From: a virus
Lineage: Duplodnaviria > Caudoviricetes
DNA: 58,630 nt
Reading direction: 5' to 3' (one strand)
IMG/VR virus record: IMGVR_UViG_3300027861_000034
Span: 1 to 58,630 of that record
Shown here: positions 1 through 58,630 of the stretch, in pieces
Layout: each line of letters opens with the position of its first letter
Position numbering within the stretch: the stretch's first letter is position 1
Made by a program: the position numbers and the translations under genes
The notes under the pieces: generated by a model
The model's database searches: none
Seen by the model: the letters and a program-made list of their open reading frames with translations, nothing else
What the model was told of the DNA's origin: nothing

Positions 1-219
1 CTGTCAAACATCGTCTAGGTTCAATTTTAAACAACATTCTAGAGACATTGTGACAATATCCGACCCAATAGATGCAATTCTCAAAAGTCGCTCTCAGATT
101 GCTTGAAATAAAAAAAACGAAAACCGTTTAAAAATAATTGAAATATTTGTCGAGAAGCGTGAGTTTTGATAGAAAAAAGCACTATAATAAAATAAATGAT
201 AAAATAAATGATAAATCAC

Positions 220-248
220 TTGAAATATCTTTTTAGTTAGATTATGGT
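220..248 (+). promoter_or_regulatory. Possible sigma70 promoter
   Basis: TTGAAA-17 nt-TATGGT; spacer shares ttttagttrg with the promoter at 11528. Confidence 0.35.
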
Positions 249-265
249 TTCAACACACAAAATAA

Positions 266-450
266 AATATGAATTTCAAAAAATCGAAAAAGTTTCGAAC
301 TTAAAAATAAAAAGTAAAAAAGAGGGTGGGGAGTTAGTTTCCCACAGGTCTTAGTCGCTATCGCCAAAGAGTTGAGATTCTTCCTTAATTCAAGCAATAT
401 GAATTTCAAAAAATCGAAAAAGTTTCGAACTTAAAAATAAAAAGTAAAAA
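266..450 (+). repeat. 55-bp exact direct repeat (266-320 and 396-450)
   Basis: aatatgaatttcaaaaaatcgaaaaagtttcgaacttaaaaataaaaagtaaaaa twice, 130-bp period, each followed by agggtggg. Confidence 0.9.
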
Positions 451-575
451 TAGGGTGGGGGTACTAGTGAGAGATGAAAAGTGGAGTAGAGGGTATGACA
501 AGAGACTCAAGAGGGTTAGGGTTATGCAAGATATAATCTTTGTGTCGATAATAATAACTATAGGGATAATAATTT

Positions 576-779
576 ATGAAAAGTTTTGAAATAGTCTCTT
601 GCGACAATTACGAAAAGGTGTATGTTAGCCTAGAACATGATTTGAAAATAAGTAAAACAAACTCAAGATGTAACATCTATGCAAATTCAACGTCCCTGCC
701 TATCGCAGAGTTGTTGGGAGCGACAGATGAATTTATAAACAAGAAAGTTAAGCAATTAATAAACCAAAAAGGAGAATGA
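576..779 (+). CDS. Hypothetical protein
   Basis: ORF coupled by ATGA overlap to the next gene. Confidence 0.5.
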   Translation: MKSFEIVSCDNYEKVYVSLEHDLKISKTNSRCNIYANSTSLPIAELLGATDEFINKKVKQLINQKGE

Positions 780-1078
780 AACAAATGGCACAGCCAAACC
801 TAGATGTAGATGCAAGCAAAGTGGATTTTTTAGACGACACCGAACAGATCATCCTTTACTTTAAGGCTCTGTTTGATCTATCAATTGTATTTGACAAAAA
901 GAGACGAACCGACTTCATTAAGGATTTGAAGGAGCATGGGTGGAGCCAAAAGAACATTATCCACTTTGAGAACAAAGCTTCGTTGAGGACAAACTACAGC
1001 AGTAATGCTTATGTTGAATCTCAAGCTCGTGTTGAGGGGAATGGGGCATTTATGAATCCAACAGCACATATAATGTAG
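776..1078 (+). CDS. Hypothetical protein
   Basis: AGGAGA RBS, operon context. Confidence 0.6.
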   Translation: MKQMAQPNLDVDASKVDFLDDTEQIILYFKALFDLSIVFDKKRRTDFIKDLKEHGWSQKNIIHFENKASLRTNYSSNAYVESQARVEGNGAFMNPTAHIM

Positions 1079-1088
1079 GAGCTTAGAA

Positions 1089-1274
1089 ATGAAAAAAGAA
1101 TTGATTGATAACAATTGGATTAGATTTCAGTGCGAAGGGTGTGAAGATCTTATGTCCAATTTTAAACCATGTGTGTTGTTTGTCCCCGAAGATTGTGGGT
1201 GTCCAAATACCTGTATATACGGGAATAAAAACGAAGACAATTCCGACAGATCTTGTTGGCAAGAAATGGAGTAG
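1089..1274 (+). CDS. Small Cys-rich hypothetical protein
   Basis: AGGAG RBS; CEGC...C...C pattern. Confidence 0.5.
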   Translation: MKKELIDNNWIRFQCEGCEDLMSNFKPCVLFVPEDCGCPNTCIYGNKNEDNSDRSCWQEME

Positions 1275-1457
1275 GGGGATGAACAGAATAGAAGCCACAA
1301 AACTAGCAACTAATCTTATCGGAGCAGGTTTTAGAGTTTATGGATTGGGCAACTTCGACATCGCATTCGAGGATCTGATAGATGTTCTAATGGAATGCGC
1401 CCAATCTAAAACTCAAGCTATTGCTATCTATGAGAAGTTGGAAGAGGAGAGTTTAAC

Positions 1458-2261
1458 ATGAATTATGGGTGGATAAAAATCCATAGAGGTATTCGAGATA
1501 ATTGGGTGTCTCAACGAGATGACTACTTTAGTGCTTGGATAAAACTGCTGATGGAAGTGAACCACTCTCCCACTAAAACTTTTATCGGGGGAGAATTCGT
1601 TGAGTGCAACCGAGGAGAAAGCCTTAACAGCATTAAAACGTGGGTACGATTATTTAGTGGAGAGTGGACACAAAGTAAAGTTAGAACATTTTTTGCTCAC
1701 CTAGAGAAGGATGAAATGATCGAATGCACTAAGGTTCATGGAGTTACGACAAAATTAGCCGTTAATGGATATGAAGAATATCAGAGCAAAGAATCTAAAA
1801 CTGAAGTTGAAGTAGATGAACCAAAACCTAAGAAAGAGTCTACTCAACCCAAAAAAGATAACTCTTCGAAAACAATAAAAACAAGTAGTGGTGGCGAGAT
1901 AACACCCACTGACATTATCGAGCGGTGGAATAAGCTCGCAGATAAAGAAGGGTTGAAGAAAACAAAAACCAACAACCAAGGAGTCAAGAAGAAGATCTCC
2001 ACTAGGATGGGTAGCTACAAAACAATTGACGAGTGGAATGATTTGTTCAAGGCTGTTAAGGAACAGGCTCGCCACTTAAAAACCGAAGGTTGGTTTAAAT
2101 TGGATTGGGTTGTCAAGACTGATGAGAATTTTGATAAGGTGCTAGATCGTTGGATGTCTTGGAAAGATAGAGAATTTGAGAAGAAAGATAAATTCAATGA
2201 TAGTATTGACGTTCAAGATGAAATTGATAAGTGGGGAGACTATGATGAAGATGACATTTAA
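1458..2261 (+). CDS. Phage replication initiator (replisome organiser type)
   Basis: N-terminal GWIKIHR...W..LL...NH...RG motif, charged linker, C-terminal helical domain with F.LDWVV; DnaC-like gene nearby. Confidence 0.75.
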   Translation: MNYGWIKIHRGIRDNWVSQRDDYFSAWIKLLMEVNHSPTKTFIGGEFVECNRGESLNSIKTWVRLFSGEWTQSKVRTFFAHLEKDEMIECTKVHGVTTKLAVNGYEEYQSKESKTEVEVDEPKPKKESTQPKKDNSSKTIKTSSGGEITPTDIIERWNKLADKEGLKKTKTNNQGVKKKISTRMGSYKTIDEWNDLFKAVKEQARHLKTEGWFKLDWVVKTDENFDKVLDRWMSWKDREFEKKDKFNDSIDVQDEIDKWGDYDEDDI

Positions 2262-2426
2262 AGAATTCGTAAGAGCCACCTGTCCCGATTGTACTTTGAG
2301 TGGTTTTCAAATAGAACTTTTTGAATCGGCAATAAAGAATAATCGCCAAATAACTATTGGTGGTAGGAGAAGTGGTGTTTCGTTTTTGAAAAAGAAATAT
2401 ATAAAATGGATAGAGGAGGTAGTGGA

Positions 2427-3416
2427 ATGAGAAATTTAAAATATTATAAATCAGAAAAAGGACTCTACATAACCCAAGTGGTTAAGTGGAGCGGAAACGT
2501 AGCATTTTCAGAATCAACTAAAATTAATGGAAAGAAATGGAGCCCAACCACATCTAAAAGTTGGGTATTTGTTGATGGCGAAAGTGAAATCCTAAAGATT
2601 GAAGATTTAGGACAGTCGAAGAGAACCAATTGTCGATACGAATTGACAAATAAGGATTTGGTTAGCGATAAGATTCCTCTAGTCATAATGGAAGATGACT
2701 TAGAGACAGAAGAATGTGAAGATTATGGAGATGATATTTGGGTTGGGAAATACGCAGGGTTGAATTCAATGTATGAGTTCAAGTACGACATTCAAAAGAG
2801 GGAATATGAATCTGTTGAGTTCGAAGCTGAGATTGTCGGGGAAATAGTTGGTGAGTTTAGTAGCAACCCAATCGATGCTAGATACGGACTAAATTACGAC
2901 AGAAAACAAACCGAAAAATGTCTAACAGATTTAATCCAATATGAAGAATTTGAGAGATTTATGACTCCCGAATTTGGGTTGCAACATCGCCCTTGTTATA
3001 TTTCTTCTGTGAATACATACAAAATGGTGAGAAGTTATATCAAAAATAATATTGATCCTGCTGTTGCCGAAATAACAAGTGATTATGATTTTTGTTTCAC
3101 TGTCAAAAAGAAAATAAGAATCAACCCATACGTTACTAAAAGAGAAATAACAAAAACTAATGGGAAGAGTTACGCAAAACCTAGATTCAAGGAGTGGACA
3201 ACCACCCACGAGAAAAAAGAAATCTTCGAGATGACAGATAAGAAGCGATGTTATCAAGGCTACACTCCGATTGATGGTTTTAGTGGGAACAACATCTACG
3301 ACCTAAAAGAGAATGTCGATTTGTTTTTTAAGGAATTGATGTTAGTTATAAATGAACCGTTGATGGCATGTGAATGTTGCAACGGAAGTGGGATTGTTAA
3401 GGAGAACAATAAATGA
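2427..3416 (+). CDS. Conserved phage hypothetical protein with C-terminal CxxC
   Basis: Long ORF; likely start ATG 2427 after GGAGGT; ITSDYDFCFTVKK motif; CECCNGSG. Confidence 0.7.
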   Translation: MRNLKYYKSEKGLYITQVVKWSGNVAFSESTKINGKKWSPTTSKSWVFVDGESEILKIEDLGQSKRTNCRYELTNKDLVSDKIPLVIMEDDLETEECEDYGDDIWVGKYAGLNSMYEFKYDIQKREYESVEFEAEIVGEIVGEFSSNPIDARYGLNYDRKQTEKCLTDLIQYEEFERFMTPEFGLQHRPCYISSVNTYKMVRSYIKNNIDPAVAEITSDYDFCFTVKKKIRINPYVTKREITKTNGKSYAKPRFKEWTTTHEKKEIFEMTDKKRCYQGYTPIDGFSGNNIYDLKENVDLFFKELMLVINEPLMACECCNGSGIVKENNK

Positions 3417-4042
3417 GCGAAGCAACTAAAAAAAGAATTGAACAGCGAAGATTGGAAAGAATAAAGAATGAGCACAAAGCTAATTTAGAAAATGGCAATG
3501 CTCCATTCGCTCTACCTAAGTTGTTTACTGATGCTACTTTAGAGGATTTCGATCTACCACAATATCCAAAAAATATGGCAAGTTGGTCTAAGAAGAAAGC
3601 TCAAAATAAAGAGTCAATTTATGTCTTCGGAGAGTTTGGTGCAGGGAAGAGTAGGTGGGCTTACTCCTACGCTAAACACCTCTATCTAGAATTGGGGATT
3701 AGACAAGTGGTGGTTATTCGCTTCTCTGATATATTTAAGCATGTTGGTATGCATTTTGGAGAGTTTAAAGAAGACGAGATCTTCAAACAACTAAAAACTT
3801 GTTCCACTCTAATTATTGATGATATCCGAAAGATAGCAGGTAAGAACGAGAATCAATTCAACTCTTTTGTCGATTTGCTAGATGCTCGAATAGAGAGTGG
3901 GTTGGTGACGTGCTTCACTAGTAATCTCCCACCAAATAAAATCTCAGAGGAGAACAATCGCATAACGAGTAGGTTGACAAGAATCTTGAAGAAAAAAGAA
4001 AATATTAAAGTTTTCAAAAAATCTTTTGTTGAGGAGTTATAA
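3413..4042 (+). CDS. DnaC/IstB-like AAA+ helicase loader
   Basis: F..ATLEDF, Walker A GEFGAGKS, Walker B LIIDD, TSNL and SRL motifs. Confidence 0.85.
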   Translation: MSEATKKRIEQRRLERIKNEHKANLENGNAPFALPKLFTDATLEDFDLPQYPKNMASWSKKKAQNKESIYVFGEFGAGKSRWAYSYAKHLYLELGIRQVVVIRFSDIFKHVGMHFGEFKEDEIFKQLKTCSTLIIDDIRKIAGKNENQFNSFVDLLDARIESGLVTCFTSNLPPNKISEENNRITSRLTRILKKKENIKVFKKSFVEEL

Positions 4043-4365
4043 TATGATTTGGTTGATAGTTATACTAATCGTCATATTCATTGTTCCATTTTTCGTTTCT
4101 ATCGCAGAAGAGAAAAGTGATCTTAAAAAACACCTAGACAATAGGCCATCAGAGCCGATACCTAGAGACTACAAGAGATTGGAGGATATAGATAAAAAAC
4201 TTAAGGGTGGAGTCCACAACATGTGTATTTTGGAGTTTCACGCTTTGATGAATGAGGTCATTTCCATTAGGGATCAAATAAAAAAGTACGATAATTGGAG
4301 ATATCAACTTGAAATGTACGAATGGAAGCGTTAAGGTAGAGGTAACTTAACAAAGGAGAAAGGAA

Positions 4366-4560
4366 ATGGCTTACCTAACAAAAGAAACTATCGAAAACTT
4401 TGACGCAGTAGTAATTGAAACAAAAGAAGGATTTCAAATCGAAACAACATCAAGTAATTGGGCTTCATCAACAATCATACCAAGAACTTACTCAACAAAA
4501 TCATATGCAAATAAGAAGCTTAAAGAATATAAGAATGATATAATCAACGCTTATAAATAA
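4366..4560 (+). CDS. Hypothetical protein
   Basis: Strong AAGGAG RBS. Confidence 0.6.
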   Translation: MAYLTKETIENFDAVVIETKEGFQIETTSSNWASSTIIPRTYSTKSYANKKLKEYKNDIINAYK

Positions 4561-4906
4561 CTACAGGTGGGGATATGAGATGAGGGATCAACTTACGAGA
4601 AAACAGAGCGAGCTAGTCGAGATCTTAAAGATGAAAGGGCTTCACATAACGTTCAGAAAGACATCTGGCAGATGGAGCTCTCCAATATCATATCGGCTTG
4701 CGTGGTGTGGCGAAAGTGGATGCAGGAAAGAAAGCTTGAAGAAACTGTCGTGGAAGACCGTTGAGTCATTGATAGAAAAGAGGATTGTTGTTAGTTCAAG
4801 TCTTTTCGAAACAGCCACACATCCATTTCTAATACTATCTTCCGACTTCGATAGGGTTGATTTGGATGTGTGGAAGGTGTTATCGCTAAAACAAGAAATA
4901 TACTAA

Positions 4907-5194
4907 ATGGAGGAACAAGAAATGAACGCACAAGAAATAATAGAAGAAAATAATTGGAACGAACTAATAGACCACGATGATTGGGATCACCAAAGCTATT
5001 GTTATGACTTTAGTAGAGTATTTGAATTTAAGGGGAAGTACTATTTAATAGAGTGTTGGTTCACTTCTGAAAATGGTGGCCTTACTTGGGAAAGAGATAT
5101 CTATAAAAACGATAATCTAGAAATAACTGAAGTTGATGTTACTAGCAGAGAGGTTACTTACACTGAATATTCATATAGGAGAACGGCAGAATGA
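4907..5194 (+). CDS. Acidic hypothetical protein
   Basis: Operon context. Confidence 0.55.
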   Translation: MEEQEMNAQEIIEENNWNELIDHDDWDHQSYCYDFSRVFEFKGKYYLIECWFTSENGGLTWERDIYKNDNLEITEVDVTSREVTYTEYSYRRTAE

Positions 5195-5450
5195 AAATTA
5201 AAGAAGTGGCAACGGAAGATTCAGTTCTCTACCGACCTAGCGAAATTAAAGAAGGAGAGGTATTTGTACACGAGTCCAACTTGAAAAATATAGAATAAAG
5301 ATGAAGGATGAGGACAATAGATTTTGTTACTTTGACCTATTGACAAATTCTGTAAGTTATTCGGCATGTAATGAGTGTCGCTATTATATTTGTAACTGTA
5401 CACTATTTGTCGATGGGCTTGTGTCGAAATATAACAAAACGAATGGATAA
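5191..5450 (+). pseudogene. Probable frameshifted small gene
   Basis: Frame breaks at the A5 run 5284-5288; one extra A joins MKIKEVA... to ...RIKMKDEDNRF...NG*. Confidence 0.4.
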
Positions 5451-5453
5451 CCA

Positions 5454-5792
5454 ATGAAACTATATAAAATTTTTGAAGAGAAAAACGGCAAGTTATACAA
5501 CCTATTTCACGGAATGGTGGCTGGGGATCGAGAAGTTGAAATTGGGGTAGAGTATCAAAATAGAGATAAGATGATACGAGATGGAGGTAACAATCGGTAC
5601 TACAGGTCGGGAATTCATGCTCACTATGATGTAAAATTTACAAAAGAATGGCTAAAACGATTTGACTCCACCAACAGACACATCTATATTTGTGAAGGCG
5701 AAGTAAGAGAAGATAAGGCCACTAGTGATGGAAAAGTATCTTTGTGTGATAAGATAACAATTTTGCATAAATACGAAATGGAGAATAACTAA
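5454..5792 (+). CDS. Hypothetical protein
   Basis: ORF in operon; LFHG...SGIHA motif. Confidence 0.6.
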   Translation: MKLYKIFEEKNGKLYNLFHGMVAGDREVEIGVEYQNRDKMIRDGGNNRYYRSGIHAHYDVKFTKEWLKRFDSTNRHIYICEGEVREDKATSDGKVSLCDKITILHKYEMENN

Positions 5793-6019
5793 TGGGAATG
5801 TACGATTACGTTAAAGCACCGACCTTTCCTTGCAAGAGTTGTGGAGAACAACTAGATAATTGGCAATCTAAGGATGCTGATTGTGAATGTGAAGAAGTTG
5901 GTATGGGTGATGTCGATTGCTTTTATGATTGGTGTGATAATTGTAACACAATGAATACCTATAGAAGGAAGCACAACCCACGCCCCGATAGATTTGAAGA
6001 CTTTGAGTTGGAGGAGTAA
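5792..6019 (+). CDS. Zinc-ribbon hypothetical protein
   Basis: MGMYD start, CKSC...QSKD...CDNC. Confidence 0.65.
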   Translation: MGMYDYVKAPTFPCKSCGEQLDNWQSKDADCECEEVGMGDVDCFYDWCDNCNTMNTYRRKHNPRPDRFEDFELEE

Positions 6020-6592
6020 ATGGATTATACAGATGAAGAGGTGATAGATGAACTCTACTACTACTTAAACAAAAGAGTAGTGGTGGTGTCATCTTTGTGG
6101 ACTATCGATGGGTTCTTAATGGAGGATCGACACACAAATGAACGGTATTATGTTGGGAAGAAAGGGTCATTTTACCTAGACTGCCATACCATATATTCTG
6201 AAAATGTTTATGAGATTCAATTGATGGAAGATTACGCAATCGTAATAATGGATTTTTAAGGAGGAATAAATGAAACTGAATATGCACAACAAACTAAAGG
6301 AAAGTCTGCTAAAAGCCAAAGACCAAGGTTATACAGAATTTACGGTTGATTCACTTTTGGTTGAAGTTCAGAAACAGATCGACCACATGCAGGAGCAAGT
6401 TGATGGAGGATAGAGCAGACCCTAGATGCACCAAGGATTGTCACTACTGCTTTCATTATTATTATAGGGCATGTTTTGACGATGAGTATGACGATTATTT
6501 CAAAGTAACAAAAAGTTTGGTGGAGTTTTCTCTTCAACCAGATCTTATAGGGTTAGTTGAACAAGATAGACTTGACGAATTTAAGGAATTGT

Positions 6593-8308
6593 ATGGCAAA
6601 TTATAGAAAAGTAAAGAAAGGTGAAGAAGGCATCCCATCTGCTCTCAAGAAAATCGAGAAGATGGATGCCAATATGGAGCGCAGAATTCTTGTTGCTTCA
6701 ATCGTCTCTGACGAATATTGCTCCGACATTTTTAAGAATAGGAAATTAATTGGAGATCTCCTCCCTGCTAACAGTAGTAAGATGGTGTGGAATTTTGCAC
6801 TAAATTTCTATGACAAATGGAATTGTGCAGTAAGGGGATCGTTGAGAAATGTATTCGAAGATGAATCAAGGGAGATGTCAAAAGAACTATCTGATGATAT
6901 TGAAGATTTGTTGATTGGGGTTAGTAAGCAATACTCCAACGATGATTTCAATCATAAGTATGAATTTGAGCAAACTCAAAAATATATAGACGAGAGACAT
7001 CTTGAGGACAACTTGAAGGAAGCACAAGCTTTGCTTGATTTGGGTAGAGCGGAGGAAGCTCAAGAGTTGAAGATGAGCTTTCAACCTATTGATTGGGAAG
7101 ACTGCGATGGGGCTTTTGATCCGTTTAAAGATGCAGACATGATGGATCGATCTATTAATGAATCTGTGACTCCACTCACTAATCTTCGAGGAGGTTTAGG
7201 TCAATACATGAACCGAGAGATTACTCGTGGAAGCTACGTTTCGATAATTGCGGCCGAAAAAAGTGGTAAGACGTTCACCCTTATGGACATAGCTATACAA
7301 GCAATAAACCAAGGGTTAAATGTAGCGTTTGTAGGTCTAGGTGATATGAGCGATTCTCAGATGTGTCAGAGATTATTATCTATGGTGGCAAAACAGCCAA
7401 TAGAAAGTGCTAGTTGCGGAGAACGATTGGTGGTGGAGCTTGATTGTGTTCACAACCAAAATGGCTCATGTAACCACAAATGTGGAGAGTCTATTTTTAT
7501 TGAAGACACAGAAACAGGAGAAACTGAACGATTAGTTTACGAAGATCTTGAAGATGATTATGTGGCTTGTAGTGATTGCAGAAGAGACGAGAAATTATCA
7601 AAGAGAATCGGAAAGCAATTTAAGGGTGCAATTTGGCACAAGAAAGAATTCTTCGGAACTGAGTTTTGTGATGAGTTAGTTGGGTTGGATTTGAAGCAAG
7701 CTCAACTAGAAGTTGCCAAGATGTTAAGGAGAGGGAAGAAGGGTGACTATAGGTTTTATGCCTATTCAACAGGAAGCAAATCTGTTGGTGATATAGACAG
7801 AATCTTAAAAGAAGAGAAGAAGAAAACAGGATTTCACCCAGATCTTATTATTGCTGATTACTCTGATCTATTTGCTCCAGAAAACGGGATATCAATGTCT
7901 GATGAGAGGGGTATGTGTAATGCTAGGTATATGAAATGTCGAAGTATGGCACTAGAGTGGGATGCCTGTTTCCTCACGGCATTGCAGGCAAATTCAAACA
8001 CCTATAAAAAATTGATGCTTGATAGAGGTTCGTTTAGTTTGGATCGAAGAATACTATCTCATGCAACAGCGGTGTTTGGATTAGTTAAATCGCCAAAAGA
8101 TCATGAAATGAGCTCTTGCCGAATGGGGCAGATTCTAGCTAGGAATACTCGATTTACTGATGAGCAGGTTGTTATATTGCAAGATTTATCTAGTGGGCAA
8201 TTTCATATAGATTCTTATGTTGCAACATTGGCGGAACTGAAGGAGAGTCATCCTGCATACCTCGATGCTGAATTAAGAGAAAGGGATGAAAGGACAGATA
8301 GTAGATAA
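6593..8308 (+). CDS. DnaB-like (SF4) replicative helicase with Cys-rich insertion
   Basis: Walker A AAEKSGKT, LIIADYSD, TALQAN, RN motif; likely start ATG 6593. Confidence 0.8.
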   Translation: MANYRKVKKGEEGIPSALKKIEKMDANMERRILVASIVSDEYCSDIFKNRKLIGDLLPANSSKMVWNFALNFYDKWNCAVRGSLRNVFEDESREMSKELSDDIEDLLIGVSKQYSNDDFNHKYEFEQTQKYIDERHLEDNLKEAQALLDLGRAEEAQELKMSFQPIDWEDCDGAFDPFKDADMMDRSINESVTPLTNLRGGLGQYMNREITRGSYVSIIAAEKSGKTFTLMDIAIQAINQGLNVAFVGLGDMSDSQMCQRLLSMVAKQPIESASCGERLVVELDCVHNQNGSCNHKCGESIFIEDTETGETERLVYEDLEDDYVACSDCRRDEKLSKRIGKQFKGAIWHKKEFFGTEFCDELVGLDLKQAQLEVAKMLRRGKKGDYRFYAYSTGSKSVGDIDRILKEEKKKTGFHPDLIIADYSDLFAPENGISMSDERGMCNARYMKCRSMALEWDACFLTALQANSNTYKKLMLDRGSFSLDRRILSHATAVFGLVKSPKDHEMSSCRMGQILARNTRFTDEQVVILQDLSSGQFHIDSYVATLAELKESHPAYLDAELRERDERTDSR

Positions 8309-8556
8309 AATGAAAATAATAGATAAAATTAACCTAGAATATCACTTATTCTACCGCAAAAACTATTGTCGCTATCCCACCAAGCTCTATTTAGGTGCAA
8401 AGGAGGTGGAGTCAGTTTTATCTTATATTGCAGAAACCATGAAAAAACCTAAAGAATTACTTGACAAGGATGGAGAGATGTGTATATTTGGAATGGAAAT
8501 AATTGAAGTGGCGAAAATGAATCATTTTAATGTAACAATTTAAAGGAGAAAAAGGA

Positions 8557-9057
8557 ATGAGTAAGGATTTTAACACAAACACAAATAATCATGATGAGTG
8601 GCTAACCCCAAAATATATTACTGAGGCTTTAGGTGAATTTGACCTAGACCCTTGTAGCCCAGGAGAAAGGAGGCCGTGGGACACCGCAAAAGAACACATA
8701 GGTTTACCTCAAGATGGGCTCGCTACAGAGTGGGCAGGTAGGGTTTGGTGCAATCCTCCATATGGGAGAGAAACATTCATATGGCTAGAAAAATTAGCAA
8801 ACCACGGGAATGGAATGGCATTGATTTTTGCGAGGACAGAAACAAAGGGTTTTCACTCTGAGGTTTGGGAAAAGGCTCATAGCGTATTCTTCTTTAAGGG
8901 TAGATTGAAATTTTGCAAAGTTGATGGTACTACCAAAGATTCTGCAAACGCACCAAGTTGTTTAGTCTCTTATTCAGAGAGCGATACGTTAAAAATAGAA
9001 GATGCGATCTTTGAAGATAAAATAATTGGTAGACTAGTTAAAATTAAAAATTGCTAA
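8557..9057 (+). CDS. Phage N6-adenine DNA methyltransferase (Dam-phage family)
   Basis: DEWLTP, FDLDPC, VWCNPPY, ARTET, GRLKF motifs. Confidence 0.9.
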   Translation: MSKDFNTNTNNHDEWLTPKYITEALGEFDLDPCSPGERRPWDTAKEHIGLPQDGLATEWAGRVWCNPPYGRETFIWLEKLANHGNGMALIFARTETKGFHSEVWEKAHSVFFFKGRLKFCKVDGTTKDSANAPSCLVSYSESDTLKIEDAIFEDKIIGRLVKIKNC

Positions 9058-9082
9058 CAATTTAAAGAGGAGAAAAAAGGAA

Positions 9083-10015
9083 ATGAATTATGCAGAAAGA
9101 CAAAGAAAGTGGATGAAAGAAAATAATGTCCACGTTGGCGACAAAGTGAAGGTTGTTCGCAAAGCAGACGATTACGAAGATGGGTGGGGTGACAGTTGGG
9201 TTGAAAAAATGGATGAGATGTTTGGTGGTGTTTACGAGATTGTAGAAAATGATGACGTTATAGGAGAAGAGGATGGGCTTCTTCTCAAATTCAACAAAGA
9301 CCTCGACTTCCATCTCCCATATTTCTGCCTTGAAGTTGTAGGAGACAAAATCGAGCAAACCAAAGATAACCATCTGTTAAGAGAGGAGGAGGAAGAAGTA
9401 GAGTTAATCAATGGCAACATCTACCACATCACTTGCCATCGAACTGACGACTCTCCTAGCGAATGGATCTATCGCTACGACAACTCAATCGGTGGTAGAA
9501 CTCGATGCAATGGTTCATACGAGGTATTTGCCGATGAAGATAAATATTGGGAAGGGAGAGGTTTTGTTGCAGATGAAGATGAGATTGAATCCATTCGTAA
9601 GGCTACCAAGGAAGAGAAAGATATTTTCCTAGAAGCAGAGTGCAGATGCATAGAGAAAGAAGCTAGATACCAACAACGAGTAGATCAGTTCTACGAAGAG
9701 CACGAAGAAGACCAATTGTGCGCAGACTATTCTGCCGAAGCAGGAGAGGTCATAAACTCCATTAAATTTGGGTATAGCAAACCAAAGAATAAGTACTCAA
9801 GAGAGATCTTCCCTAACGTCTTCATTGACGTTTACGATGTCCTCAGAGCATTTAAAGTGGAAGATGGAGCTTTACAGCATCTTATCAAAAAAGCCCTAGC
9901 TGATGGACAGAGAGGGCATAAGGATCAGATGCAAGATAGGATTGATATTCGAGATAGTGCAGAGTGCGCTATTCGGAATTTAAAAATAAAAATAAAAATT
10001 GAGGAGAATGAGTAA
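9083..10015 (+). CDS. Multidomain protein with C-terminal DUF3310/SaV-like domain
   Basis: IDVYDVLRAF...QHLIKK...RGHKD C-terminus; N-terminal VGDKVKV SH3/KOW-like module. Confidence 0.6.
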   Translation: MNYAERQRKWMKENNVHVGDKVKVVRKADDYEDGWGDSWVEKMDEMFGGVYEIVENDDVIGEEDGLLLKFNKDLDFHLPYFCLEVVGDKIEQTKDNHLLREEEEEVELINGNIYHITCHRTDDSPSEWIYRYDNSIGGRTRCNGSYEVFADEDKYWEGRGFVADEDEIESIRKATKEEKDIFLEAECRCIEKEARYQQRVDQFYEEHEEDQLCADYSAEAGEVINSIKFGYSKPKNKYSREIFPNVFIDVYDVLRAFKVEDGALQHLIKKALADGQRGHKDQMQDRIDIRDSAECAIRNLKIKIKIEENE

Positions 10016-10248
10016 TGGATATTTATTTTGCAATAGGAACATTTGTTTCTGTATTCCTCTTACTCTATTCATGCAGAGAAGAGAGTGGAGTCGCGCTTCT
10101 ATCATCTTTGATGTTGTTTGTTACCTGCGTAATCGCACTAACAAGCCACCAAGATAGATATAAAGAAGGTCAAATAGATGCCATCAACGGAAAAATTAAA
10201 TATGAGCAAATAGAAACTAAACAATGGAAATTAAAGGAGAATGAGTAA
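10015..10248 (+). CDS. Small membrane protein
   Basis: Two hydrophobic segments, then YKEGQIDAINGKIKY. Confidence 0.6.
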   Translation: MDIYFAIGTFVSVFLLLYSCREESGVALLSSLMLFVTCVIALTSHQDRYKEGQIDAINGKIKYEQIETKQWKLKENE

Positions 10249-10459
10249 ATGGAGAAGATTTTATTGGAGTATGACGAAGGAGCAGGGTTGTTGTTAGACA
10301 AAAATGGAAATCAAGTTTACGGAGCTGTTAATCTAGAGGGCTTTGAACAAGAAGATCTCAAAGCCCAACCAAACAATGTATCTGAGCTAGTAAACTTAAA
10401 GACGAACGGTTTCACCACCGAAGAAATAATTAAAATGAAACAAGGAGGAATCCTGTAAC

Positions 10460-11458
10460 ATGAAAATCGAAACAAGTAAACTAAAAGAAAATCTTAAGAT
10501 TCTAAGTGGAGCACTCGGAAAGACAGATTACGAAAACAAATTCTACTTTCGTGAGAACAAAATCTACGCCATCAGCGGTGCGCTGTTTATTAGTGTAGAT
10601 TTTGATAACGATCAAGAATTTACAGTAGATGGGAAGAGTTTTACAGCTTTCATCAACAAGGTGAAGGCAAAGGAAATTGAAATTGAGATTGGAGAGAATG
10701 TAACAATCAAAACAAAGAAATCTCGTTCACAATTCCCACTATATAAAGAGGAGCAAGCTATCCCAACAGAAATCTTTGACACTCCTCTCACTCAAGCCCC
10801 AGTCAACTTTGCTGAAGCAATCGAGACAGTAGGCTATGCGTGTTCGAAGAATAAAGCTACTCCTCATTTAGGTGGTGTTATGCTACGAGGAGGCGAAGCA
10901 ACCGCCACTGACGGAAGGCAAATTAGTGTCAGTGATTTGGGTGGTGAAATTGATGGAGAGCATATCATCCCAAAATCGGTTGTTAAATACACTAAAGATC
11001 TAGGGATTAAAGAATACGCATTTGAGGGCGATTGGTTCGTCTTTTCAACTCTTGAGGGTGTAGAGATCGCTTGTTCAACTTTAAGCGGAGAATACCCCTC
11101 AAAAGCCCAAATAGATGGGATTTTGGATGTATCTCCCGACAGTAGTATCATCTTCCCTGTAAATGAGACGATTGATGCACTAGAGATTTGTTCAGTATTC
11201 CTATCTACAGTTGACGATCTGAATAAGCTAGTCGGCTTTGAGATCAAGGGTGGTGTGGCGAAAATGACTGCTAAATCTTTGAGTGGAAAGCATCAAGCTA
11301 AAGTGGCTGTTGAGTTTGATGGAGAAGTGACGTTTGGGATCAACCCATCATATTTTGCCAACATCTTGAAGAAAACTGATAGTGTTGGTGTTAAGGATGG
11401 TCGGATGCTGTTTGAAAGTGAAGATAATCGTTGTATTATTGCGTTGGCTGAACTTTAA
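10460..11458 (+). CDS. DNA polymerase III beta sliding clamp homologue
   Basis: 332 aa, three-domain layout; L.GV...ATDG, GEYP and INP.YF motifs typical of DnaN. Confidence 0.8.
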   Translation: MKIETSKLKENLKILSGALGKTDYENKFYFRENKIYAISGALFISVDFDNDQEFTVDGKSFTAFINKVKAKEIEIEIGENVTIKTKKSRSQFPLYKEEQAIPTEIFDTPLTQAPVNFAEAIETVGYACSKNKATPHLGGVMLRGGEATATDGRQISVSDLGGEIDGEHIIPKSVVKYTKDLGIKEYAFEGDWFVFSTLEGVEIACSTLSGEYPSKAQIDGILDVSPDSSIIFPVNETIDALEICSVFLSTVDDLNKLVGFEIKGGVAKMTAKSLSGKHQAKVAVEFDGEVTFGINPSYFANILKKTDSVGVKDGRMLFESEDNRCIIALAEL

Positions 11459-11479
11459 ATAGCCAATAAGCTCCACCAA

Positions 11480-11520
11480 GAGGCGAGAGGATGTAAAAAT
11501 CTTTTCGCCTTTTTTGTTTT
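11480..11520 (+). terminator. Intrinsic terminator
   Basis: AGGCGAGAGGAT-gtaaaa-ATCTTTTCGCCT hairpin followed by a T run. Confidence 0.8.
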
Positions 11521-11527
11521 AAACGAT

Positions 11528-11556
11528 TTGCATGTTGTTTTAGTTGGGTCTATATT
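11528..11556 (+). promoter_or_regulatory. Sigma70-type promoter
   Basis: TTGCAT-17 nt-TATATT just after the terminator and upstream of RBS/ATG 11592. Confidence 0.55.
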
Positions 11557-11591
11557 CACTTATCAACTAACAAAATAAAGGAGATAAGAAG

Positions 11592-11996
11592 ATGATCGAC
11601 CTAAAGAAAATCCAAGATGACGCTGAACTATTTATAAGCGAATTGGTTCTAAAAAATGTTCAGCCCGAAATTGAAAGGGTTTGCAAAAAATACAATATTG
11701 GCTATTCTTCGGGTATGGGAACATGGAGTTGGAGTGATCTAGGCGGTATTGAGTTAGATGATAGCGATAGTCACTTATTCAACTTTGATGACCACTGTGA
11801 AACTCTAAGAGATGAGGGTGAATATTTCGACTACACCTTGGGGCACTTTGTTGAAATGAAAGGGTGTATGGAAGAGGTGGCTAAACTAAATGAGATACTA
11901 GGTGAAAATATTGTTGGTACACAGGAAATTTCTTGGTATACATATAGTTGCAATAAAGCTATAGTAAAAACTGTCCACCCAAGAGCGTGGATGTAA
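11592..11996 (+). CDS. Hypothetical protein
   Basis: AAGGAG RBS. Confidence 0.6.
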   Translation: MIDLKKIQDDAELFISELVLKNVQPEIERVCKKYNIGYSSGMGTWSWSDLGGIELDDSDSHLFNFDDHCETLRDEGEYFDYTLGHFVEMKGCMEEVAKLNEILGENIVGTQEISWYTYSCNKAIVKTVHPRAWM

Positions 11997-12236
11997 TCTA
12001 AATGAGAACAAAAAATGCATAAAGTAAAATTAGAAGAGGTAGCAACCGATCAAATCCGACAAATAATTTGTAGCGCCTCAAGCTCAAAGGGATTCAAATC
12101 AATAACCCTAGTTGTAGATATCCTAGATGACGAAATGTACTATGAACTAACGACCAATCGAATCACCATCGAAGAAAATGGTTGTCTAGAGTGGATCATC
12201 GAGAAGTATAATAAAATTGATATTTAAGGAGAACAA

Positions 12237-12647
12237 ATGACAACTTATCCACCACTCAATCTCCACAACACTTTCCATATAGGTAAATATATCGGAGAGG
12301 GAGTTGGAGCAATCATCGAAAAAGATCCAAAATATGTTAAATGGATGATTGAAAACAAAGCAATAGATGTTAGTGTAGAAGTAGTAGACAAACTAAACGA
12401 GGTGAACAAAATGAAAAACGCAACACAAGAAACCGAAACAATCTACGTTGACACTATCATGTGGGAAAGCACAAACGACATGGACAGAATTGTTTACAGC
12501 AAGAAACATTATTCTGAAGATGGGATTACAACTCTATGTGGTAAAGCAGTACCAAGCGGAACGGCAGACGTTTACGGAACTTATGGCGGTGCTGATTGCA
12601 AACGATGCCAAAAGAAAGCAGAGAAATTAAACGCTAAAATTAATTAA
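12237..12647 (+). CDS. Protein with ExoX-C-terminal/DUF3820-like N-terminus; probable internal start at 12411
   Basis: F.IGKY.G...DPKYVKW motif; GAGGTG RBS before ATG 12411; C-terminal CKRC. Confidence 0.55.
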   Translation: MTTYPPLNLHNTFHIGKYIGEGVGAIIEKDPKYVKWMIENKAIDVSVEVVDKLNEVNKMKNATQETETIYVDTIMWESTNDMDRIVYSKKHYSEDGITTLCGKAVPSGTADVYGTYGGADCKRCQKKAEKLNAKIN

Positions 12648-12667
12648 TTAATTAATTAATTAATTAA
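12640..12667. repeat. (TTAA)7 microsatellite
   Basis: Direct reading; overlaps the stop of 12237-12647; followed by a GGGGT-GAAA-GCCCC hairpin. Confidence 0.9.
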
Positions 12668-13151
12668 AAAGGGGTGAAAGCCCCACAGTTTAGAGGTGTG
12701 ATATGAAGTGTTCTTATTGCGAAAAAGAACACAATCCCAACAAAACAAAATGCAGGGTAATTGATTTAAGGCAAAATGTACTGAGAATAAAATGGCTGTT
12801 AAAAGATTCTTTAATCAGAGAGAAAGCATAACAATTTAAAGGTGTAAAATGAATAAATCAAAACTAGATAAAATAAATAAGGCTGTGAACTCAGTCTATA
12901 TTTATGAGCGTAAGCTGAGTATCTCACTGAAAGCATTGTCATCATTGCTAACGGAACAGGTAGAAGTGGAGGGACTGGCATTAGATGCAACAATCCTAGA
13001 TGGAGATGGTATCGCTGTTATTCCTGTTCAACTTGATGATGCAGAATTTAATTTAAGGGATGACAACACGACAATCAATATAATGGAAGTAATAAAAACA
13101 CTACCGATCAAAGACATAAACGACCTACCAACTCCATTTTAAGGATACGAT

Positions 13152-13377
13152 ATGACCAACCAACAAGACCTAGCAAAGAAAACCAACTAATCAAGAGCGA
13201 GTAGAGAAGGCGTTAGATTTCTTAAAAGGGCAATTCGATAGCGTTGTTATTATCGCAACAAAACACGAAGATGGAGAAACACAAGCGTATTCAGAGCAAG
13301 ATGGAAACTATTATGCAATAGAAGGTAGTGTCCAATCTTGGCTTAACGGAGATGATTTACTAATGGAGGATTTTTAA
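13152..13377 (+). pseudogene. Probable frameshifted small gene
   Basis: ATG 13152 stops after 12 codons; a shifted frame continues ...QERVEKALDFLKGQFDSVVII...GNYYAIEGSVQSWL. Confidence 0.45.
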
Positions 13378-13550
13378 GATGTTGATTTATGTGATAGGTG
13401 CGTTATTAGCTTTTGGATTAGCTTTTCAGATGGAAAGTGAAAATGAATCAAAAAGTTGGGGATTTATATTTGCATTCTCTTTCCTTTGGTTTATATTGGT
13501 TCCGTGGTTTATAATATTTTTAATAGCTGATAAAATAAAAGGAGAATGAA

Positions 13551-14084
13551 ATGAACAGAGAAGATACAAAGAAAGCGTTGGAAGTGATGGAGCATTATGT
13601 AAATGGTGGTGAAGTGGAAGTTCAAAACGAATTTGGGCGTTGGCAATGGCAAGAGATCTTTGAGCCTGCATGGGATCTTGTGTCAAGTAACTACAGAATC
13701 AAGAAAGCCACCTCAGATGAATTTATGAAGAAGATTGAAGATGTTCTATCTCGATTAGGAGATGAAGATGAAGTGGAATTCTACGTTCCGAACGAGCAGA
13801 GCTCGAAAGAGCTTCAAGATGTATTATTTCAGTATGGGTATAAGTGGCGTGGTGGGTGTGACTATAATCACACAAACTCAGAGTGCCTACTTATCCGTGT
13901 AGAAACAGAGAGCATCACATACCACTCAAAGGTAGATTATGACGAATTCGAAGATGATGTTTCATGGAGGATCGACCTAAAAAATGAAACAATCACCGAT
14001 CTTCGCCCCAAAACAGAAGAACTAACAATCGCCCAACTTGAAGAGAAACTAGGATATAAAATTAAAATCGTAAAGGAAAACTAA
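13551..14084 (+). CDS. Phage hypothetical protein
   Basis: Common phage motifs (PAWD...YRIK; ELTIAQLEEKLGYKIKIVK). Confidence 0.7.
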   Translation: MNREDTKKALEVMEHYVNGGEVEVQNEFGRWQWQEIFEPAWDLVSSNYRIKKATSDEFMKKIEDVLSRLGDEDEVEFYVPNEQSSKELQDVLFQYGYKWRGGCDYNHTNSECLLIRVETESITYHSKVDYDEFEDDVSWRIDLKNETITDLRPKTEELTIAQLEEKLGYKIKIVKEN

Positions 14085-14684
14085 AATGGATCATATAACA
14101 ATAGAAATTAAAGATAAGTACTCAGAAGTGAGAGTAGTAGTGCCCCACTTCGATGAAGACCCAACAATTTATGACATGGCTCAAGCCCTAACTCAAGCTT
14201 TGCTTGGGATGGGTTATTGTCAAGAATCAATAGATAAAATTTTAGTTGGAGAGGGGGTATAGGATGGTGGATGTATTGAAGAATATCGAGGAGTTAGAGG
14301 ATTTTGTGTTTGACAATTCGGTTGAGCTTTTAGACACATTTGCAAAAGGACTCCCCGAAGAGCTCATCTCCGTTTCATTCGGGAGTGAGAGAGTCGAGAT
14401 AGTGTATATGCTTGAGTGTGGTCAGCATGTCGGAGATGGAATTAAGATGGATAAGTTCCTTGAGTGGAAAGAAGAGATTGAAGGATAATTAACGTCCCAA
14501 GTTGGTTCAAACTCGTACCTTGAATTTCAATGAGGGGCTTTTTTGTGAGGTGAATTATGCGGTGTTTAACAATCAAGCCTAGATGTCAGTATAATTTTAA
14601 AGGTGAGTGTTGTAAAGGTTCAAAGAAGCAAAAAGAACTTTCAGTTTTAGCTAGAAAATTGAGGAACAAAAAAAGAGGTAAGGT

Positions 14685-14855
14685 ATGAAACTTGTGAAAG
14701 GTAAAAAATACAGATTCAAATATCAAGATGAGGAGCTTATATATATAGGCTATAACTTTAGTGGTAATGGATTTTGGCATCAGTTTACGAAAAAAGGAAA
14801 GGTCTAGAGTGAGTTACTAGATTCAGATCTTCACATAATTGAAGATGATGTTTAA
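14685..14855 (+). pseudogene. Small phage gene with in-frame TAG
   Basis: MKLVKGKKY...GNGFWHQF...KV*SELLDSDLHIIEDDV; TAG at 14805 is one base from TGG. Confidence 0.55.
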
Positions 14856-14893
14856 TTCCAACTAACCAACAATTTAACTAAGGAATTCGGATT

Positions 14894-15115
14894 ATGAGAG
14901 AATTTGTATCTAACTACAAAAACGAAGTATGTGAGTACATCGACAATGAGGAGGGTGGGAAGTCTTTAATCCCTATAAGCTCAGATTTCGTCGCATCTAT
15001 GTTAAACACTATGGAGGGGAAGATAGAGAATGCAAAGGCGTGTTTGGTCTGTGTCCCAATTGCAGATCCCTCAGAGATTTGTGATAATGCTTACGAGATA
15101 CTTAATTCAAAATAA
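14894..15115 (+). CDS. Small cassette-array gene
   Basis: ORF flanked by junction motifs. Confidence 0.55.
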   Translation: MREFVSNYKNEVCEYIDNEEGGKSLIPISSDFVASMLNTMEGKIENAKACLVCVPIADPSEICDNAYEILNSK

Positions 15116-15127
15116 CGAAGGGGGAAT

Positions 15128-15307
15128 ATGATTAAAGGAAACACAAAAGCCAGATTTAAAGAGCTTGAGAAAGTTATTGAAGAGAAGAACGCAAAACTTA
15201 ACTGTATTCTGATTCAATGTAGCGTTGTCGGAAAGCTTTTGAACGAGGGTGAGATATCTAGGGCGAGTAAGAAAATAGAGCAGATTGCAAGGTTTGCAAC
15301 AGTCTGA
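15128..15307 (+). CDS. Small cassette-array gene (59 aa, not in ORF track)
   Basis: GGGGGA RBS; MIKGNTKARFKELEK...FATV*. Confidence 0.55.
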   Translation: MIKGNTKARFKELEKVIEEKNAKLNCILIQCSVVGKLLNEGEISRASKKIEQIARFATV

Positions 15308-15333
15308 ACAACGAACAATAAATTGAGGTGAAT

Positions 15334-15627
15334 ATGAGCGATAACAACGGTAAAAGAAAGGTCTGTAAGTGTGGGTCAAATGTGTTCCGCATTATTGCAA
15401 CAACCTCATGCGATAAGTGTCATTGCAACGGTGTGTGGGATGATGAAGAAACAAGCTATACACACGACTTGAAGATCATTAAAAAGATGGATAGTGATAT
15501 TGCAGTACGTGAGCAATGTGGGGATGAAGGTGAGTGCGATATGGGATCAAATGAAAACAATGGTTGTTGGCTTTTTGAATGTGTTAATTGCGACAGTCAA
15601 GAAATGATACCAAGAACAGAAGTATAA
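15334..15627 (+). CDS. Cys-rich zinc-binding cassette gene
   Basis: GAGGTG RBS; CKCG, CDKC, CVNC. Confidence 0.6.
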   Translation: MSDNNGKRKVCKCGSNVFRIIATTSCDKCHCNGVWDDEETSYTHDLKIIKKMDSDIAVREQCGDEGECDMGSNENNGCWLFECVNCDSQEMIPRTEV

Positions 15628-15660
15628 CGAGTCGTTTAAACCAACAATGAGGGGGAGTGT

Positions 15661-15813
15661 ATGAGATCGAGAGAATATATGTTTGAAAGAACGAGAGACA
15701 AATTGTTAATTGCAGAGAAAAGAAGCAAAGCAGTTAATTTAAACGACAGAGAGATTGAACTAATACAAGAGATAAAAGAGATCGCAGATAGAATTGATAA
15801 CGACTCTGAATAA
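15661..15813 (+). CDS. Small cassette-array gene (50 aa)
   Basis: GGGGGAG RBS; MRSREYMFERT...DNDSE*. Confidence 0.5.
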   Translation: MRSREYMFERTRDKLLIAEKRSKAVNLNDREIELIQEIKEIADRIDNDSE

Positions 15814-15832
15814 CGAACAATAGGAGCACAAA

Positions 15833-16006
15833 ATGAGTAACGGTTTAACAATAGAACAGGGTGACTGCACTATAGATATTAAGAATTGTGATGCAGGTCT
15901 TCTTTGGATTAAAGTTAAAAACAATGTAATGCAGACAGAGTGTAGCACACAGATAACAAAAGAGAACAGGAATAAGATTCAACAGTTTTTGAATCACTCC
16001 GTTTAA
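15833..16006 (+). CDS. Small cassette-array gene (57 aa)
   Basis: AGGAG RBS; MSNGLTIEQGDC...NHSV*. Confidence 0.55.
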   Translation: MSNGLTIEQGDCTIDIKNCDAGLLWIKVKNNVMQTECSTQITKENRNKIQQFLNHSV

Positions 16007-16023
16007 CGAAGGGTGAGGTAAAT

Positions 16024-16209
16024 ATGAGCGACCTAAGAAGTCAATTAGATAGTGTGAGGTGTTCGAAGAATCTAATAAATAATTATGTAGCATCTCAAAC
16101 TATTGTTTTTGACAAAATGGCAACTGATGCTGATTTTGAATTGAGAAAGCTAGATATTCAAGAGGAGCGACTAAAGAAGAAAATTAGAGAAGAGAACAAC
16201 TCTGAATAA
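16024..16209 (+). CDS. Small coiled-coil cassette gene
   Basis: GAGGT RBS; ends in junction motif. Confidence 0.55.
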   Translation: MSDLRSQLDSVRCSKNLINNYVASQTIVFDKMATDADFELRKLDIQEERLKKKIREENNSE

Positions 16210-16211
16210 CG

Positions 16212-16338
16212 AACAATGAGGTGATATAATGTTAAGACCATGCCCGTTTTGTGGGAGTAAAGCAAACCTGTACGAGACAGAAGGGAAAGACTGGGTTGTT
16301 GAGTGCACAGGTAGGAAATGCGAAGTATTACTTTTTGA
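16212..16338 (+). repeat. 127-bp exact repeat, copy 1
   Basis: aacaatgaggtgatataatgttaagacc...tactttttga is identical to 58504-58630. Confidence 0.95.
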
Positions 16339-16423
16339 TGATATGGACTGGGGTAAGAAAAACTACGACGCGGAAACAAATGTAATTAAAAAATGGAATA
16401 CGCGAAAGCGCAGTCCGAAATAG
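16229..16423 (+). CDS. lar: Lar-family restriction alleviation protein
   Basis: LRPCPFCG...VEC...C...WNTR signature. Confidence 0.8.
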   Translation: MLRPCPFCGSKANLYETEGKDWVVECTGRKCEVLLFDDMDWGKKNYDAETNVIKKWNTRKRSPK

Positions 16424-16705
16424 GAACCATAAATTGAGGTCAAAATGAGTAAGAAGTATATATGTAATAATGCTAGCAAGTGTAAAGAATTTTGCAAACA
16501 CAAATCTATACACGAAAGAGATGATACTTGTGATAATAAATGCCCCACTGGTGATAATGTTAAATGTATCGAAATGAAGCAAATGACAGACAGGAGGTGA
16601 ATATGACTAAGGAAAATGCTCCAAAGTATCAACTCTACTACAAGGGTAACTACTTCAGCACCCAAGAGCTTAATGATTTTTTAGCAAAGGAGGCAATGGA
16701 AAAGA

Positions 16706-17140
16706 ATGGCGATAGGAGACGAACACAAGTTCTCGGTACCACTGAGAGTCAACAAGAACAAGAAGTCTATTAACTACTTCTACCTTAATCTTAATAACTT
16801 TATTCAAGTATCAAAGAACTATATCTTACGCAACAATCTCAAACAGAAATACTCCGAGTTAGTTAGACCGCTTCTAAGCCACCTCAAGCGCATTGATAAC
16901 CAAGTCTATATTCAGTACACAATATACGGTAAGGATGCTAGAGAGTTCGATATAGGCAATGTAGGAGCGGTTGTAGATAAGTTCCTTTGTGATGTGTTGG
17001 TTAAGGAGGATGTGTTAGAGGATGATAACTATAAGTTCCTACCGGTAGTGATGTATAGGTGGGGTGGAATTGACAGAGAGAACCCAAGGGCTGATGTACT
17101 AATCAAAGAGATAGAGTATGTGCCTGTTAACGAGAGATAG
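16706..17140 (+). CDS. rusA: RusA-like Holliday junction resolvase
   Basis: FDIGN...KFLCD.L....LEDDN and DRENPR motifs. Confidence 0.8.
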   Translation: MAIGDEHKFSVPLRVNKNKKSINYFYLNLNNFIQVSKNYILRNNLKQKYSELVRPLLSHLKRIDNQVYIQYTIYGKDAREFDIGNVGAVVDKFLCDVLVKEDVLEDDNYKFLPVVMYRWGGIDRENPRADVLIKEIEYVPVNER

Positions 17141-17155
17141 TCTACAACTGTAGAC
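17140..17155. promoter_or_regulatory. GTNTACA-NN-TGTANAC palindrome (first of ~24 copies)
   Basis: GTCTACA-AC-TGTAGAC directly before the AAGGAG of the RHH-like gene. Confidence 0.85.
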
Positions 17156-17166
17156 AAGGAGAAGAG

Positions 17167-17634
17167 ATGAAGAAGGTAGATGAGACAAGGCCGATAAGCG
17201 CAAGGATACCTATTGAGCTTTATGAGATCATAGAAGCTAAGCTGAAAGATGCTTGGGCTAAGGGCAAGAAAATACCACTCAAGACTAAGGGTAAGTTCAG
17301 AGACCCTAGACTGTCAGATATTTTGATTGATATGTTGGCTGATGCAGTGATCAAAGATGAACAGAGTGGTGAATATGTTGAGGACTTTTGGGATAGACTT
17401 GCGATTGCTCTCACAGAGAAAGGTGATTTAAAGGTTAGGTCTCTTGGGGTTGAGGACTGTAATAGGATACAGGATTTAGCTAGAAGCTACGGGTTTGAAT
17501 CTAATATTAGATCAAGTGCTTGTTATATTTTCTTTTATAAAAAATTCGGTAAGAAAGGTATGAGGGAGTTAACTTGCTCCGATTTTGAAGAGACATTTAC
17601 AGAACATAAAAACAGAGAGATAGAGAGGGATTAA
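17167..17634 (+). CDS. Putative ribbon-helix-helix DNA-binding protein
   Basis: N-terminal strand RPISARIP, helix IELYEIIEAKL, helix LSDILIDML (Arc/CopG pattern with a long loop). Confidence 0.55.
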   Translation: MKKVDETRPISARIPIELYEIIEAKLKDAWAKGKKIPLKTKGKFRDPRLSDILIDMLADAVIKDEQSGEYVEDFWDRLAIALTEKGDLKVRSLGVEDCNRIQDLARSYGFESNIRSSACYIFFYKKFGKKGMRELTCSDFEETFTEHKNREIERD

Positions 17635-17636
17635 TT

Positions 17637-17981
17637 ATGATGGATGAACTGATAGGAAAGATTGAACAATGGGCTGAGAGTAATGGTATCAATAGAAGCA
17701 ATGGTGTTACCGCTATTCATCAATACGCTAAGATAAAAGAAGAGTTCAATGAGCTAGGTGATGCACTTAATAACATGCTAAACAACTCACCTAATGCAGA
17801 GACAGCAGAGGCGAACGCTAACCATGTAGACCTTGAGATAGCCGACCTAGTTATAGCTACTATAGTCCTTGCTAAGATACACGGCACTGATATAAGAACC
17901 TGCTTATCAAAGGGTTATGAGAAGATAGAGCATCGTACAGGAGAGATCATTAACGGTATGTTTATAAGGGAGAGGGACTGA
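17637..17981 (+). CDS. MazG-like NTP pyrophosphohydrolase
   Basis: IEQWA...Q..K..EE..EL...EIAD...CL...YEKIEHRTG..ING.F. Confidence 0.85.
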   Translation: MMDELIGKIEQWAESNGINRSNGVTAIHQYAKIKEEFNELGDALNNMLNNSPNAETAEANANHVDLEIADLVIATIVLAKIHGTDIRTCLSKGYEKIEHRTGEIINGMFIRERD

Positions 17982-18186
17982 TGAGAGTATTAAAAGAAGA
18001 TGAATTGGATAGGGTAGTGCGCATGTGTGAAGAGACTGAGGGAGTTAGGCCTTTGTGTGGATGGGTTCCTTGTGTTGGTAGGGAATGCGAGGGTTGCTTA
18101 ATTGATGAGTACTATAATGAGGCCGAGAAAAGGTTTCCCGATGGTATGACCTATGATGAAGCATTTCAATTCTTGGAGGATAAATA

Positions 18187-18624
18187 ATGTGTGATCAATG
18201 TGAGATATACAAGGCTAGGATAGATGAGCTGGAGACTGCTATGAGTAGAACTAACACATCTTTTGGTAGGCTACTGAAGAATAGGGCACCTAAGAAAAAA
18301 GAGAAGACCACTGGGACTGATTGGTTTGATCAATTTAATCGCTATCAACAGGCTGACAGTAACTTCATACAGGCTTGGAATACGTTTGTAGAGTTCCGCA
18401 AGCAGAAGGGTAAGGCTATGACCTTGATCGCTGGACAGAGAATGCTTAGTAAGTTAGCACCGTTTGATCTATCTATTCAGACTGCGAGTTTGTATACAGC
18501 TGTAGATAAGGGATGGACTAACTGTTACCCCGAATCTGAAGGCAAGTCTTATGGTAGCTTTAAGCAAGAGAAGAGCGGTCAGTTTATAGGCGCACAAGTC
18601 GAAGTTAATTTGGAGGATTTATAG
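18187..18624 (+). CDS. Replication protein (initiator C-terminal-like domain)
   Basis: AW..FVEFRKQKGK.MT...GW motif typical of phage initiator C-termini; coupled to DnaB. Confidence 0.55.
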   Translation: MCDQCEIYKARIDELETAMSRTNTSFGRLLKNRAPKKKEKTTGTDWFDQFNRYQQADSNFIQAWNTFVEFRKQKGKAMTLIAGQRMLSKLAPFDLSIQTASLYTAVDKGWTNCYPESEGKSYGSFKQEKSGQFIGAQVEVNLEDL

Positions 18625-19955
18625 TGCCGATAGCTAGTATTGAGACTGAGAGAATTGTACTTGGTAAGATACTCGGCCTAGATGATTTCGATATTCAATC
18701 ACGGTTCATTAACATGTGTGATGTCGAGTGCTTCTTTGTTCCTATCCATAAAGACATTTGGGTATTGATGAATAAGCTGATGATCCAAGGACGTATGACT
18801 TGCCCTGCTACAGTATTCTCCGAGATAAGTATTGATGAGAACGTCTTAGCTGACATCTTGATCAATAAGTTTGATAGTAATGAGACTCTTAAATTCAACA
18901 TCAAAACCCTGCTAAACTATTCTGCTAGAAGGTTTTATAGTGAGAGTGGTAGATCAATAGAGGAGCTGGCTAATGTCGGTGGTGTTGATTGTTCTGATAC
19001 AATCCTTGAGGTTATAGACAGTATAGATAAGAGAGCTAAGGCTTTGAAGATCACTAAGCAACGTGACTCTAAGACCCTGCTATCAAGTATCGTTCACAAT
19101 ATGAAAGAGGGAGGTAGCAAAGAACTAAGGGTAGTGGAGTATGGAGTACCGCTATTCGATAAGTACTACAAGCATGAACGTGGTCACACTCATACGATAG
19201 GTGCTCAACCATCTGTAGGTAAAACTGCAATGGCACTAACTATTATGAGAGGAGTTCTACACGCTGGAGGTACAGTTTTTATATCAGTTAAGGAGTCTGA
19301 TGCTGAAGAGATAATGTGCAAGATGATATGCCAAGAGTCCAACGTAGCCTACTCTAAGATGAGATATGATCAGAGCGAACTAACTCAGCCGGAGTTTGAT
19401 AGGATTCAAAGAGCTATTGAGTATATCTATTCGATGCAGGAACGCATCTATATCTTTGGTGGTAAGGATTGGGAGCATTCAACAGAGTCTATAGAAGCTC
19501 AATTGGAGGCCATAGAGCAACGTGGAGTGCAGTTAGACTTAGTTGTGACTGATTATGTACAGAACCTTAAGGTACCGCTTAGGATTCAATCTAGGCCAAG
19601 GTACCAACAAGTAGAATGGATGGTAGAAAAGATGGCTGACCTTCACAAGAGGTTTGATGTTGCTGGAGTACTACTATCACAGCTGAACAGAAGTATAGAT
19701 GGGGTGCCTCACTTACATAATCTAAAGGAAGCCAGTAAGATTGAGGAAGAGAGTTCGATGATCACGTTCTTGCATAGAGATAAGGAGACCCAGCCGGTAA
19801 ACAACCAGCTACCTACTATGGTCTATAGCGAGAAGAACCGTAATGGAGAGCTTTGGGGAATGAGAGATGGGTTTGTAATGAATATACCTTCTACTCACTT
19901 CAGTACTAAGCTACATAAATATGAACCAAAATACGCACCGAGTGTACAGGTGTAG
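18624..19955 (+). CDS. dnaB: DnaB-like replicative helicase
   Basis: E..VLG N-terminus, GAQPSVGKT, VVTDYVQ, LSQLNR, IEE, KNRNG motifs. Confidence 0.9.
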   Translation: MPIASIETERIVLGKILGLDDFDIQSRFINMCDVECFFVPIHKDIWVLMNKLMIQGRMTCPATVFSEISIDENVLADILINKFDSNETLKFNIKTLLNYSARRFYSESGRSIEELANVGGVDCSDTILEVIDSIDKRAKALKITKQRDSKTLLSSIVHNMKEGGSKELRVVEYGVPLFDKYYKHERGHTHTIGAQPSVGKTAMALTIMRGVLHAGGTVFISVKESDAEEIMCKMICQESNVAYSKMRYDQSELTQPEFDRIQRAIEYIYSMQERIYIFGGKDWEHSTESIEAQLEAIEQRGVQLDLVVTDYVQNLKVPLRIQSRPRYQQVEWMVEKMADLHKRFDVAGVLLSQLNRSIDGVPHLHNLKEASKIEEESSMITFLHRDKETQPVNNQLPTMVYSEKNRNGELWGMRDGFVMNIPSTHFSTKLHKYEPKYAPSVQV

Positions 19956-19971
19956 ACAAGGAGAAGAGAAG

Positions 19972-20394
19972 ATGAAGAAAGGTGAATGGATAACAGTAGA
20001 GTGTGGTGATAACGTGCTTGTTGGTACTATGATTAGTATACAGGATGGCTACGTTGACTTTGAGAATGATACAGAAAGAAGAAGCATAGACCTTGAAGAG
20101 GTTGACGATATGAGAACCTCAACCCAAGAGGAAATAGACAGCGTTAAGCCTAAAGAGACGTATGAGGATGTGGAGATTGAGTGGGTTTCTAAAATGGCAG
20201 AAGTTAGGCATCCCGAAAATAATAAGATATATAATATAACAGCTAAGCCTGTCGGATGGACGCTGAGTGGTTGGGCGTTGAGTGGGTATCTGCATGATGA
20301 GGAGTATATAGCTTATGTAATGCTGTTCGATGAGTCGGGAATGTCTATAAAATCCAAAGCAACCCACGCTCGATTCGTAAAGGTAGGTGAATAA
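19972..20394 (+). CDS. Hypothetical protein
   Basis: ATG 19972 after AAGGAG and a palindrome copy. Confidence 0.6.
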   Translation: MKKGEWITVECGDNVLVGTMISIQDGYVDFENDTERRSIDLEEVDDMRTSTQEEIDSVKPKETYEDVEIEWVSKMAEVRHPENNKIYNITAKPVGWTLSGWALSGYLHDEEYIAYVMLFDESGMSIKSKATHARFVKVGE

Positions 20395-20898
20395 AATGTT
20401 AGCTATATTACTAGGAACAATTATGACTCTAATGACATTGGGGTTTGTTATAATACCTTTTATCTGTATTATTATCGACACCTATCAAAAGCTAACCAAC
20501 AAAGAGGATACATCATGTCGGTTGAGAAGACGCTAGACCTAATCGACAAGCTGATAGCAAGAGGTGATATGAAAATGGCGAGAGCTTTATCACGCAAGAT
20601 CGAACCGAAATTAAATGAGATAACAACAAACACAATCAAAGAACTACATCAATCAATCAAAGATTTTAGACAACCAAAACAAAAAGGAACAACATGATCA
20701 CAGTTTTTAGACCAAATGATTTCACGAAGGAAGGACTAGTAGCATTCAAAGAGTGTGGCAAACTAAACAGATCACACTTGAGGTATAACTTTAGAGTCTA
20801 CCTAGATAGGACAGATGAGGCGTACTACTCTGATAAGGATGAGGGAGAGATACTACAGGATATGAAGCAGGTTAAGATGAGCAGATAGAAAAGAGATA

Positions 20899-20932
20899 GG
20901 GGGCGACCATTACGGTTAGCCCCCTTTTTTTT
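20899..20932 (+). terminator. Intrinsic terminator where the two transcription units converge
   Basis: GGGGGCGACC-attac-GGTTAGCCCCC followed by T8. Confidence 0.85.
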
Positions 20933-20936
20933 GTGC

Positions 20937-21110
20937 CTAGTCTTCGTCCGGATGCGCCTCTTCAGCATCACCTAGAACATTGTCAACAATATCAAAGATC
21001 GAATCATCAATCTCATTGCTGGTTGAGTCTACTACCATCTCCAGTACGTGCATAACTACCTTGCGCACCAAAGACCACGGCATTAATTTTAATAACATTG
21101 AAACACTCAT
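20937..21110 (-). CDS. Small protein (57 aa, not in ORF track), lysis-region type
   Basis: GGAG RBS; MSVSMLLKLMPWSLVRKVV...DSTSNEIDD. Confidence 0.6.
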   Translation of the reverse strand: MSVSMLLKLMPWSLVRKVVMHVLEMVVDSTSNEIDDSIFDIVDNVLGDAEEAHPDED

Positions 21111-21111
21111 A

Positions 21112-21390
21112 CTATTCTCCTTTTAGTTCTTTAACTATCTTCTTTAGCTTCTGCGTATCTGTTGTTCTACGCTCCTTGTGATCATTGAACTCAACCTGCA
21201 ACTTGTCTATACGCCTGTGAATGATCTCTCTACAGTCGTGACACTCTTGCTTTGTTGAGAACGTCTTCTGTATCTCATTGATAATCTCTAGTACAGCATT
21301 ACGTATAGCTAGCTTCACCACTGCATAACCTACCAATACGATACCTACGATTATAGGCCAATACTCTACTAACATGTTCACGGTCTTCAT
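21112..21390 (-). CDS. Putative holin-like protein (single TM plus coiled coil)
   Basis: N-terminal TM segment WPIIVGIVLVGYAVV; position at end of late operon. Confidence 0.5.
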   Translation of the reverse strand: MKTVNMLVEYWPIIVGIVLVGYAVVKLAIRNAVLEIINEIQKTFSTKQECHDCREIIHRRIDKLQVEFNDHKERRTTDTQKLKKIVKELKGE

Positions 21391-21478
21391 TCCTTTTCCT
21401 TTTAGTTGTGTACAGCTGTATACTGTGGGTGGTGAATAAAACTAGCATACAGTGTACGGTTATTCAATATTTAATTAA

Positions 21479-22012
21479 CTAACTTCCATAGACTTCATCA
21501 TGTGCTTTTGCTTTGCATTCCCCTACATAAGCTCTATAAGCAACGTAGGCAACATTTGTTGCATCTTCTATACCATCTGCGATTAAAGCAAACTCATCGT
21601 CCTGTGTGTACTTCTCTCGTATATTCTCTACTACTAAAGCATTGTACTCTTGTAGTTCTCTCTCTTCTTTGAGTTGAGCAAAGTAATCTGCTGTCTGATA
21701 CTCTACCACTCCATCAATCACCATAAGCTCCGAGTTATCCCGTACGATTGCACCATCATGTTCAACGGCTGTCTGCGTGATAGTCTCCTTGCCTAGCTTC
21801 CATTGTTCTAGTTTAGTTATGTATTCGGGAAATGTAGGCTCTACGTAAGGCGGTAAAACCTGCCCATCTGCAATTGCCTTGTCATAATCTGCTTTTGCTT
21901 TTTGCTTGACAGATTCACGCATTGCCATTTCGCGTTCATAATCTTTTTGCCCGAAGTCTTCCTGTACTGAGCTTGTTACTTCGCTTCCGTTTACTGCGTA
22001 TACCATGTTCAT
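21479..22012 (-). CDS. Putative tail fibre assembly/chaperone protein
   Basis: Follows the fibre gene; C-terminal IREKY..DDEFAL...Y..Y...CKA.A motif. Confidence 0.55.
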   Translation of the reverse strand: MNMVYAVNGSEVTSSVQEDFGQKDYEREMAMRESVKQKAKADYDKAIADGQVLPPYVEPTFPEYITKLEQWKLGKETITQTAVEHDGAIVRDNSELMVIDGVVEYQTADYFAQLKEERELQEYNALVVENIREKYTQDDEFALIADGIEDATNVAYVAYRAYVGECKAKAHDEVYGS

Positions 22013-22022
22013 AATTTTTCTC

Positions 22023-23477
22023 CTAGTAAAATGAGCAAACTAATTTGCCCGTTATTGTGTTTGAATTACTTGCTTTGATTTGTGCTGTCTCAAAGATACT
22101 GGAGCTGTCTTTAATCCATAAGCCATTCAGTCCTATCGAATTTTCATTTGCATTGTATTTACTCAAGCAGACCCTATTAGATCCATTTTTGAGAGAAATA
22201 AGACTACTAAAATCGCAAACCTTCCTTATATATCCGAAAATATTTACACCCAATTGAATGGCTGATGTTGTTGAGGAAGTACTAGAAGCTAAATACTGCC
22301 TATCTACAGTTTGAGTTAAATTATTAAAGGTTATACCCATAAAACAATAAGAGTCGGCCCCCTCCCCCACAAAATCCACTTTGCAAAACAGCGCATCACT
22401 AGGAATCTCAAAACTATGACCTGCTGAGAAATCGCCTGCAATGTCTACCACTTGTCGATATGTCCACGGTGTCAAATCTGCGTTGTAGCCTTTTGGGACT
22501 GCGTAGAGTTGTATGTTGCCCGATACGCTTGCCGATGGTCGTAGCAGTAGCGAGGTCATTGGGGTTGATGTGTCGGGATTGGTTGTGTATCGCTCGACTT
22601 GCTGTGCCGCTACTTGTTCGTTTAAAGTACTTGTTGATATGTTTTTCCTACCAACCTCTGCATTTATACACGTTTCTGAATCTGGGTATATTTGAAAATC
22701 TTCTGTTTCTGGGATATTTGCAGAATACAGAGTTCCGTTGATATTATACATATGTTGCATTGTTTTGTCAGCCACAACAAGTTCATTTATATATCCATCT
22801 ATAGTTGAATCCAATCCACTACTCTTCACAACAATATCATACAACTCCCCGTCAATCTCAACACCTTCCGTATCATTCACGCCACCGAATATAATATCTG
22901 CGGTTTGATTTGTAAGCGTTAAATTCTTGAGCAAAATCGCGTGTGGATTGTACTGGATTTTTGGGACTGCGGTTATTACTAGGGTGTAGGTGATTGTTGC
23001 AGTTGATGTACTTTGAAATTGAATTGACGTTAGTTCTGTGCTCGTGTCGGATGTGTAATAGGATTCTTTTATTATATTTGTTGATGCAATCTTACTAAAT
23101 GATGCTATTTCATCTACATGCCTTTTGTTGCCAATTAAACCCGTTATTTTTCCGTTATTAAACGATGGATAGCTTGATTGTGACGATTGAGCAATACCAA
23201 CAAAAGCCGATGTTCCGCTAAACGCAGAAGCCGTTGTATTTCTACCCTGCATAAAATCCCTTGAATATGAAGTTGAATTATTTAGCTCAAATGTTACAGC
23301 AGTCTCAGAGCTTTGAGAATGCAAAACAAAATGATACTCATAATCATAAACCTCTGAACCTTCGCCCTCGATAGTTAAATCAATATCCTCAAAGTTCACA
23401 CCTGCCGTAACCGCTTTAGTCTCGCGGTCAATTCGGCATACTGTGCGGTGTACGTTTTTCTTTTTTGGAAATACCAT
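22023..23477 (-). CDS. Putative receptor-binding/tail fibre protein with three tandem beta domains
   Basis: S/T-rich; three internal repeats ending D.S...TS...-like; position after the fibre adaptor. Confidence 0.6.
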   Translation of the reverse strand: MVFPKKKNVHRTVCRIDRETKAVTAGVNFEDIDLTIEGEGSEVYDYEYHFVLHSQSSETAVTFELNNSTSYSRDFMQGRNTTASAFSGTSAFVGIAQSSQSSYPSFNNGKITGLIGNKRHVDEIASFSKIASTNIIKESYYTSDTSTELTSIQFQSTSTATITYTLVITAVPKIQYNPHAILLKNLTLTNQTADIIFGGVNDTEGVEIDGELYDIVVKSSGLDSTIDGYINELVVADKTMQHMYNINGTLYSANIPETEDFQIYPDSETCINAEVGRKNISTSTLNEQVAAQQVERYTTNPDTSTPMTSLLLRPSASVSGNIQLYAVPKGYNADLTPWTYRQVVDIAGDFSAGHSFEIPSDALFCKVDFVGEGADSYCFMGITFNNLTQTVDRQYLASSTSSTTSAIQLGVNIFGYIRKVCDFSSLISLKNGSNRVCLSKYNANENSIGLNGLWIKDSSSIFETAQIKASNSNTITGKLVCSFY

Positions 23478-23479
23478 AA

Positions 23480-23914
23480 TTACCTCACAATCTTATATGA
23501 TGCACTCACTGTATCGTACTCCAAACATAAGACACCATCGGCTATAACAACTGTAGGTACAATTGTATCTCCACTCGTAGCTTTCTCAATCTTTACTTGA
23601 GCTGTACCACTGACGTAGATATAGTATTGTGATCCGTTAGACGCTGTATCCGGAACTGTCACTGTACCATTTACGCTACCTGCAAATGTATTAACCTTAG
23701 TGTTTGCTTGGAGTGTGTCTGTATCTACTACTATATTGGTAAGAGCTGGCGGTGTATAACCTTGTCCTCCCGATACTAGATCAAGACCACCTAGTGTTAC
23801 GCCATCTCCTATACGAAACTTTTCATTAGTTACATCGTAGACCATCTCTCCATCTTCTAGTGTGATTGCATCCAACTGTGCTGATGTGCCAAAAGGCGGT
23901 TTAAAAATACTCAT
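23480..23914 (-). CDS. Tail fibre protein with Mtd-N-like domain
   Basis: GT.AQ.....L.DGE..YD.....FRIGDGVT.GG motif. Confidence 0.7.
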   Translation of the reverse strand: MSIFKPPFGTSAQLDAITLEDGEMVYDVTNEKFRIGDGVTLGGLDLVSGGQGYTPPALTNIVVDTDTLQANTKVNTFAGSVNGTVTVPDTASNGSQYYIYVSGTAQVKIEKATSGDTIVPTVVIADGVLCLEYDTVSASYKIVR

Positions 23915-24732
23915 TACACTCTTCCTCCATAAGTTAGTGTTGCTGTTGAATCAACTCTACTACCTAGAAAGAAGTTGATTTCGTTTATACTTGCGTTGTT
24001 TATTACATTGTTAACATTTGTCTCTGCTAGTTCTGCTCCTGCCTGTGCTGTCTGTGCCTGTAGTGCGTAGTCCAAAGAGTCTTGAGCTGATGCCTCTGAT
24101 GCACTTGCACTTGCACTTGCTGAGTTTGCATAACCCTCTGCCTCTGCTGTTCCCTGCTCAACTGCTTTGTCCACTGCCTCGTCTAGCAAATCTTCACTTA
24201 CTGAGAAGTCTCCGTTCTCATCAAACCCTAATAAGGAATTAGCTCTCACCGCTTTGGTTGGTAGAATATTATCACTGTTCTCTACCTTCTCACTAGGGGG
24301 AAATCTAACAGAGTTCCTATCAGCCTCAACCATATCTTGAGCCATCATACACTGACGATCCTGCTCAAACTCCAATTGCACAGGGTTCATATCCTGCTCG
24401 AACTCCATATCGTACTCTTGGACTAGCTCGGTATCCCTTGTGATAGTTACCTGTAGTTCTGTGTTTTCGTATACAGCTGTATCCAATATCGTGATGCTAC
24501 CTGTTGTAGGAAAGCTAGGGTCTGTCTGATCAAATGTATAATCAGTGTCCTCTATCAATACACTTTCATCTCCTAGCACTGTATCATACAGATATACTAG
24601 CAGGTCTTTGGATTGTGCGACTGGGAAATTGAATGGTAATTCAGCTACCCCCGACATGACATAGACTTCCTTCAATGAATCCGGTTCAACTATTGTCAAT
24701 TTATACCTCCTTATGTTTGTTTTAAGAGCCAT
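23914..24732 (-). CDS. Tail fibre adaptor (T7 gp17-N-like)
   Basis: F.F....DL.VY...L....DY...ITI...R.T...E.E.DR..M..Q; RAN..LGFD. Confidence 0.75.
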   Translation of the reverse strand: MALKTNIRRYKLTIVEPDSLKEVYVMSGVAELPFNFPVAQSKDLLVYLYDTVLGDESVLIEDTDYTFDQTDPSFPTTGSITILDTAVYENTELQVTITRDTELVQEYDMEFEQDMNPVQLEFEQDRQCMMAQDMVEADRNSVRFPPSEKVENSDNILPTKAVRANSLLGFDENGDFSVSEDLLDEAVDKAVEQGTAEAEGYANSASASASASEASAQDSLDYALQAQTAQAGAELAETNVNNVINNASINEINFFLGSRVDSTATLTYGGRV

Positions 24733-24806
24733 AGAGCAATCTTATCAGAAGAAGCGGGTGTGACTTCATCCGTTACTCTACAGCACCTTACGTTTAATTT
24801 AAACCG

Positions 24807-27800
24807 TTACTTTGCATTATCTATTACCTCGTATGAATCCTCAATCATGTTGTACATGTGTACTGATGGGAGACCTAGAGGCTCAGCTATAACGTGAGTT
24901 AACTGCATCATTGACTCCAACCACTCCTCATCTCTTAGCATATTAGCGAACATACCAAACCTGTACATTGACCCCGATATAGAAGTCTGTCCAAGGAACG
25001 GAGGCTTAGGTAGGCCAGCCATTGCATACGCTGAGGCACTTACCATATCTCTCACAATAGGAATACCGCTAGAAGTAAGAGGGGCGAACATCAACATAGT
25101 TAAGTCTCTCTCTATTGCATCATCTCTTTCAGCACCCATTGACCCCATCATAACTGCATTGAGCAATCCACCACCGGCAAACATCCAAGGTAGTATCATC
25201 TGACTCATAACGATAGCACCAGCATTCTGAGCTTTGCTACCTTTACCCTTAGCTATTGCACTAGCCCCACTCATAGCCATACGCAAATATGATAGCTGAG
25301 AGTTATTGAACATCGTGAACAGCTTAGAGAATGTACCACTCTGCTGTAGCATACCAAGGTCTTTGCTCTTACCACTCTGTTGCATGTGAGAGGTTATGAT
25401 CTCAAAGTCCTCAATAGCTTTAGCCTTAGCATCTGCCTCGCTCATTCCTTTCTTGATGTACTGATCCTTCTTGTAGCTATACATAGCCCAACCACCGGAG
25501 ACAATCGCTATCTTATCACCTAGCTTAGTTGGAGACATAGCCCAATTCTCTAGGGACTTAGTGGTAGACTTAGCTGAGAACTCTGTAAACTGATGTGACT
25601 GCTCAAGGTTTCTCAATGCCTCATTTATATTGTTGGCCTTATAGCGATCCTCCATCATCTCACTAGATTCAGTTAGCTCCTTCATACGCTCCTTCCATAA
25701 GTCCGGTCTAGCAAAGAACTCTGATGTACGCACACCCCACTCAGTAGGTGGCATCTCAATCATATACGCCATAGCTGATGTTAACTGTTTAGTAAATGCC
25801 CCAAGGTTAAGAGCCATCTTACTACGAATGAACCCGTTGATCCAAGCATCCAGTACCGGTATCCTCATAACATTCTGAATACCCTCAGCCTCAAACTTAG
25901 TGAACAGCTTATTGATCAGAACATTAGTCTCATTCCCGAAGTAATGCTTAACCCACTTCTGTACATCCTCACCTTGAATAACCTCACGTATCTCTTTCAT
26001 ACCTTCAGTCTTAGCTATATAGTTCTCCATCATCATTACATGTGAAGTCATAATATCAAAGGCATCCATATTCTCCATGTCAATAGAGTTGTCGTTCTCA
26101 ACACGATCAACCAAAGCCTTGTTAACTAATCCTGTAGCATCCATCGCCCCTGTCTTCTTCAGTAGGTCAGTCACTTCTTGATCAGCAATATAGCTTCTTC
26201 TCAGCGGAGTATAGTTCTCTTCTTGCTTGAGGTTAACACCATTCACATTAACGAATACCTCATTGATCCTAGGGTAGTACTCTCGATAGAATACCAACAT
26301 ATCATCTGCTAGAGCAACGGCACCTTTGAATGTAGCAAGGTACTCTTCAACCTGCTTGATAGTCTCATCTGTAAACTTACTCTTCTCAAGAGCTTTTCTA
26401 CCAGCCTCATTCTTAGCAAGGTTACGGATAGTGATAGCATCACCGGCACTTATCTTCAAGTCCTTACCATCAACCAGTATTCCAGTTTCCTTACTCTTAC
26501 GAAAGCTCTCTAGGGTCTTAACATTAAGCTCACCATCCTTTCCGATATGCTTAGCAACCATAGCTGACATTATATCCTGCTGTGTTCTTAGGTTCTTGCT
26601 CAGAGTGTTGGTCATTTTGTTTATGTTTCTCATAACGAACTCAGAAGCCGTACCCTCAAACAATCCACCTACAGCATCCAGCCTGTCCATAAGAGAACGG
26701 ATATTCTGATTCCATCCCATAGAGTTACCTAGCTTGATTACCCAATCCTTACCCTTGGCTCTAGGCTTACCAGTTCCACCCTGCATAGACTTAACGATTG
26801 CATCTGAAGCCCACTTCTTACGCCCCTCATCCATAAACGCTATAGCTTTCTTAGCAAGCACACCTTGTCTAACAGTGTACTCTACCAGCTCAGCTATCTG
26901 CTCTAGCCTTACGCTGTCCATACCACCTAACTGATTAAATGTATTCAGCATTGAAACCTTAGCATTGTCTCCACTGTCTACAGCTGTATTCAATTCCTTG
27001 GCATACTCCTCTTGACTTAGATTAAAGATACGTTCTGCCTCAGTAAGGAACGTGTGTATATCTGCTCCACGCTGACCACCACCAAACTTACCCTCTCCAC
27101 TCTTAGGACGATACTTATCAAATAGCTTGTCAATCTTAGCACTGATACCATCACGCTCTATACTTGCTTTGATGTCCTCTATTTTCTGAATAGTCTCTTC
27201 ATATATATCACGACCTAGCTTCTCTCCAGCCTTATTGATCTTGCCAATAGCACTAGCCACAAGTTTCTTTTCATTGACGTTCCTAGCTCTCCAACCTTTA
27301 TTCAATCGGTTAAGCTCATCCATCAACTCTGTCTTGGTAGCCTGTTGCTTGCGCATCTTAGCTATACGTTTATCTCTACGCCTACGCTTACCTTCCTCAA
27401 TACCAAGAGCACGTTTGTTCTGACGAGCAGTGAATAGCGCATCTCCCTTAGCTGTCTCAAGGTCTGATATTTTCTTGAGTGTACCATTGCTCACGTACTT
27501 CAGAATATCCTCGGCATCATTGATCTTAGCCATCACCTTGTTTAGTTCTTTGGTACGGGCTTCAAGCTCTAACTCATAGTCATGGATCGTATCAAGTGTA
27601 GACTCTCTACCATCTAGCCACTCCTCGTAAGGCACTGCCATATCTAGCTGAGCTGTTACATCTGTCTGTACTGGCTGGGTTGCATCAAATTGATCTTTGG
27701 TGTATATGACAAAATCATCACCATCAAGACTTATTATATTATTCTCCGCAACACTCTTAACTGCATCAATCGCATTGCTTCTAGAAGTAGCATACTCGCC

Positions 27801-30800
27801 ACCGATATTATGAACACTTCCATTTTCGTCTGTAAATTCAGCTCTCCATTCACCTCTTGGATATGTCTCAGTTGAAAACTTTCTAAACTCAACTTCATAA
27901 TCACCGATTACTCCATCTACATTCAACGGAACAACTGCTGTATATATGTTTGTGTTTGTTTCTATATCGTAATCACCAGTAGCTTTTAGTTTTACCTTGA
28001 CATTCGTTGGTAGCTCTGAACTCAATTGTTTTTTTGTCTGAGTTGTATCAACCTTCTCAAAGCTGTCAAGGAACTGTTTGAACTCCCGACTCATCTTACC
28101 CGACTCTTTGAACTTTCTCAAAGCAAGTGCTCTACCTACGATGTAATTCTTCATAGCCTGTATAGCATTAAAGAAAGAACGTATATCCATCCCAAGAGTT
28201 TTGTGCATCGGTTTAACCTCAAGTCTCCACTCCACCGCTCTATCAGATGTCCACTCTACATTGGATTGAGTCTCATTCTTTCTGAGCAATTCTTGATAGT
28301 CAGCTTTCTCTTTACCGGTTGTACCTTCAATAAGTTTCTTTAGGTGATTTCTCCAACCCACACGCTCTGCTGTAATCTTCATATCCCAATTAGAATCTTG
28401 AGCCATCATACCTTTGTAGGCCATCTCAGAACTTTCTTCTATAACTGTTGAAGCATCATAGCCGTAGTACAGGTGAATCATACCATCTCTAGTAAGACCT
28501 CTTGCACTCACAGACTTGAGCACCGTATCAGTAACCTCATCTATGTTCATACCCGAATCACGTATCAGCTTCTTAGCCTCATCTTCAGTAAGGGTTCCCG
28601 ACTCAATAAGAGAACTCAGTGTATTTTTCTTACCATCTACAACTACCGTATCCTCTCCGAAGTTAGAACGAACCCAGCTAACCATAGCCTGTGATAATCC
28701 ATCAGCTTCAGTTATATGATCTAGCCTCTCTAGCTGTTTTGCTATTACGTCCACTCTGCCGGCACTTTCATCAAGACCCATCTTCTTACCCAAAGATTTG
28801 ATAACATGGTCTCCAGCTTTCTCTAATTGAGTCTTAACGGTACTCTTGGCATCAGTTTCTATAGCACCAATCAATTGAGTAGGGTTATACAGCCCATCTA
28901 CATCACCGTTGCTATTAATGATCACACCCTCACGATCAAGAGCCTCAACCATAATTATATCCCTAGCACTACCAACACCAGCCTTGTACCGATCCATCAT
29001 AGCCGGTAACTGCTCACGCATCTTAACCTCTGTCTCTGCCATATCAACAGTATACTCATCCGGTGTAGCTTCTCTCAACTTCTCATTGAAAGCCTCAACG
29101 TATGCAACGGGCATTATACCTTCAGCTCGGTTATTGGCTACAATTGCAGACAAACCATCAAGGGTTAGTGGCTTCGCAGTGTCCTCATCTAGGCCGGATT
29201 CCAGTAACAGTTGCGCTCTGCTCATACTATCCGTAGGCAACATACCCGAAACAGCCCGTGCTTCATTGGCAATTTGCTCAATAGTTGAATACCAAACATC
29301 AATCTCCACATCACCCATCGCATTCTCAAAGTTTATGCGGTCAGTTAGTGACTGTCTATCATTACCAACATCAACAGTTACAGGCTTTTCTTTAGTCTCA
29401 CCCTCAGTTGTCTCTTCTTTTTTGTCTACAAGTGTAGCCAGTTTCTTTTTATACACCGCCATTTCGTTTGCTCTACGTGCATTGAACTCTGTGTTAGCCT
29501 TGACTCTCCCACTCAGACCCATTTTATCAGCAGTAGTTTTCATAACATGACCACCGGCTGACATCATTTGACCACCAAGCATACCGAAGACAACAGCTTT
29601 TTCCATCTCTTCTTTCTGAGCCTCAGTCCAATCAGCCTCAAGAGCTTTGTTGATCATCTCAAGTGACGTTATATTTGGGTTATCCTCTCTGACTTTACCA
29701 GCTTCTACAGCAGTAAATTGAGTAGCAGTCTGTATTCCTTCCTCAACTCCCTCTTTTAATCCCTCTACCACAACACCTTTCAGAGCACCTTTGGTTGTAG
29801 CTTTCTTGATATAGCCCTTGAATGATGCCTCAACACCCTCTTTGCTCATAGCGATAATAGCATCCTTACCGAACTCCTTAACGTATCCCTTGATAAGATC
29901 ACCTGCACCGAACTCATGTGCCATACCAATGTTCTCAACACCAGCCATTATCACACCGGCACCTACCGATATATGACTAGATATTTCATGGCTTATGCCC
30001 TCATTGCGCATCATTGCATACGTTTCACCGCGATACTGTTGATAGTTATTATGAGTGAATCCAGCTCTCCAGCCCCATCCTGCACCAGCCAGCGCACCAA
30101 TACCAGTAGCAGAACCAGCTCCAGCACCAGCTCCAATGGCTAATAGGTTATCCGGATCAAATGCAGAGCGACCCATAAACAACATTGAGTCAGTCATTGT
30201 ACCAGCGAACTCACCGACAGATGTATCATACGGTACCTGTAACTGAAATTTACTTTGACTAGCTAGTAGAGAATCAATCTGCTCCATGTTATCAGAGCTT
30301 ACAGCCCCAGCCATAGCCTCATTAAAGTCGTACCGGTCAGCTGAATTGTTCCATAGTTGCTCGAACTGAAGAGTGAAATCCCCACGCCCACCGCCAACGA
30401 TACCCGATACAGCGTCATAATGCTCAGCTATACCCTCGTTAACATTGAATGCAGAGTTCATAATAGGCAGGATATTATCGTACACATACTCCTCACCTTT
30501 CTCTTGAATGCTTCTCAGAGCAGGATCATTTGAGTTAAGTATAAACTTGGTAAGAGCACTCTTGCTTTGCATCTCCTTGCGAGCGTCAGTGTCCTCAATC
30601 ATTGAAGTGTCTACACCTGTATACTGGTCTACGTACATGTGATCAGAGAACATTTTCTTAGTGTCCTCCATCTGTCTTAGCTGACCCATACGCACTTGGA
30701 GGGACTGTAGCTCTTTATTGCTAAGCTCAACCTTATCTCTATTATCAAACAGGTATTGACCTTCACTTAGGTTAGATGGCATCTTAGTATCAATTCCATC

Positions 30801-30941
30801 AAACGCTGTATCATACATATCCACTTGACTTGGTGTAAGTTCTGCATTGAGTTTTCTATCCCAATAATCCCTAATACCATTTGTTAAGCCTATGCTCTCC
30901 GGCTTGCCTTGTATTGCACTCCACTCTTCATTAACTGGCAT
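24807..30941 (-). CDS. Large internal virion/ejection protein (gp16 position, polyvalent-protein-like)
   Basis: 2044 aa, helical; Gly/Ala hydrophobic segment and EG.EEG.Q motif; position after gp14/gp15 equivalents. Confidence 0.75.
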   Translation of the reverse strand: MPVNEEWSAIQGKPESIGLTNGIRDYWDRKLNAELTPSQVDMYDTAFDGIDTKMPSNLSEGQYLFDNRDKVELSNKELQSLQVRMGQLRQMEDTKKMFSDHMYVDQYTGVDTSMIEDTDARKEMQSKSALTKFILNSNDPALRSIQEKGEEYVYDNILPIMNSAFNVNEGIAEHYDAVSGIVGGGRGDFTLQFEQLWNNSADRYDFNEAMAGAVSSDNMEQIDSLLASQSKFQLQVPYDTSVGEFAGTMTDSMLFMGRSAFDPDNLLAIGAGAGAGSATGIGALAGAGWGWRAGFTHNNYQQYRGETYAMMRNEGISHEISSHISVGAGVIMAGVENIGMAHEFGAGDLIKGYVKEFGKDAIIAMSKEGVEASFKGYIKKATTKGALKGVVVEGLKEGVEEGIQTATQFTAVEAGKVREDNPNITSLEMINKALEADWTEAQKEEMEKAVVFGMLGGQMMSAGGHVMKTTADKMGLSGRVKANTEFNARRANEMAVYKKKLATLVDKKEETTEGETKEKPVTVDVGNDRQSLTDRINFENAMGDVEIDVWYSTIEQIANEARAVSGMLPTDSMSRAQLLLESGLDEDTAKPLTLDGLSAIVANNRAEGIMPVAYVEAFNEKLREATPDEYTVDMAETEVKMREQLPAMMDRYKAGVGSARDIIMVEALDREGVIINSNGDVDGLYNPTQLIGAIETDAKSTVKTQLEKAGDHVIKSLGKKMGLDESAGRVDVIAKQLERLDHITEADGLSQAMVSWVRSNFGEDTVVVDGKKNTLSSLIESGTLTEDEAKKLIRDSGMNIDEVTDTVLKSVSARGLTRDGMIHLYYGYDASTVIEESSEMAYKGMMAQDSNWDMKITAERVGWRNHLKKLIEGTTGKEKADYQELLRKNETQSNVEWTSDRAVEWRLEVKPMHKTLGMDIRSFFNAIQAMKNYIVGRALALRKFKESGKMSREFKQFLDSFEKVDTTQTKKQLSSELPTNVKVKLKATGDYDIETNTNIYTAVVPLNVDGVIGDYEVEFRKFSTETYPRGEWRAEFTDENGSVHNIGGEYATSRSNAIDAVKSVAENNIISLDGDDFVIYTKDQFDATQPVQTDVTAQLDMAVPYEEWLDGRESTLDTIHDYELELEARTKELNKVMAKINDAEDILKYVSNGTLKKISDLETAKGDALFTARQNKRALGIEEGKRRRRDKRIAKMRKQQATKTELMDELNRLNKGWRARNVNEKKLVASAIGKINKAGEKLGRDIYEETIQKIEDIKASIERDGISAKIDKLFDKYRPKSGEGKFGGGQRGADIHTFLTEAERIFNLSQEEYAKELNTAVDSGDNAKVSMLNTFNQLGGMDSVRLEQIAELVEYTVRQGVLAKKAIAFMDEGRKKWASDAIVKSMQGGTGKPRAKGKDWVIKLGNSMGWNQNIRSLMDRLDAVGGLFEGTASEFVMRNINKMTNTLSKNLRTQQDIMSAMVAKHIGKDGELNVKTLESFRKSKETGILVDGKDLKISAGDAITIRNLAKNEAGRKALEKSKFTDETIKQVEEYLATFKGAVALADDMLVFYREYYPRINEVFVNVNGVNLKQEENYTPLRRSYIADQEVTDLLKKTGAMDATGLVNKALVDRVENDNSIDMENMDAFDIMTSHVMMMENYIAKTEGMKEIREVIQGEDVQKWVKHYFGNETNVLINKLFTKFEAEGIQNVMRIPVLDAWINGFIRSKMALNLGAFTKQLTSAMAYMIEMPPTEWGVRTSEFFARPDLWKERMKELTESSEMMEDRYKANNINEALRNLEQSHQFTEFSAKSTTKSLENWAMSPTKLGDKIAIVSGGWAMYSYKKDQYIKKGMSEADAKAKAIEDFEIITSHMQQSGKSKDLGMLQQSGTFSKLFTMFNNSQLSYLRMAMSGASAIAKGKGSKAQNAGAIVMSQMILPWMFAGGGLLNAVMMGSMGAERDDAIERDLTMLMFAPLTSSGIPIVRDMVSASAYAMAGLPKPPFLGQTSISGSMYRFGMFANMLRDEEWLESMMQLTHVIAEPLGLPSVHMYNMIEDSYEVIDNAK

Positions 30942-33095
30942 TTACTTAGTCTCCTCGTATTCTTTTTTGATGTCTCTAATTGAATCACTTATAGCTGTAT
31001 TCTGTATAGTGGCTTCTTTTTCGGGAATCAAAAGCTCAACAAACTCAAGTAATTTAACTGCTACAGGAGTTCCATACTCAACTGCTATCTCACTTGCCAT
31101 GTCAGCTAGTCCAGCACCACCACTTGTGATAGATTCAGAAATCTTATCTAGGTTAATACCTGCACTCTTTAAATTCTTATTCCATCTCTTTCCTTTATCA
31201 GTCATTTCTTCTGATCGCTCACTTGCCATTTCACTTATCTTATTTGACACCTTACTAGCAATTGCCTTTACTGTGTGAGTACTAAAAACCTCTGTCTTGC
31301 TGGCTTCTTCACTTGCTTTATCAGCATCAACATCAGCCTGTAGCTCTCTAGCTATAGTCTCTTCACCCCTAGCTTTAGCTGTATTAACCTTAGTTTGACC
31401 GGCTACAGTAAGGCTACTATATGACTGTTGGTTGCGCTTCTTAATGGACTCTTTCATCTTGTACTCAAGTTCATTATCTTTCAGCTCATCAGTGATGCGT
31501 TTAGCTATTTCCATCTTCTTTTCAATAGTAGCATCCGCACCTAGAGCAGAAACCTCAGTGTAGTAATCATTCATAGCCTGTGTGTTAGCAGACATAGCCT
31601 CTAGTTTCTCATCGTCATCAGCGTCCTCCAGTAACTCTTTGCCGATAACATCAAAAGTATTCTTAATATGAGTCTCAGCGGTATCTAGTTGATCAGACAG
31701 AAGTCTGCCAGCCCTCTCAATAGTTTGAGTAGCACGCTCTCTGTCAGCAGTTGTTAGCAAGTCTTTGTTTTCATTAACCACTCCCTGTAGCTTTACAAGT
31801 GCAGTTGAAGCCACATCCGGATCAATACCAGCTGTAGTAACAATTCGCATAGCATCAACACCAGCCTGTTTAACCGCATCCCTTGACTTAGCTACATTCC
31901 CTACGTTAACCTCAGCCTTAGCAGACTTTGCAGACTTTGGGAATAACTTGTTTTTAAGAGTAATATACTGAGCACCTGTTATCTCACCATCTTTCATCTT
32001 CTGCTTAAGTTGCCCAGCCTCGTTATCAATCGTATGACCATCCGCGCTCTCAACAGCCATAACAACACTCTCCCCAAGGTCTGCGTAGTTCCTAGTCTGC
32101 AATTGTGTTTTGCGTGACTCTATCTTATCTCTATACTCCCTCTTGGCCTCATTGGATATTTTATTGTAAGATTCGCTTTCATCTTTTTTTAGCTCATTAG
32201 ACATGTACTCTAAACTAGCAACAGTAGCATCGGGGTTTGTAAGTGCGTACTGAACTCTACTGCTTTGAAAATCACCAAGCAGTGCCTCTTTCTCTTGTGG
32301 TGTAAACGAAATAACCTTGGACTCCTCCAGCATAACAATGTTCTCTTTGAATATTAAATTAGCACTTTCTCCATCATCCATAGGCAACAGCATATCTTTT
32401 GTTTTTGATATAGACTGCCTAGCATCCATCGCATTTCTCTCCGCTATACCATTAACCTCTTTAGTCATATACTCATTCATAAATACAGACTTGGTTAACT
32501 GATCACCCATTGTGTCATTAATATTATTCGCAACTAGTTTCGGTGTTTTTTCATCATCAGCATACTTTGCCATAGTTGAAGAATACGCATCCCATGCTCT
32601 AGCAGAAGCCCCTTTGAAATCACCCGACTTCATAGACTTAACAAACGAAGCCTCAGCACTAGCCTTAGCCTCAGAACTAACCATACGCCCATAGTTCTTT
32701 GCATAGGCATTACCAACATCAACACCTCGCTCATAAGACGAAAGAAGGTTCTGCCCTACATTCTGCTTCTCAGTAGGTGTTAGTAGTTGCTTTGTTCCAC
32801 CAAGGGCGTTGTGTGTCTCTTTTGCAAACTTACCAAAATCAAAACCTCCAGCATCTTTGGCATTTACACCACCACTAGCAATTGCACCTGTGTCCTCTGA
32901 TGTCTGACCGCTGAAACCTGCATATAGCCCAGCTCCTACAGCTATACCAACATTCCCCACTATCTTTGTGAAATCATCATCTAGCTCTTTTGATTTGCGT
33001 TGAGCACTCATTATAAGATTAGTGTTTCTCTCAAACCCTCCACTAGCCTCACCAGCGTAAGACCTTGGGGCTGATTGATTCCTCTTAATTCTCAT
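30942..33095 (-). CDS. Internal virion protein (gp15 position)
   Basis: 717 aa, helical; synteny. Confidence 0.65.
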   Translation of the reverse strand: MRIKRNQSAPRSYAGEASGGFERNTNLIMSAQRKSKELDDDFTKIVGNVGIAVGAGLYAGFSGQTSEDTGAIASGGVNAKDAGGFDFGKFAKETHNALGGTKQLLTPTEKQNVGQNLLSSYERGVDVGNAYAKNYGRMVSSEAKASAEASFVKSMKSGDFKGASARAWDAYSSTMAKYADDEKTPKLVANNINDTMGDQLTKSVFMNEYMTKEVNGIAERNAMDARQSISKTKDMLLPMDDGESANLIFKENIVMLEESKVISFTPQEKEALLGDFQSSRVQYALTNPDATVASLEYMSNELKKDESESYNKISNEAKREYRDKIESRKTQLQTRNYADLGESVVMAVESADGHTIDNEAGQLKQKMKDGEITGAQYITLKNKLFPKSAKSAKAEVNVGNVAKSRDAVKQAGVDAMRIVTTAGIDPDVASTALVKLQGVVNENKDLLTTADRERATQTIERAGRLLSDQLDTAETHIKNTFDVIGKELLEDADDDEKLEAMSANTQAMNDYYTEVSALGADATIEKKMEIAKRITDELKDNELEYKMKESIKKRNQQSYSSLTVAGQTKVNTAKARGEETIARELQADVDADKASEEASKTEVFSTHTVKAIASKVSNKISEMASERSEEMTDKGKRWNKNLKSAGINLDKISESITSGGAGLADMASEIAVEYGTPVAVKLLEFVELLIPEKEATIQNTAISDSIRDIKKEYEETK

Positions 33096-33109
33096 TATAT
33101 ATATCTCCT

Positions 33110-33790
33110 TTATGCGTAGTTTGAGTAGCTTTGTGAACCGACTCCGCTACCTTGTGATTGACTTTCTGTAAATCCTCCCGATCTAGGCTCTGAGTTAAAT
33201 GAGCTCTCATACCTGCTATTAACTGACTTGCTATATTCTGAATAGGATTGAGCTTGCGGTTGAGATTGCTTTGAGGCATACCCTTTAACTGCTTGAGCAC
33301 CCATACCAATAAAGAAATTCCTTACAACTTGTTTGCGTTGATACTTCTGCATAGTCGCACCGTACTCAAATTCAGATGCTTGATTTAGCAAACCTCTCTG
33401 TGTTAGCTTTGATTGATACCGCATTTCACCAGCCTTATTTAAGCCATCGTCAAATATTTCATTTACATTCAGCCTAGAAGTAATATCATTCTCCTCTTCT
33501 ATTTTTAATGGCGACCCCTCGGTAAGAGACACCCCACTGCCAGCCATCATTGCTCGGTTCTTCTCCATGATCTTGCGATCATTACTCCTCACTCTTCTAG
33601 CTCTCTCAATTGCATCCTTTTCTGTGGCATCAGACCCTCTCTCTCCACGTTCTCTTTCTTCCTCAGCTAACTGTCTTTGGTATTGAGCTTGAGTTTCTAG
33701 CTCTTTTTGCTCCATCTTTGATGTCTCAAGAGATTGAATCATACCCATAGTATCAGTTGCGCCTTTTGCTATTAAAGCCACCCAACCCAT
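33110..33790 (-). CDS. Internal virion protein (gp14-like)
   Basis: Coiled coil; A.SGV.L.EGSP motif; follows the GNAT. Confidence 0.75.
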   Translation of the reverse strand: MGWVALIAKGATDTMGMIQSLETSKMEQKELETQAQYQRQLAEEERERGERGSDATEKDAIERARRVRSNDRKIMEKNRAMMAGSGVSLTEGSPLKIEEENDITSRLNVNEIFDDGLNKAGEMRYQSKLTQRGLLNQASEFEYGATMQKYQRKQVVRNFFIGMGAQAVKGYASKQSQPQAQSYSEYSKSVNSRYESSFNSEPRSGGFTESQSQGSGVGSQSYSNYA

Positions 33791-33791
33791 A

Positions 33792-34259
33792 TTAACTCTC
33801 CTTGTTTTTTATTAAAATACTCACGCTTGATCCATCTTCGTAGAAGCCATCAATCTCACATGTAAAATCAAATCCAAAGTGCACAGCAAGTTTCGTTGCC
33901 GTACTGTTCTCCGATGCTATAAATGCCATAAGTGTTTCAACTCCTAGTTCAAAGCAAAAATTCATACACCTTCTTGATATTGCTATAACATCGTCAACCC
34001 TCTTTAATACCCCCATATGCAAATCAGCTGTAACAGGAGTTCTGTACTCCAACCCGAAATACAGAACTATCTCACCATCAACTCCTACATAAAACAACCG
34101 AACATTATCCTTATTGACCATTTCTTTAAATGAATTAGCTGAAGGTAATGCTCCGTAAAAACAGCTCATATCTCCATCTGTATGAGCTATTGTGTCATAA
34201 ATAAAATCAATCTCTTTATCAGTAATCACCTCACCAATCAAAATACCCATGTTAAACAC
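33792..34259 (-). CDS. GNAT acetyltransferase-like protein (T7 gp13 position)
   Basis: EN..A.KL..HFGF motif; synteny. Confidence 0.75.
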   Translation of the reverse strand: MFNMGILIGEVITDKEIDFIYDTIAHTDGDMSCFYGALPSANSFKEMVNKDNVRLFYVGVDGEIVLYFGLEYRTPVTADLHMGVLKRVDDVIAISRRCMNFCFELGVETLMAFIASENSTATKLAVHFGFDFTCEIDGFYEDGSSVSILIKNKES

Positions 34260-36531
34260 CTATTGATATTGGCGATACAAAACCTAGTATCTCCAGTGGT
34301 TGCGGTTTATCTTGAACTAAGTAAGGGGCATATTCCTCTTTGTGTCTACCACTTATCGGAATACTGTATACACCTGTAAACGCTTTTAGCGGTGTTCCCA
34401 TAGCTCCATTTGTTTGAACAACCCTAACTCGCTCAAGGTTTTCTAGGTTCGGCCCAGCTAACATGCCTACTGAGTCCTTAACTTTAACCTCAAGTTTACT
34501 CATCTTCTTTTTAGCATTCTGATTAGATTGCATCCCATCGCTCACATCTGTACTCATTGGTTGTGCATATGATATATAAGGCAATCCGACATTAACCTTA
34601 GAGTATTTTCTATCAAGAGTGATCTCGCCACCTGTCACAACCTTACTAGGGTGATTACCACCATCAGCCATAATAGCTACTGTCTCTCCCTCTAGGTGAG
34701 CTAATCCACTTACTGTATTAGTAGGTGTTAGGTACTCTCCAGTTAAGCCACAATCTACAAAGAACCAATCACTCTGATCTTTAATCTTATCTCGATCCTC
34801 CATTTTCTCTAGGAATATACTTGTTACTCCACTAATAGTCCTTTCTATGGCGAAATACACCGTATCAGTATCGACTCCTTTTAGAACACAAGCTGATTTA
34901 TACTGACCATCCGTGTCGAACTTAGACCATCCATAAATATTTTGCTCTTGATCATAGGTCATTAGAGCAACTGTACCATTATTTAAAACCAAATACAATT
35001 CAGAGTACGGGTTCTGTTTGTATACAACCTGCCTTATACCGGATTCCAGTAGTTCTGCACCTGCTAGAGCATTGAGATTTTGTGATTTTAGCTTGTCGGC
35101 TTCAAAGCTGTAGCTCATTGAACGAGTCTTCTTGGTATCTCTTGCAACAAAGACAAGGACATCTGATACCGTTATTGCTTGAACATTGCTTGAACCTTCT
35201 GCGCCCTCTTTAGTTGCCTTTACATTGTCACCTGCTAATGGATCAGCTTCATCCAGTGGAGCTAATTTATATTCATTACCACTTGTACCAATAACCAAGG
35301 TTCCTTGTTCCTCCATCCATCGGATAGACTCTGAAGTATTCAGCTTATAACTCATTGCATCATACGTACTGTTTGAGCTTTGAAAGTTTTCCCACTCATC
35401 AACCTTTGACAGAAATACCTTGTTAGGTTGCGATAGCGTGCCTCCTAAGCACATTCGTTCATTCCACAGCGCGATAGCCGTAGGATAGCCCGAAGCCTCT
35501 GAGAATGCGTTGAAAGCCCAATCAGCGGTAGCTGTAGTAGCATCACAGTCAACTAATATGTTAGCTGTCACTCGAGTTGGTGAAGTATAGGCCGTAATCT
35601 TAGCCACTCCATACACAAAGAAATCATCAACGGTTAAGGTAGCGGTACAAGAAGTAGCTCCGTACACCCGCATCTCTACGCCATCGTTCTTCTCATCACC
35701 TTCATCAATATAATTATTATCCTTTGAGGCATTATACGATCTAAACTCAGCCTGTGTACCACCATTAACCCTACGGTATATTTTAACTGTACCTGTCCAT
35801 GTTCCCCTTGTAGAGAAATCCCACTTACCCTTAACCTTTATCCAAGGACTATATGAAGCACTTGAAGCTGTAGTAGTCGAATCAGTACGAATCTGCTTAA
35901 GCTCAATTGACCTGTCTACATCTGTAGCCGAAAATAGATTACCGGAAGCTGTCAGAGTTATTCCTGTTCCACTCGTAGCACTTGGCGTAATAGTTGTAGA
36001 TGTAAGGTTGTACGTTAAAAATGGCCCCTTTGCATAGTCAATTTCTGTAAGACTCCAATCGGTCTCAGAATTACGAACTAGCTTTTGAGGCGGTACATCG
36101 GGATGAACCAACCACATAGTATCAGCCTCTTGATGAAACTGAATACCGTGTATCTGATCATTTGTCCAAGGCGAAGATAAGAAGTATTCACTCAAGTCTA
36201 CCTCGAACCCGTTACTGAATCCATCACTGAATCCACCGGCAACGCCTCCGGAACCTATAACAGCATCGTTACTAACTATCTTTATCTTGTTGTTGAAAAA
36301 CATCAAAGCATAAGACTGATTAATATTGTACTGGAAAGTAATTAACCTCATATCAGTAGACTGCTCATCTGTTACAAAGTATGTGCCTGCTCTATTCTGC
36401 AAAGCTCCATACGGTAACAAGTGAAAGTTAGAAATAGCCTGTAGAGAGTTATGATACTTCTCTAACTCCGGCCTACCCCTAAGATACGATGAGAAATACC
36501 CACCGTTAAAACTGTTTATACAAAACGCCAT
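34252..36531 (-). CDS. Tail tubular protein B / nozzle
   Basis: SFNGG..S..L.GR, N....YG....RAGT, Q.AD, GL.HLEGETV..MADG, VGLPY motifs. Confidence 0.9.
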   Translation of the reverse strand: MAFCINSFNGGYFSSYLRGRPELEKYHNSLQAISNFHLLPYGALQNRAGTYFVTDEQSTDMRLITFQYNINQSYALMFFNNKIKIVSNDAVIGSGGVAGGFSDGFSNGFEVDLSEYFLSSPWTNDQIHGIQFHQEADTMWLVHPDVPPQKLVRNSETDWSLTEIDYAKGPFLTYNLTSTTITPSATSGTGITLTASGNLFSATDVDRSIELKQIRTDSTTTASSASYSPWIKVKGKWDFSTRGTWTGTVKIYRRVNGGTQAEFRSYNASKDNNYIDEGDEKNDGVEMRVYGATSCTATLTVDDFFVYGVAKITAYTSPTRVTANILVDCDATTATADWAFNAFSEASGYPTAIALWNERMCLGGTLSQPNKVFLSKVDEWENFQSSNSTYDAMSYKLNTSESIRWMEEQGTLVIGTSGNEYKLAPLDEADPLAGDNVKATKEGAEGSSNVQAITVSDVLVFVARDTKKTRSMSYSFEADKLKSQNLNALAGAELLESGIRQVVYKQNPYSELYLVLNNGTVALMTYDQEQNIYGWSKFDTDGQYKSACVLKGVDTDTVYFAIERTISGVTSIFLEKMEDRDKIKDQSDWFFVDCGLTGEYLTPTNTVSGLAHLEGETVAIMADGGNHPSKVVTGGEITLDRKYSKVNVGLPYISYAQPMSTDVSDGMQSNQNAKKKMSKLEVKVKDSVGMLAGPNLENLERVRVVQTNGAMGTPLKAFTGVYSIPISGRHKEEYAPYLVQDKPQPLEILGFVSPISIGV

Positions 36532-36539
36532 AATTCCTC

Positions 36540-37187
36540 CTATGAATTAACATCCACTATTCCGATACTGATCGAACTGTCACCCTCGTAGAATCGACCA
36601 TTAACCATATAACCACCAAGTACTGTAGACTCTTCAATAACTGGACTCTTACCTTCGTTGGCATCAATAAACATAGCGTTAGGTCTAACCTCTTGCGTAT
36701 AAATCTGCTGGTAGTACTGAGCCAATGACTGACCTTCTACACCTAGAAGAGGAATAGCAATACGAGACGCAAGCAATGTCGCAATACAGCTAACCACATG
36801 CGATGGAATCTTTGTTATGTTCTCCTCTTTGTACAAGTACTTAATAGTACAGCTTGAGCTATCAATCATCAACTCATTACCCCTACGCTCCCATTCCGGA
36901 TCAGTATTCCCTACTCTTTCAATGTTCAAAACCCTTAGTGTCTTCGGTGTGTTCGGTATCGCAAAACTATTTGTAAACCCTATAGGAGTTGTAATAGTCT
37001 CCTTTAGTTCCTTTGTAGATGTACAGAAATTCCAAGGAAACTCCGTGCAAACCTCTTCATATGTGTCTTCAAAATACGTGTTAAGTACACGCTCAACCTG
37101 TTCCGTGGGATTAGAAAAGCTCTGCACCTCTGCTTCTCCCAACTTACCTAAAGCCATATTCGCTATAGCCGTTCTCGACTTTGCCAT
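36540..37187 (-). CDS. Tail tubular protein A / adaptor
   Basis: IANMALGKLG...PWNF...LASRIA.PL. Confidence 0.85.
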   Translation of the reverse strand: MAKSRTAIANMALGKLGEAEVQSFSNPTEQVERVLNTYFEDTYEEVCTEFPWNFCTSTKELKETITTPIGFTNSFAIPNTPKTLRVLNIERVGNTDPEWERRGNELMIDSSSCTIKYLYKEENITKIPSHVVSCIATLLASRIAIPLLGVEGQSLAQYYQQIYTQEVRPNAMFIDANEGKSPVIEESTVLGGYMVNGRFYEGDSSISIGIVDVNS

Positions 37188-37206
37188 AATTTACCTCCTT
37201 ATATAC

Positions 37207-37264
37207 AAAAAAGCCCACCCCAAAGTAACACGCCACCCAAACGTGAAACCCCAAGATGGGCTTT
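37207..37264 (-). terminator. Probable terminator after capsid/decoration genes
   Basis: AAAGCCCA...TGGGCTTT inverted repeat with a U tract on the minus strand. Confidence 0.55.
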
Positions 37265-37279
37265 AATTATTGAACTACT

Positions 37280-37597
37280 TTACGATGCAGTCCAGTACTC
37301 AAGCGTACCAGTGAATGCGTCACCAACAGCAACAGCACCACCCGCTTTGAATCCAATCCAGTAACCTGTCAGATCGTCACCTGCTGAGATAGCAGTATCA
37401 GTTCCAGCAGAATCTACCTTTACGATTACAGCGGAAGCAAGAATTGCCTCAGCCTCTAGCCCCACGAATGAAGCAACTTTTACAATGTCTCCAGTAGTCA
37501 TAGCAATTTGAGCCTCACCTTGAGTGAAGTCCATTTGCTTACGAGCACGCTCAAGACATGTAACGTAATTTGGTGTAATGTTTTCAAGAATAGCCAT
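37280..37597 (-). CDS. Putative capsid decoration/cement protein
   Basis: 105 aa, beta-rich, directly after the MCP. Confidence 0.55.
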   Translation of the reverse strand: MAILENITPNYVTCLERARKQMDFTQGEAQIAMTTGDIVKVASFVGLEAEAILASAVIVKVDSAGTDTAISAGDDLTGYWIGFKAGGAVAVGDAFTGTLEYWTAS

Positions 37598-37610
37598 TTT
37601 CTATATCTCC

Positions 37611-38534
37611 TTATTTAGCACATTGAACTTTGATAACTGCCTCATCGTACATACGAGCAGTTCCATGATCACATTTCATAAGAATCTGCGTAGCATCTGA
37701 CAGATCGTTACGAATCGACTTAGTAACTTTTAGGCCACCAGTAGACTTCTGTTTAGCGAAGTACATTGAACCCATTGCAACTGCATAGCAGTCATAAACG
37801 TCACCAGCTTCAGCAACATCGTTGTACTGAATGAACTCAAATCCCATGAATGAGTTAACTTCACCTTGTACAAGAGCTTTAACACTGTTGTAGTCAGCGG
37901 AAGTAATCTGAGGATCACCAAGCATTTGAGTGATATTGTCCGGATGACAGATCATGTAGTACTTACCAAGATCGTTAGCGTATTCCACATCAAGGCGGTT
38001 CTTAGCTCTACGTAGTTTGTCAACAGTAAGACCAACATTAGAAGTAGCTCCAGCTGATTCCCACGCTTGAGTAGTAGCGTTATACTGACCTTTAGGGCCA
38101 ATATCGTTAGTAGTAGGACGAGCTACAAGAGTAGTACCATCTTCACCTGTAAGAACCGGCTTATCAAGACCAGCGTAGATGATTGAGTCAACTGAACGGC
38201 GGTATGCTTTAGCACCTGCCTCAGTGTACATAGAACCGATATTGTGTGCTTGGCGAGCTACATCTTCATCATCAATGATAAATGCTTTCTCGTAAGGCTT
38301 ACAAGTGATAGTTCTACGTTTGTGGTCAGCTTCAGTAAGTTTCGTAACAGCGTGGCGACCTGTGCGCTCATCAAAGTTACCGATCTCACCTAGGAAGTCG
38401 TGCATTGTTTGTTTACCGTTATTCATAACTTCTTTACAAATCTTCAGTAGACGAGAGTCATTCTGTTGTAGGTCGTTCTTTACGCCTAGCTCGAATGCGA
38501 CATAGCGGTGTGTTTCACCATTATAGTTTGACAT
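37611..38534 (-). CDS. Major capsid protein (BPP-1-like HK97 fold)
   Basis: LQQ..SRL, ITSADYN.VKALV.GEVNSFMGF.F and G..R..E motifs. Confidence 0.9.
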   Translation of the reverse strand: MSNYNGETHRYVAFELGVKNDLQQNDSRLLKICKEVMNNGKQTMHDFLGEIGNFDERTGRHAVTKLTEADHKRRTITCKPYEKAFIIDDEDVARQAHNIGSMYTEAGAKAYRRSVDSIIYAGLDKPVLTGEDGTTLVARPTTNDIGPKGQYNATTQAWESAGATSNVGLTVDKLRRAKNRLDVEYANDLGKYYMICHPDNITQMLGDPQITSADYNSVKALVQGEVNSFMGFEFIQYNDVAEAGDVYDCYAVAMGSMYFAKQKSTGGLKVTKSIRNDLSDATQILMKCDHGTARMYDEAVIKVQCAK

Positions 38535-38754
38535 TGGGATTCTCCTTTTTGTTAATCCCTTTTACGTTTTGTCTACACTTGTAGACAGCGAATGGCATTT
38601 CTGCCGTTTGGGATTATCTCTCAAGAAGAGGTCGCCTATATTTTAAAACTGTTGTGGATTATGGGGTTTCAAAGAATTATCCCTCCACTGATATAAATAA
38701 AGAGAGGCTTAACCCGAAAGTCAAACCCCTAATCTAAATTTGTTTACAATTTAT

Positions 38755-39594
38755 TTAATTCTGATATTGAGCAATAATGGCATCAATCTTAGCTGATCCA
38801 CTCTCTTGAGTGATACGACCAGCCTTTACATCATTGTAGACTCCTTGAACTCGATCATCCATAGAACCTCCGCTGAATCCTTCTTGCGCCCCACCTTTCA
38901 GAACCTTATCTCCACTGATCAAAGAAGAGAACTTATCAAATGCCTTGATTACATTTACAGCATTGGCACCCAAACTATTAACGATGTCGTTTGTAATAAA
39001 CTCACCAGCTGGGTCAATCATACTGATCACATTCTTTGCATTTACAAGCATCTCATTAGCTCTTGGCTCACTTTGGAACGCAGTTATAGCTTCTTGCGTT
39101 TGAGTCTCTTTAGCTTCTTCCATTTGCGCCACAGTGCTCTGTACCACTTCTTGGTTAAGCTGGAATAGTTCACTGGCTACATCATTAGGTAAGTGACCTT
39201 TAAGTGCAAGCTCTGTGAATTTACTGAACGACTCATCAGCATTAAACCCTTCCGGCAAATCAATCTTATAGCCATCAGCTGTAACAGGTGCTCCAAGTTG
39301 CTCTCTGAATGCGTTTACCACTTCGGGAGAATCATTCTCAAAATCGGGGATACCATTCTTTTTACCCACCATTGCATTCTGATTTTTCATAGACTGCATA
39401 AACGATCCCATATCCTTGTGAACAGATACGAACCCTTCACCTCTGTACTCCTCCGGTAAGCTATCTATCCAGCTTGTTGGCGTTTCAGTAGCACCACCAG
39501 TATCAGTGACACCAGCAGTAGGTTGAACAGTAGCATCAGTAGCTACCTCGGTTGTTGCGGTTGGTTGCGGATCAGATGTTAATAAATCTGCCAT
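38755..39594 (-). CDS. Capsid scaffolding protein
   Basis: Low-complexity N-terminus; W..SLPEE, LG.P....GY motifs; upstream of MCP. Confidence 0.8.
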   Translation of the reverse strand: MADLLTSDPQPTATTEVATDATVQPTAGVTDTGGATETPTSWIDSLPEEYRGEGFVSVHKDMGSFMQSMKNQNAMVGKKNGIPDFENDSPEVVNAFREQLGAPVTADGYKIDLPEGFNADESFSKFTELALKGHLPNDVASELFQLNQEVVQSTVAQMEEAKETQTQEAITAFQSEPRANEMLVNAKNVISMIDPAGEFITNDIVNSLGANAVNVIKAFDKFSSLISGDKVLKGGAQEGFSGGSMDDRVQGVYNDVKAGRITQESGSAKIDAIIAQYQN

Positions 39595-39629
39595 TGTTAA
39601 CTCCTTTCTGTTGGGTGGTTTTTTTTAAC

Positions 39630-40505
39630 CTAGTTTATTTCTTGTATAAAGATGGATGTTCCATCAAAAGTCATTGTTGTTGATGAATCTGATTCAGCAT
39701 ATATCTCTATGTAATCGTCCGTTGACAACTCCATAGCTCCTTGTAGAGATAAAGCCCCTGTATCTGCTCCTATACCAACTTTCCTTGGGATATAAAGCCC
39801 TGTTTCCGGAGAGCCGTTTTTGTACACATACAGCTTCATTAGCGTATTACTAGCACTCGTTCTAATACCACTTGTCAAGTGTGCTGAAAACTCCTTCGTC
39901 TTAACGCCCTTGTATCTCCAAGCTAAATTACCACCGCCCGTATCTTCAAGAGCAAAGTCTTTATTATACTTAACTGTAGTTGCGACTAGAATCTTAGTTG
40001 GCGTGTCCGGCACAAGTGTAGGTGTTGTATAAGGCGTATCTACCGGCAAATATGAAACATACTGAGATGGCTCATAGTCGTCAAAGTGCCTGTTAACAAT
40101 CCACCAAGAACCATTACCATCACCAATAAGAGATACAAATTCACCATACTCCTCAAGCACTACACTCGATTGCCCGTTGATAGTGTCGGTTCCAACCGTT
40201 GATACAGTCACAGTGTTCTGAAGTGAAGTGATCTTCATTACTCCAAACATAGCACCACTATTCGTTGCGTTGTCCGGTAGAGTAAATGCCTTGTTACCGG
40301 TAGTATCATCTGCCAGCACAATGTTATGAACACCTGCATCAAGTACAGTATTCACAGCTAAGACCTCAAAGCTCCTCCACTTAGATGAATCAAACATAGT
40401 CGTTAGAACAGCTCTCAAGTCAGCCGGTGATATATCAGCCGTAGAGTTGTCAGCAAACAGTGTTTGAATATCCGAAATCACATCATCATAATTTTTAATA
40501 GCCAT
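39630..40505 (-). CDS. Putative accessory virion fibre
   Basis: N-terminal FADNSTADISPADLR motif, central TLP...G...DTING module, C-terminal C1q/TNF-like beta pattern (L...DYIEIY). Confidence 0.5.
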   Translation of the reverse strand: MAIKNYDDVISDIQTLFADNSTADISPADLRAVLTTMFDSSKWRSFEVLAVNTVLDAGVHNIVLADDTTGNKAFTLPDNATNSGAMFGVMKITSLQNTVTVSTVGTDTINGQSSVVLEEYGEFVSLIGDGNGSWWIVNRHFDDYEPSQYVSYLPVDTPYTTPTLVPDTPTKILVATTVKYNKDFALEDTGGGNLAWRYKGVKTKEFSAHLTSGIRTSASNTLMKLYVYKNGSPETGLYIPRKVGIGADTGALSLQGAMELSTDDYIEIYAESDSSTTMTFDGTSIFIQEIN

Positions 40506-40512
40506 ATTCTAC

Positions 40513-40956
40513 CTATACAAAAGCGTTAAGTATCATTTTCTTAGTATCGTTATCCAAGTCCGGAGAGTTGACAATAGCGTTGTATTTCTTCATAAGCAAC
40601 GGTCTTAAACCAGTTAACCGGTAGCCATGACGAGGGTGAGGCTTAACCATCTCTACCCCTACGATCTCGCTTAGTACATCAATCCACGCTTTCTCTTTCC
40701 CTTTTTCAACTGCTTTAGGCTCTTTGGTATCCACTGGGGCTTTGGTTTCAGTATCGGCCTCTGTAGCATCATCGGGTGCATCAGTATCAAGATCATTAAC
40801 AGCTTCATTTAACAGTTCATCCTTTAGTGAGTTATAAAATCGTACAGCAGGGGCGCGAAACTTAGCCATACCCTCCAAAAAATCCAGCTCACCATCATTA
40901 ATAGTGGCAACCACTTCATCGTTTCTAAATATTTCATTACCCTTCATCGTATACAT
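40513..40956 (-). CDS. Hypothetical protein
   Basis: ORF in head operon. Confidence 0.6.
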   Translation of the reverse strand: MYTMKGNEIFRNDEVVATINDGELDFLEGMAKFRAPAVRFYNSLKDELLNEAVNDLDTDAPDDATEADTETKAPVDTKEPKAVEKGKEKAWIDVLSEIVGVEMVKPHPRHGYRLTGLRPLLMKKYNAIVNSPDLDNDTKKMILNAFV

Positions 40957-41233
40957 CTGTAGACAACTCCTCTTTATTTTTTAGTTCCTGTAACTCTTTC
41001 ACACTAGCTGTCAATCGCTGAGCGAGTTCAATACCAATATTCTGAGCACCTAGGTTAAAATTAGTTTCACGGTCAGAGCCACCTAATGCGTTCTCACCAT
41101 ACTTACATAAAGCTAGAATATCCTCCAATACCCAACGGCCTTCGGGTGTATTATAGACCGTTTGATACTTTTGGATAGATTCTATATTGCTATATCCCTT
41201 TCTCCTAAACACTCTCTTCACTAAACCAATCAT
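40937..41233 (-). CDS. Bbp19-like protein
   Basis: Y......EG..VL.D...C...T.FN.G motif; follows the portal. Confidence 0.75.
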   Translation of the reverse strand: MIGLVKRVFRRKGYSNIESIQKYQTVYNTPEGRWVLEDILALCKYGENALGGSDRETNFNLGAQNIGIELAQRLTASVKELQELKNKEELSTDVYDEG

Positions 41234-41234
41234 A

Positions 41235-42947
41235 CTATTGCATTCCTTGTGCTACGCTTCCATCTTGGGGAGCTTCGTTTAAGTTCTGACTCTTTGCTAA
41301 CTCTAGCATCTGTTGTTGCTCCATCATAGCCTGTTGCTGAGCTTGATCCTTCTGAGCTTCCTCTTCCATTTCCTGTTTACTCTTTCTGAAACGTGGAGGT
41401 AGGTTCCTGTTATCCATCAATGTTTTGATCACTTCATCGTACTTGATACCATTCATAGCTTTTGCTCTCTCATCATCCGGCATAAACTCTAACAACATAC
41501 CAAACTCTTGAAAGAAGTTCATAGCAGACACAGACTCAATCAGCTTTGGAGCAGAAGACAATAGGCCAGTAAACTCAAGTTTAAGCCTTACTTCGTCCTC
41601 TAATTCCGGTGGCGGTTCGGGGAATCGCCCTTGCGCTTGCAGAGTGTCAAATACTTCTTGAAGAATATATTCGAGCCATTCATTCTCAATCCGACTGATA
41701 GAAGGGTTGATAGCAATAAGTGCCTCACGCTCTCTCGCAATAATCTCAGTGGCTGTCGCATTTGATTTATCTATGTTTGTAATCGCTTGGAACGATGGAA
41801 TGAAAAAGGCATCCTCAATCTGCTTTACCTCTTCCTCTAATTCCTGCAAGCTGTACGACAAGTCAATTTGCTGAAGTATAGGAGCTGGCTTAGATTCCGG
41901 ATTACGAGAGTCAAAGTTATTGACCGCATTTGGAGCTGTCCTAATCTTCTGAGGAGTTAGACCCATAGTCACACCACGACTCATAGCAGGGTTCAAATTC
42001 TTCTCTACAGCTAGGATGAACTTTTTCTTTAGTTGCTCAAGAGACTTGATAATTGGCATACAGTCCATTGCTGGAGAATAGCCCATTACGTTACCCTCTG
42101 TATTGTACTTCAAGAAACGAGCTATCTTATATGGGATTACATCAAACCCACTCTCAGAGATGATCTGCTTGTCCTCTTCACACAAATATACTGAACGGTA
42201 CTTCTTACTTGCATTATCAATCTTGCCATGTTTACGGTGCTTATTAGGCTCCACAAGGTGAACAAAGGTAAACTGCTCAACACGCTCGTCTTCATTTTCT
42301 GAGTAATAGGCTTTCATAACAGAAGCGCACTTCTCTAAGGCCTTTTCACCCCACTCATCAACGGCTTGCTCAGCAGTCCACTTGAATTGTCTGTAAACTC
42401 TATTAACACGCCCGTGGTTGTCCTCAGAGAACCAAAACGTATTATAAGGGAAGTCTGTAAATATTAATCCACTATTCTCAGAATCCCACTCAACCGTAGT
42501 ACAGGCAGTACCTATCGCTCCGAGGTTAAGATACGTTTCGTGAGATATTTCAGTAAAATTACTACGAGATATAAAATCAAGCATAACATCTCTGACTGTA
42601 TCAAAATATTCATAAACCTTCTCGTTCTCGTCTACTTTCTTGTTACCAGTTATAATTTTGAACCATTTCTGATTCTTTGGAGTCATATAAGAAAAGATAC
42701 CACTAGCCATCTTCTGACACGCTGATCGCCCTGCGCGAGTAAATAGGTTAGCGTAAGCCTTAAGCTCACCACCATTATAGCTTGAAATTGTGTTTATATC
42801 CCGTGTATCACTCTTGCGAGGAATTACGAAATGAGCACATTCCCTAACTGCTATATCATGGTTAAGCCGGCCATCCTGTATCTTCTTAAGACCATCAAGA
42901 ATCTTTCGAGCCTTTGGGTTGGGTGGTTGTTTCTGAAAATCCTTCAT
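41235..42947 (-). CDS. Portal (head-to-tail connector), T7 gp8/BPP-1 type
   Basis: 570 aa; ASG....TP...WF, SNF, ESGF...PY...R, G.SP, TATEI..R motifs. Confidence 0.9.
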   Translation of the reverse strand: MKDFQKQPPNPKARKILDGLKKIQDGRLNHDIAVRECAHFVIPRKSDTRDINTISSYNGGELKAYANLFTRAGRSACQKMASGIFSYMTPKNQKWFKIITGNKKVDENEKVYEYFDTVRDVMLDFISRSNFTEISHETYLNLGAIGTACTTVEWDSENSGLIFTDFPYNTFWFSEDNHGRVNRVYRQFKWTAEQAVDEWGEKALEKCASVMKAYYSENEDERVEQFTFVHLVEPNKHRKHGKIDNASKKYRSVYLCEEDKQIISESGFDVIPYKIARFLKYNTEGNVMGYSPAMDCMPIIKSLEQLKKKFILAVEKNLNPAMSRGVTMGLTPQKIRTAPNAVNNFDSRNPESKPAPILQQIDLSYSLQELEEEVKQIEDAFFIPSFQAITNIDKSNATATEIIAREREALIAINPSISRIENEWLEYILQEVFDTLQAQGRFPEPPPELEDEVRLKLEFTGLLSSAPKLIESVSAMNFFQEFGMLLEFMPDDERAKAMNGIKYDEVIKTLMDNRNLPPRFRKSKQEMEEEAQKDQAQQQAMMEQQQMLELAKSQNLNEAPQDGSVAQGMQ

Positions 42948-42948
42948 A

Positions 42949-43179
42949 CTATCCTAAGAGTCTTCGACCCCCTCCAGTGCTTTGTTGTCCACCTAGACCA
43001 GCTCCCGTTGAAGCTGAACCCCTTGAACTAAGTAGTCGTTTACGTTTTGATTCCTCTGCCGAACTCTGTGCCATTGATCGCTTATCCTCTACCGCTGTTG
43101 GTGCAACTACCGGTGGTGGTGCAATTTTTGGTGGTGGCGGTGGTGGCTTGGGTTTACTTGGTGCAAATGATCCGCCCAT
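42949..43179 (-). CDS. Small Pro-rich virion protein (T7 gp6.7/7.3 position)
   Basis: MGG start, poly-Pro, ends RRLLG; directly upstream of the portal. Confidence 0.7.
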   Translation of the reverse strand: MGGSFAPSKPKPPPPPPKIAPPPVVAPTAVEDKRSMAQSSAEESKRKRLLSSRGSASTGAGLGGQQSTGGGRRLLG

Positions 43180-43190
43180 AATAACTCTCC

Positions 43191-43529
43191 TTATAGCAAC
43201 GTCTTTTGTTGCGGTTGTATTTGTGGGGCGGTGGGTGCTTGCCTCCCCGTTGATTGCTCTAATAAATATCTGCGTCTTGAGTTAGATCGTTGCTCTAGCT
43301 CTGCATTCTGATCATATTTCTTTGCATCGGGGGCGTATGTCTCAGATGTAGTCTTTTCTTTTAGACTATCGTAAGCACTTGCTTGACGTGCCTCTTCCTT
43401 TTTCTTTGCCTTTCTCTCAGCCTCTCCTGTTCCCAACATACCACTATCCATACCAAAAGCATTAGATAACACACCTTGTTCTCCAAACTGAAAGCCAGTC
43501 GTTACGCTTACTGGGTCAATACCGCCCAT
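43191..43529 (-). CDS. Small virion protein
   Basis: MGG start, ends KTLL; paralogous style to the neighbour. Confidence 0.65.
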   Translation of the reverse strand: MGGIDPVSVTTGFQFGEQGVLSNAFGMDSGMLGTGEAERKAKKKEEARQASAYDSLKEKTTSETYAPDAKKYDQNAELEQRSNSRRRYLLEQSTGRQAPTAPQIQPQQKTLL

Positions 43530-43987
43530 TATATCACCTCGTATTTTACCATGAGCATAGATCGTCCATCCTCAAAGTAGTTGTTTATTACATCTATAAT
43601 ATCGAATCCCAATCGCTGTGCTATTTTAGCTGACATCAAATTCTCAACTGGTATAGTGCCTATAAAGTTCTTAACCCCTACTGCCTTGCAAGCCTCAAAC
43701 GAGCTTTCAATAATCTTCATTAGGTACCTGTGTTTATTGATTACTCCCCAATGGAACTCAACCGTTACAGTTGTTCTGTGGTCTAAAAACATATATCCAA
43801 TCAAAGTATTTTCATAGTAGACATTGTAAAAATTCACTCTTGGACTATTGCGAGCTTCTATAATTGACGAGTAAGAATGAAACGGAGATTGACCAAGAGG
43901 AACGCTGTGTACACCTGTATACAACTCATCCCACTCATCATCAGTCTGAACCCATTTAATGTCGATCTTATATTTGTCAAACATCAA
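43529..43987 (-). CDS. Second GNAT acetyltransferase-like protein
   Basis: EN..S.K....LGF; aligns by eye with 33792-34259. Confidence 0.75.
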   Translation of the reverse strand: MMFDKYKIDIKWVQTDDEWDELYTGVHSVPLGQSPFHSYSSIIEARNSPRVNFYNVYYENTLIGYMFLDHRTTVTVEFHWGVINKHRYLMKIIESSFEACKAVGVKNFIGTIPVENLMSAKIAQRLGFDIIDVINNYFEDGRSMLMVKYEVI

Positions 43988-44465
43988 ATATCTCCCTTAC
44001 TGCTTTCTTGACCACCTCATAATCTATCTCATCAAGGCGGTTTAAATGCAGATCGTTATGATGCTTCTTACATAAGAATATAACTATATCGGGATAATCG
44101 TAGTCGGGATGGTGCATCTGAGCTTTCTCTTCCCCACATATAATACAAGGCTCCTTCTGAATAATACCTCTACGGGCAAGCTCTGAGGCTATTTTATGAG
44201 CGTTGATCTTCTCCGGATTGTTTCTGATATAATTCTCCTTAGCTTTTTTGATGTACTTCTTAGGAATATCCCTTGCGTTATGGTTTGCACGTTGACATTC
44301 TCTGCAAATATCGTTGTACTTGAACCCACTCTTACCGTGAGTGTGCATTGTGAACGCCTCTGATGGCTTAGTTTCACTGCAACCCTTGCGTTTTGTTGAA
44401 CATGTAACCTCTTTCGGCCCGTATCTCAACAGGTTTTTTCTCGATTTGTGGACTAACCTTGCCAT
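43977..44465 (-). CDS. HNH-like zinc-binding protein
   Basis: CREC, CIICG...HHPDY....V.FLC..HH. Confidence 0.7.
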   Translation of the reverse strand: MARLVHKSRKNLLRYGPKEVTCSTKRKGCSETKPSEAFTMHTHGKSGFKYNDICRECQRANHNARDIPKKYIKKAKENYIRNNPEKINAHKIASELARRGIIQKEPCIICGEEKAQMHHPDYDYPDIVIFLCKKHHNDLHLNRLDEIDYEVVKKAVREIFDV

Positions 44466-44475
44466 AATTTCTCCT

Positions 44476-46044
44476 TTATATTAAAAAATAATCATCATTT
44501 GATTCACATTCATTCTCTTCAGCATCTAAATCAGCCAGCCAACTCCTAGCCTTAGCGGAACACCACCCAAAAGCCTGTGCTCTTACAGCATATCGGAACG
44601 CATCCATAGGGTCAGAACACCAGTTATGCAGTGGCTTAAGTGCTATTCGCTCTCTCTCGTCTACCTCCGGATAAGTATAACCTTCCATTGCCTCGTAGAA
44701 ATAGTCTAGGCGTTCCTTTTGAGCCTTATCTTGAGGAGTTCCGGTATAGAAGTACCATTTATAGAAACGTGATCGTACAACCTCTATATCCTCGTTTATG
44801 TCTGCACATCGTGGCACCATCTCCATACGCAATGAACCAAACTCTTTACGGAACATATCTTGTATCTCTAAGGCATAACCTTGATCATCATATACTGCTA
44901 CAGATTTCTTCTTACTATCGTGTGGTAAAAAGATTGCATCATACTGATACCCGTATTTAGCACTATAATCATCCATAATCATCTTAAAGTGAGACACACC
45001 CATTCCACGACAGGCATAAAAGTCAATTACCCAAGGTCTGTCACCACGTTGCTGAAAGAATACCATAGCGGTTCTATCACCCTTAGAGCCGGAGGTTGTA
45101 GAGGCACCAAGGTCAAACGCCACATATACAGGTAGTTTTTTGTCATAGACATAATCACCGAAGCGGTTTTCTTTGTGGGCTATAGTGATCTGATTAGCGT
45201 AGATAACACCATCTAGGCAACCTTCAAATGCACATTCAAATTCCTGTTGTATCTGCTGTTCTGACATCTGCCCTTCAGCTCTGATAGCTTCAAGTTCTTT
45301 CTTGGTCATTACACCGGTATCACTATTAGGGCGTATTACAGCGAACCAATCTTCTTGCAGGATATTCGTATCAAGGACACCTCTTATGAGCTTATAGAAG
45401 TGATTCTTACCACGTGGAGTACCATTGAACCAAGCCCATCCACCGTTCTGAGCAAGGATAGGTCGAGCGTATATCCAAGCCTTTGGGTCTGATAGAGAAT
45501 ACTCTGAGAAGATGATACCGGCAAAGTTGGTACCAACAATAGTTTTATCGTAGCGATCTGAACCGCCTATTCGGATAGTGGAACCGTTGATGAGAGTAAT
45601 GATCATGCGTGTATTGTTGATCATGTAATCATTGGTTCGTGGGTTTTTCTTAATGAGGTGTTTAGGTATATGGTCAATGAATCGGTGTCCATCGTTATCA
45701 ATACCATCCCATACAACGTCACGGCCTTGCTGAGCTGTAGGGAACAGGTAGATATAGTTACCGGTAGTCTCCATTGCCTTTACGAGAAGCATAGATACGG
45801 ACATATAATCCTTTCCCGATCTACGGTGCATACAGTAAGCTACGAATCGCTTTGTCATCATAGCTTCAATTACATCTATCTGATATTTGCGTGGTACAAA
45901 GTTATAGGGAACTCTGATACCGTACTTCTTTTGATTCTCTGCTACAACTGGAATAAAAAAGTCCTTCATCCACTTCTTGTAGTTCTTTTCGTTCTGCCAC
46001 CATTCGGTAGGTTTACCGATAGCTGTAGTAAATTTCTTGCCCAT
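44476..46044 (-). CDS. terL: Terminase large subunit
   Basis: HRRSGKD Walker A, FSEY Walker B variant, GTPRGKN, QEFEC.F, FDLG, LPHD, DAFRY. Confidence 0.95.
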   Translation of the reverse strand: MGKKFTTAIGKPTEWWQNEKNYKKWMKDFFIPVVAENQKKYGIRVPYNFVPRKYQIDVIEAMMTKRFVAYCMHRRSGKDYMSVSMLLVKAMETTGNYIYLFPTAQQGRDVVWDGIDNDGHRFIDHIPKHLIKKNPRTNDYMINNTRMIITLINGSTIRIGGSDRYDKTIVGTNFAGIIFSEYSLSDPKAWIYARPILAQNGGWAWFNGTPRGKNHFYKLIRGVLDTNILQEDWFAVIRPNSDTGVMTKKELEAIRAEGQMSEQQIQQEFECAFEGCLDGVIYANQITIAHKENRFGDYVYDKKLPVYVAFDLGASTTSGSKGDRTAMVFFQQRGDRPWVIDFYACRGMGVSHFKMIMDDYSAKYGYQYDAIFLPHDSKKKSVAVYDDQGYALEIQDMFRKEFGSLRMEMVPRCADINEDIEVVRSRFYKWYFYTGTPQDKAQKERLDYFYEAMEGYTYPEVDERERIALKPLHNWCSDPMDAFRYAVRAQAFGWCSAKARSWLADLDAEENECESNDDYFLI

Positions 46045-46092
46045 ATGTTTTCCCGTATTTAATTTCTTTTAAGATAAACACGGTTTCATATA

Positions 46093-46121
46093 TTGACAAA
46101 CGATAAAATGGATAATAGTTT
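46093..46121 (+). promoter_or_regulatory. Sigma70 promoter antisense to the late operon
   Basis: TTGACA-17 nt-TAGTTT. Confidence 0.6.
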
Positions 46122-46127
46122 TTACTT

Positions 46128-46208
46128 AGAGTCTTTTCCCTTAAGTCTCTTCTCTGAACCCTTTGTGGTTGCCCCCTTACTAGCGACTACTGGTATAGGG
46201 GGCTTTTT
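46128..46208 (+). ncRNA. Putative ~80-nt small RNA
   Basis: Lies between a plus-strand promoter and a plus-strand intrinsic terminator; no ORF; CU-rich 5' part. Confidence 0.55.
46171..46208 (+). terminator. Plus-strand intrinsic terminator
   Basis: GCCCCCT-TACTAG...CTGGTA-TAGGGGGC hairpin followed by TTTTT; no U tract on the minus strand. Confidence 0.75.
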
Positions 46209-46254
46209 ATTGCCTCTAGGGTAACGGGTTTCATCTCTGTGGTGTGAGCCGATA

Positions 46255-46515
46255 CTACACCTCCTTTACTAGCATTTTTTTATCATACTTTGCGAACCTT
46301 CGCCTAACACTAGAGCCTTTACATACCTTTCTGAACATAAGACCTTGAGGACACTTCTCAACCCTAACTGCTTGACACAAAGATACAGCTCTCCCAAGAA
46401 CCTCCATGCCTTGAAATTGCATTGATCGACTAAACCACATTTCACTAAACACATACATATTCAACAGCTTTATCATCTGCTTTTTTGTAAACTTCTTTCT
46501 ACGCCTTCTGTTCAT
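46255..46515 (-). CDS. Basic hypothetical protein
   Basis: GGAG RBS; palindrome copy just upstream. Confidence 0.5.
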   Translation of the reverse strand: MNRRRRKKFTKKQMIKLLNMYVFSEMWFSRSMQFQGMEVLGRAVSLCQAVRVEKCPQGLMFRKVCKGSSVRRRFAKYDKKMLVKEV

Positions 46516-46689
46516 ACTATTTCTCCGTTAGTGTTTACATCTGTATACAAAAAAACCGAATCATCTGTTGGCTTCTCATCTTAGTATGTAGGATCAACAA
46601 CAAAATCATCGGTAGTGACTCGGCATCATCAAAAGGGATTATTTTCCGCCTTGTCCAAGAGCACAGGGATTAAGCTCCCTTATAGCTTC

Positions 46690-47244
46690 TTACAAAAATT
46701 CTGCTAAAGCATCTTCACCCTCAAACTGCTCCGGCTCCTCTTCAACTACCAAAGCCTTGTTCTTCGCTTCAAAGTCCTTCTTAAACTTATCAACCTCTTT
46801 CTGAACCTTTACAGCTACGTTAAGACGCACACTAGGATCATAGGTACCACGACCGAAAACCATGCAAAACTCTTTAACAGCCTTGGTCATTACGTTGATA
46901 CCACTAGCCATAGCATTTAGATCACCTGTCTGCTGAGCTAGATTACAAAGGGTCTTACTTCTTTGGACTGCATCACTGAATATTGAAGCGATACTATTCA
47001 TATCCATTTCGTTCTTATTGTCTATGAACTGGCGTTGATTGTGTAGCTCTGACTCATAGTAAGCCCTAGCCTCCGGAGCCTTTAGAATACGTTGTGCGCT
47101 CTGATAGGCTGATTTGTTACTCTTACATTCGGGGTAAACCATCTTATAAGCTGATGTCTTACTCATACCACTTAGTACGTGTTGAATAACCATTCGATGA
47201 TTATCATTCAATGCCTTTGGCACCCACTCTTTTGGATCACTCAT
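46690..47244 (-). CDS. terS: Terminase small subunit
   Basis: N-terminal HTH (G...T.AY...Y......A...A.R.L); upstream of terL. Confidence 0.7.
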   Translation of the reverse strand: MSDPKEWVPKALNDNHRMVIQHVLSGMSKTSAYKMVYPECKSNKSAYQSAQRILKAPEARAYYESELHNQRQFIDNKNEMDMNSIASIFSDAVQRSKTLCNLAQQTGDLNAMASGINVMTKAVKEFCMVFGRGTYDPSVRLNVAVKVQKEVDKFKKDFEAKNKALVVEEEPEQFEGEDALAEFL

Positions 47245-47374
47245 TTATTCTCCTTTTGTTTACAAATAGGGCAGTTCCATTCAAATTCTATGAACTTACT
47301 TATACTATCGCCTCTAAAGTCTTGATCATACCATCCTATAACCCTAGCGCACTTACGACATACCTTCGGAGTGC

Positions 47375-47806
47375 TCATTGATCTTGCCCTCTACCGTATT
47401 CCATCCATACCCATTCAGCTACAGACTTCTGTTCATTATGTGTTAGATCAGCCTTGTCAAAAACCTGTTCTATAGCATCCATTAACTTTATTGAGTCTGA
47501 AGCATCCCTACGCCCAACAGTGATAGTTATTTGCTCTAACTGTTCTATTCCAGCTATTACCTCAAATTCCTTCATTTTCTTAGCTCGCTTCTCTTTATAG
47601 TCCGGCTTACAGTTATCACAGCAATACTCTTTGGTAATATCAGTTAGCTGATCACCACATCCTTTACACACCCCTATCATATCCACCTCCTCTTGAGTTT
47701 CTGGCTCATAATGAGTCCAACATGTTGTACAAGCAACATCACCCGTACTTCTATCAGCGTGATAGTTTAAGCTACCACACGGACAAACCGACTTGTACCT
47801 TTTCAT
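47375..47806 (-). CDS. Zinc-finger hypothetical protein
   Basis: CPCG, CTTC, CKGC, CDNC. Confidence 0.6.
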   Translation of the reverse strand: MKRYKSVCPCGSLNYHADRSTGDVACTTCWTHYEPETQEEVDMIGVCKGCGDQLTDITKEYCCDNCKPDYKEKRAKKMKEFEVIAGIEQLEQITITVGRRDASDSIKLMDAIEQVFDKADLTHNEQKSVAEWVWMEYGRGQDQ

Positions 47807-47889
47807 ATTGCTCCTTTGTTATACTTTCACTACAGATAAACTACATTATACCACAATAAGTTCAAACCCTTACTTAATCTTTTTAGGTT

Positions 47890-48135
47890 TTATAGGCATT
47901 CTCTAAGAATATTAGTGGCCTGTATTGCTTCTGTACCTTTATCACAATTAGGAAAACTGTTAGGCTCAAATTTCTTAATTGCTTTGAACATTATATCTAA
48001 AACAAAACTCAAGGGCATATTAGGGTTCAACCTAGACATACCACTATCTTTAGCTCTCTCATCAAGCAAGTTCTTAAGTGAGTGCCATGTGTACTTCCCA
48101 CTCTTTATATCCATTCTAGCTTTATGCTTAGTCAT
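47890..48135 (-). CDS. Hypothetical protein
   Basis: GGAGGT RBS. Confidence 0.6.
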   Translation of the reverse strand: MTKHKARMDIKSGKYTWHSLKNLLDERAKDSGMSRLNPNMPLSFVLDIMFKAIKKFEPNSFPNCDKGTEAIQATNILRECL

Positions 48136-48147
48136 ATTAACCTCCTA

Positions 48148-48555
48148 TTACTTAATCTTTTGATTAGAAACTTTGTATTCGTTGTAACCATGTATAGGTG
48201 AGAACTTACTTATACCGTTAATCTTGCACCCACGCTTCTTGCGAGGACTACTAACAGTCACAGTGTACTCAGCCTTTCTTCTGCTTGCACCATCACTTGT
48301 TTTGATAACCAGTATAGGCTCCCCATTTGAAAACCGTAGTTCCTTCATCTTCTGCAAGTGCTGAGACATGCACCTAACACCTACGCCAAACGCAACAGAC
48401 AAGGACTCATAGGTAACATCATCAACAGATTGCATATAAACCCATATTTGAAATAAACGGGGATGCTTATCCCAAACAGGATCAACCATAAGTCCAACAT
48501 CAATCTTCACACCCTCATTCTCTCTTACCACTCCACACTTAATAATCTTCGTCAT
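48148..48555 (-). CDS. Putative winged-helix DNA-binding protein
   Basis: TYESLSVAFGVGVRCMSQHLQKM HTH-like segment followed by a beta wing. Confidence 0.55.
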   Translation of the reverse strand: MTKIIKCGVVRENEGVKIDVGLMVDPVWDKHPRLFQIWVYMQSVDDVTYESLSVAFGVGVRCMSQHLQKMKELRFSNGEPILVIKTSDGASRRKAEYTVTVSSPRKKRGCKINGISKFSPIHGYNEYKVSNQKIK

Positions 48556-48644
48556 ACTCCTCCTTTTGTTAAGTTATACCTCTAATCTAACCTCAGTATA
48601 AGGAAGTTCAACTTCCATAAAGAGTAAATATAACCCAAATAACC

Positions 48645-48750
48645 TGTTAAATTTTTAACAACACTATATTATTCACCTTTCTTAACCTGTTAAATTTTTA
48701 ACAACCTTATAGATTTACCCTCAAACTGCTTACCTGTTAAATACTTAACA
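48645..48750. repeat. Three TGTTAA-N4-TTAACA palindromes (48645, 48688, 48735)
   Basis: acctgttaaatttttaaca twice and acctgttaaatacttaaca once. Confidence 0.85.
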
Positions 48751-49936
48751 GAAATTAGTGATCAACATCGCTAGAAAAAGCCTTGACTTTGCCCTATTGG
48801 TAAAAGTACACTACATCGGCAACCTACTAAAAGGAGTTACTTGTAACTCAAAGTACGAACACTTCGCCTGCTGGTCTTGACCTTCTCTAAGTAAATAACC
48901 AAAAGAAAACAACAAGTCCAACGGAACGTAGTGAGTAGGACAAAGCCCTTGACCTTTACCATAAGGGCAACCCCTAGCCCCTTTAAAAAGGGGAATAGTT
49001 TTCTTTCTTTTTATCAGAACCTATCCTATAATTGTGCCCTTGGGACTTAGACCCGAATGGGTCGGTTATAGTATCAGTCCAGTATCAAAACCCTAAGCTG
49101 AGTCAATACGCTCAATCGCCACTAGGCTCCTCCGGAAAATGTATACAATTTACTTTGCCAATCTAATTAATTTAGTATAACCAATTTATGTGGGATATAT
49201 ACTCCTCCTCCTCCACTTTCGGAAAAGACCGGTACCCCCCCTTCCCTTTTTCGTTCAAAGTGTTTTTTCTGACAGATTACAGGATATGATGGTGTGAATA
49301 CTCCTTTTACTCCTTTTATTCCTTTTCCCCTTTCCTATACTTTATACCATTACTACCTTAGCTATTGTTACTATCTGCTGGTTGAACTACCTCAAATGAT
49401 TACAGCTATTCTAAGCTATGTTATGGTTATGTCTATACTTGTTATGGTGTTAAGTGGTATCGTGGGCCTAGCGTTACGCTATTGGCTTATTAGGTAGTAT
49501 TCTGTTATCTGCTTGGTAGTAGTTGCTGTAGTGGTGTGAGTATTAGTCCTATTTGTACAGCTGTAGCCCTAAGTTATGTGCAAGCTGTTGAGACCTCATA
49601 AAGTTAATTGTTTAACAATACACATATTTGTAAGTTTAGTTGTAAGCCTGTGTTTAGTAGTTAGTTATGATTATAATTCTTAGTGATTACTTGTATTTGT
49701 TAGGTATTTGTTACATAAATGTTAGTTCTATTGCAAATGAACAACTTACGACTATTGCCCTGCTTAGCTGATATTCTCAATTCTATCTATATCACATTAT
49801 TGTAATTGTACTTTGTGGTTTTTTGGTGGTCTTAATTTAATTGTATTTTTCTTACAAATTTCTTACAAAGTTTATTCTATTGAGTTTAAACAACTTATGA
49901 CTTATTGCTTACAAATATCTTACAAATATTTAACAT

Positions 49937-49952
49937 TGGCACATCGGTTGCT
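49937..49952 (+). promoter_or_regulatory. Sigma-54 (-24/-12) promoter candidate
   Basis: TGGCAC-atcgg-TTGCT, an exact match to TGGCAC-N5-TTGCW, pointing into the early operon. Confidence 0.65.
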
Positions 49953-50358
49953 ACTCTACTCAATTACAAGCAACATCGGTTCCGCTGGTACTTCTTGCCA
50001 CTCCGATAGTTTACTCACTGCAACAGTGGGACGTGAGACTGCAACACGTTAAACAGTATGCTAATTGAAAATTGAATAATACGGAATTGCTTAAACCAAT
50101 AAGACTAAAGTTTGAGCTTAGCAACACAGAGTAAGGCTAGCAAACAACTAGCCGTGAAAACTTGCTAAGATAGCTCAAAATAATAACCTTAGTTGCCTAG
50201 GCGAAGTTGGTCACTATACGACTAATAATCTTTTGATTATTTACAGGGGGCAGAATAAAGGTCTGCCTCTTACTAAGTGATTACAAGTTGTATTTACTTA
50301 ATGGTTACAATGTGTAGCCGAAACCCAAACAGTCTACAAATGTAGACAAGGAGATAGT

Positions 50359-50898
50359 ATGACTACTATTAATCAGATCGTCAAAGCCGTTGCAACAATC
50401 GACAAAAGCACTACTTCACTAGCAAATGATCAGTGTAAGTTAGGTCAACTTCTTAATGCTTATAAAGATGAGCGTTGTGTTGAGATTAAACCTAAAGAGT
50501 TCTACTCTGAAATTGAGGGCGCAATAAGCTATAAAAAAGCAATGGTTTGCCAGCTTATACAGTTAGCTAAAAATGCTGAAAAGTATGGTGTTGTTCTTAC
50601 ATTGTCTGCTAGCCGTTACATTCAAACTAATGCTAAGAATGAGCAATTTATTGAACATGTTGAGCAAGTTACATCAGTTAAGCAAGGAGAATTAGTTGAT
50701 AAGGCCGAGCTTGAGGCAGGATTTGAGAAGCCCGAAAGCGACAAGTCAACTGAAGAGAAGTTGATCGGAGCGTTAACTACTAGCCTTAATATCTGTAAAA
50801 AAGGCCTTAAAGTTGAAGACATAACTGAAGACCGTATAATTGAGCTAATTAAAGAACACCTATTGATTCCAGTTAAGGAAGCTGTAAAAGGTGAGTAA
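50359..50898 (+). CDS. First early gene; DUF3102-like helical protein
   Basis: AAGGAG RBS after a palindrome copy; LG..L...K...EF.......I.LA pattern. Confidence 0.55.
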   Translation: MTTINQIVKAVATIDKSTTSLANDQCKLGQLLNAYKDERCVEIKPKEFYSEIEGAISYKKAMVCQLIQLAKNAEKYGVVLTLSASRYIQTNAKNEQFIEHVEQVTSVKQGELVDKAELEAGFEKPESDKSTEEKLIGALTTSLNICKKGLKVEDITEDRIIELIKEHLLIPVKEAVKGE

Positions 50899-51394
50899 TC
50901 TTAAGCAATGGGACTTGCAGGGTCGCGACCTAGTTAAGCTAAGAACTAGGCGTGAAAGTGAAGAGAAAGTATTGTTGGTGTTGCTAGTCGCTGGAATAGG
51001 GTTGGTAATGCTGGCAGATGCTTTAATCATGGGGTAACAATATTTTACCGTGGTATCAATTGAAAGTGGTATCACGCTATAAGTATTGTGTACAGCTGTA
51101 TACAAGTTAACAAGAACCCTATAAAATAGGAGATACCAAATGGTATTCAATCGGCATGCAAATGCTAGGCAATTAGGCTTAAACCACTAACAAGTGAGGC
51201 AATATGAAAGAGTATTGTTTAAAGCAAGTACGGCTTATCAGATTATTAGCTGTACAGATGAAAGTAAGTGACGATGTAGCTACAGAAATTTGGTTAGAAA
51301 AGGGCTATGCGGTTCGTTATGCCAATGAATATGGCTATTTGAAAAGTGAATAAACTGTATACAGCTGTATACAAAGTAAGGAAGGGAAAAGATT

Positions 51395-51745
51395 ATGAGT
51401 ACAAATTCAACAATTACAATTAAAGATAGAAGTGTATTTAGAACTATTTATTGCCATTGGGATGGATATATAGATGGCGTTGGTTTTGAATTAAGAGATA
51501 ATTACAGGAATAAAGAAGCGATTTTAGAGCTACTTAAGTTAGGTGAATTATCTGCCCTTGGAGCTGATATAAGTAAGTGTGTAGCCTACCATAGAGATAG
51601 AGGCGAGGACTTATGTGAGGCCGATATAAATGAGTCCTATGATAAGTGCAGAAAAGAGGAATATAATTACCTGTGGATGCACGGTCAATGGTGGGAAGGT
51701 AGTTCGATTAATTCAATGAAGCCATTAAGTGAAATAGCAAAGTAA
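51395..51745 (+). CDS. Conserved phage early protein (IYCHWDGY family)
   Basis: MST.S.I...IYCHWDGY..GVG..L, AYHRDRGE, EYNYL. Confidence 0.75.
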   Translation: MSTNSTITIKDRSVFRTIYCHWDGYIDGVGFELRDNYRNKEAILELLKLGELSALGADISKCVAYHRDRGEDLCEADINESYDKCRKEEYNYLWMHGQWWEGSSINSMKPLSEIAK

Positions 51746-51759
51746 GGAAGGGAATAATT

Positions 51760-53412
51760 ATGAGTAATTTACAGGATTTTAGTGTTGAGCAAATAACAAA
51801 GGCAAGTAAGGAATTTTTGCCGACGTTGGATTTGGGTAGTGGTACAGCTATTGAGTTAGCAAGTAAGGTACGGGCTAATTTGAAGTTTAAGCCATTTACA
51901 GAGCAGTCATTGGTGCAATGGATAGAAGCTGGTGGCAAGGAAAGTGAGAAGCCTAAGCCACAAGATAAGAGTCAAGACGATACACCTTTTGACGATACTC
52001 CAGCACCACAGTCACAAACTAAGAAACCTCATGCAAGTGAGAAGCCTCAGAGCGATAAGGCTAAAGAAGTTGAGCAGAAAATGCAGGAAGCTATGAAGGC
52101 TATGCAAGAGGCAATGGAGGAAAAGCATGAACAAGAGTCTCAAAAGCAATCTCAAGAGGAAGCTGATGAGCGGTACGTATTGCAAGATGATTACAATGTA
52201 GATAAAGAAAAGATTGCTACTGAATTTGAGTCTATTGATCAAGACTTAGAGGAATTGTGTACAGCTGTAGACAAAGTTACTGAACAAATCAAATCTATTG
52301 ACAAGTCAGTAAAGAAAATTGAGATTGTAACTCCCGAACAACCTAAGCCAGTTGATGTAGGCGTAGCTCACTGGACTGTACCGGTGATAAGTAAGGCGGT
52401 ATATAAAGGCGTGCACCTAACCTTAGTAGGGCCAGCTGGTAGTGGTAAGACAACGGCATGTCACCAAGTAGCACAAGGTTTGGAGATGGACTATCACCCA
52501 ATGTCAGTAGGGCCACAAACTACAAAGTCTGATTTGATGGGATACAAGGACGCTCACGGTGTGTACCATGATACTCCAGTAAGAAAGGCATTTGAGCACG
52601 GTGGCTTATTGCTACTAGATGAGATGGATTCTGCTAATGCTGGTGTACTTACTATTCTGAATAGTTTACTGGCTAATGGACTATGCTCATTCCCCGATAA
52701 GACTGTTGATATGCACAAAGATTTCCGCTGTATCACGGCCTGTAATACGTTTGGAAGGGGCGCAGATAGGATGTATGTAGGTCGTAATCAGTTGGATGCG
52801 GCGACTTTGGATAGGTTCGGAGTGCTGGATTTTGACTATGACGAAGCCTTAGAAGCTATTATAATCGGTGTTCAACCTAAGGAAGCTCAAAAGGAATGGA
52901 AGTTTCAGAAGACACGTACAGTCTCAAGTGAGGAATGGTTGGCTCGTGTTCAACACTACCGTAAACGTGCCGGAGAATTGAAGCAACGTATGGTTATCAG
53001 TCCAAGAGCAGTGATCAACGGTAACAAGCTATTGGATATGGTGCTTACTGTTGGTGATGTCGAAGATATATGTGTGTTCAAAGGTGTTGATAATGAGATT
53101 AAACGTAAGCTCAAAGAGGGTTTTAAGTTTGATGATGGTAAGAAAAAGAAAACACCTAAATCGAAAGCCGATGCTGGCGGTGGTAATGGTGTGTGGATTG
53201 AGCACAAAGGTGGTAAGATGCCGGTGAGTGGGGACACGTTGGTTGATATAAGATTTGCTGATGAAAGTGATAGGTCAACCGACCAAGGTAAACAAGCTAG
53301 AAATTGGAGTTGGCGTTGGAGTGGTACACCTAGAGATAGCAATATTACAGCTTACCGTATATCACTACCTAAGACTGTTGAGAAAACAGAGGATGATCCG
53401 TTCGACTTCTGA
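51760..53412 (+). CDS. MoxR/CbbQ/CobS-like AAA+ ATPase
   Basis: GPAGSGKT, LLLDEMD, NTFG.G..R.YVGRNQLDAATLDRF, ISPRA. Confidence 0.9.
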   Translation: MSNLQDFSVEQITKASKEFLPTLDLGSGTAIELASKVRANLKFKPFTEQSLVQWIEAGGKESEKPKPQDKSQDDTPFDDTPAPQSQTKKPHASEKPQSDKAKEVEQKMQEAMKAMQEAMEEKHEQESQKQSQEEADERYVLQDDYNVDKEKIATEFESIDQDLEELCTAVDKVTEQIKSIDKSVKKIEIVTPEQPKPVDVGVAHWTVPVISKAVYKGVHLTLVGPAGSGKTTACHQVAQGLEMDYHPMSVGPQTTKSDLMGYKDAHGVYHDTPVRKAFEHGGLLLLDEMDSANAGVLTILNSLLANGLCSFPDKTVDMHKDFRCITACNTFGRGADRMYVGRNQLDAATLDRFGVLDFDYDEALEAIIIGVQPKEAQKEWKFQKTRTVSSEEWLARVQHYRKRAGELKQRMVISPRAVINGNKLLDMVLTVGDVEDICVFKGVDNEIKRKLKEGFKFDDGKKKKTPKSKADAGGGNGVWIEHKGGKMPVSGDTLVDIRFADESDRSTDQGKQARNWSWRWSGTPRDSNITAYRISLPKTVEKTEDDPFDF

Positions 53413-53526
53413 AGGCGTGAATATGAGTACTCTTTTGATACTGCTGAAGATAAGTGGTATCAAGAGTTTGAGGCTAGACAAGATAAATACAAGTAACTGT
53501 GTACAGCTGTATACAAAGAGGATGAT

Positions 53527-54387
53527 ATGAAATTAACTGAGACTAAGAAAGGTAAAAAGAAACTGACTCACTATGAGTTTGCTAGTCTCGCTGAGCTGGC
53601 TGACCATATAGAGGACTTACCTATTGACTATGACCGTGCAAGTATGGAGAAACCGGATAGTAAGTGGGCTGGCTGTGACTTTCCTACTGCTATAAGTAAG
53701 GCACAAACTGGTGATCCTTTACTAGCTGAGAAGCTGGCACATAAGGTTGATGCTGTTGAGTCATTGCTAGATAGTGAGGGTGTCGAGATAATCAGAGATG
53801 TGATAGGTGATTTCTTTGATATAGGTACGGTATTAAGTGGTGAACCGGAGTGCTGGTGGCGTGAGGAACTATCACCTCAAAAGGATACGATAAGGATTGA
53901 ATGTGCCTTTAGTTTATCAGCTAGTATAAGTGAGGATATGCTTATGAACAGGGGTGGTGCTGTAGTTGCTTTATGTGACAGCTTAGCTGATGCTGGGTAT
54001 GGTGTTGACCTAAGAATGGTGGCTGGTATTGAGTATAGTGGTAACTATTTCATGGTTGATGTAGGTGTATCATGTAAGCCGTTAGACATAGACTCTGTTG
54101 CATTCTGTCTGGCTCACCCTGCTACATTAAGGCGATTGGTATTTGGTCTTATGGAAACACACTACAATAAGATTAACTGTGGTGATGGATACGGTAAGCC
54201 GTGTGACTACTACAATGCTGATGGCAAGAGAGATAAGGAAGGCATTCACTTTGTATCTAATACTAACAAGGCATTCAACAAGTATAACTTTAGAGATGTA
54301 GAGGAAGCTGAGAAGCACGTAGTTAGAATGATTGAGAAGTACAATGAGTTAACAAAAAATAACGAACCATTATTCTTGGAGGGATAG
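53527..54387 (+). CDS. VWA-like partner of the MoxR ATPase
   Basis: DVIG...D....LSGEPECW, S.S.S (MIDAS-like), AHPA.LRR, GYG. Confidence 0.7.
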   Translation: MKLTETKKGKKKLTHYEFASLAELADHIEDLPIDYDRASMEKPDSKWAGCDFPTAISKAQTGDPLLAEKLAHKVDAVESLLDSEGVEIIRDVIGDFFDIGTVLSGEPECWWREELSPQKDTIRIECAFSLSASISEDMLMNRGGAVVALCDSLADAGYGVDLRMVAGIEYSGNYFMVDVGVSCKPLDIDSVAFCLAHPATLRRLVFGLMETHYNKINCGDGYGKPCDYYNADGKRDKEGIHFVSNTNKAFNKYNFRDVEEAEKHVVRMIEKYNELTKNNEPLFLEG

Positions 54388-54573
54388 GTATGAGTTACTT
54401 AGTAATACAACACAAAGGCGATGGACATAAGGTACCTCTTGCTATACATGGCGAATTGGAAACCGCTAATGATCATAAGGATTGGTGTACATCTAATTGT
54501 ATTGATGAGGCGAGTGATGATTTTTTCTATATAGTAGAACTTAATGGTGTTGAACAAAAGAGAGGATATTAAA

Positions 54574-54942
54574 ATGAATAAGATAATAAAGATAGACAGT
54601 AAAACAAAAACAATGGAAGTCCTTGCGCTTAAAGCGAATACAGCTGTAGACAGTTCTGTACAGTCAACACATATGAGAGAGTTGATAGGGTGTAATTACT
54701 TTGAACACGCTGTACTGGGTGGCAACATCGACATTTGGTTTGATGAAGAGTATCAGCTACATGAAGAGCATGAAGGGTACGGGTTTAAACTTCCAAACTT
54801 TGAGCAACCTGTGCTAGGTAATGCAATCATAACAGCCTTTGATGAAGAGGGTAATACAATGGGCTTAGAGAATGCCAATGAGTTGGCTAGGTTTATGATG
54901 ACAGTAATACAGTTCGGACAATCTAAAAAGAAGGAGGAATAG
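54574..54942 (+). CDS. DUF3846-like protein
   Basis: LIG...E......DIW.DEE...GNAII...D.EG...GL. Confidence 0.65.
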   Translation: MNKIIKIDSKTKTMEVLALKANTAVDSSVQSTHMRELIGCNYFEHAVLGGNIDIWFDEEYQLHEEHEGYGFKLPNFEQPVLGNAIITAFDEEGNTMGLENANELARFMMTVIQFGQSKKKEE

Positions 54943-55209
54943 ATGTTGTATGATCTAAAGAAGTTGAGGCGTAGACTAGGTATCAAGGTACCGGAGATAG
55001 TAGAGAAATTTAACCTACATAACAGACAGATAGTGTACTACTGGGAACGCAAGAAGCAGTATCCGGAGTACGTCAAGGAGTGGATGGATAAGAAAGAGGA
55101 CGATATGAAAGCCTTCAATAATAAGGCTTCACTTAGAGCAATTGACGAGAGACTAAAACGATTAGAAAAAAAGATAGGAGGTTCAGATGTTTCGACCACT
55201 GAGAAGTAA
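54943..55209 (+). CDS. XRE/Cro-like HTH protein
   Basis: LKKLRRRLGI...EI.......Q.VYYWE.....P. Confidence 0.7.
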   Translation: MLYDLKKLRRRLGIKVPEIVEKFNLHNRQIVYYWERKKQYPEYVKEWMDKKEDDMKAFNNKASLRAIDERLKRLEKKIGGSDVSTTEK

Positions 55210-55666
55210 TGAGATAGAATGTAGGGTTCAATCAGTAAAGGCTAACGGGTTTGTAATGTTGCTATACAAGGACGCTCGATGCGATATGTCTATACTTGAT
55301 GAGACAGTCGGCCCACTCAATTGGATGCGCTCACATTCAAGGGAAAACGCTAACTGTACTGTGTCTATATTTAACAAAGAGATAGGGCAATGGATAGGCA
55401 AGGAGGATACAGGTACTAAATCCAACACCGAAGCTGAGAAAGGTATGGCTTCTGACTCGTTCAAAAGGGCGTGTTTTAATTGGGGTATAGGCCGTGAATT
55501 ATATACAGCTCCATTCGTTTGGATTAATCAGATGCAATATGTCAAGAACGGTAAGGTTTATGAGAAGTTTTCAGTAGCTCACTTGGCTGTTGAGAATGGA
55601 GAGATAACACAGTTGGCTATAGCTGATAGTCGTGGAACAGTAATCTATAAATACAATTGCCAGTAA
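55187..55666 (+). CDS. Rad52/Sak-like single-strand annealing protein
   Basis: LLYKDAR....LDE.VG..NW, K.D.G.....EAEKG.ASD.FKRA...WGIGRELY. Confidence 0.85.
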   Translation: MFRPLRSNEIECRVQSVKANGFVMLLYKDARCDMSILDETVGPLNWMRSHSRENANCTVSIFNKEIGQWIGKEDTGTKSNTEAEKGMASDSFKRACFNWGIGRELYTAPFVWINQMQYVKNGKVYEKFSVAHLAVENGEITQLAIADSRGTVIYKYNCQ

Positions 55667-56097
55667 TCGTGTACAGCTGTATACAAAAGGAGAAGATAAT
55701 GAGTGAAGTAATTGAGTTGCCGTTGAGTGTGTACAATGATGTAGAGTTCGTTGATACCGTTAAGGTTACGACCCTTTGGTCTGATGGTGATAATATAACA
55801 TTTAAAGTAGAGGAGAAGTAAGATGAGTAATCACAACGCAGAAACATCAAAGCTATTCAAGCAAAGATACACTTCGCAGAACATTATATCAGAGAAGCAA
55901 CGACAACAGATAGAGAAGCTAGAGGAGGAGGTAGCAGTACTAAAACATACTGTAATTCGTGTACATAATACAGCGCAATTAGCCGGTGACTTTCCATCAA
56001 AACAGACGATGGTAGATATAGTTAACTTGTGTGATACTGTACTATAAGTTTGAGGGTAAATAATAGGTCAGTTAGACCGCAAAAATGGAGAAGAGAA

Positions 56098-57006
56098 ATG
56101 AGTAAAGATAGACTAGAGTGGTTGGAGAATCGCAAGAAGGGTGTTGGTGGTTCTGAGATAGCAAGTATATGTGGGCTGAGCAAGTGGGCTACACCTAAAG
56201 ATGTATGGGATAGTAAGCTGGGTAACGTGCCTGTATCAGATGAAATGACTACGGCTCAATTGTTTGGTACATTGGCTGAGCCTATAATCGTTGAGATGTT
56301 TGAGCGTAAAACAGGGCTACACGTAACGACAGGATGTGATCAAGTTACTGATGCTAATTACCATTATATGCTGGCTAACGTGGATGGTATCATTGCGAGT
56401 GAGGGTTGCATCTTTGAGGCTAAGACTGCATCTGCATTTATGGCTGGTGATTGGGGAACTGAAGATACAGAAGAGATTCCTATCGGTTACTACCTACAAG
56501 TCCAACACTATATGGGCGTGCTGAACATGAACAAGGCGTATGTAGCGGTGTTGATCGGTAACGCTGACTTCAGAGTATATACTATCCAAAGAGATGATAC
56601 AGTTATCAAGCGTATTAGATTGGCTTGTAAGACGTTTTGGGAGGACTTCGTAGAAAAGAAGGTACAACCTCCACTTACTGTAGATGAGACTATTAGCGAG
56701 GCTTGCAACGTAATACAGGGCGCAATCATTCATACTACTCCATTGGTAGAGGTAGCACTATCTGATCTTAAGGAGTTGAAGGCTCAAGAGAAGGTTCTTA
56801 AAGCTGACATCAAAGACCAAGAGAATATTGTTAAGGCTCACATTGGAGAGAATGAGATACTAGTCAACGCTGATGGTGGTACGCTGGCAACGTGGAAACA
56901 GTCAGTATCAAATAGGTTTGACTCAAAGGTGTTCAAGAGTGACAACCCCGAAACATATAATCAATACTGCTTTGAATCTGCATCCCGTAGATTCCTAGTT
57001 AAATAA
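56098..57006 (+). CDS. YqaJ-like viral recombinase exonuclease
   Basis: WL..RK.G.GGSE, G...EP, ANVDG, EAKT, Y.LQVQHYM. Confidence 0.9.
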   Translation: MSKDRLEWLENRKKGVGGSEIASICGLSKWATPKDVWDSKLGNVPVSDEMTTAQLFGTLAEPIIVEMFERKTGLHVTTGCDQVTDANYHYMLANVDGIIASEGCIFEAKTASAFMAGDWGTEDTEEIPIGYYLQVQHYMGVLNMNKAYVAVLIGNADFRVYTIQRDDTVIKRIRLACKTFWEDFVEKKVQPPLTVDETISEACNVIQGAIIHTTPLVEVALSDLKELKAQEKVLKADIKDQENIVKAHIGENEILVNADGGTLATWKQSVSNRFDSKVFKSDNPETYNQYCFESASRRFLVK

Positions 57007-57039
57007 ACTGTATACAACTGTACACAAAGGAGAATAGAG

Positions 57040-57432
57040 ATGAATATGAAAGCAGAGATGAATGCAATACTAAATGAGATGGACGCAAGTGAGATTGATG
57101 TAAGTGCAATGAGAAGGCCGGAAGGTATGACTGAAACAGAGCATCGTGAGGCTTTAGTTAGTGAAGTGTCAGAGATGATAGCATGTGTTGCTACTGGAAT
57201 TAAGATAGCACTAACTGGTAAGGATGGATTCAAAAACCTAAAGGAGTTTGATGAGTTTATTCATAAGTTTAGAAAATCAACCAATACTCTTGATGATATG
57301 ACTGAAAGACTTGCAATGATTATGAGTGTTAAGATCAGTGAGTCCGGTGATGAGGGAGTACAATTTTTAAAAGGCATGAAACTAGAAGTCCTAGACATGC
57401 TTAAAAAACAAATAACAAACGAAGGAGAGTAG
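57040..57432 (+). CDS. Hypothetical protein
   Basis: AAGGAG RBS after a palindrome copy. Confidence 0.6.
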   Translation: MNMKAEMNAILNEMDASEIDVSAMRRPEGMTETEHREALVSEVSEMIACVATGIKIALTGKDGFKNLKEFDEFIHKFRKSTNTLDDMTERLAMIMSVKISESGDEGVQFLKGMKLEVLDMLKKQITNEGE

Positions 57433-57633
57433 AGAGATGGTAACAGTATCAGAGGTAATGGCAGAGAAAGCAGTGTTGGAACTAAGAGTATCAGCATTGG
57501 CAAAGGTATCGGGTGATAAGCGTAAGGTGTTGACAGCTAACGAGAAGCGAGCACTAGGGGTTATCCTTAGTGAAGAGTCAGCTAAGCTAGAGTCATACAT
57601 GGGAACACAACTAACAGTAGCAGAGGTGGTATA

Positions 57634-58041
57634 ATGGAACAGGAACAAAAGGTTTGGGTCGGTGGTATCTTCTTTAAGAAGCACACGTTCTCTAATGGTG
57701 GGTCACAGATTAAGGCATGGAGTCCTAACGTAGATGAGTTATGCGCTTGGCTACAGGCTAACAAGAAGGCTGATGGTACTATCGCTTTTAATGTCGGTGG
57801 CAGTAAGGTTCCTCGTATGGACGATAAGGGTAATGAGAAGCTGAACGCAAGCCTAGACACTTGGGAGCCAGCAGGAGGGGGGCAAGCTCAACAGCAGTTT
57901 GGTCAAGCACCTCAACAGCCTATTCAGACTCCGGCTCCACAGCAAGGGTATCAGCAAGCACCACAAGGGCAGTCTGCACCACCACAATATCAGCAAGGTG
58001 TAGCTCCACAATATGCTCCGCCCCAAACCCCACAAGGTTGA
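57634..58041 (+). CDS. ssb: Single-stranded DNA-binding protein (acidic tail continues in frame to 58089 past TGA)
   Basis: Short beta domain, Q/P/G linker, in-frame downstream LTDVATDVDDDIIPF*; sits in the SSAP-YqaJ module. Confidence 0.65.
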   Translation: MEQEQKVWVGGIFFKKHTFSNGGSQIKAWSPNVDELCAWLQANKKADGTIAFNVGGSKVPRMDDKGNEKLNASLDTWEPAGGGQAQQQFGQAPQQPIQTPAPQQGYQQAPQGQSAPPQYQQGVAPQYAPPQTPQG

Positions 58042-58249
58042 CTCACTGATGTGGCTACAGATGTAGACGATGATATTATACCTTTTTAGTCCGGTAACTC
58101 ATTATACTGAGCAGTAATTAACAACAGGCAGTCCGATAACTAGTCCGTTTGAGGGCTGTCTTAATTCAATAGAGATAGAGATTATGGAATGTCACGGTTG
58201 AGTTTAAGACATTTAAGCAAAGAGAAATTTTAAAACAAATGAGGTAGAA

Positions 58250-58499
58250 ATGATACCATTTGAGAGAGATATGGAGCATAAGGTAAGCGAGGTTATATGT
58301 GTTCAGTGTTCGACTCGTTGGATATGTGTAAGGCCGACAGATGTGCAACTCAAAGACATTGAATGTCAGAATTGTGGTTGTGGGTATGTAGTTGAAACAG
58401 GGCAAGATATAAAAAGAGAATGCAGTGTGTGGAAAGGCTGAACTATTCGATAACGATGTCGATATATGCGCAGAGTGTTGGGAAGTATTTAATCCGTAA
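58250..58499 (+). pseudogene. Zinc-finger gene, probably frameshifted at a GT repeat
   Basis: CVQC...CQNC...REC-S-V then TGA; adding TG gives CSVCGK...CAECWEVFNP* ending at a junction motif. Confidence 0.5.
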
Positions 58500-58503
58500 A
58501 ACC

Positions 58504-58630
58504 AACAATGAGGTGATATAATGTTAAGACCATGCCCGTTTTGTGGGAGTAAAGCAAACCTGTACGAGACAGAAGGGAAAGACTGGGTTGTTGAGTGCAC
58601 AGGTAGGAAATGCGAAGTATTACTTTTTGA
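58504..58630 (+). repeat. 127-bp exact repeat, copy 2 (window end)
   Basis: Identical to 16212-16338; contains the 5' part of the Lar gene. Confidence 0.95.

Follow-up and report, generated by a model that had tools for sequence, protein, structure and literature searches.

A genome-wide lattice of 18-base palindromes in a marine podovirus, most likely docking sites for one DNA-binding protein

Introduction

Why should one phage genome carry some two dozen copies of the same palindrome, many of them inside genes? The window analyzed here, a 58,630-nucleotide stretch of viral DNA, had been described in an earlier note as bearing a lattice of GTNTACANNTGTANAC palindromes. Our follow-up indicates that the copies of this 18-base palindrome most likely serve a single DNA-binding protein as docking sites. 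We tentatively favor, at a probability of about 40%, that a phage-encoded protein controls transcription across the genome, a reading in which we infer protein binding, the identity of the binder and the effect on transcription.

Results

A discrete family of palindromes

Sixteen exact copies of GTNTACANNTGTANAC, with all 12 fixed bases matched, were found compared to 0 in 100 shuffles, and the same pattern read backwards gave 0 matches. A search for the core TACANNTGTA returned 26 copies (shuffle mean 1.41, maximum 6), with a core present at 24/24 of the coordinates listed previously. In a weight-matrix scan of the window, 24 sites scored at least 17.1 bits, followed by 29136 at 15.4 bits (Table 1) and then by a next value of 8.4 bits at 7123. 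Because the matrix was built from those 24 sites, their own scores are circular, and the informative part is the gap down to 8.4 bits. The extra cores at 23558 and 24853 scored 2.1 to 2.2 bits and were rejected as noise. The 24 to 25 copies form a discrete motif family, and the original palindrome observation is borne out. The consensus is t-GT(C/A/G)TACA-RN-TGTA(G/T)AC-a, and its dyad symmetry extends across 18 bp, with T at position 0 in 15/24 sites and A at position 17 in 20/24. Counted by hand, the outer half deviates in seven sites on the left versus two on the right. The five top-scoring sites all lie within the early block.

Table 1. Palindrome sites, candidate binding proteins and landmarks of the genome unit (peptides are those read from intragenic copies)
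Feature	Position	Strand	Description
Site 1	17140..17155		GTCTACAACTGTAGAC; 24.2 bits; overlaps RusA-like gene's stop codon; ATG at 17167 11 nt on
Site 2	18492..18507		23.7 bits; within O-like gene 18187-18624; LYTAVDK
Site 3	19942..19957		23.9 bits; overlaps DnaB-like gene 3' end; ATG at 19972 14 nt on
Site 4	21408..21423		25.4 bits; 17 nt upstream of last late gene 21112-21390(-)
Site 5	24469..24484		24.4 bits; within 23914-24732(-); LDTAVYE
Site 6	26976..26991		25.2 bits; within 2044-aa internal virion gene; LNTAVDS
Probable degenerate extra site	29136..29151		GGCTACAATTGCAGAC; 15.4 bits; within 2044-aa gene; absent from earlier list
Site 7	29424..29439		22.3 bits; within 2044-aa gene; LATLVDK
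Site 8	30609..30624		24.2 bits; within 2044-aa gene; QYTGVDT
Site 9	34366..34381		21.6 bits; within nozzle gene; AFTGVYS; relatives PESGTVD
Site 10	35914..35929		22.9 bits; within nozzle gene; SATDVDR; relatives VAGDV/IGR
Site 11	38571..38586		24.6 bits; 36 nt upstream of major capsid gene start
Site 12	40949..40964		24.4 bits; Bbp19-like gene 3' end; LSTDVYD; relatives DTTDEQD; overlaps 40513-40956 start codon
Site 13	43907..43922		25.8 bits; within GNAT-like gene 43529-43987; LYTGVHS; relatives LLEGITS
Site 14	46533..46548		22.4 bits; 17 nt upstream of 46255-46515(-); sense-strand T run directly before
Site 15	49553..49568		TTGTACAGCTGTAGCC; 17.1 bits, weakest; in 1.75-kb non-coding control region
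Site 16	50332..50347		21.0 bits; first early gene 50359 11 nt on
Site 17	51088..51103		28.1 bits; intergenic; sigma-70-like consensus matches either side (51060-51089, 51099-51127)
Site 18	51357..51372		Perfect 18-bp palindrome TGTATACAGCTGTATACA; 28.4 bits; 22 nt before 51395
Site 19	52257..52272		28.9 bits; within AAA+ (AAA_5) gene 51760-53412; LCTAVDK
Site 20	53499..53514		28.1 bits; 12 nt before 53527
Site 21	54636..54651		23.5 bits; within 54544-54942; ANTAVDS
Site 22	55669..55684		26.5 bits; 2 nt past Erf-like gene's stop codon; small-ORF ATG at 55699 14 nt on
Site 23	57010..57025		25.0 bits; 3 nt past RecE-like exonuclease gene's stop codon; 14 nt before 57040
Site 24	58053..58068		22.9 bits; 11 nt past stop codon of 57634-58041; next site 17140 across closure
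Candidate DNA-binding protein, 135 aa	48148..48555	-	Winged-helix lead only
Candidate binder, 88 aa	54943..55209	+	23 Lys+Arg; four predicted helices
Candidate binder, 155 aa	17167..17634	+	N-terminus with ribbon-helix-helix look, read from sequence only
Lattice-bearing genome unit	16208..58499		42,292 bp; self-closing, or concatemer / terminal-repeat junction
131-nt repeat, copy 1	16208..16338	+	Start of Lar-like gene 16229-16423
131-nt repeat, copy 2	58500..58630	+	Contig end
Non-coding control region	48580..50331		Between divergent late and early blocks; contains site 15 plus other repeats

The lattice spans one complete phage genome

Neither the core search nor the weight-matrix scan found a site in the left arm (1-16207). 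The motif had been reported as absent from 1-16211; this stands, but it does not reflect the system itself, as the motif-free arm is a separate assembly-graph path, joined via the shared Lar-like gene (Lar_restr_allev, E 6.6e-13). Depth reaches 30.2 at the shared node, compared to 14.9 along the left arm and 21.9 along the unit. The two copies of the end repeat are equal at 130/131 bases, and in a public contig (run X1) the 30 nt of 58470-58499 sit directly before 16208; therefore, the lattice spans a complete unit, which is a complete BPP-1-like podovirus genome of 42.3 kb. Its genes form two long divergent blocks, late leftward and early rightward, from one control region, with purine-rich sense strands and T7-like virion genes. 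Erf-like, RecE-like exonuclease and RusA-like recombination genes are also carried, and the DNA of this marine phage is present in seawater metagenome runs.

Spacing and gene context

Early-region gaps between sites range over 269-1466 bp and those of the virion region over 1185-3757 bp; none exceeds 3.76 kb. The even spread claimed previously is far more regular than chance, with a gap CV of 0.28 (late) and 0.34 (early) versus ~0.93 for random placement (P<0.001). Calculated by hand, the gap across the closure (58053 to 17140) is 1378 bp, which fits early-region spacing. No site was found in 21424-24468 by either the core search or the weight-matrix scan. Site density tracks gene size, with one site per ~1.1 kb among small genes and one per ~2.6 kb among large ones.

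Such regularity could reflect genome marking or organization, in which a protein reads even sites to label, protect, condense or move phage DNA; the logic would resemble Chi/RecBCD, SlmA or Noc sites, RK2 KorB/ParB sites, or a genome-entry ratchet. Consistent with this, the 6.1-kb gene holds three to four sites, the phage brings recombination genes of its own, and amino acid changes were paid for sites (see below), which fits a site every few kilobases better than it fits promoter operators. Chi-type signals, however, are short and oriented rather than 18-bp palindromes, and ParB, SMC-like or nuclease-inhibitor domains were not found in family scans of the unit. Considering also that a density following gene size is what a gene-linked function predicts, we regard marking as doubtful.

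On our own gene list, 11 of the 24 sites lie wholly within ORFs, 2 run into the 3' end of the gene upstream and 11 are intergenic, the latter adding 16-18 bp to otherwise minimal gene junctions. Nine sites, a count that takes in the small ORF at 55699, end 11-22 nt ahead of a start codon in the order stop codon, motif, Shine-Dalgarno, ATG, making it a fair description that about half abut an RBS. Among asymmetric centers, the purine-rich reading falls on the sense strand in 12/13 when read by hand (the two AC centers by a purine-first reading). This gives no more than a hint that the sites are oriented with transcription, since the purine richness of sense strands, together with constraints on codons, can account for much of it.

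Sites within genes are maintained by selection

The intragenic copies had been said to be written into coding sequence, almost always as Thr-x-Val, and all 11 are indeed read in one frame as x-Thr-x-Val-Asp/Tyr/His. In 2000 synonymous-codon shuffles, in-gene cores averaged 2.0 (maximum 8) versus 14 observed, and relaxed in-gene copies averaged 0.41 (maximum 3) versus 11 observed, so the codon-preserving check proposed earlier did not reproduce the counts. T-x-V-[DYHN] peptides are twofold enriched (18 observed versus 8.6 expected, P=0.003), and 10/18 are encoded as ACA NNT GTA NAC; the left arm has 2 versus 2.2. Four intragenic sites (9, 10, 12 and 13) are covered by contigs of relatives, which have other residues there and align without an indel; therefore, those copies arose by substitution rather than insertion. 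Shuffles, relatives and peptide enrichment show that sites are maintained by selection at synonymous and amino-acid-changing positions, even at amino acid cost.

The earlier note had also proposed testing the conservation of intragenic copies in related phages. In the available relatives these copies are not conserved, and the lattice was not found in relatives at 60-70% protein identity or in three cultured relatives. As those relatives are without any lattice, the result does not refute the claim; it shows that the lattice was gained recently and in this lineage.

If the motif were the scar or copy of a small REP- or MITE-like mobile palindrome that does nothing for the phage, the lengthening of gene junctions by intergenic copies would be accounted for. 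Origin by substitution at the four intragenic sites speaks against such an element, as do the reading frame kept in 11/11 intragenic copies and the lack of decaying copies at 8.4-15.4 bits, where nothing scored in the window. Transposition would also not be expected to space copies evenly, and we consider this origin extremely improbable.

DNA site, RNA element or promoter

Dimeric DNA-binding proteins typically recognize sites with such dyad symmetry. N3 and N14 can pair in 11/24 sites versus 9.8 expected for independent columns, meaning no covariation, and predicted hairpins are weak (mean -3.1 kcal/mol), with 3/24 sites that do not fold. Together these results favor a dsDNA site for a dimeric protein over an RNA hairpin, in agreement with the preference stated at the outset. 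A short intercistronic hairpin 5' of the RBS, setting mRNA processing, stability or translation, would suit the nine sites ordered between stop codon and Shine-Dalgarno, the better conservation of the motif half closer to the downstream gene, and the eight sites that can form a 6-7 bp hairpin (-5.5 to -7.7 kcal/mol). Beyond the variable pair, it has to contend with stem mismatches in 13/24 sites, with 11 intragenic copies, 9 of them >100 nt from the next start, and with an Rfam search that gave no family match for the motif; we find it quite unlikely.

T7 carries roughly 17 conserved promoters, and the motif might similarly serve a phage-specific RNA polymerase or sigma factor as its promoter, as its size approximates that of single-subunit polymerase promoters, its copies are many and often just upstream of genes, and the virion genes are T7-like. 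The complete unit yielded neither an RNA polymerase nor a sigma factor, however, and the motif is symmetric with no conserved bases upstream. Moreover, at copies abutting AAGGAG a start after the motif would put the RBS at or beyond the mRNA 5' end, leaving a promoter role very unlikely.

Search for the binding protein

All listed ORFs were scanned against PHROGs, 36 against Pfam and 9 against NCBIfam, plus a few smaller ORFs. Among the listed ORFs of the unit, none matched a repressor, an integrase, ParA/ParB or an RNA polymerase. None of four binders put forward previously was confirmed: the 48148 and 50359 products gave weak leads, and the 17167 and 54943 models were uninformative. The 48148 product has Atlas feature scores of 0.87-0.89 to MarR/HTH_36/HTH_24 clusters; it would more likely bind three neighboring CCTGTTAAA...TTAACA boxes than the lattice motif. 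For the 50359 product there is only a DUF3102-like lead. The 54943 product gave an AF2 single-sequence model with pLDDT 72, for which Foldseek returned nothing at E<=0.001, while the 17167 product gave an unusable model (AF2 pLDDT 42) and has one homologue in 5.8 billion proteins. The 48148, 54943 and 17167 products had no match in Pfam, PHROGs or NCBIfam.

Since family scans gave no phage binder, the phage may borrow or titrate a host transcription factor, such as a BlaI/MecI/CopY winged-helix or FabR-type TetR repressor. The TACANNTGTA core, common to all sites, is the classic cop box (PMC7253601), so the likeness to a BlaI/MecI/CopY box stands for the core. It does not extend further: by hand, only 6/24 sites fit the refined 16-base CopY operator RNYKACANNYGTMRNY, the CopY 10-base core by itself does not bind according to the same paper (PMC7253601), and the ORFs scanned with Pfam yielded no BlaI/CopY-type domain. 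The inner 12 bases of the commonest lattice form, compared by hand, are identical to AGCTTACAGCTGTACGCT, the putative FabR site at desA of Shewanella (PMC4273635), but the outer three bases of the FabR half-sites there are AGC/GCT versus the conserved GT/AC here. CopY and BlaI are also proteins of Gram-positive bacteria, whereas the phage DNA comes from seawater metagenome runs. A search of 185,579 species genomes gave no prophage relative, and the motif-plus-RBS pattern gave 5 scattered matches in unrelated bacteria, one each, versus ~4 by chance (hand estimate). A host factor is thus unlikely.

Discussion

In the transcription-control reading that we favor, the 24 to 25 copies would be bound, as double-stranded DNA, by one dimeric protein with sequence specificity or by two such dimers as a pair. 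This protein, most likely phage-encoded, would occupy sites strung along both divergent blocks, off one control region, and occupied sites may block or pace RNA polymerase, such that transcription would be controlled genome-wide. The strongest and densest sites are found at the head of the early block, and a link to expression is suggested by the nine sites before start codons and by the site at 51088 between two promoter-like matches. Several observations weigh against transcription control. Family scans gave no binder, and structure and Atlas attempts on four candidates yielded only weak leads; whole-genome silencing has no obvious use given no lysogeny signs; 11 sites are buried within genes, well away from any start; and the lattice is absent from the relatives at 60-70% identity and from three cultured ones.

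Repressor sites that are spread along a phage genome and stop elongation have a known precedent (PMC6550527). The L5 stoperators share the same proposed logic, although the lattice site is symmetric, unlike stoperators. To call the lattice an undescribed system was an overstatement, as Cluster O mycobacteriophages carry a comparable repeat, with >30 copies of a 17-bp dyad sequence, a third of them in genes and of unknown function (PMC4351075). From the in-gene pattern, the authors of that paper argued that binding must serve something besides transcription initiation (PMC4351075). Among the sources cited here, this 17-bp dyad repeat is the closest published analogue of the lattice.

Genome unit and assembly

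The last 131 nt of the window directly repeat the beginning of the region that carries the palindromes, across the start of a Lar-like gene (see the table of coordinates). The seawater sequencing run X1 contained 96% of the words sampled from the junction stretch, and its contigs break at the repeat. Depth in this run was 14.9 for the left arm (the first 16.2 kb) up to 16241, 30.2 for the shared 161-nt node, and 21.9 from 16343 onward. One X1 contig places 30 letters identical to 58470-58499 immediately 5' of 16208, and a second exit path, at a depth of about 9, branches off after 16427. The repeat and the X1 contigs therefore indicate that a stretch of 42,292 bp, hereafter the unit, joins its own start at its end, in a circle or at a concatemer or terminal-repeat junction, and the left arm takes another route through the shared gene. 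X1 may be the source sample, and its support for closure is not independent; its depths may also be compatible with a minority form in which the left arm is truly joined. Runs X2 and X3 held only small shares of the junction stretch and are uninformative on habitat or structure. The database description of the record as linear and an estimated 85% complete (IMG/VR, CheckV) is misleading because the record consists of a 16.2-kb tail plus a self-closing 42.3-kb unit.

Since the unit closes on itself, the set of dispersed palindromes described here, which we call the lattice, spans the whole genome unit. The earlier note had seen no copy in 1-16211. The absence of the motif from 1-16207 is not a property of the system and carries no information on function: the left arm is another assembly path, and an assembly join can mimic a motif-free arm. 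The left arm has a gene set of its own, including a predicted second replication set (DnaD-, DnaC- and DnaB-like proteins, a clamp and a methyltransferase). Another of its genes codes for a protein homologous over its full length to Gad1, which counters Gabija defence (Pfam PF25705, E 1.1e-68).

Coordinates of the features discussed (window positions unless a contig is named)
Feature	Position	Strand	Remark
Left arm	1-16207
Gad1 homologue	2406-3416	+	left arm
Unit	16208-58499
Direct repeat, first copy	16208-16338
Direct repeat, second copy	58500-58630		130/131 identical
Lattice, first to last site start	17140 to 58053		24 sites
Weaker lattice candidate	29136
Other cores	23558, 24853
Protein with Mtd N-terminal domain	23480-23914	-	144 aa
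GNAT-like paralogues	33792-34259, 43529-43987	-	virion module
Winged-helix-like gene	48148-48555	-
(A/T)ACCTGTTAAAT(T/A)(T/C)TTAACA(A/G)	~48641-48662, 48684-48705, 48731-48751		palindrome
CTTACAAAT(T/A)TCTTACAAA	~49850-49875, 49908-49930		tandem direct repeats
GGGGGCAGA...TCTGCCTC	~50243-50272	+	GC-rich hairpin
Palindromes of contig L109	1465, 1801, 1974, 8381
Palindromes of contig L129	1195-1352
TGTGCCG(TTT/AAA)CGGCACA, contig L138	8911-9040		five tandem copies
TACANNTGTANAC, contig L143	7717-7787		two boxes

Gene content and phage affiliation

The sign of the GC skew flips at about 20 kb and about 50 kb. Genes accordingly point rightward across 50.3-58.6 kb and 1-20.4 kb, and leftward across 48.5-21.1 kb. 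Those of the leftward block form a T7-like virion module that comprises the small and large terminase, portal, a protease-like protein, the major capsid protein, tail tube A, the nozzle and internal virion proteins, one of them 2044 aa long. The virion gene order is that of Bordetella phage BPP-1, including its 2052-aa Bbp10, a Bbp19-like protein and the Mtd N-terminal domain; the 2044-aa protein has no family match and corresponds to Bbp10 by gene order. Judged by the nozzle protein, the nearest cultured relatives are Pelagibacter podophages (32-34% identity), with BPP-1-like phages at about 26%. The rightward block encodes an AAA+ protein with a DUF7192 partner together with Erf-like, RecE-like exonuclease, Lar-like, RusA-like, MazG-like, O-like and DnaB-like genes. 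No tRNA or Rfam family was detected in the window.

One small protein of the virion module carries the Mtd N-terminal domain (Pfam PF18454); Mtd is the tropism determinant of BPP-1. Among the ORFs scanned there was no reverse transcriptase, so a diversity-generating retroelement seems absent. The two small GNAT-like paralogues, which have weak Pfam matches, both match one and the same gene of the related contigs L014 and L015, and one of them carries site 43907.

A discrete family of symmetric sites

Sixteen copies of GTNTACANNTGTANAC are present in the window, compared with 0.00 across 100 dinucleotide-preserving shuffles, and the reversed reading of this pattern is entirely absent from the window. 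The core TACANNTGTA occurs 26 times (shuffle mean 1.41, maximum 6), always within 17143-58065, and the 24 sites reported in the earlier note were all recovered among these cores. We built a symmetric weight matrix of 18 positions from the 24 sites, so their own scores of 17.1-28.9 bits are circular; the informative result is the empty range below them, since one extra candidate reaches 15.4 bits and the rest of the window scores at most 8.4 bits, with the remaining two cores at 2.1-2.2 bits. The sites are thus a discrete family without decaying copies. The five top-scoring sites all lie in the early block.

In the local gene direction the consensus reads t-G-T-(C/A/G)-T-A-C-A-(G/a)-(C/g/a)-T-G-T-A-(G/T)-A-C-A-a, and symmetry extends to 18 bp (T at position 0 in 15/24 sites, A at position 17 in 20/24). 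By hand count, the outer two bases deviate on the upstream side in 7 sites and on the downstream side in 2, and in 12 of the 13 sites with a non-self-complementary centre the sense strand gives the purine-rich reading, where a purine-first reading of the two AC centres was counted as purine-rich. Site orientation is unproven because the sense strands of the unit are purine-rich and the centre of the coding copies is a codon; purine-rich sense strands and codon constraints may explain the asymmetry of centres and outer halves.

The first reading of the sequence had favored a site in duplex DNA, and this view gains support. The variable bases N3 and N14 can pair in 11/24 sites, against 9.8 expected with independent columns, hairpins of the 18-mer are weak (mean -3.1 kcal/mol), and no Rfam family was found. 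An RNA structure would be expected to show covariation, and with N3:N14 lacking it and three 18-mers that do not fold, we regard an RNA element as quite unlikely. A discrete family with approximately 24 bits of symmetric information instead points to one dedicated dimeric DNA-binding protein, which probably exists; what its binding would bring about we can only infer.

Placement relative to genes

Placement was scored on our own gene list, checked for open frames. Eleven of the 24 sites lie wholly inside ORFs, 2 on the 3' end of the upstream gene (17140 on its stop codon), and 11 between genes. Nine sites end 11-22 nt 5' of a start codon, usually in the order stop codon, two bases, motif, 0-3 bases, Shine-Dalgarno sequence and ATG; one other site overlaps a start codon and another lies 36 nt 5' of the capsid gene. 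A promoter scan returned 40 matches against 49 in shuffles, which is no excess. The ties to gene starts raise the possibility that the sites are promoters. The site is symmetric, nothing upstream of it is conserved, there is no room for a leader where it abuts AAGGAG, and searches of the ORFs of the complete 42.3-kb unit gave no recognizable RNA polymerase or sigma factor. The sites are therefore very unlikely to be promoters.

All 11 intragenic copies are read in one frame only, as x-Thr-x-Val-(Asp/Tyr/His). This choice of frame probably reflects a tolerable peptide because one alternative frame places Cys in the middle and the other is closed by TAG or TAA if the variable base is G or A.

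The sites are also evenly spaced. For the gaps of the late block the coefficient of variation is 0.28, and for those of the right-hand early block it is 0.34, compared with about 0.93 for random placement (P<0.001; 20,000 random-placement simulations per block), and the largest gap, 3757 bp, is smaller than expected by chance. Gaps average about 1.1 kb among small genes and 2.6 kb among large ones. Across the closure of the unit, from 58053 to 17140, the gap is 1378 bp, which fits the spacing of the early region.

Selection on the sites

When synonymous codons were shuffled within each gene (2000 rounds), the core TACANNTGTA, found 14 times in genes, had a shuffle mean of 2.0 and a maximum of 8, and a relaxed 16-mer, found 11 times, had a mean of 0.41 and a maximum of 3. 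The peptide T-x-V-[DYHN] occurs 18 times in the proteins of the unit, 10 of them with the codons ACA NNT GTA NAC. The peptide is itself enriched there (18 against 8.6 in residue shuffles, P=0.003), and the left arm has 2 instances where 2.2 are expected.

Four intragenic sites are covered by contigs of relatives, and at each the alignment is free of gaps but the residues differ: SATDVDR in the window corresponds to VAGDV/IGR in the relatives, LYTGVHS to LLEGITS, LSTDVYD to DTTDEQD, and AFTGVYS to PESGTVD. These copies therefore arose by substitution in this lineage, including amino acid changes. The four are neither insertions nor inherited protein motifs, and the lattice sites are a recent gain; dispersal by a mobile element is hardly credible as their origin. 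Strong selection for the density of sites as such is evident from this pattern, and a mechanism of whatever kind must account for it.

A marking or organizing role for the genome is the main rival to the reading that we prefer, which is set out below. Even spacing and sites paid for by amino acid changes both speak for it, and we consider it a distinct though minor possibility. One specific form is a "self" label, in which a phage protein would distinguish phage DNA from that of the host or a rival by palindromes at most about 3.8 kb apart while the exonuclease and recombination set of the phage is active, or the sites would ratchet or organize the genome on entry and replication. This form is doubtful; if it were true, selection for one site per few kilobases would explain both the amino-acid-changing sites in long genes and the sudden appearance of the trait in one lineage.

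Candidate binding proteins and the control region

Four ORFs, named here by their start coordinates (17167, 48148, 50359 and 54943), had been proposed as binders. None could be confirmed, and family searches gave nothing for any of them. The product of 48148 has a winged-helix lead, with Atlas scores of 0.87-0.89, below the tool's level for more than a lead. 50359 resembles DUF3102 proteins. 54943 codes for a basic protein predicted to form four helices (AF2, pLDDT 72), and its model has no fold match; AF2 gave no usable model of the 17167 product, which has a single homologue among 5.8 billion proteins. Scans for close relatives with 54943 and 17167 found none, and PDB sequence searches returned nothing below E 0.29.

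Just upstream of the winged-helix-like gene lie three copies of another palindrome, distinct from the lattice, that look like a classical three-operator or iteron set; these neighboring palindromes are a more likely predicted target of the 48148 product than the lattice. The 1.75-kb non-coding control region also holds tandem direct repeats that may be origin iterons. About 60 nt before site 50332 and the first early gene lies a strong hairpin that could serve as a terminator or as a leader structure.

The ORFs of the unit, all compared with PHROGs and most also with Pfam, gave no immunity repressor, integrase or parAB, no ParB-like family appeared in the PHROGs or Pfam scans of the unit, and 36 listed plus 4 smaller ORFs had no Pfam match to a Penicillinase_R-family repressor. 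Many ORFs of the unit are without any family match, and a novel repressor is therefore possible among its proteins.

Relatives and searches for the motif elsewhere

Six short viral contigs carry the virion genes in the same order at 60-70% protein identity, and they show no motif copy, no excess of half-sites and no other repeated motif. Four 33%-identical contigs from the terminase query were left out of the relatives. Nothing comparable to this family of palindromes is present in the cultured phages BPP-1, HTVC010P and Carin1, a nucleotide search of the phage collection returned only a 67-nt capsid match, and the portal protein identified no prophage relative in genome contigs. Relatives found through the RecE-like exonuclease are only 24-32% identical. 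One of them, phage contig L138, holds an array of palindromes 22-23 bp apart with one gap of 45 bp, which we rejected as a lattice since it is a tandem iteron cluster and not dispersed.

An exact-pattern scan of viral contigs returned 5 singletons only, and a metagenome scan returned at least 115 stretches with the pattern, most of which, among the matches listed, hold a single site. A few of the listed metagenome contigs (L109, L129, L056/L103 and L050/L113) bear clusters of similar palindromes, namely GTCTACAGNTGTAGACAG, GTATACAGCTGTATACA and GTGTACAGCTGTACAC, and L043 carries a tandem array of TATACAGCTG units. None of these contigs has a protein in common with the window, even at E 0.5, and they were treated as unrelated. 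In the literature searched, by motif strings and phage dyad repeats and with most subscription journals outside its scope, no description of the motif in a phage was found.

Among 185,579 species genomes, the motif with a ribosome-binding site gave 5 scattered matches, one in each of several unrelated bacteria, where a hand estimate puts chance at about 4. The alternative that the lattice serves a borrowed host factor is unlikely. A Listeria aquatica contig (L143) has two boxes 55 bp apart that look like an ordinary two-box operator of the CopY/BlaI type, in which the motif would be a normal operator.

Transcription control as the preferred reading

Our preferred reading, with a probability of roughly 0.4, is that transcription is controlled genome-wide along both of the long divergent gene blocks. 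Three points favor it: sites are tied to gene starts, the head of the early block has strong and densely packed sites, and the stoperators offer a precedent (PMC6550527). Against it stand the many sites deep inside genes and the lack of any repressor, integrase or partition gene among those found in the unit. The authors of the Cluster O study, faced with the same pattern, concluded that binding serves something other than transcription initiation (PMC4351075). In order of likelihood, transcription control is followed by marking or organization, a host factor, an RNA element, promoters and a mobile element.

Comparison with known systems

To our knowledge, genome-wide arrays of one short protein-binding site occur in few phages, with a worked-out mechanism only for the Cluster A stoperators. 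The lattice adds an unrelated marine podovirus to these phages, and its evolutionary signature is unusually clean: a recent gain, with amino-acid-changing sites in one frame, spread evenly over a complete genome. The lack of a binder, host and culture limits the reach of the finding, which is of interest to phage biologists; if the binder is found, one protein and one 18-mer would make a compact system for testing control or marking of a whole chromosome. KorB of plasmid RK2 and C1 of phage P1 are single regulators with a dozen or more sites over mobile genomes of 60-100 kb, some far from promoters. The lattice resembles them in its dispersed sites, which would serve one regulator, but KorB is a ParB-family protein, the P1 C1 sites are asymmetric, and no ParB-like or C1-like protein was found in the unit.

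In Gram-positive bacteria an operon has one or two CopY or BlaI operators, compared with 24 sites along a phage here. The cop box and BlaI/MecI/CopY operators share the invariant core TACANNTGTA within 16 bases overall, a core present in 24/24 sites, which were found by it. The extended consensus RNYKACANNYGTMRNY, needed for CopY binding, fits only 6/24 sites by hand count, and the overlap is limited to the 10-base core (PMC7253601). The inner 12 bases of the commonest site form equal a putative Shewanella FabR site, but the outer bases differ (PMC4273635).

The Cluster A stoperators of L5 and Bxb1 are asymmetric 13-bp sites, oriented with transcription, at which the monomeric two-domain immunity repressor of a temperate phage blocks elongation (PMC6550527; PMC9283540). 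Numbers are similar (20-30 sites per genome there, 24-25 here), and in both cases most sites lie away from promoters and in both arms. The lattice, however, fails the defining features of the L5 stoperators: its site is a dyad of 16-18 bp, and the unit yielded no immunity repressor, integrase or parAB of the kind expected from a temperate phage.

Among known systems, the 17-bp dyad repeat of the Cluster O mycobacteriophages comes closest (PMC4351075). Corndog carries 34 copies genome-wide (14 between genes, 10 near 5' ends and 10 within genes), without clear orientation and denser in one arm, in a phage that is not obviously temperate; the authors of the study predict a dimeric DNA-binding protein, and the function of the repeat was unexplained in that 2015 paper (PMC4351075). 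Both are short perfect inverted repeats with a variable centre (7+3+7 bp there, 7+2+7 here) in tens of copies, and both mix intergenic and intragenic copies that mostly lie away from predicted promoters. The sequences are unrelated (TGTTCGGNNNCCGAACA in Cluster O), the carriers are a siphovirus of a GC-rich host (Mycobacterium) there and a BPP-1-like podovirus here, and the repeat is common to all five cluster members there whereas the nearest available relatives lack the lattice here. Even spacing, a single frame and sites gained by amino acid change are documented here, and the accessible text on Cluster O carries no report of them (PMC4351075). The likeness is of kind, not of descent, and the lattice is a real and robust example of a known but unexplained kind.

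Follow-up and report, generated by a model that had tools for sequence, protein, structure and literature searches.

The terL region of the phage record

The window analysed here is a whole virus record, 58,630 bases long, which comes from a seawater metagenome and is estimated to be 85% complete. The phage is podovirus-like, with a T7-type portal (PF12236, E 1.5e-89), tail tube proteins and a major head protein. A simple gene call gave 91 genes, nearly all of which are preceded by a strong Shine-Dalgarno (SD) sequence of the AAGGAG type; no tRNA was found in the record. The replication and recombination set comprises DnaD/DnaC-like loaders, two DnaB-like helicases (genes at 6557-8308 and 18624-19955, plus strand), a clamp, and Erf, RecE-like and RusA proteins. 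A scan of 47 proteins (ORFs of at least 90 aa in a record estimated at 85% completeness) found neither an RNA polymerase nor a DNA polymerase. Because no RNA polymerase was among these proteins, we infer that transcription of the phage relies on the host polymerase. On the late arm, a 2044-aa protein (24807-30941, minus strand) had no PHROG match at E 1e-5, and the same was true of an adjoining protein of 717 aa.

The feature under study is a candidate transcription unit on the plus strand. The original prediction placed it in the minus-strand region between terS and terL, and the location holds with the qualifier that an ORF of 86 aa lies between terS and the unit (Table 1). This ORF had no family match in protein family searches. 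The unit falls within the 210-nt gap that runs from the 86-aa ORF to terL. Directly 3' of terL there is an HNH/endonuclease VII-like gene (43977-44465, minus strand; phrog_2340, E 7.5e-17).

Table 1. Positions of the genes, predicted signals and proposed targets discussed in the text
Feature	Position	Strand	Remarks
terL	44476..46044	minus	522 aa; downstream of the sense promoter; phrog_2, E 1.5e-31
terL promoter, TTGTCAA-N12-TGTTTATCTT (predicted)	46071..46099	minus	-35 TTGTCA 46099-46094, 17-nt spacer, -10 TATCTT 46076-46071
TTGACA, candidate -35	46093..46098	plus	5-bp overlap with the terL sense -35 TTGTCA (46099..46094, minus)
TAGTTT, weak candidate -10	46116..46121	plus	3/6 matches, 17-nt spacing
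5' hairpin (predicted)	46128..46150	plus	stems AGAG/CUCU and CUU/AAG, loop UUCCCUU; at the inferred transcription start
CU-rich linker (UCUCUG), then small hairpin AACC/GGUU (46157-46170)	46151..46170	plus	predicted fold
Intrinsic-terminator hairpin	46171..46203	plus	13 pairs, one bulge, one G-U pair; -20.2 kcal/mol
U-run TTTTTATT	46204..46211	plus	directly 3' of the hairpin
86-aa ORF	46255..46515	minus	between terS and the plus-strand unit; SD = GGAGAAATAGT-ATG
terS-like gene	46690..47244	minus	184 aa; phrog_51, E 4.6e-9
Claimed target, RBS of gene 51395	51382..51394	plus	13 nt, one G-U (11 Watson-Crick); chance level
Claimed target, RBS of gene 17167 (GGAGAAGAG)	17158..17166	plus	duplex rank 10/91
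Claimed target, RBS of ATG 19972 (GGAGAAGAGA)	19960..19969	plus	duplex rank 5/91
Palindrome-preceded gene starts	17167, 19972, 21390(-), 38534(-), 46515(-), 47244(-), 50359, 51395, 53527, 57040		

A terminator oriented against the local genes

On the plus strand, the hairpin at 46171-46203 is a GC-rich stem-loop with a U-run directly after it, which is the arrangement of an intrinsic terminator on a transcribed strand. On the minus-strand side of the same hairpin the next bases are AACCACAAAGGG and there is no U-run. This agrees with the original prediction of a terminator for the plus strand only.

We conducted a terminator census of the record, in which a site was a single hairpin of at most 47 nt with an energy of -9 kcal/mol or better and at least 6 T in the 8 positions after the stem. 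The census yielded 22 sites with a hairpin and a T-run, and 46171-46203 was second among them at -20.2 kcal/mol. Six intergenic sites reached -12.9 kcal/mol or better; five of these point in the direction of the local genes and 46171-46203 alone points against them. By contrast, the best of the 15 sites within genes had -12.8 kcal/mol and the rest were weaker. The packaged terminator scan omitted the hairpin because of its bulge. Its rank in the census and the comparison of intergenic with in-gene energies show the hairpin and its U-run to be genuinely of terminator grade; no other strong site in the record is oriented against its neighbours.

Conservation upstream of terL

A search of metagenome contigs with TerL gave two useful relatives, L008 (86% TerL identity, at the N-terminus) and L006 (75%); a third contig, L007, is without upstream DNA. 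L008 is a contig of 2.6 kb without early genes. It is the one relative that carries the unit, so all comparisons of the unit are between two sequences (n = 2), and the sense promoter of terL has two informative relatives. Other searches gave little of use. A DNA search with 45000-47500 against cultured phages, by megablast and blastn, returned no match, and tblastn with TerL against cultured phages returned 515 records, all below 60% identity and the best at about 33%. In viral contigs, TerL matched four loci at 33% and a two-sequence TerL alignment matched two loci at 25-27%; genome contigs gave no TerL match. The terL promoter pattern was found in viral contigs in two near-identical stretches that by eye are unlike the locus apart from the pattern itself, and a combined pattern of the 5' hairpin and the -35 had 0 matches there. 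A look-up of sequencing runs for 44400-47400 listed five seawater DNA runs, one of which may be the source, and no RNA run. The other four yielded only short pieces of 35-151 nt; the sole piece on the unit was 38 nt long with 7 differences and provided no usable relative.

Neutral sites are saturated between the record and L008, because just 24 of 64 fourfold third positions in terL agree. The intergenic alignment of the two nevertheless scored 79.5, as compared with 34.4 +/- 6.6 (maximum 59.5) when shuffled 500 times. Conservation is concentrated in several blocks: the terminator with its A/U-tract and stems, the 5' hairpin (AAGAGnCTTAnGGGAA..ACTCTA on the sense strand), CTATT (TAGYTT on the plus strand), TTTGTCAA and the sense -10. 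The linker shows little conservation and a 12-nt length difference from that of L008.

Within the terminator stem, five of the ten pairs aligned with L008 are unchanged, three are changed on both sides and two are changed to G-U, and in this comparison of two sequences the structure is therefore kept on the same strand by compensatory change. Of the two strands, the one antisense to terL gives the more stable hairpin (-21.7 versus -18.9 kcal/mol for the sense strand in the record and -26.6 versus -19.6 kcal/mol in L008) because the G-U pairs, one in the record and two in L008, become C-A on the other strand. The U-run of L008, TGTTGTTTTAT, is on the same strand as in the record. We regard as shown that there is a terminator, which strand it is on and that the cassette around it is conserved. 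In L006, the antisense terminator and the plus-strand -10 are both absent and the sense promoter is kept.

In L006, three sense-strand tRNA genes (Trp, Phe and Ser; 149-485) lie upstream of the terL promoter in place of the antisense unit, and the gap upstream of this promoter looks like a slot whose RNA genes vary. The small gene that separates terS from the hairpin is the basic 86-aa ORF in the record and a 51-aa ORF with a CxxC...CxxC arrangement in L008 (1734-1888). These two ORFs are by eye unalike, and the conserved cassette starts only at the A/U-tract of the terminator. The gap that follows terS (46516-46692, minus strand; 1496-1702 in L008) begins with a near-identical block of about 35 nt, AGCTATAAGGGnGCTTAAnCCCTGTGnTCTT, with an AGGG/CCCT hairpin; read on the sense strand, the gap has GATTCGG(Y)TTTTTTT at its end. 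The region had no Rfam match and may be a long structured sense-strand element or a terminator.

Two candidate promoter faces with one -35

The terL promoter (TTGTCAA-N12-TGTTTATYKTAAA) was listed by the promoter scan with 9/12 consensus matches, and its pattern is unique in the record (1 match versus 0.00 expected). TTGTCAA-N12-TGTTTAT(Y)(K)TAAA is found just 5' of the terL RBS in the record, L008 and L006 (3/3), and TTGTCAA is invariant across them. Its hexamers, 17-nt spacing and conservation mark this minus-strand site as a predicted promoter of the sigma-70 type, from which the terL transcript would start near 46064.

The plus-strand promoter of the original prediction, TTGACA-17-TAGTTT, fared less well. 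Both hexamers and the spacing are there, but the -35 matches at 6/6 and the -10 at only 3/6 (T1, A2 and T6), and because of this -10 the site is under the threshold of the promoter scan and was not listed. The pattern TTGACA-N16-18-TAnnnT occurs twice in the record where 3.18 occurrences are expected, and across the record sigma-70-like sites do not exceed their frequency in shuffles. A better explanation of the TTGACA is that it forms the mirror face of the conserved sense -35 of terL. The two faces would share this -35 because TTGTCAA/TTGACAA is nearly symmetric, and the sense face is probably the primary one because the sense promoter is common to L008 and L006 as well. What favours a weak plus-strand promoter is its context, since the sequence alone gives nothing in its favour: in L008 the hexamer is TAGCTT with an identical spacing of 17 nt, and both phages have the start of the 5' hairpin 7 nt beyond this -10. 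The TAGTTT, and the conserved CTATT (TAGYTT) with it, may just as well belong to an A/T-rich upstream element that serves the sense promoter.

The predicted RNA

The plus-strand interval 46124-46210 folds at -29 kcal/mol (z -3.8, with 0/200 shuffles as good) into a 5' hairpin and a long 3' hairpin that is followed by UUUUUAU. The 5' hairpin alone has -4.7 kcal/mol (z -3.06). As originally predicted, the 5' end exposes a UUCCCUU loop in the minimum-energy fold, and the loop is also unpaired in the centroid fold. The stems of this hairpin and its UUCCC core are kept in L008, where the loop is CUUCCCCCU; the stems are invariant and so do not covary, and in L008 the hairpin does not surpass its shuffles (z 0.12, with 106/200 as good). 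The middle hairpin is GGCC/GGCC at the matching place in L008, with two aligned pairs changed on both sides. The predicted RNAs, 83 nt in the record and 103 nt in L008, would have three hairpins each and would both start at AGAG, 7 nt past the -10. Their whole-RNA folds have z of -3.30 and -4.17, respectively, and a MAFFT alignment places 11 predicted pairs in common columns, out of 24 in the record and 30 in L008.

The original prediction described about 80 nt with no ORF. A non-coding unit is plausible, but a 43-aa ORF with a TTG start (46093..46224; 38 aa from the ATG at 46108) spans it. This ORF lacks an SD, the terminator lies within it, and L008 does not keep it. The units of the record (46128-46203) and L008 (1896-1986) differ in length by 3 and 12 nt, and the same frame is open in both. 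A small non-coding unit on the plus strand is plausible because the terminator is strong, strand-specific and kept with compensatory changes in L008, and because the layout of three hairpins is common to both phages.

Among 4227 Rfam models there were 0 matches at the gathering thresholds; the only match up to E = 5 was RybB. A packaging RNA of the φ29 type, considered for the position beside the packaging genes, was dropped, as there was no Rfam match and a terS/terL system is present. A repeated operator at the inverted repeat 46128-50 was dropped too, as the motif is unique in the record, and a search for local repeats found nothing relevant.

Pairing with ribosome-binding sites

It had been proposed that the RNA acts in trans, through its CU-rich loop and linker, on the SD regions of early genes 51395, 17167 and 19972 and shuts them off at translation. 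The sequences behind this proposal are all in place: AGTCTTTTCCCTT at 46130-46142, GTCTCTTCTCT at 46145-46155, AAGGGAAAAGATT at 51382-51394, and GGAGAAGAGA 5' of the ATGs at 17167 and 19972. The complementarity itself is also real, with 13 nt including one G-U for 51395 and 9 Watson-Crick pairs with G-U ends for 17167 and 19972. However, it does not exceed chance when it is set against shuffles or against coding windows, as follows.

We paired RNA 46124-46166 against a -25..+3 window from each of the 91 genes. The longest run was 13 with G-U allowed, the longest Watson-Crick run was 11 and the best duplex had -20.6 kcal/mol. This best duplex was formed with the RBS of the late portal gene; 51395 was second at -20.0 kcal/mol, and 19972 and 17167 ranked lower still (Table 1). 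Among 1000 dinucleotide shuffles, 53% had a run of at least 13, 17% had a Watson-Crick run of at least 11 and 70% had an equal or better minimum energy, so the pairing failed the shuffle control proposed with the original prediction. For the mean energy over all RBS windows, 97.8% of the 1000 shuffles were at least as good. Of 400 natural windows antisense to coding sequence, 15% reached a run of 13, 3.5% a Watson-Crick run of 11 and 18% the best energy, with a CU content of 57% in these windows as compared with 72% in the candidate.

The RBS windows were also barely better as targets than coding sequence. Their mean duplex was -10.08 kcal/mol versus -9.62 kcal/mol in 6635 coding-sense windows, the share at -16 kcal/mol or lower was 13.2% versus 7.1%, and 82 coding windows reached -20 kcal/mol or lower. 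The RNA has no CTCC and therefore would not pair with the GGAG core that is present in 50 of the 91 RBS windows; GGGAA is present in 4 and GAGAAGAG in 2. For an SD-targeting sRNA, then, the seed does lie in an unpaired loop of the predicted fold, but the complementarity is not beyond what composition gives. Together, these data count against trans-acting shut-off of early genes. Because the pairing fails its controls, it should not serve as evidence for a translational layer of shut-off.

The three proposed target RBSs do adjoin a palindrome, TGTANACA, as had been noted, but so do the starts of 10 of the 91 genes, and the palindrome-adjacent genes as a group pair no better than the others (median -10.5 versus -9.5 kcal/mol). 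The palindromes lie directly 5' of the RBS and are often doubled (GTCTACAACTGTAGAC, TGTATACAGCTGTATACA); the equivalent in L008 is TGTATACAAATGTAGACA, ahead of its small Zn-ribbon-like ORF. Their role could be that of operators or of promoter elements specific to the phage. Hairpin promoters of the N4 kind were considered for them and dropped, since there was no RNA polymerase among the 47 proteins scanned.

A possible divergent RNA at the terL promoter

The interval is best explained, from its sequence and conservation, as the upstream half of a conserved control cassette for terL. The reading that we tentatively prefer, as possible rather than probable, is that it yields a divergent non-coding RNA of about 80 nt, of the λ OOP and P22 sar kind, with a -35 shared with the terL promoter, a real terminator and a local action. 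We infer the transcript, its start and its function as follows. The weak plus-strand face, TTGACA-17-TAGTTT, would initiate near 46128 and give an RNA made up of the 5' hairpin with its UUCCCUU loop, the small middle hairpin and the strong terminator (46171-46203 and the U-run). Because the faces have -35 base pairs in common, polymerase bound in one direction would exclude the other orientation, and the two promoter faces would compete. The terminator would halt the divergent transcript before it enters the 86-aa ORF and terS in antisense. The RNA could also pair with transcripts that read through from upstream, which are the sole fully complementary ones, as OOP and sar do with theirs. The original prediction that it is cis-antisense to the terL leader fits these read-through transcripts, but the RNA would have no overlap with the leader predicted from terL's own promoter; by its geometry, it would overlap only RNA reading through from the 86-aa ORF.

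That L006, with neither the terminator nor the plus-strand -10, has only the sense promoter is consistent with a divergent RNA, as the two plus-strand elements are missing together. Other results argue against one. The plus-strand promoter is sub-threshold and the comparisons have n = 2; the 5' hairpin is without covariation and its L008 version is at the level of shuffles; the terminator hairpin folds on the sense strand too; and indels of 3 and 12 nt that keep the frame are a weak hint of coding. This last hint leads to a small hydrophobic protein of 38 aa, from the ATG at 46108, encoded on the plus strand. The frame 46093/46108..46224 is open and the indels leave it open in L008 as an ORF of 59 aa, but neither start has an SD, which almost all genes of this phage do have, the record and L008 disagree in the starts, the ends and most residues, and the terminator with its U-run lies inside the frame ahead of the stop codon. 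We find such a protein barely credible. The trans-acting anti-SD sRNA is very unlikely as well. In its favour are the pairings with 51395, 17167 and 19972, the presentation of the UUCCCUU seed in a predicted loop with a core kept in L008, the rarity of a Watson-Crick run of 11 among natural antisense windows, and the precedent of P1/P7 c4 RNA, whose known mode is antisense pairing presented by a loop at an RBS (PMC12197685). These are outweighed by the shuffles, in which chance level was not exceeded for run, Watson-Crick run or energy and the mean energy was nearly always matched or bettered, by the RBS windows that are little better than coding windows, by the late portal gene as the top RBS, by the absence of CTCC and by the palindrome-adjacent genes. 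In the divergent-RNA reading that we prefer, the RNA is not a general anti-SD regulator. A bolder version of that reading, which we regard as a long shot, would have the direction of polymerase at the shared -35 in a lytic marine podovirus set the timing of terL and at the same time release an RNA whose UUCCC loop silences RBSs of the GGGAA type (51395, 51760 and terL).

In two further explanations the RNA has no role. It may be that there is no plus-strand RNA, that the GC-rich hairpin is a 3' stabiliser or processing site of the sense mRNA from the upstream small gene, and that two DNA elements serve the terL promoter, the inverted repeat at 46128-46150 as an activator site near -75 and the A/T-rich stretch as a UP-like element. 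The sense-strand hairpin is indeed stable (z -2.99 in the record and -4.37 in L008), in L008 it comes directly after the stop codon of the upstream gene, and hairpin, promoter and terL stand in the usual order of an operon boundary. Invariant stems in the 5' hairpin are what a DNA site would have, and activators of late operons that act upstream of packaging genes have been described for Gram-positive phages (PMC3753634). We nonetheless consider this unlikely. In both phages the sense strand has no U-run after the hairpin, three positions of the stem pair as G-U on the plus strand, which makes them C-A on the sense strand, the plus-strand U-run of the record is unexplained by coding, with the end of the 86-aa ORF about 45 nt away, and the inverted-repeat motif, being unique in the record, is not a repeated operator. 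Alternatively, the plus-strand RNA could be a functionless by-product of spurious divergent initiation at the symmetric -35, with the terminator kept as an insulator for the 86-aa ORF and terS. The near symmetry of the -35, the terminator as the best-supported element and the poorly conserved linker are all compatible with this. We think it improbable, since the 5' hairpin with its UUCCC core, which an insulator does not need, is among the best-conserved blocks despite saturated neutral sites, and since the middle hairpin is kept with a changed sequence.

Comparison with known systems

The λ OOP and P22 sar RNAs are about 70-80 nt long, a size that the predicted RNA would share, and RsaE/RoxS are C-rich-loop sRNAs of Gram-positive bacteria. 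Like P1/P7 c4 RNA and sRNAs of the RsaE/RoxS type, the predicted RNA has a C-rich hairpin loop that is able to face G-rich RBSs. Unlike c4 and the C-rich-loop sRNAs, its pairing is at chance level and it has no CTCC for the dominant GGAG core. RybB (RF00110) has the same generic layout, with a short 5' region and then a terminator hairpin, but the unit scores 15.3 bits (E = 2.8), below the gathering score of 40, and is not a member of that family.

The closer likeness is with OOP and sar, which are short antisense RNAs of phages, each with a promoter and a terminator to itself (PMC12197685). With these, the unit would have in common the self-contained arrangement from promoter to terminator opposing an operon, and full complementarity to a transcript of the operon. 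Of the two signals that such a unit has on the opposite strand, the terminator is present here and the promoter is weak. OOP overlaps the 3' end of cII and sar the RBS of ant (PMC12197685), whereas for the unit here the overlap would be confined to read-through RNA from the intergenic stretch upstream of terL's own promoter. It also differs in that its promoter would share a -35 with the terL promoter, and in being a predicted transcript only.

Antisense terminators have been mapped in other phages. In lytic Pseudomonas phages, 9% of the mapped terminators are antisense-oriented and there are 20 antisense RNAs with defined starts (PMC10914365). The case here resembles these in the lytic type of phage, the intrinsic terminator that opposes the genes and the short antisense transcript, here predicted, from a separate start; those were mapped by ONT-cappable-seq in unrelated phages (PMC10914365), whereas ours is a prediction from sequence and a single relative. 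Should the transcript prove real, it would provide an uncultured marine case of a small antisense or divergent RNA in a lytic phage, located at the promoter of the packaging-motor gene. The compact arrangement around a shared -35 would then add to the growing list of phage antisense RNAs, most of which are without an assigned function.
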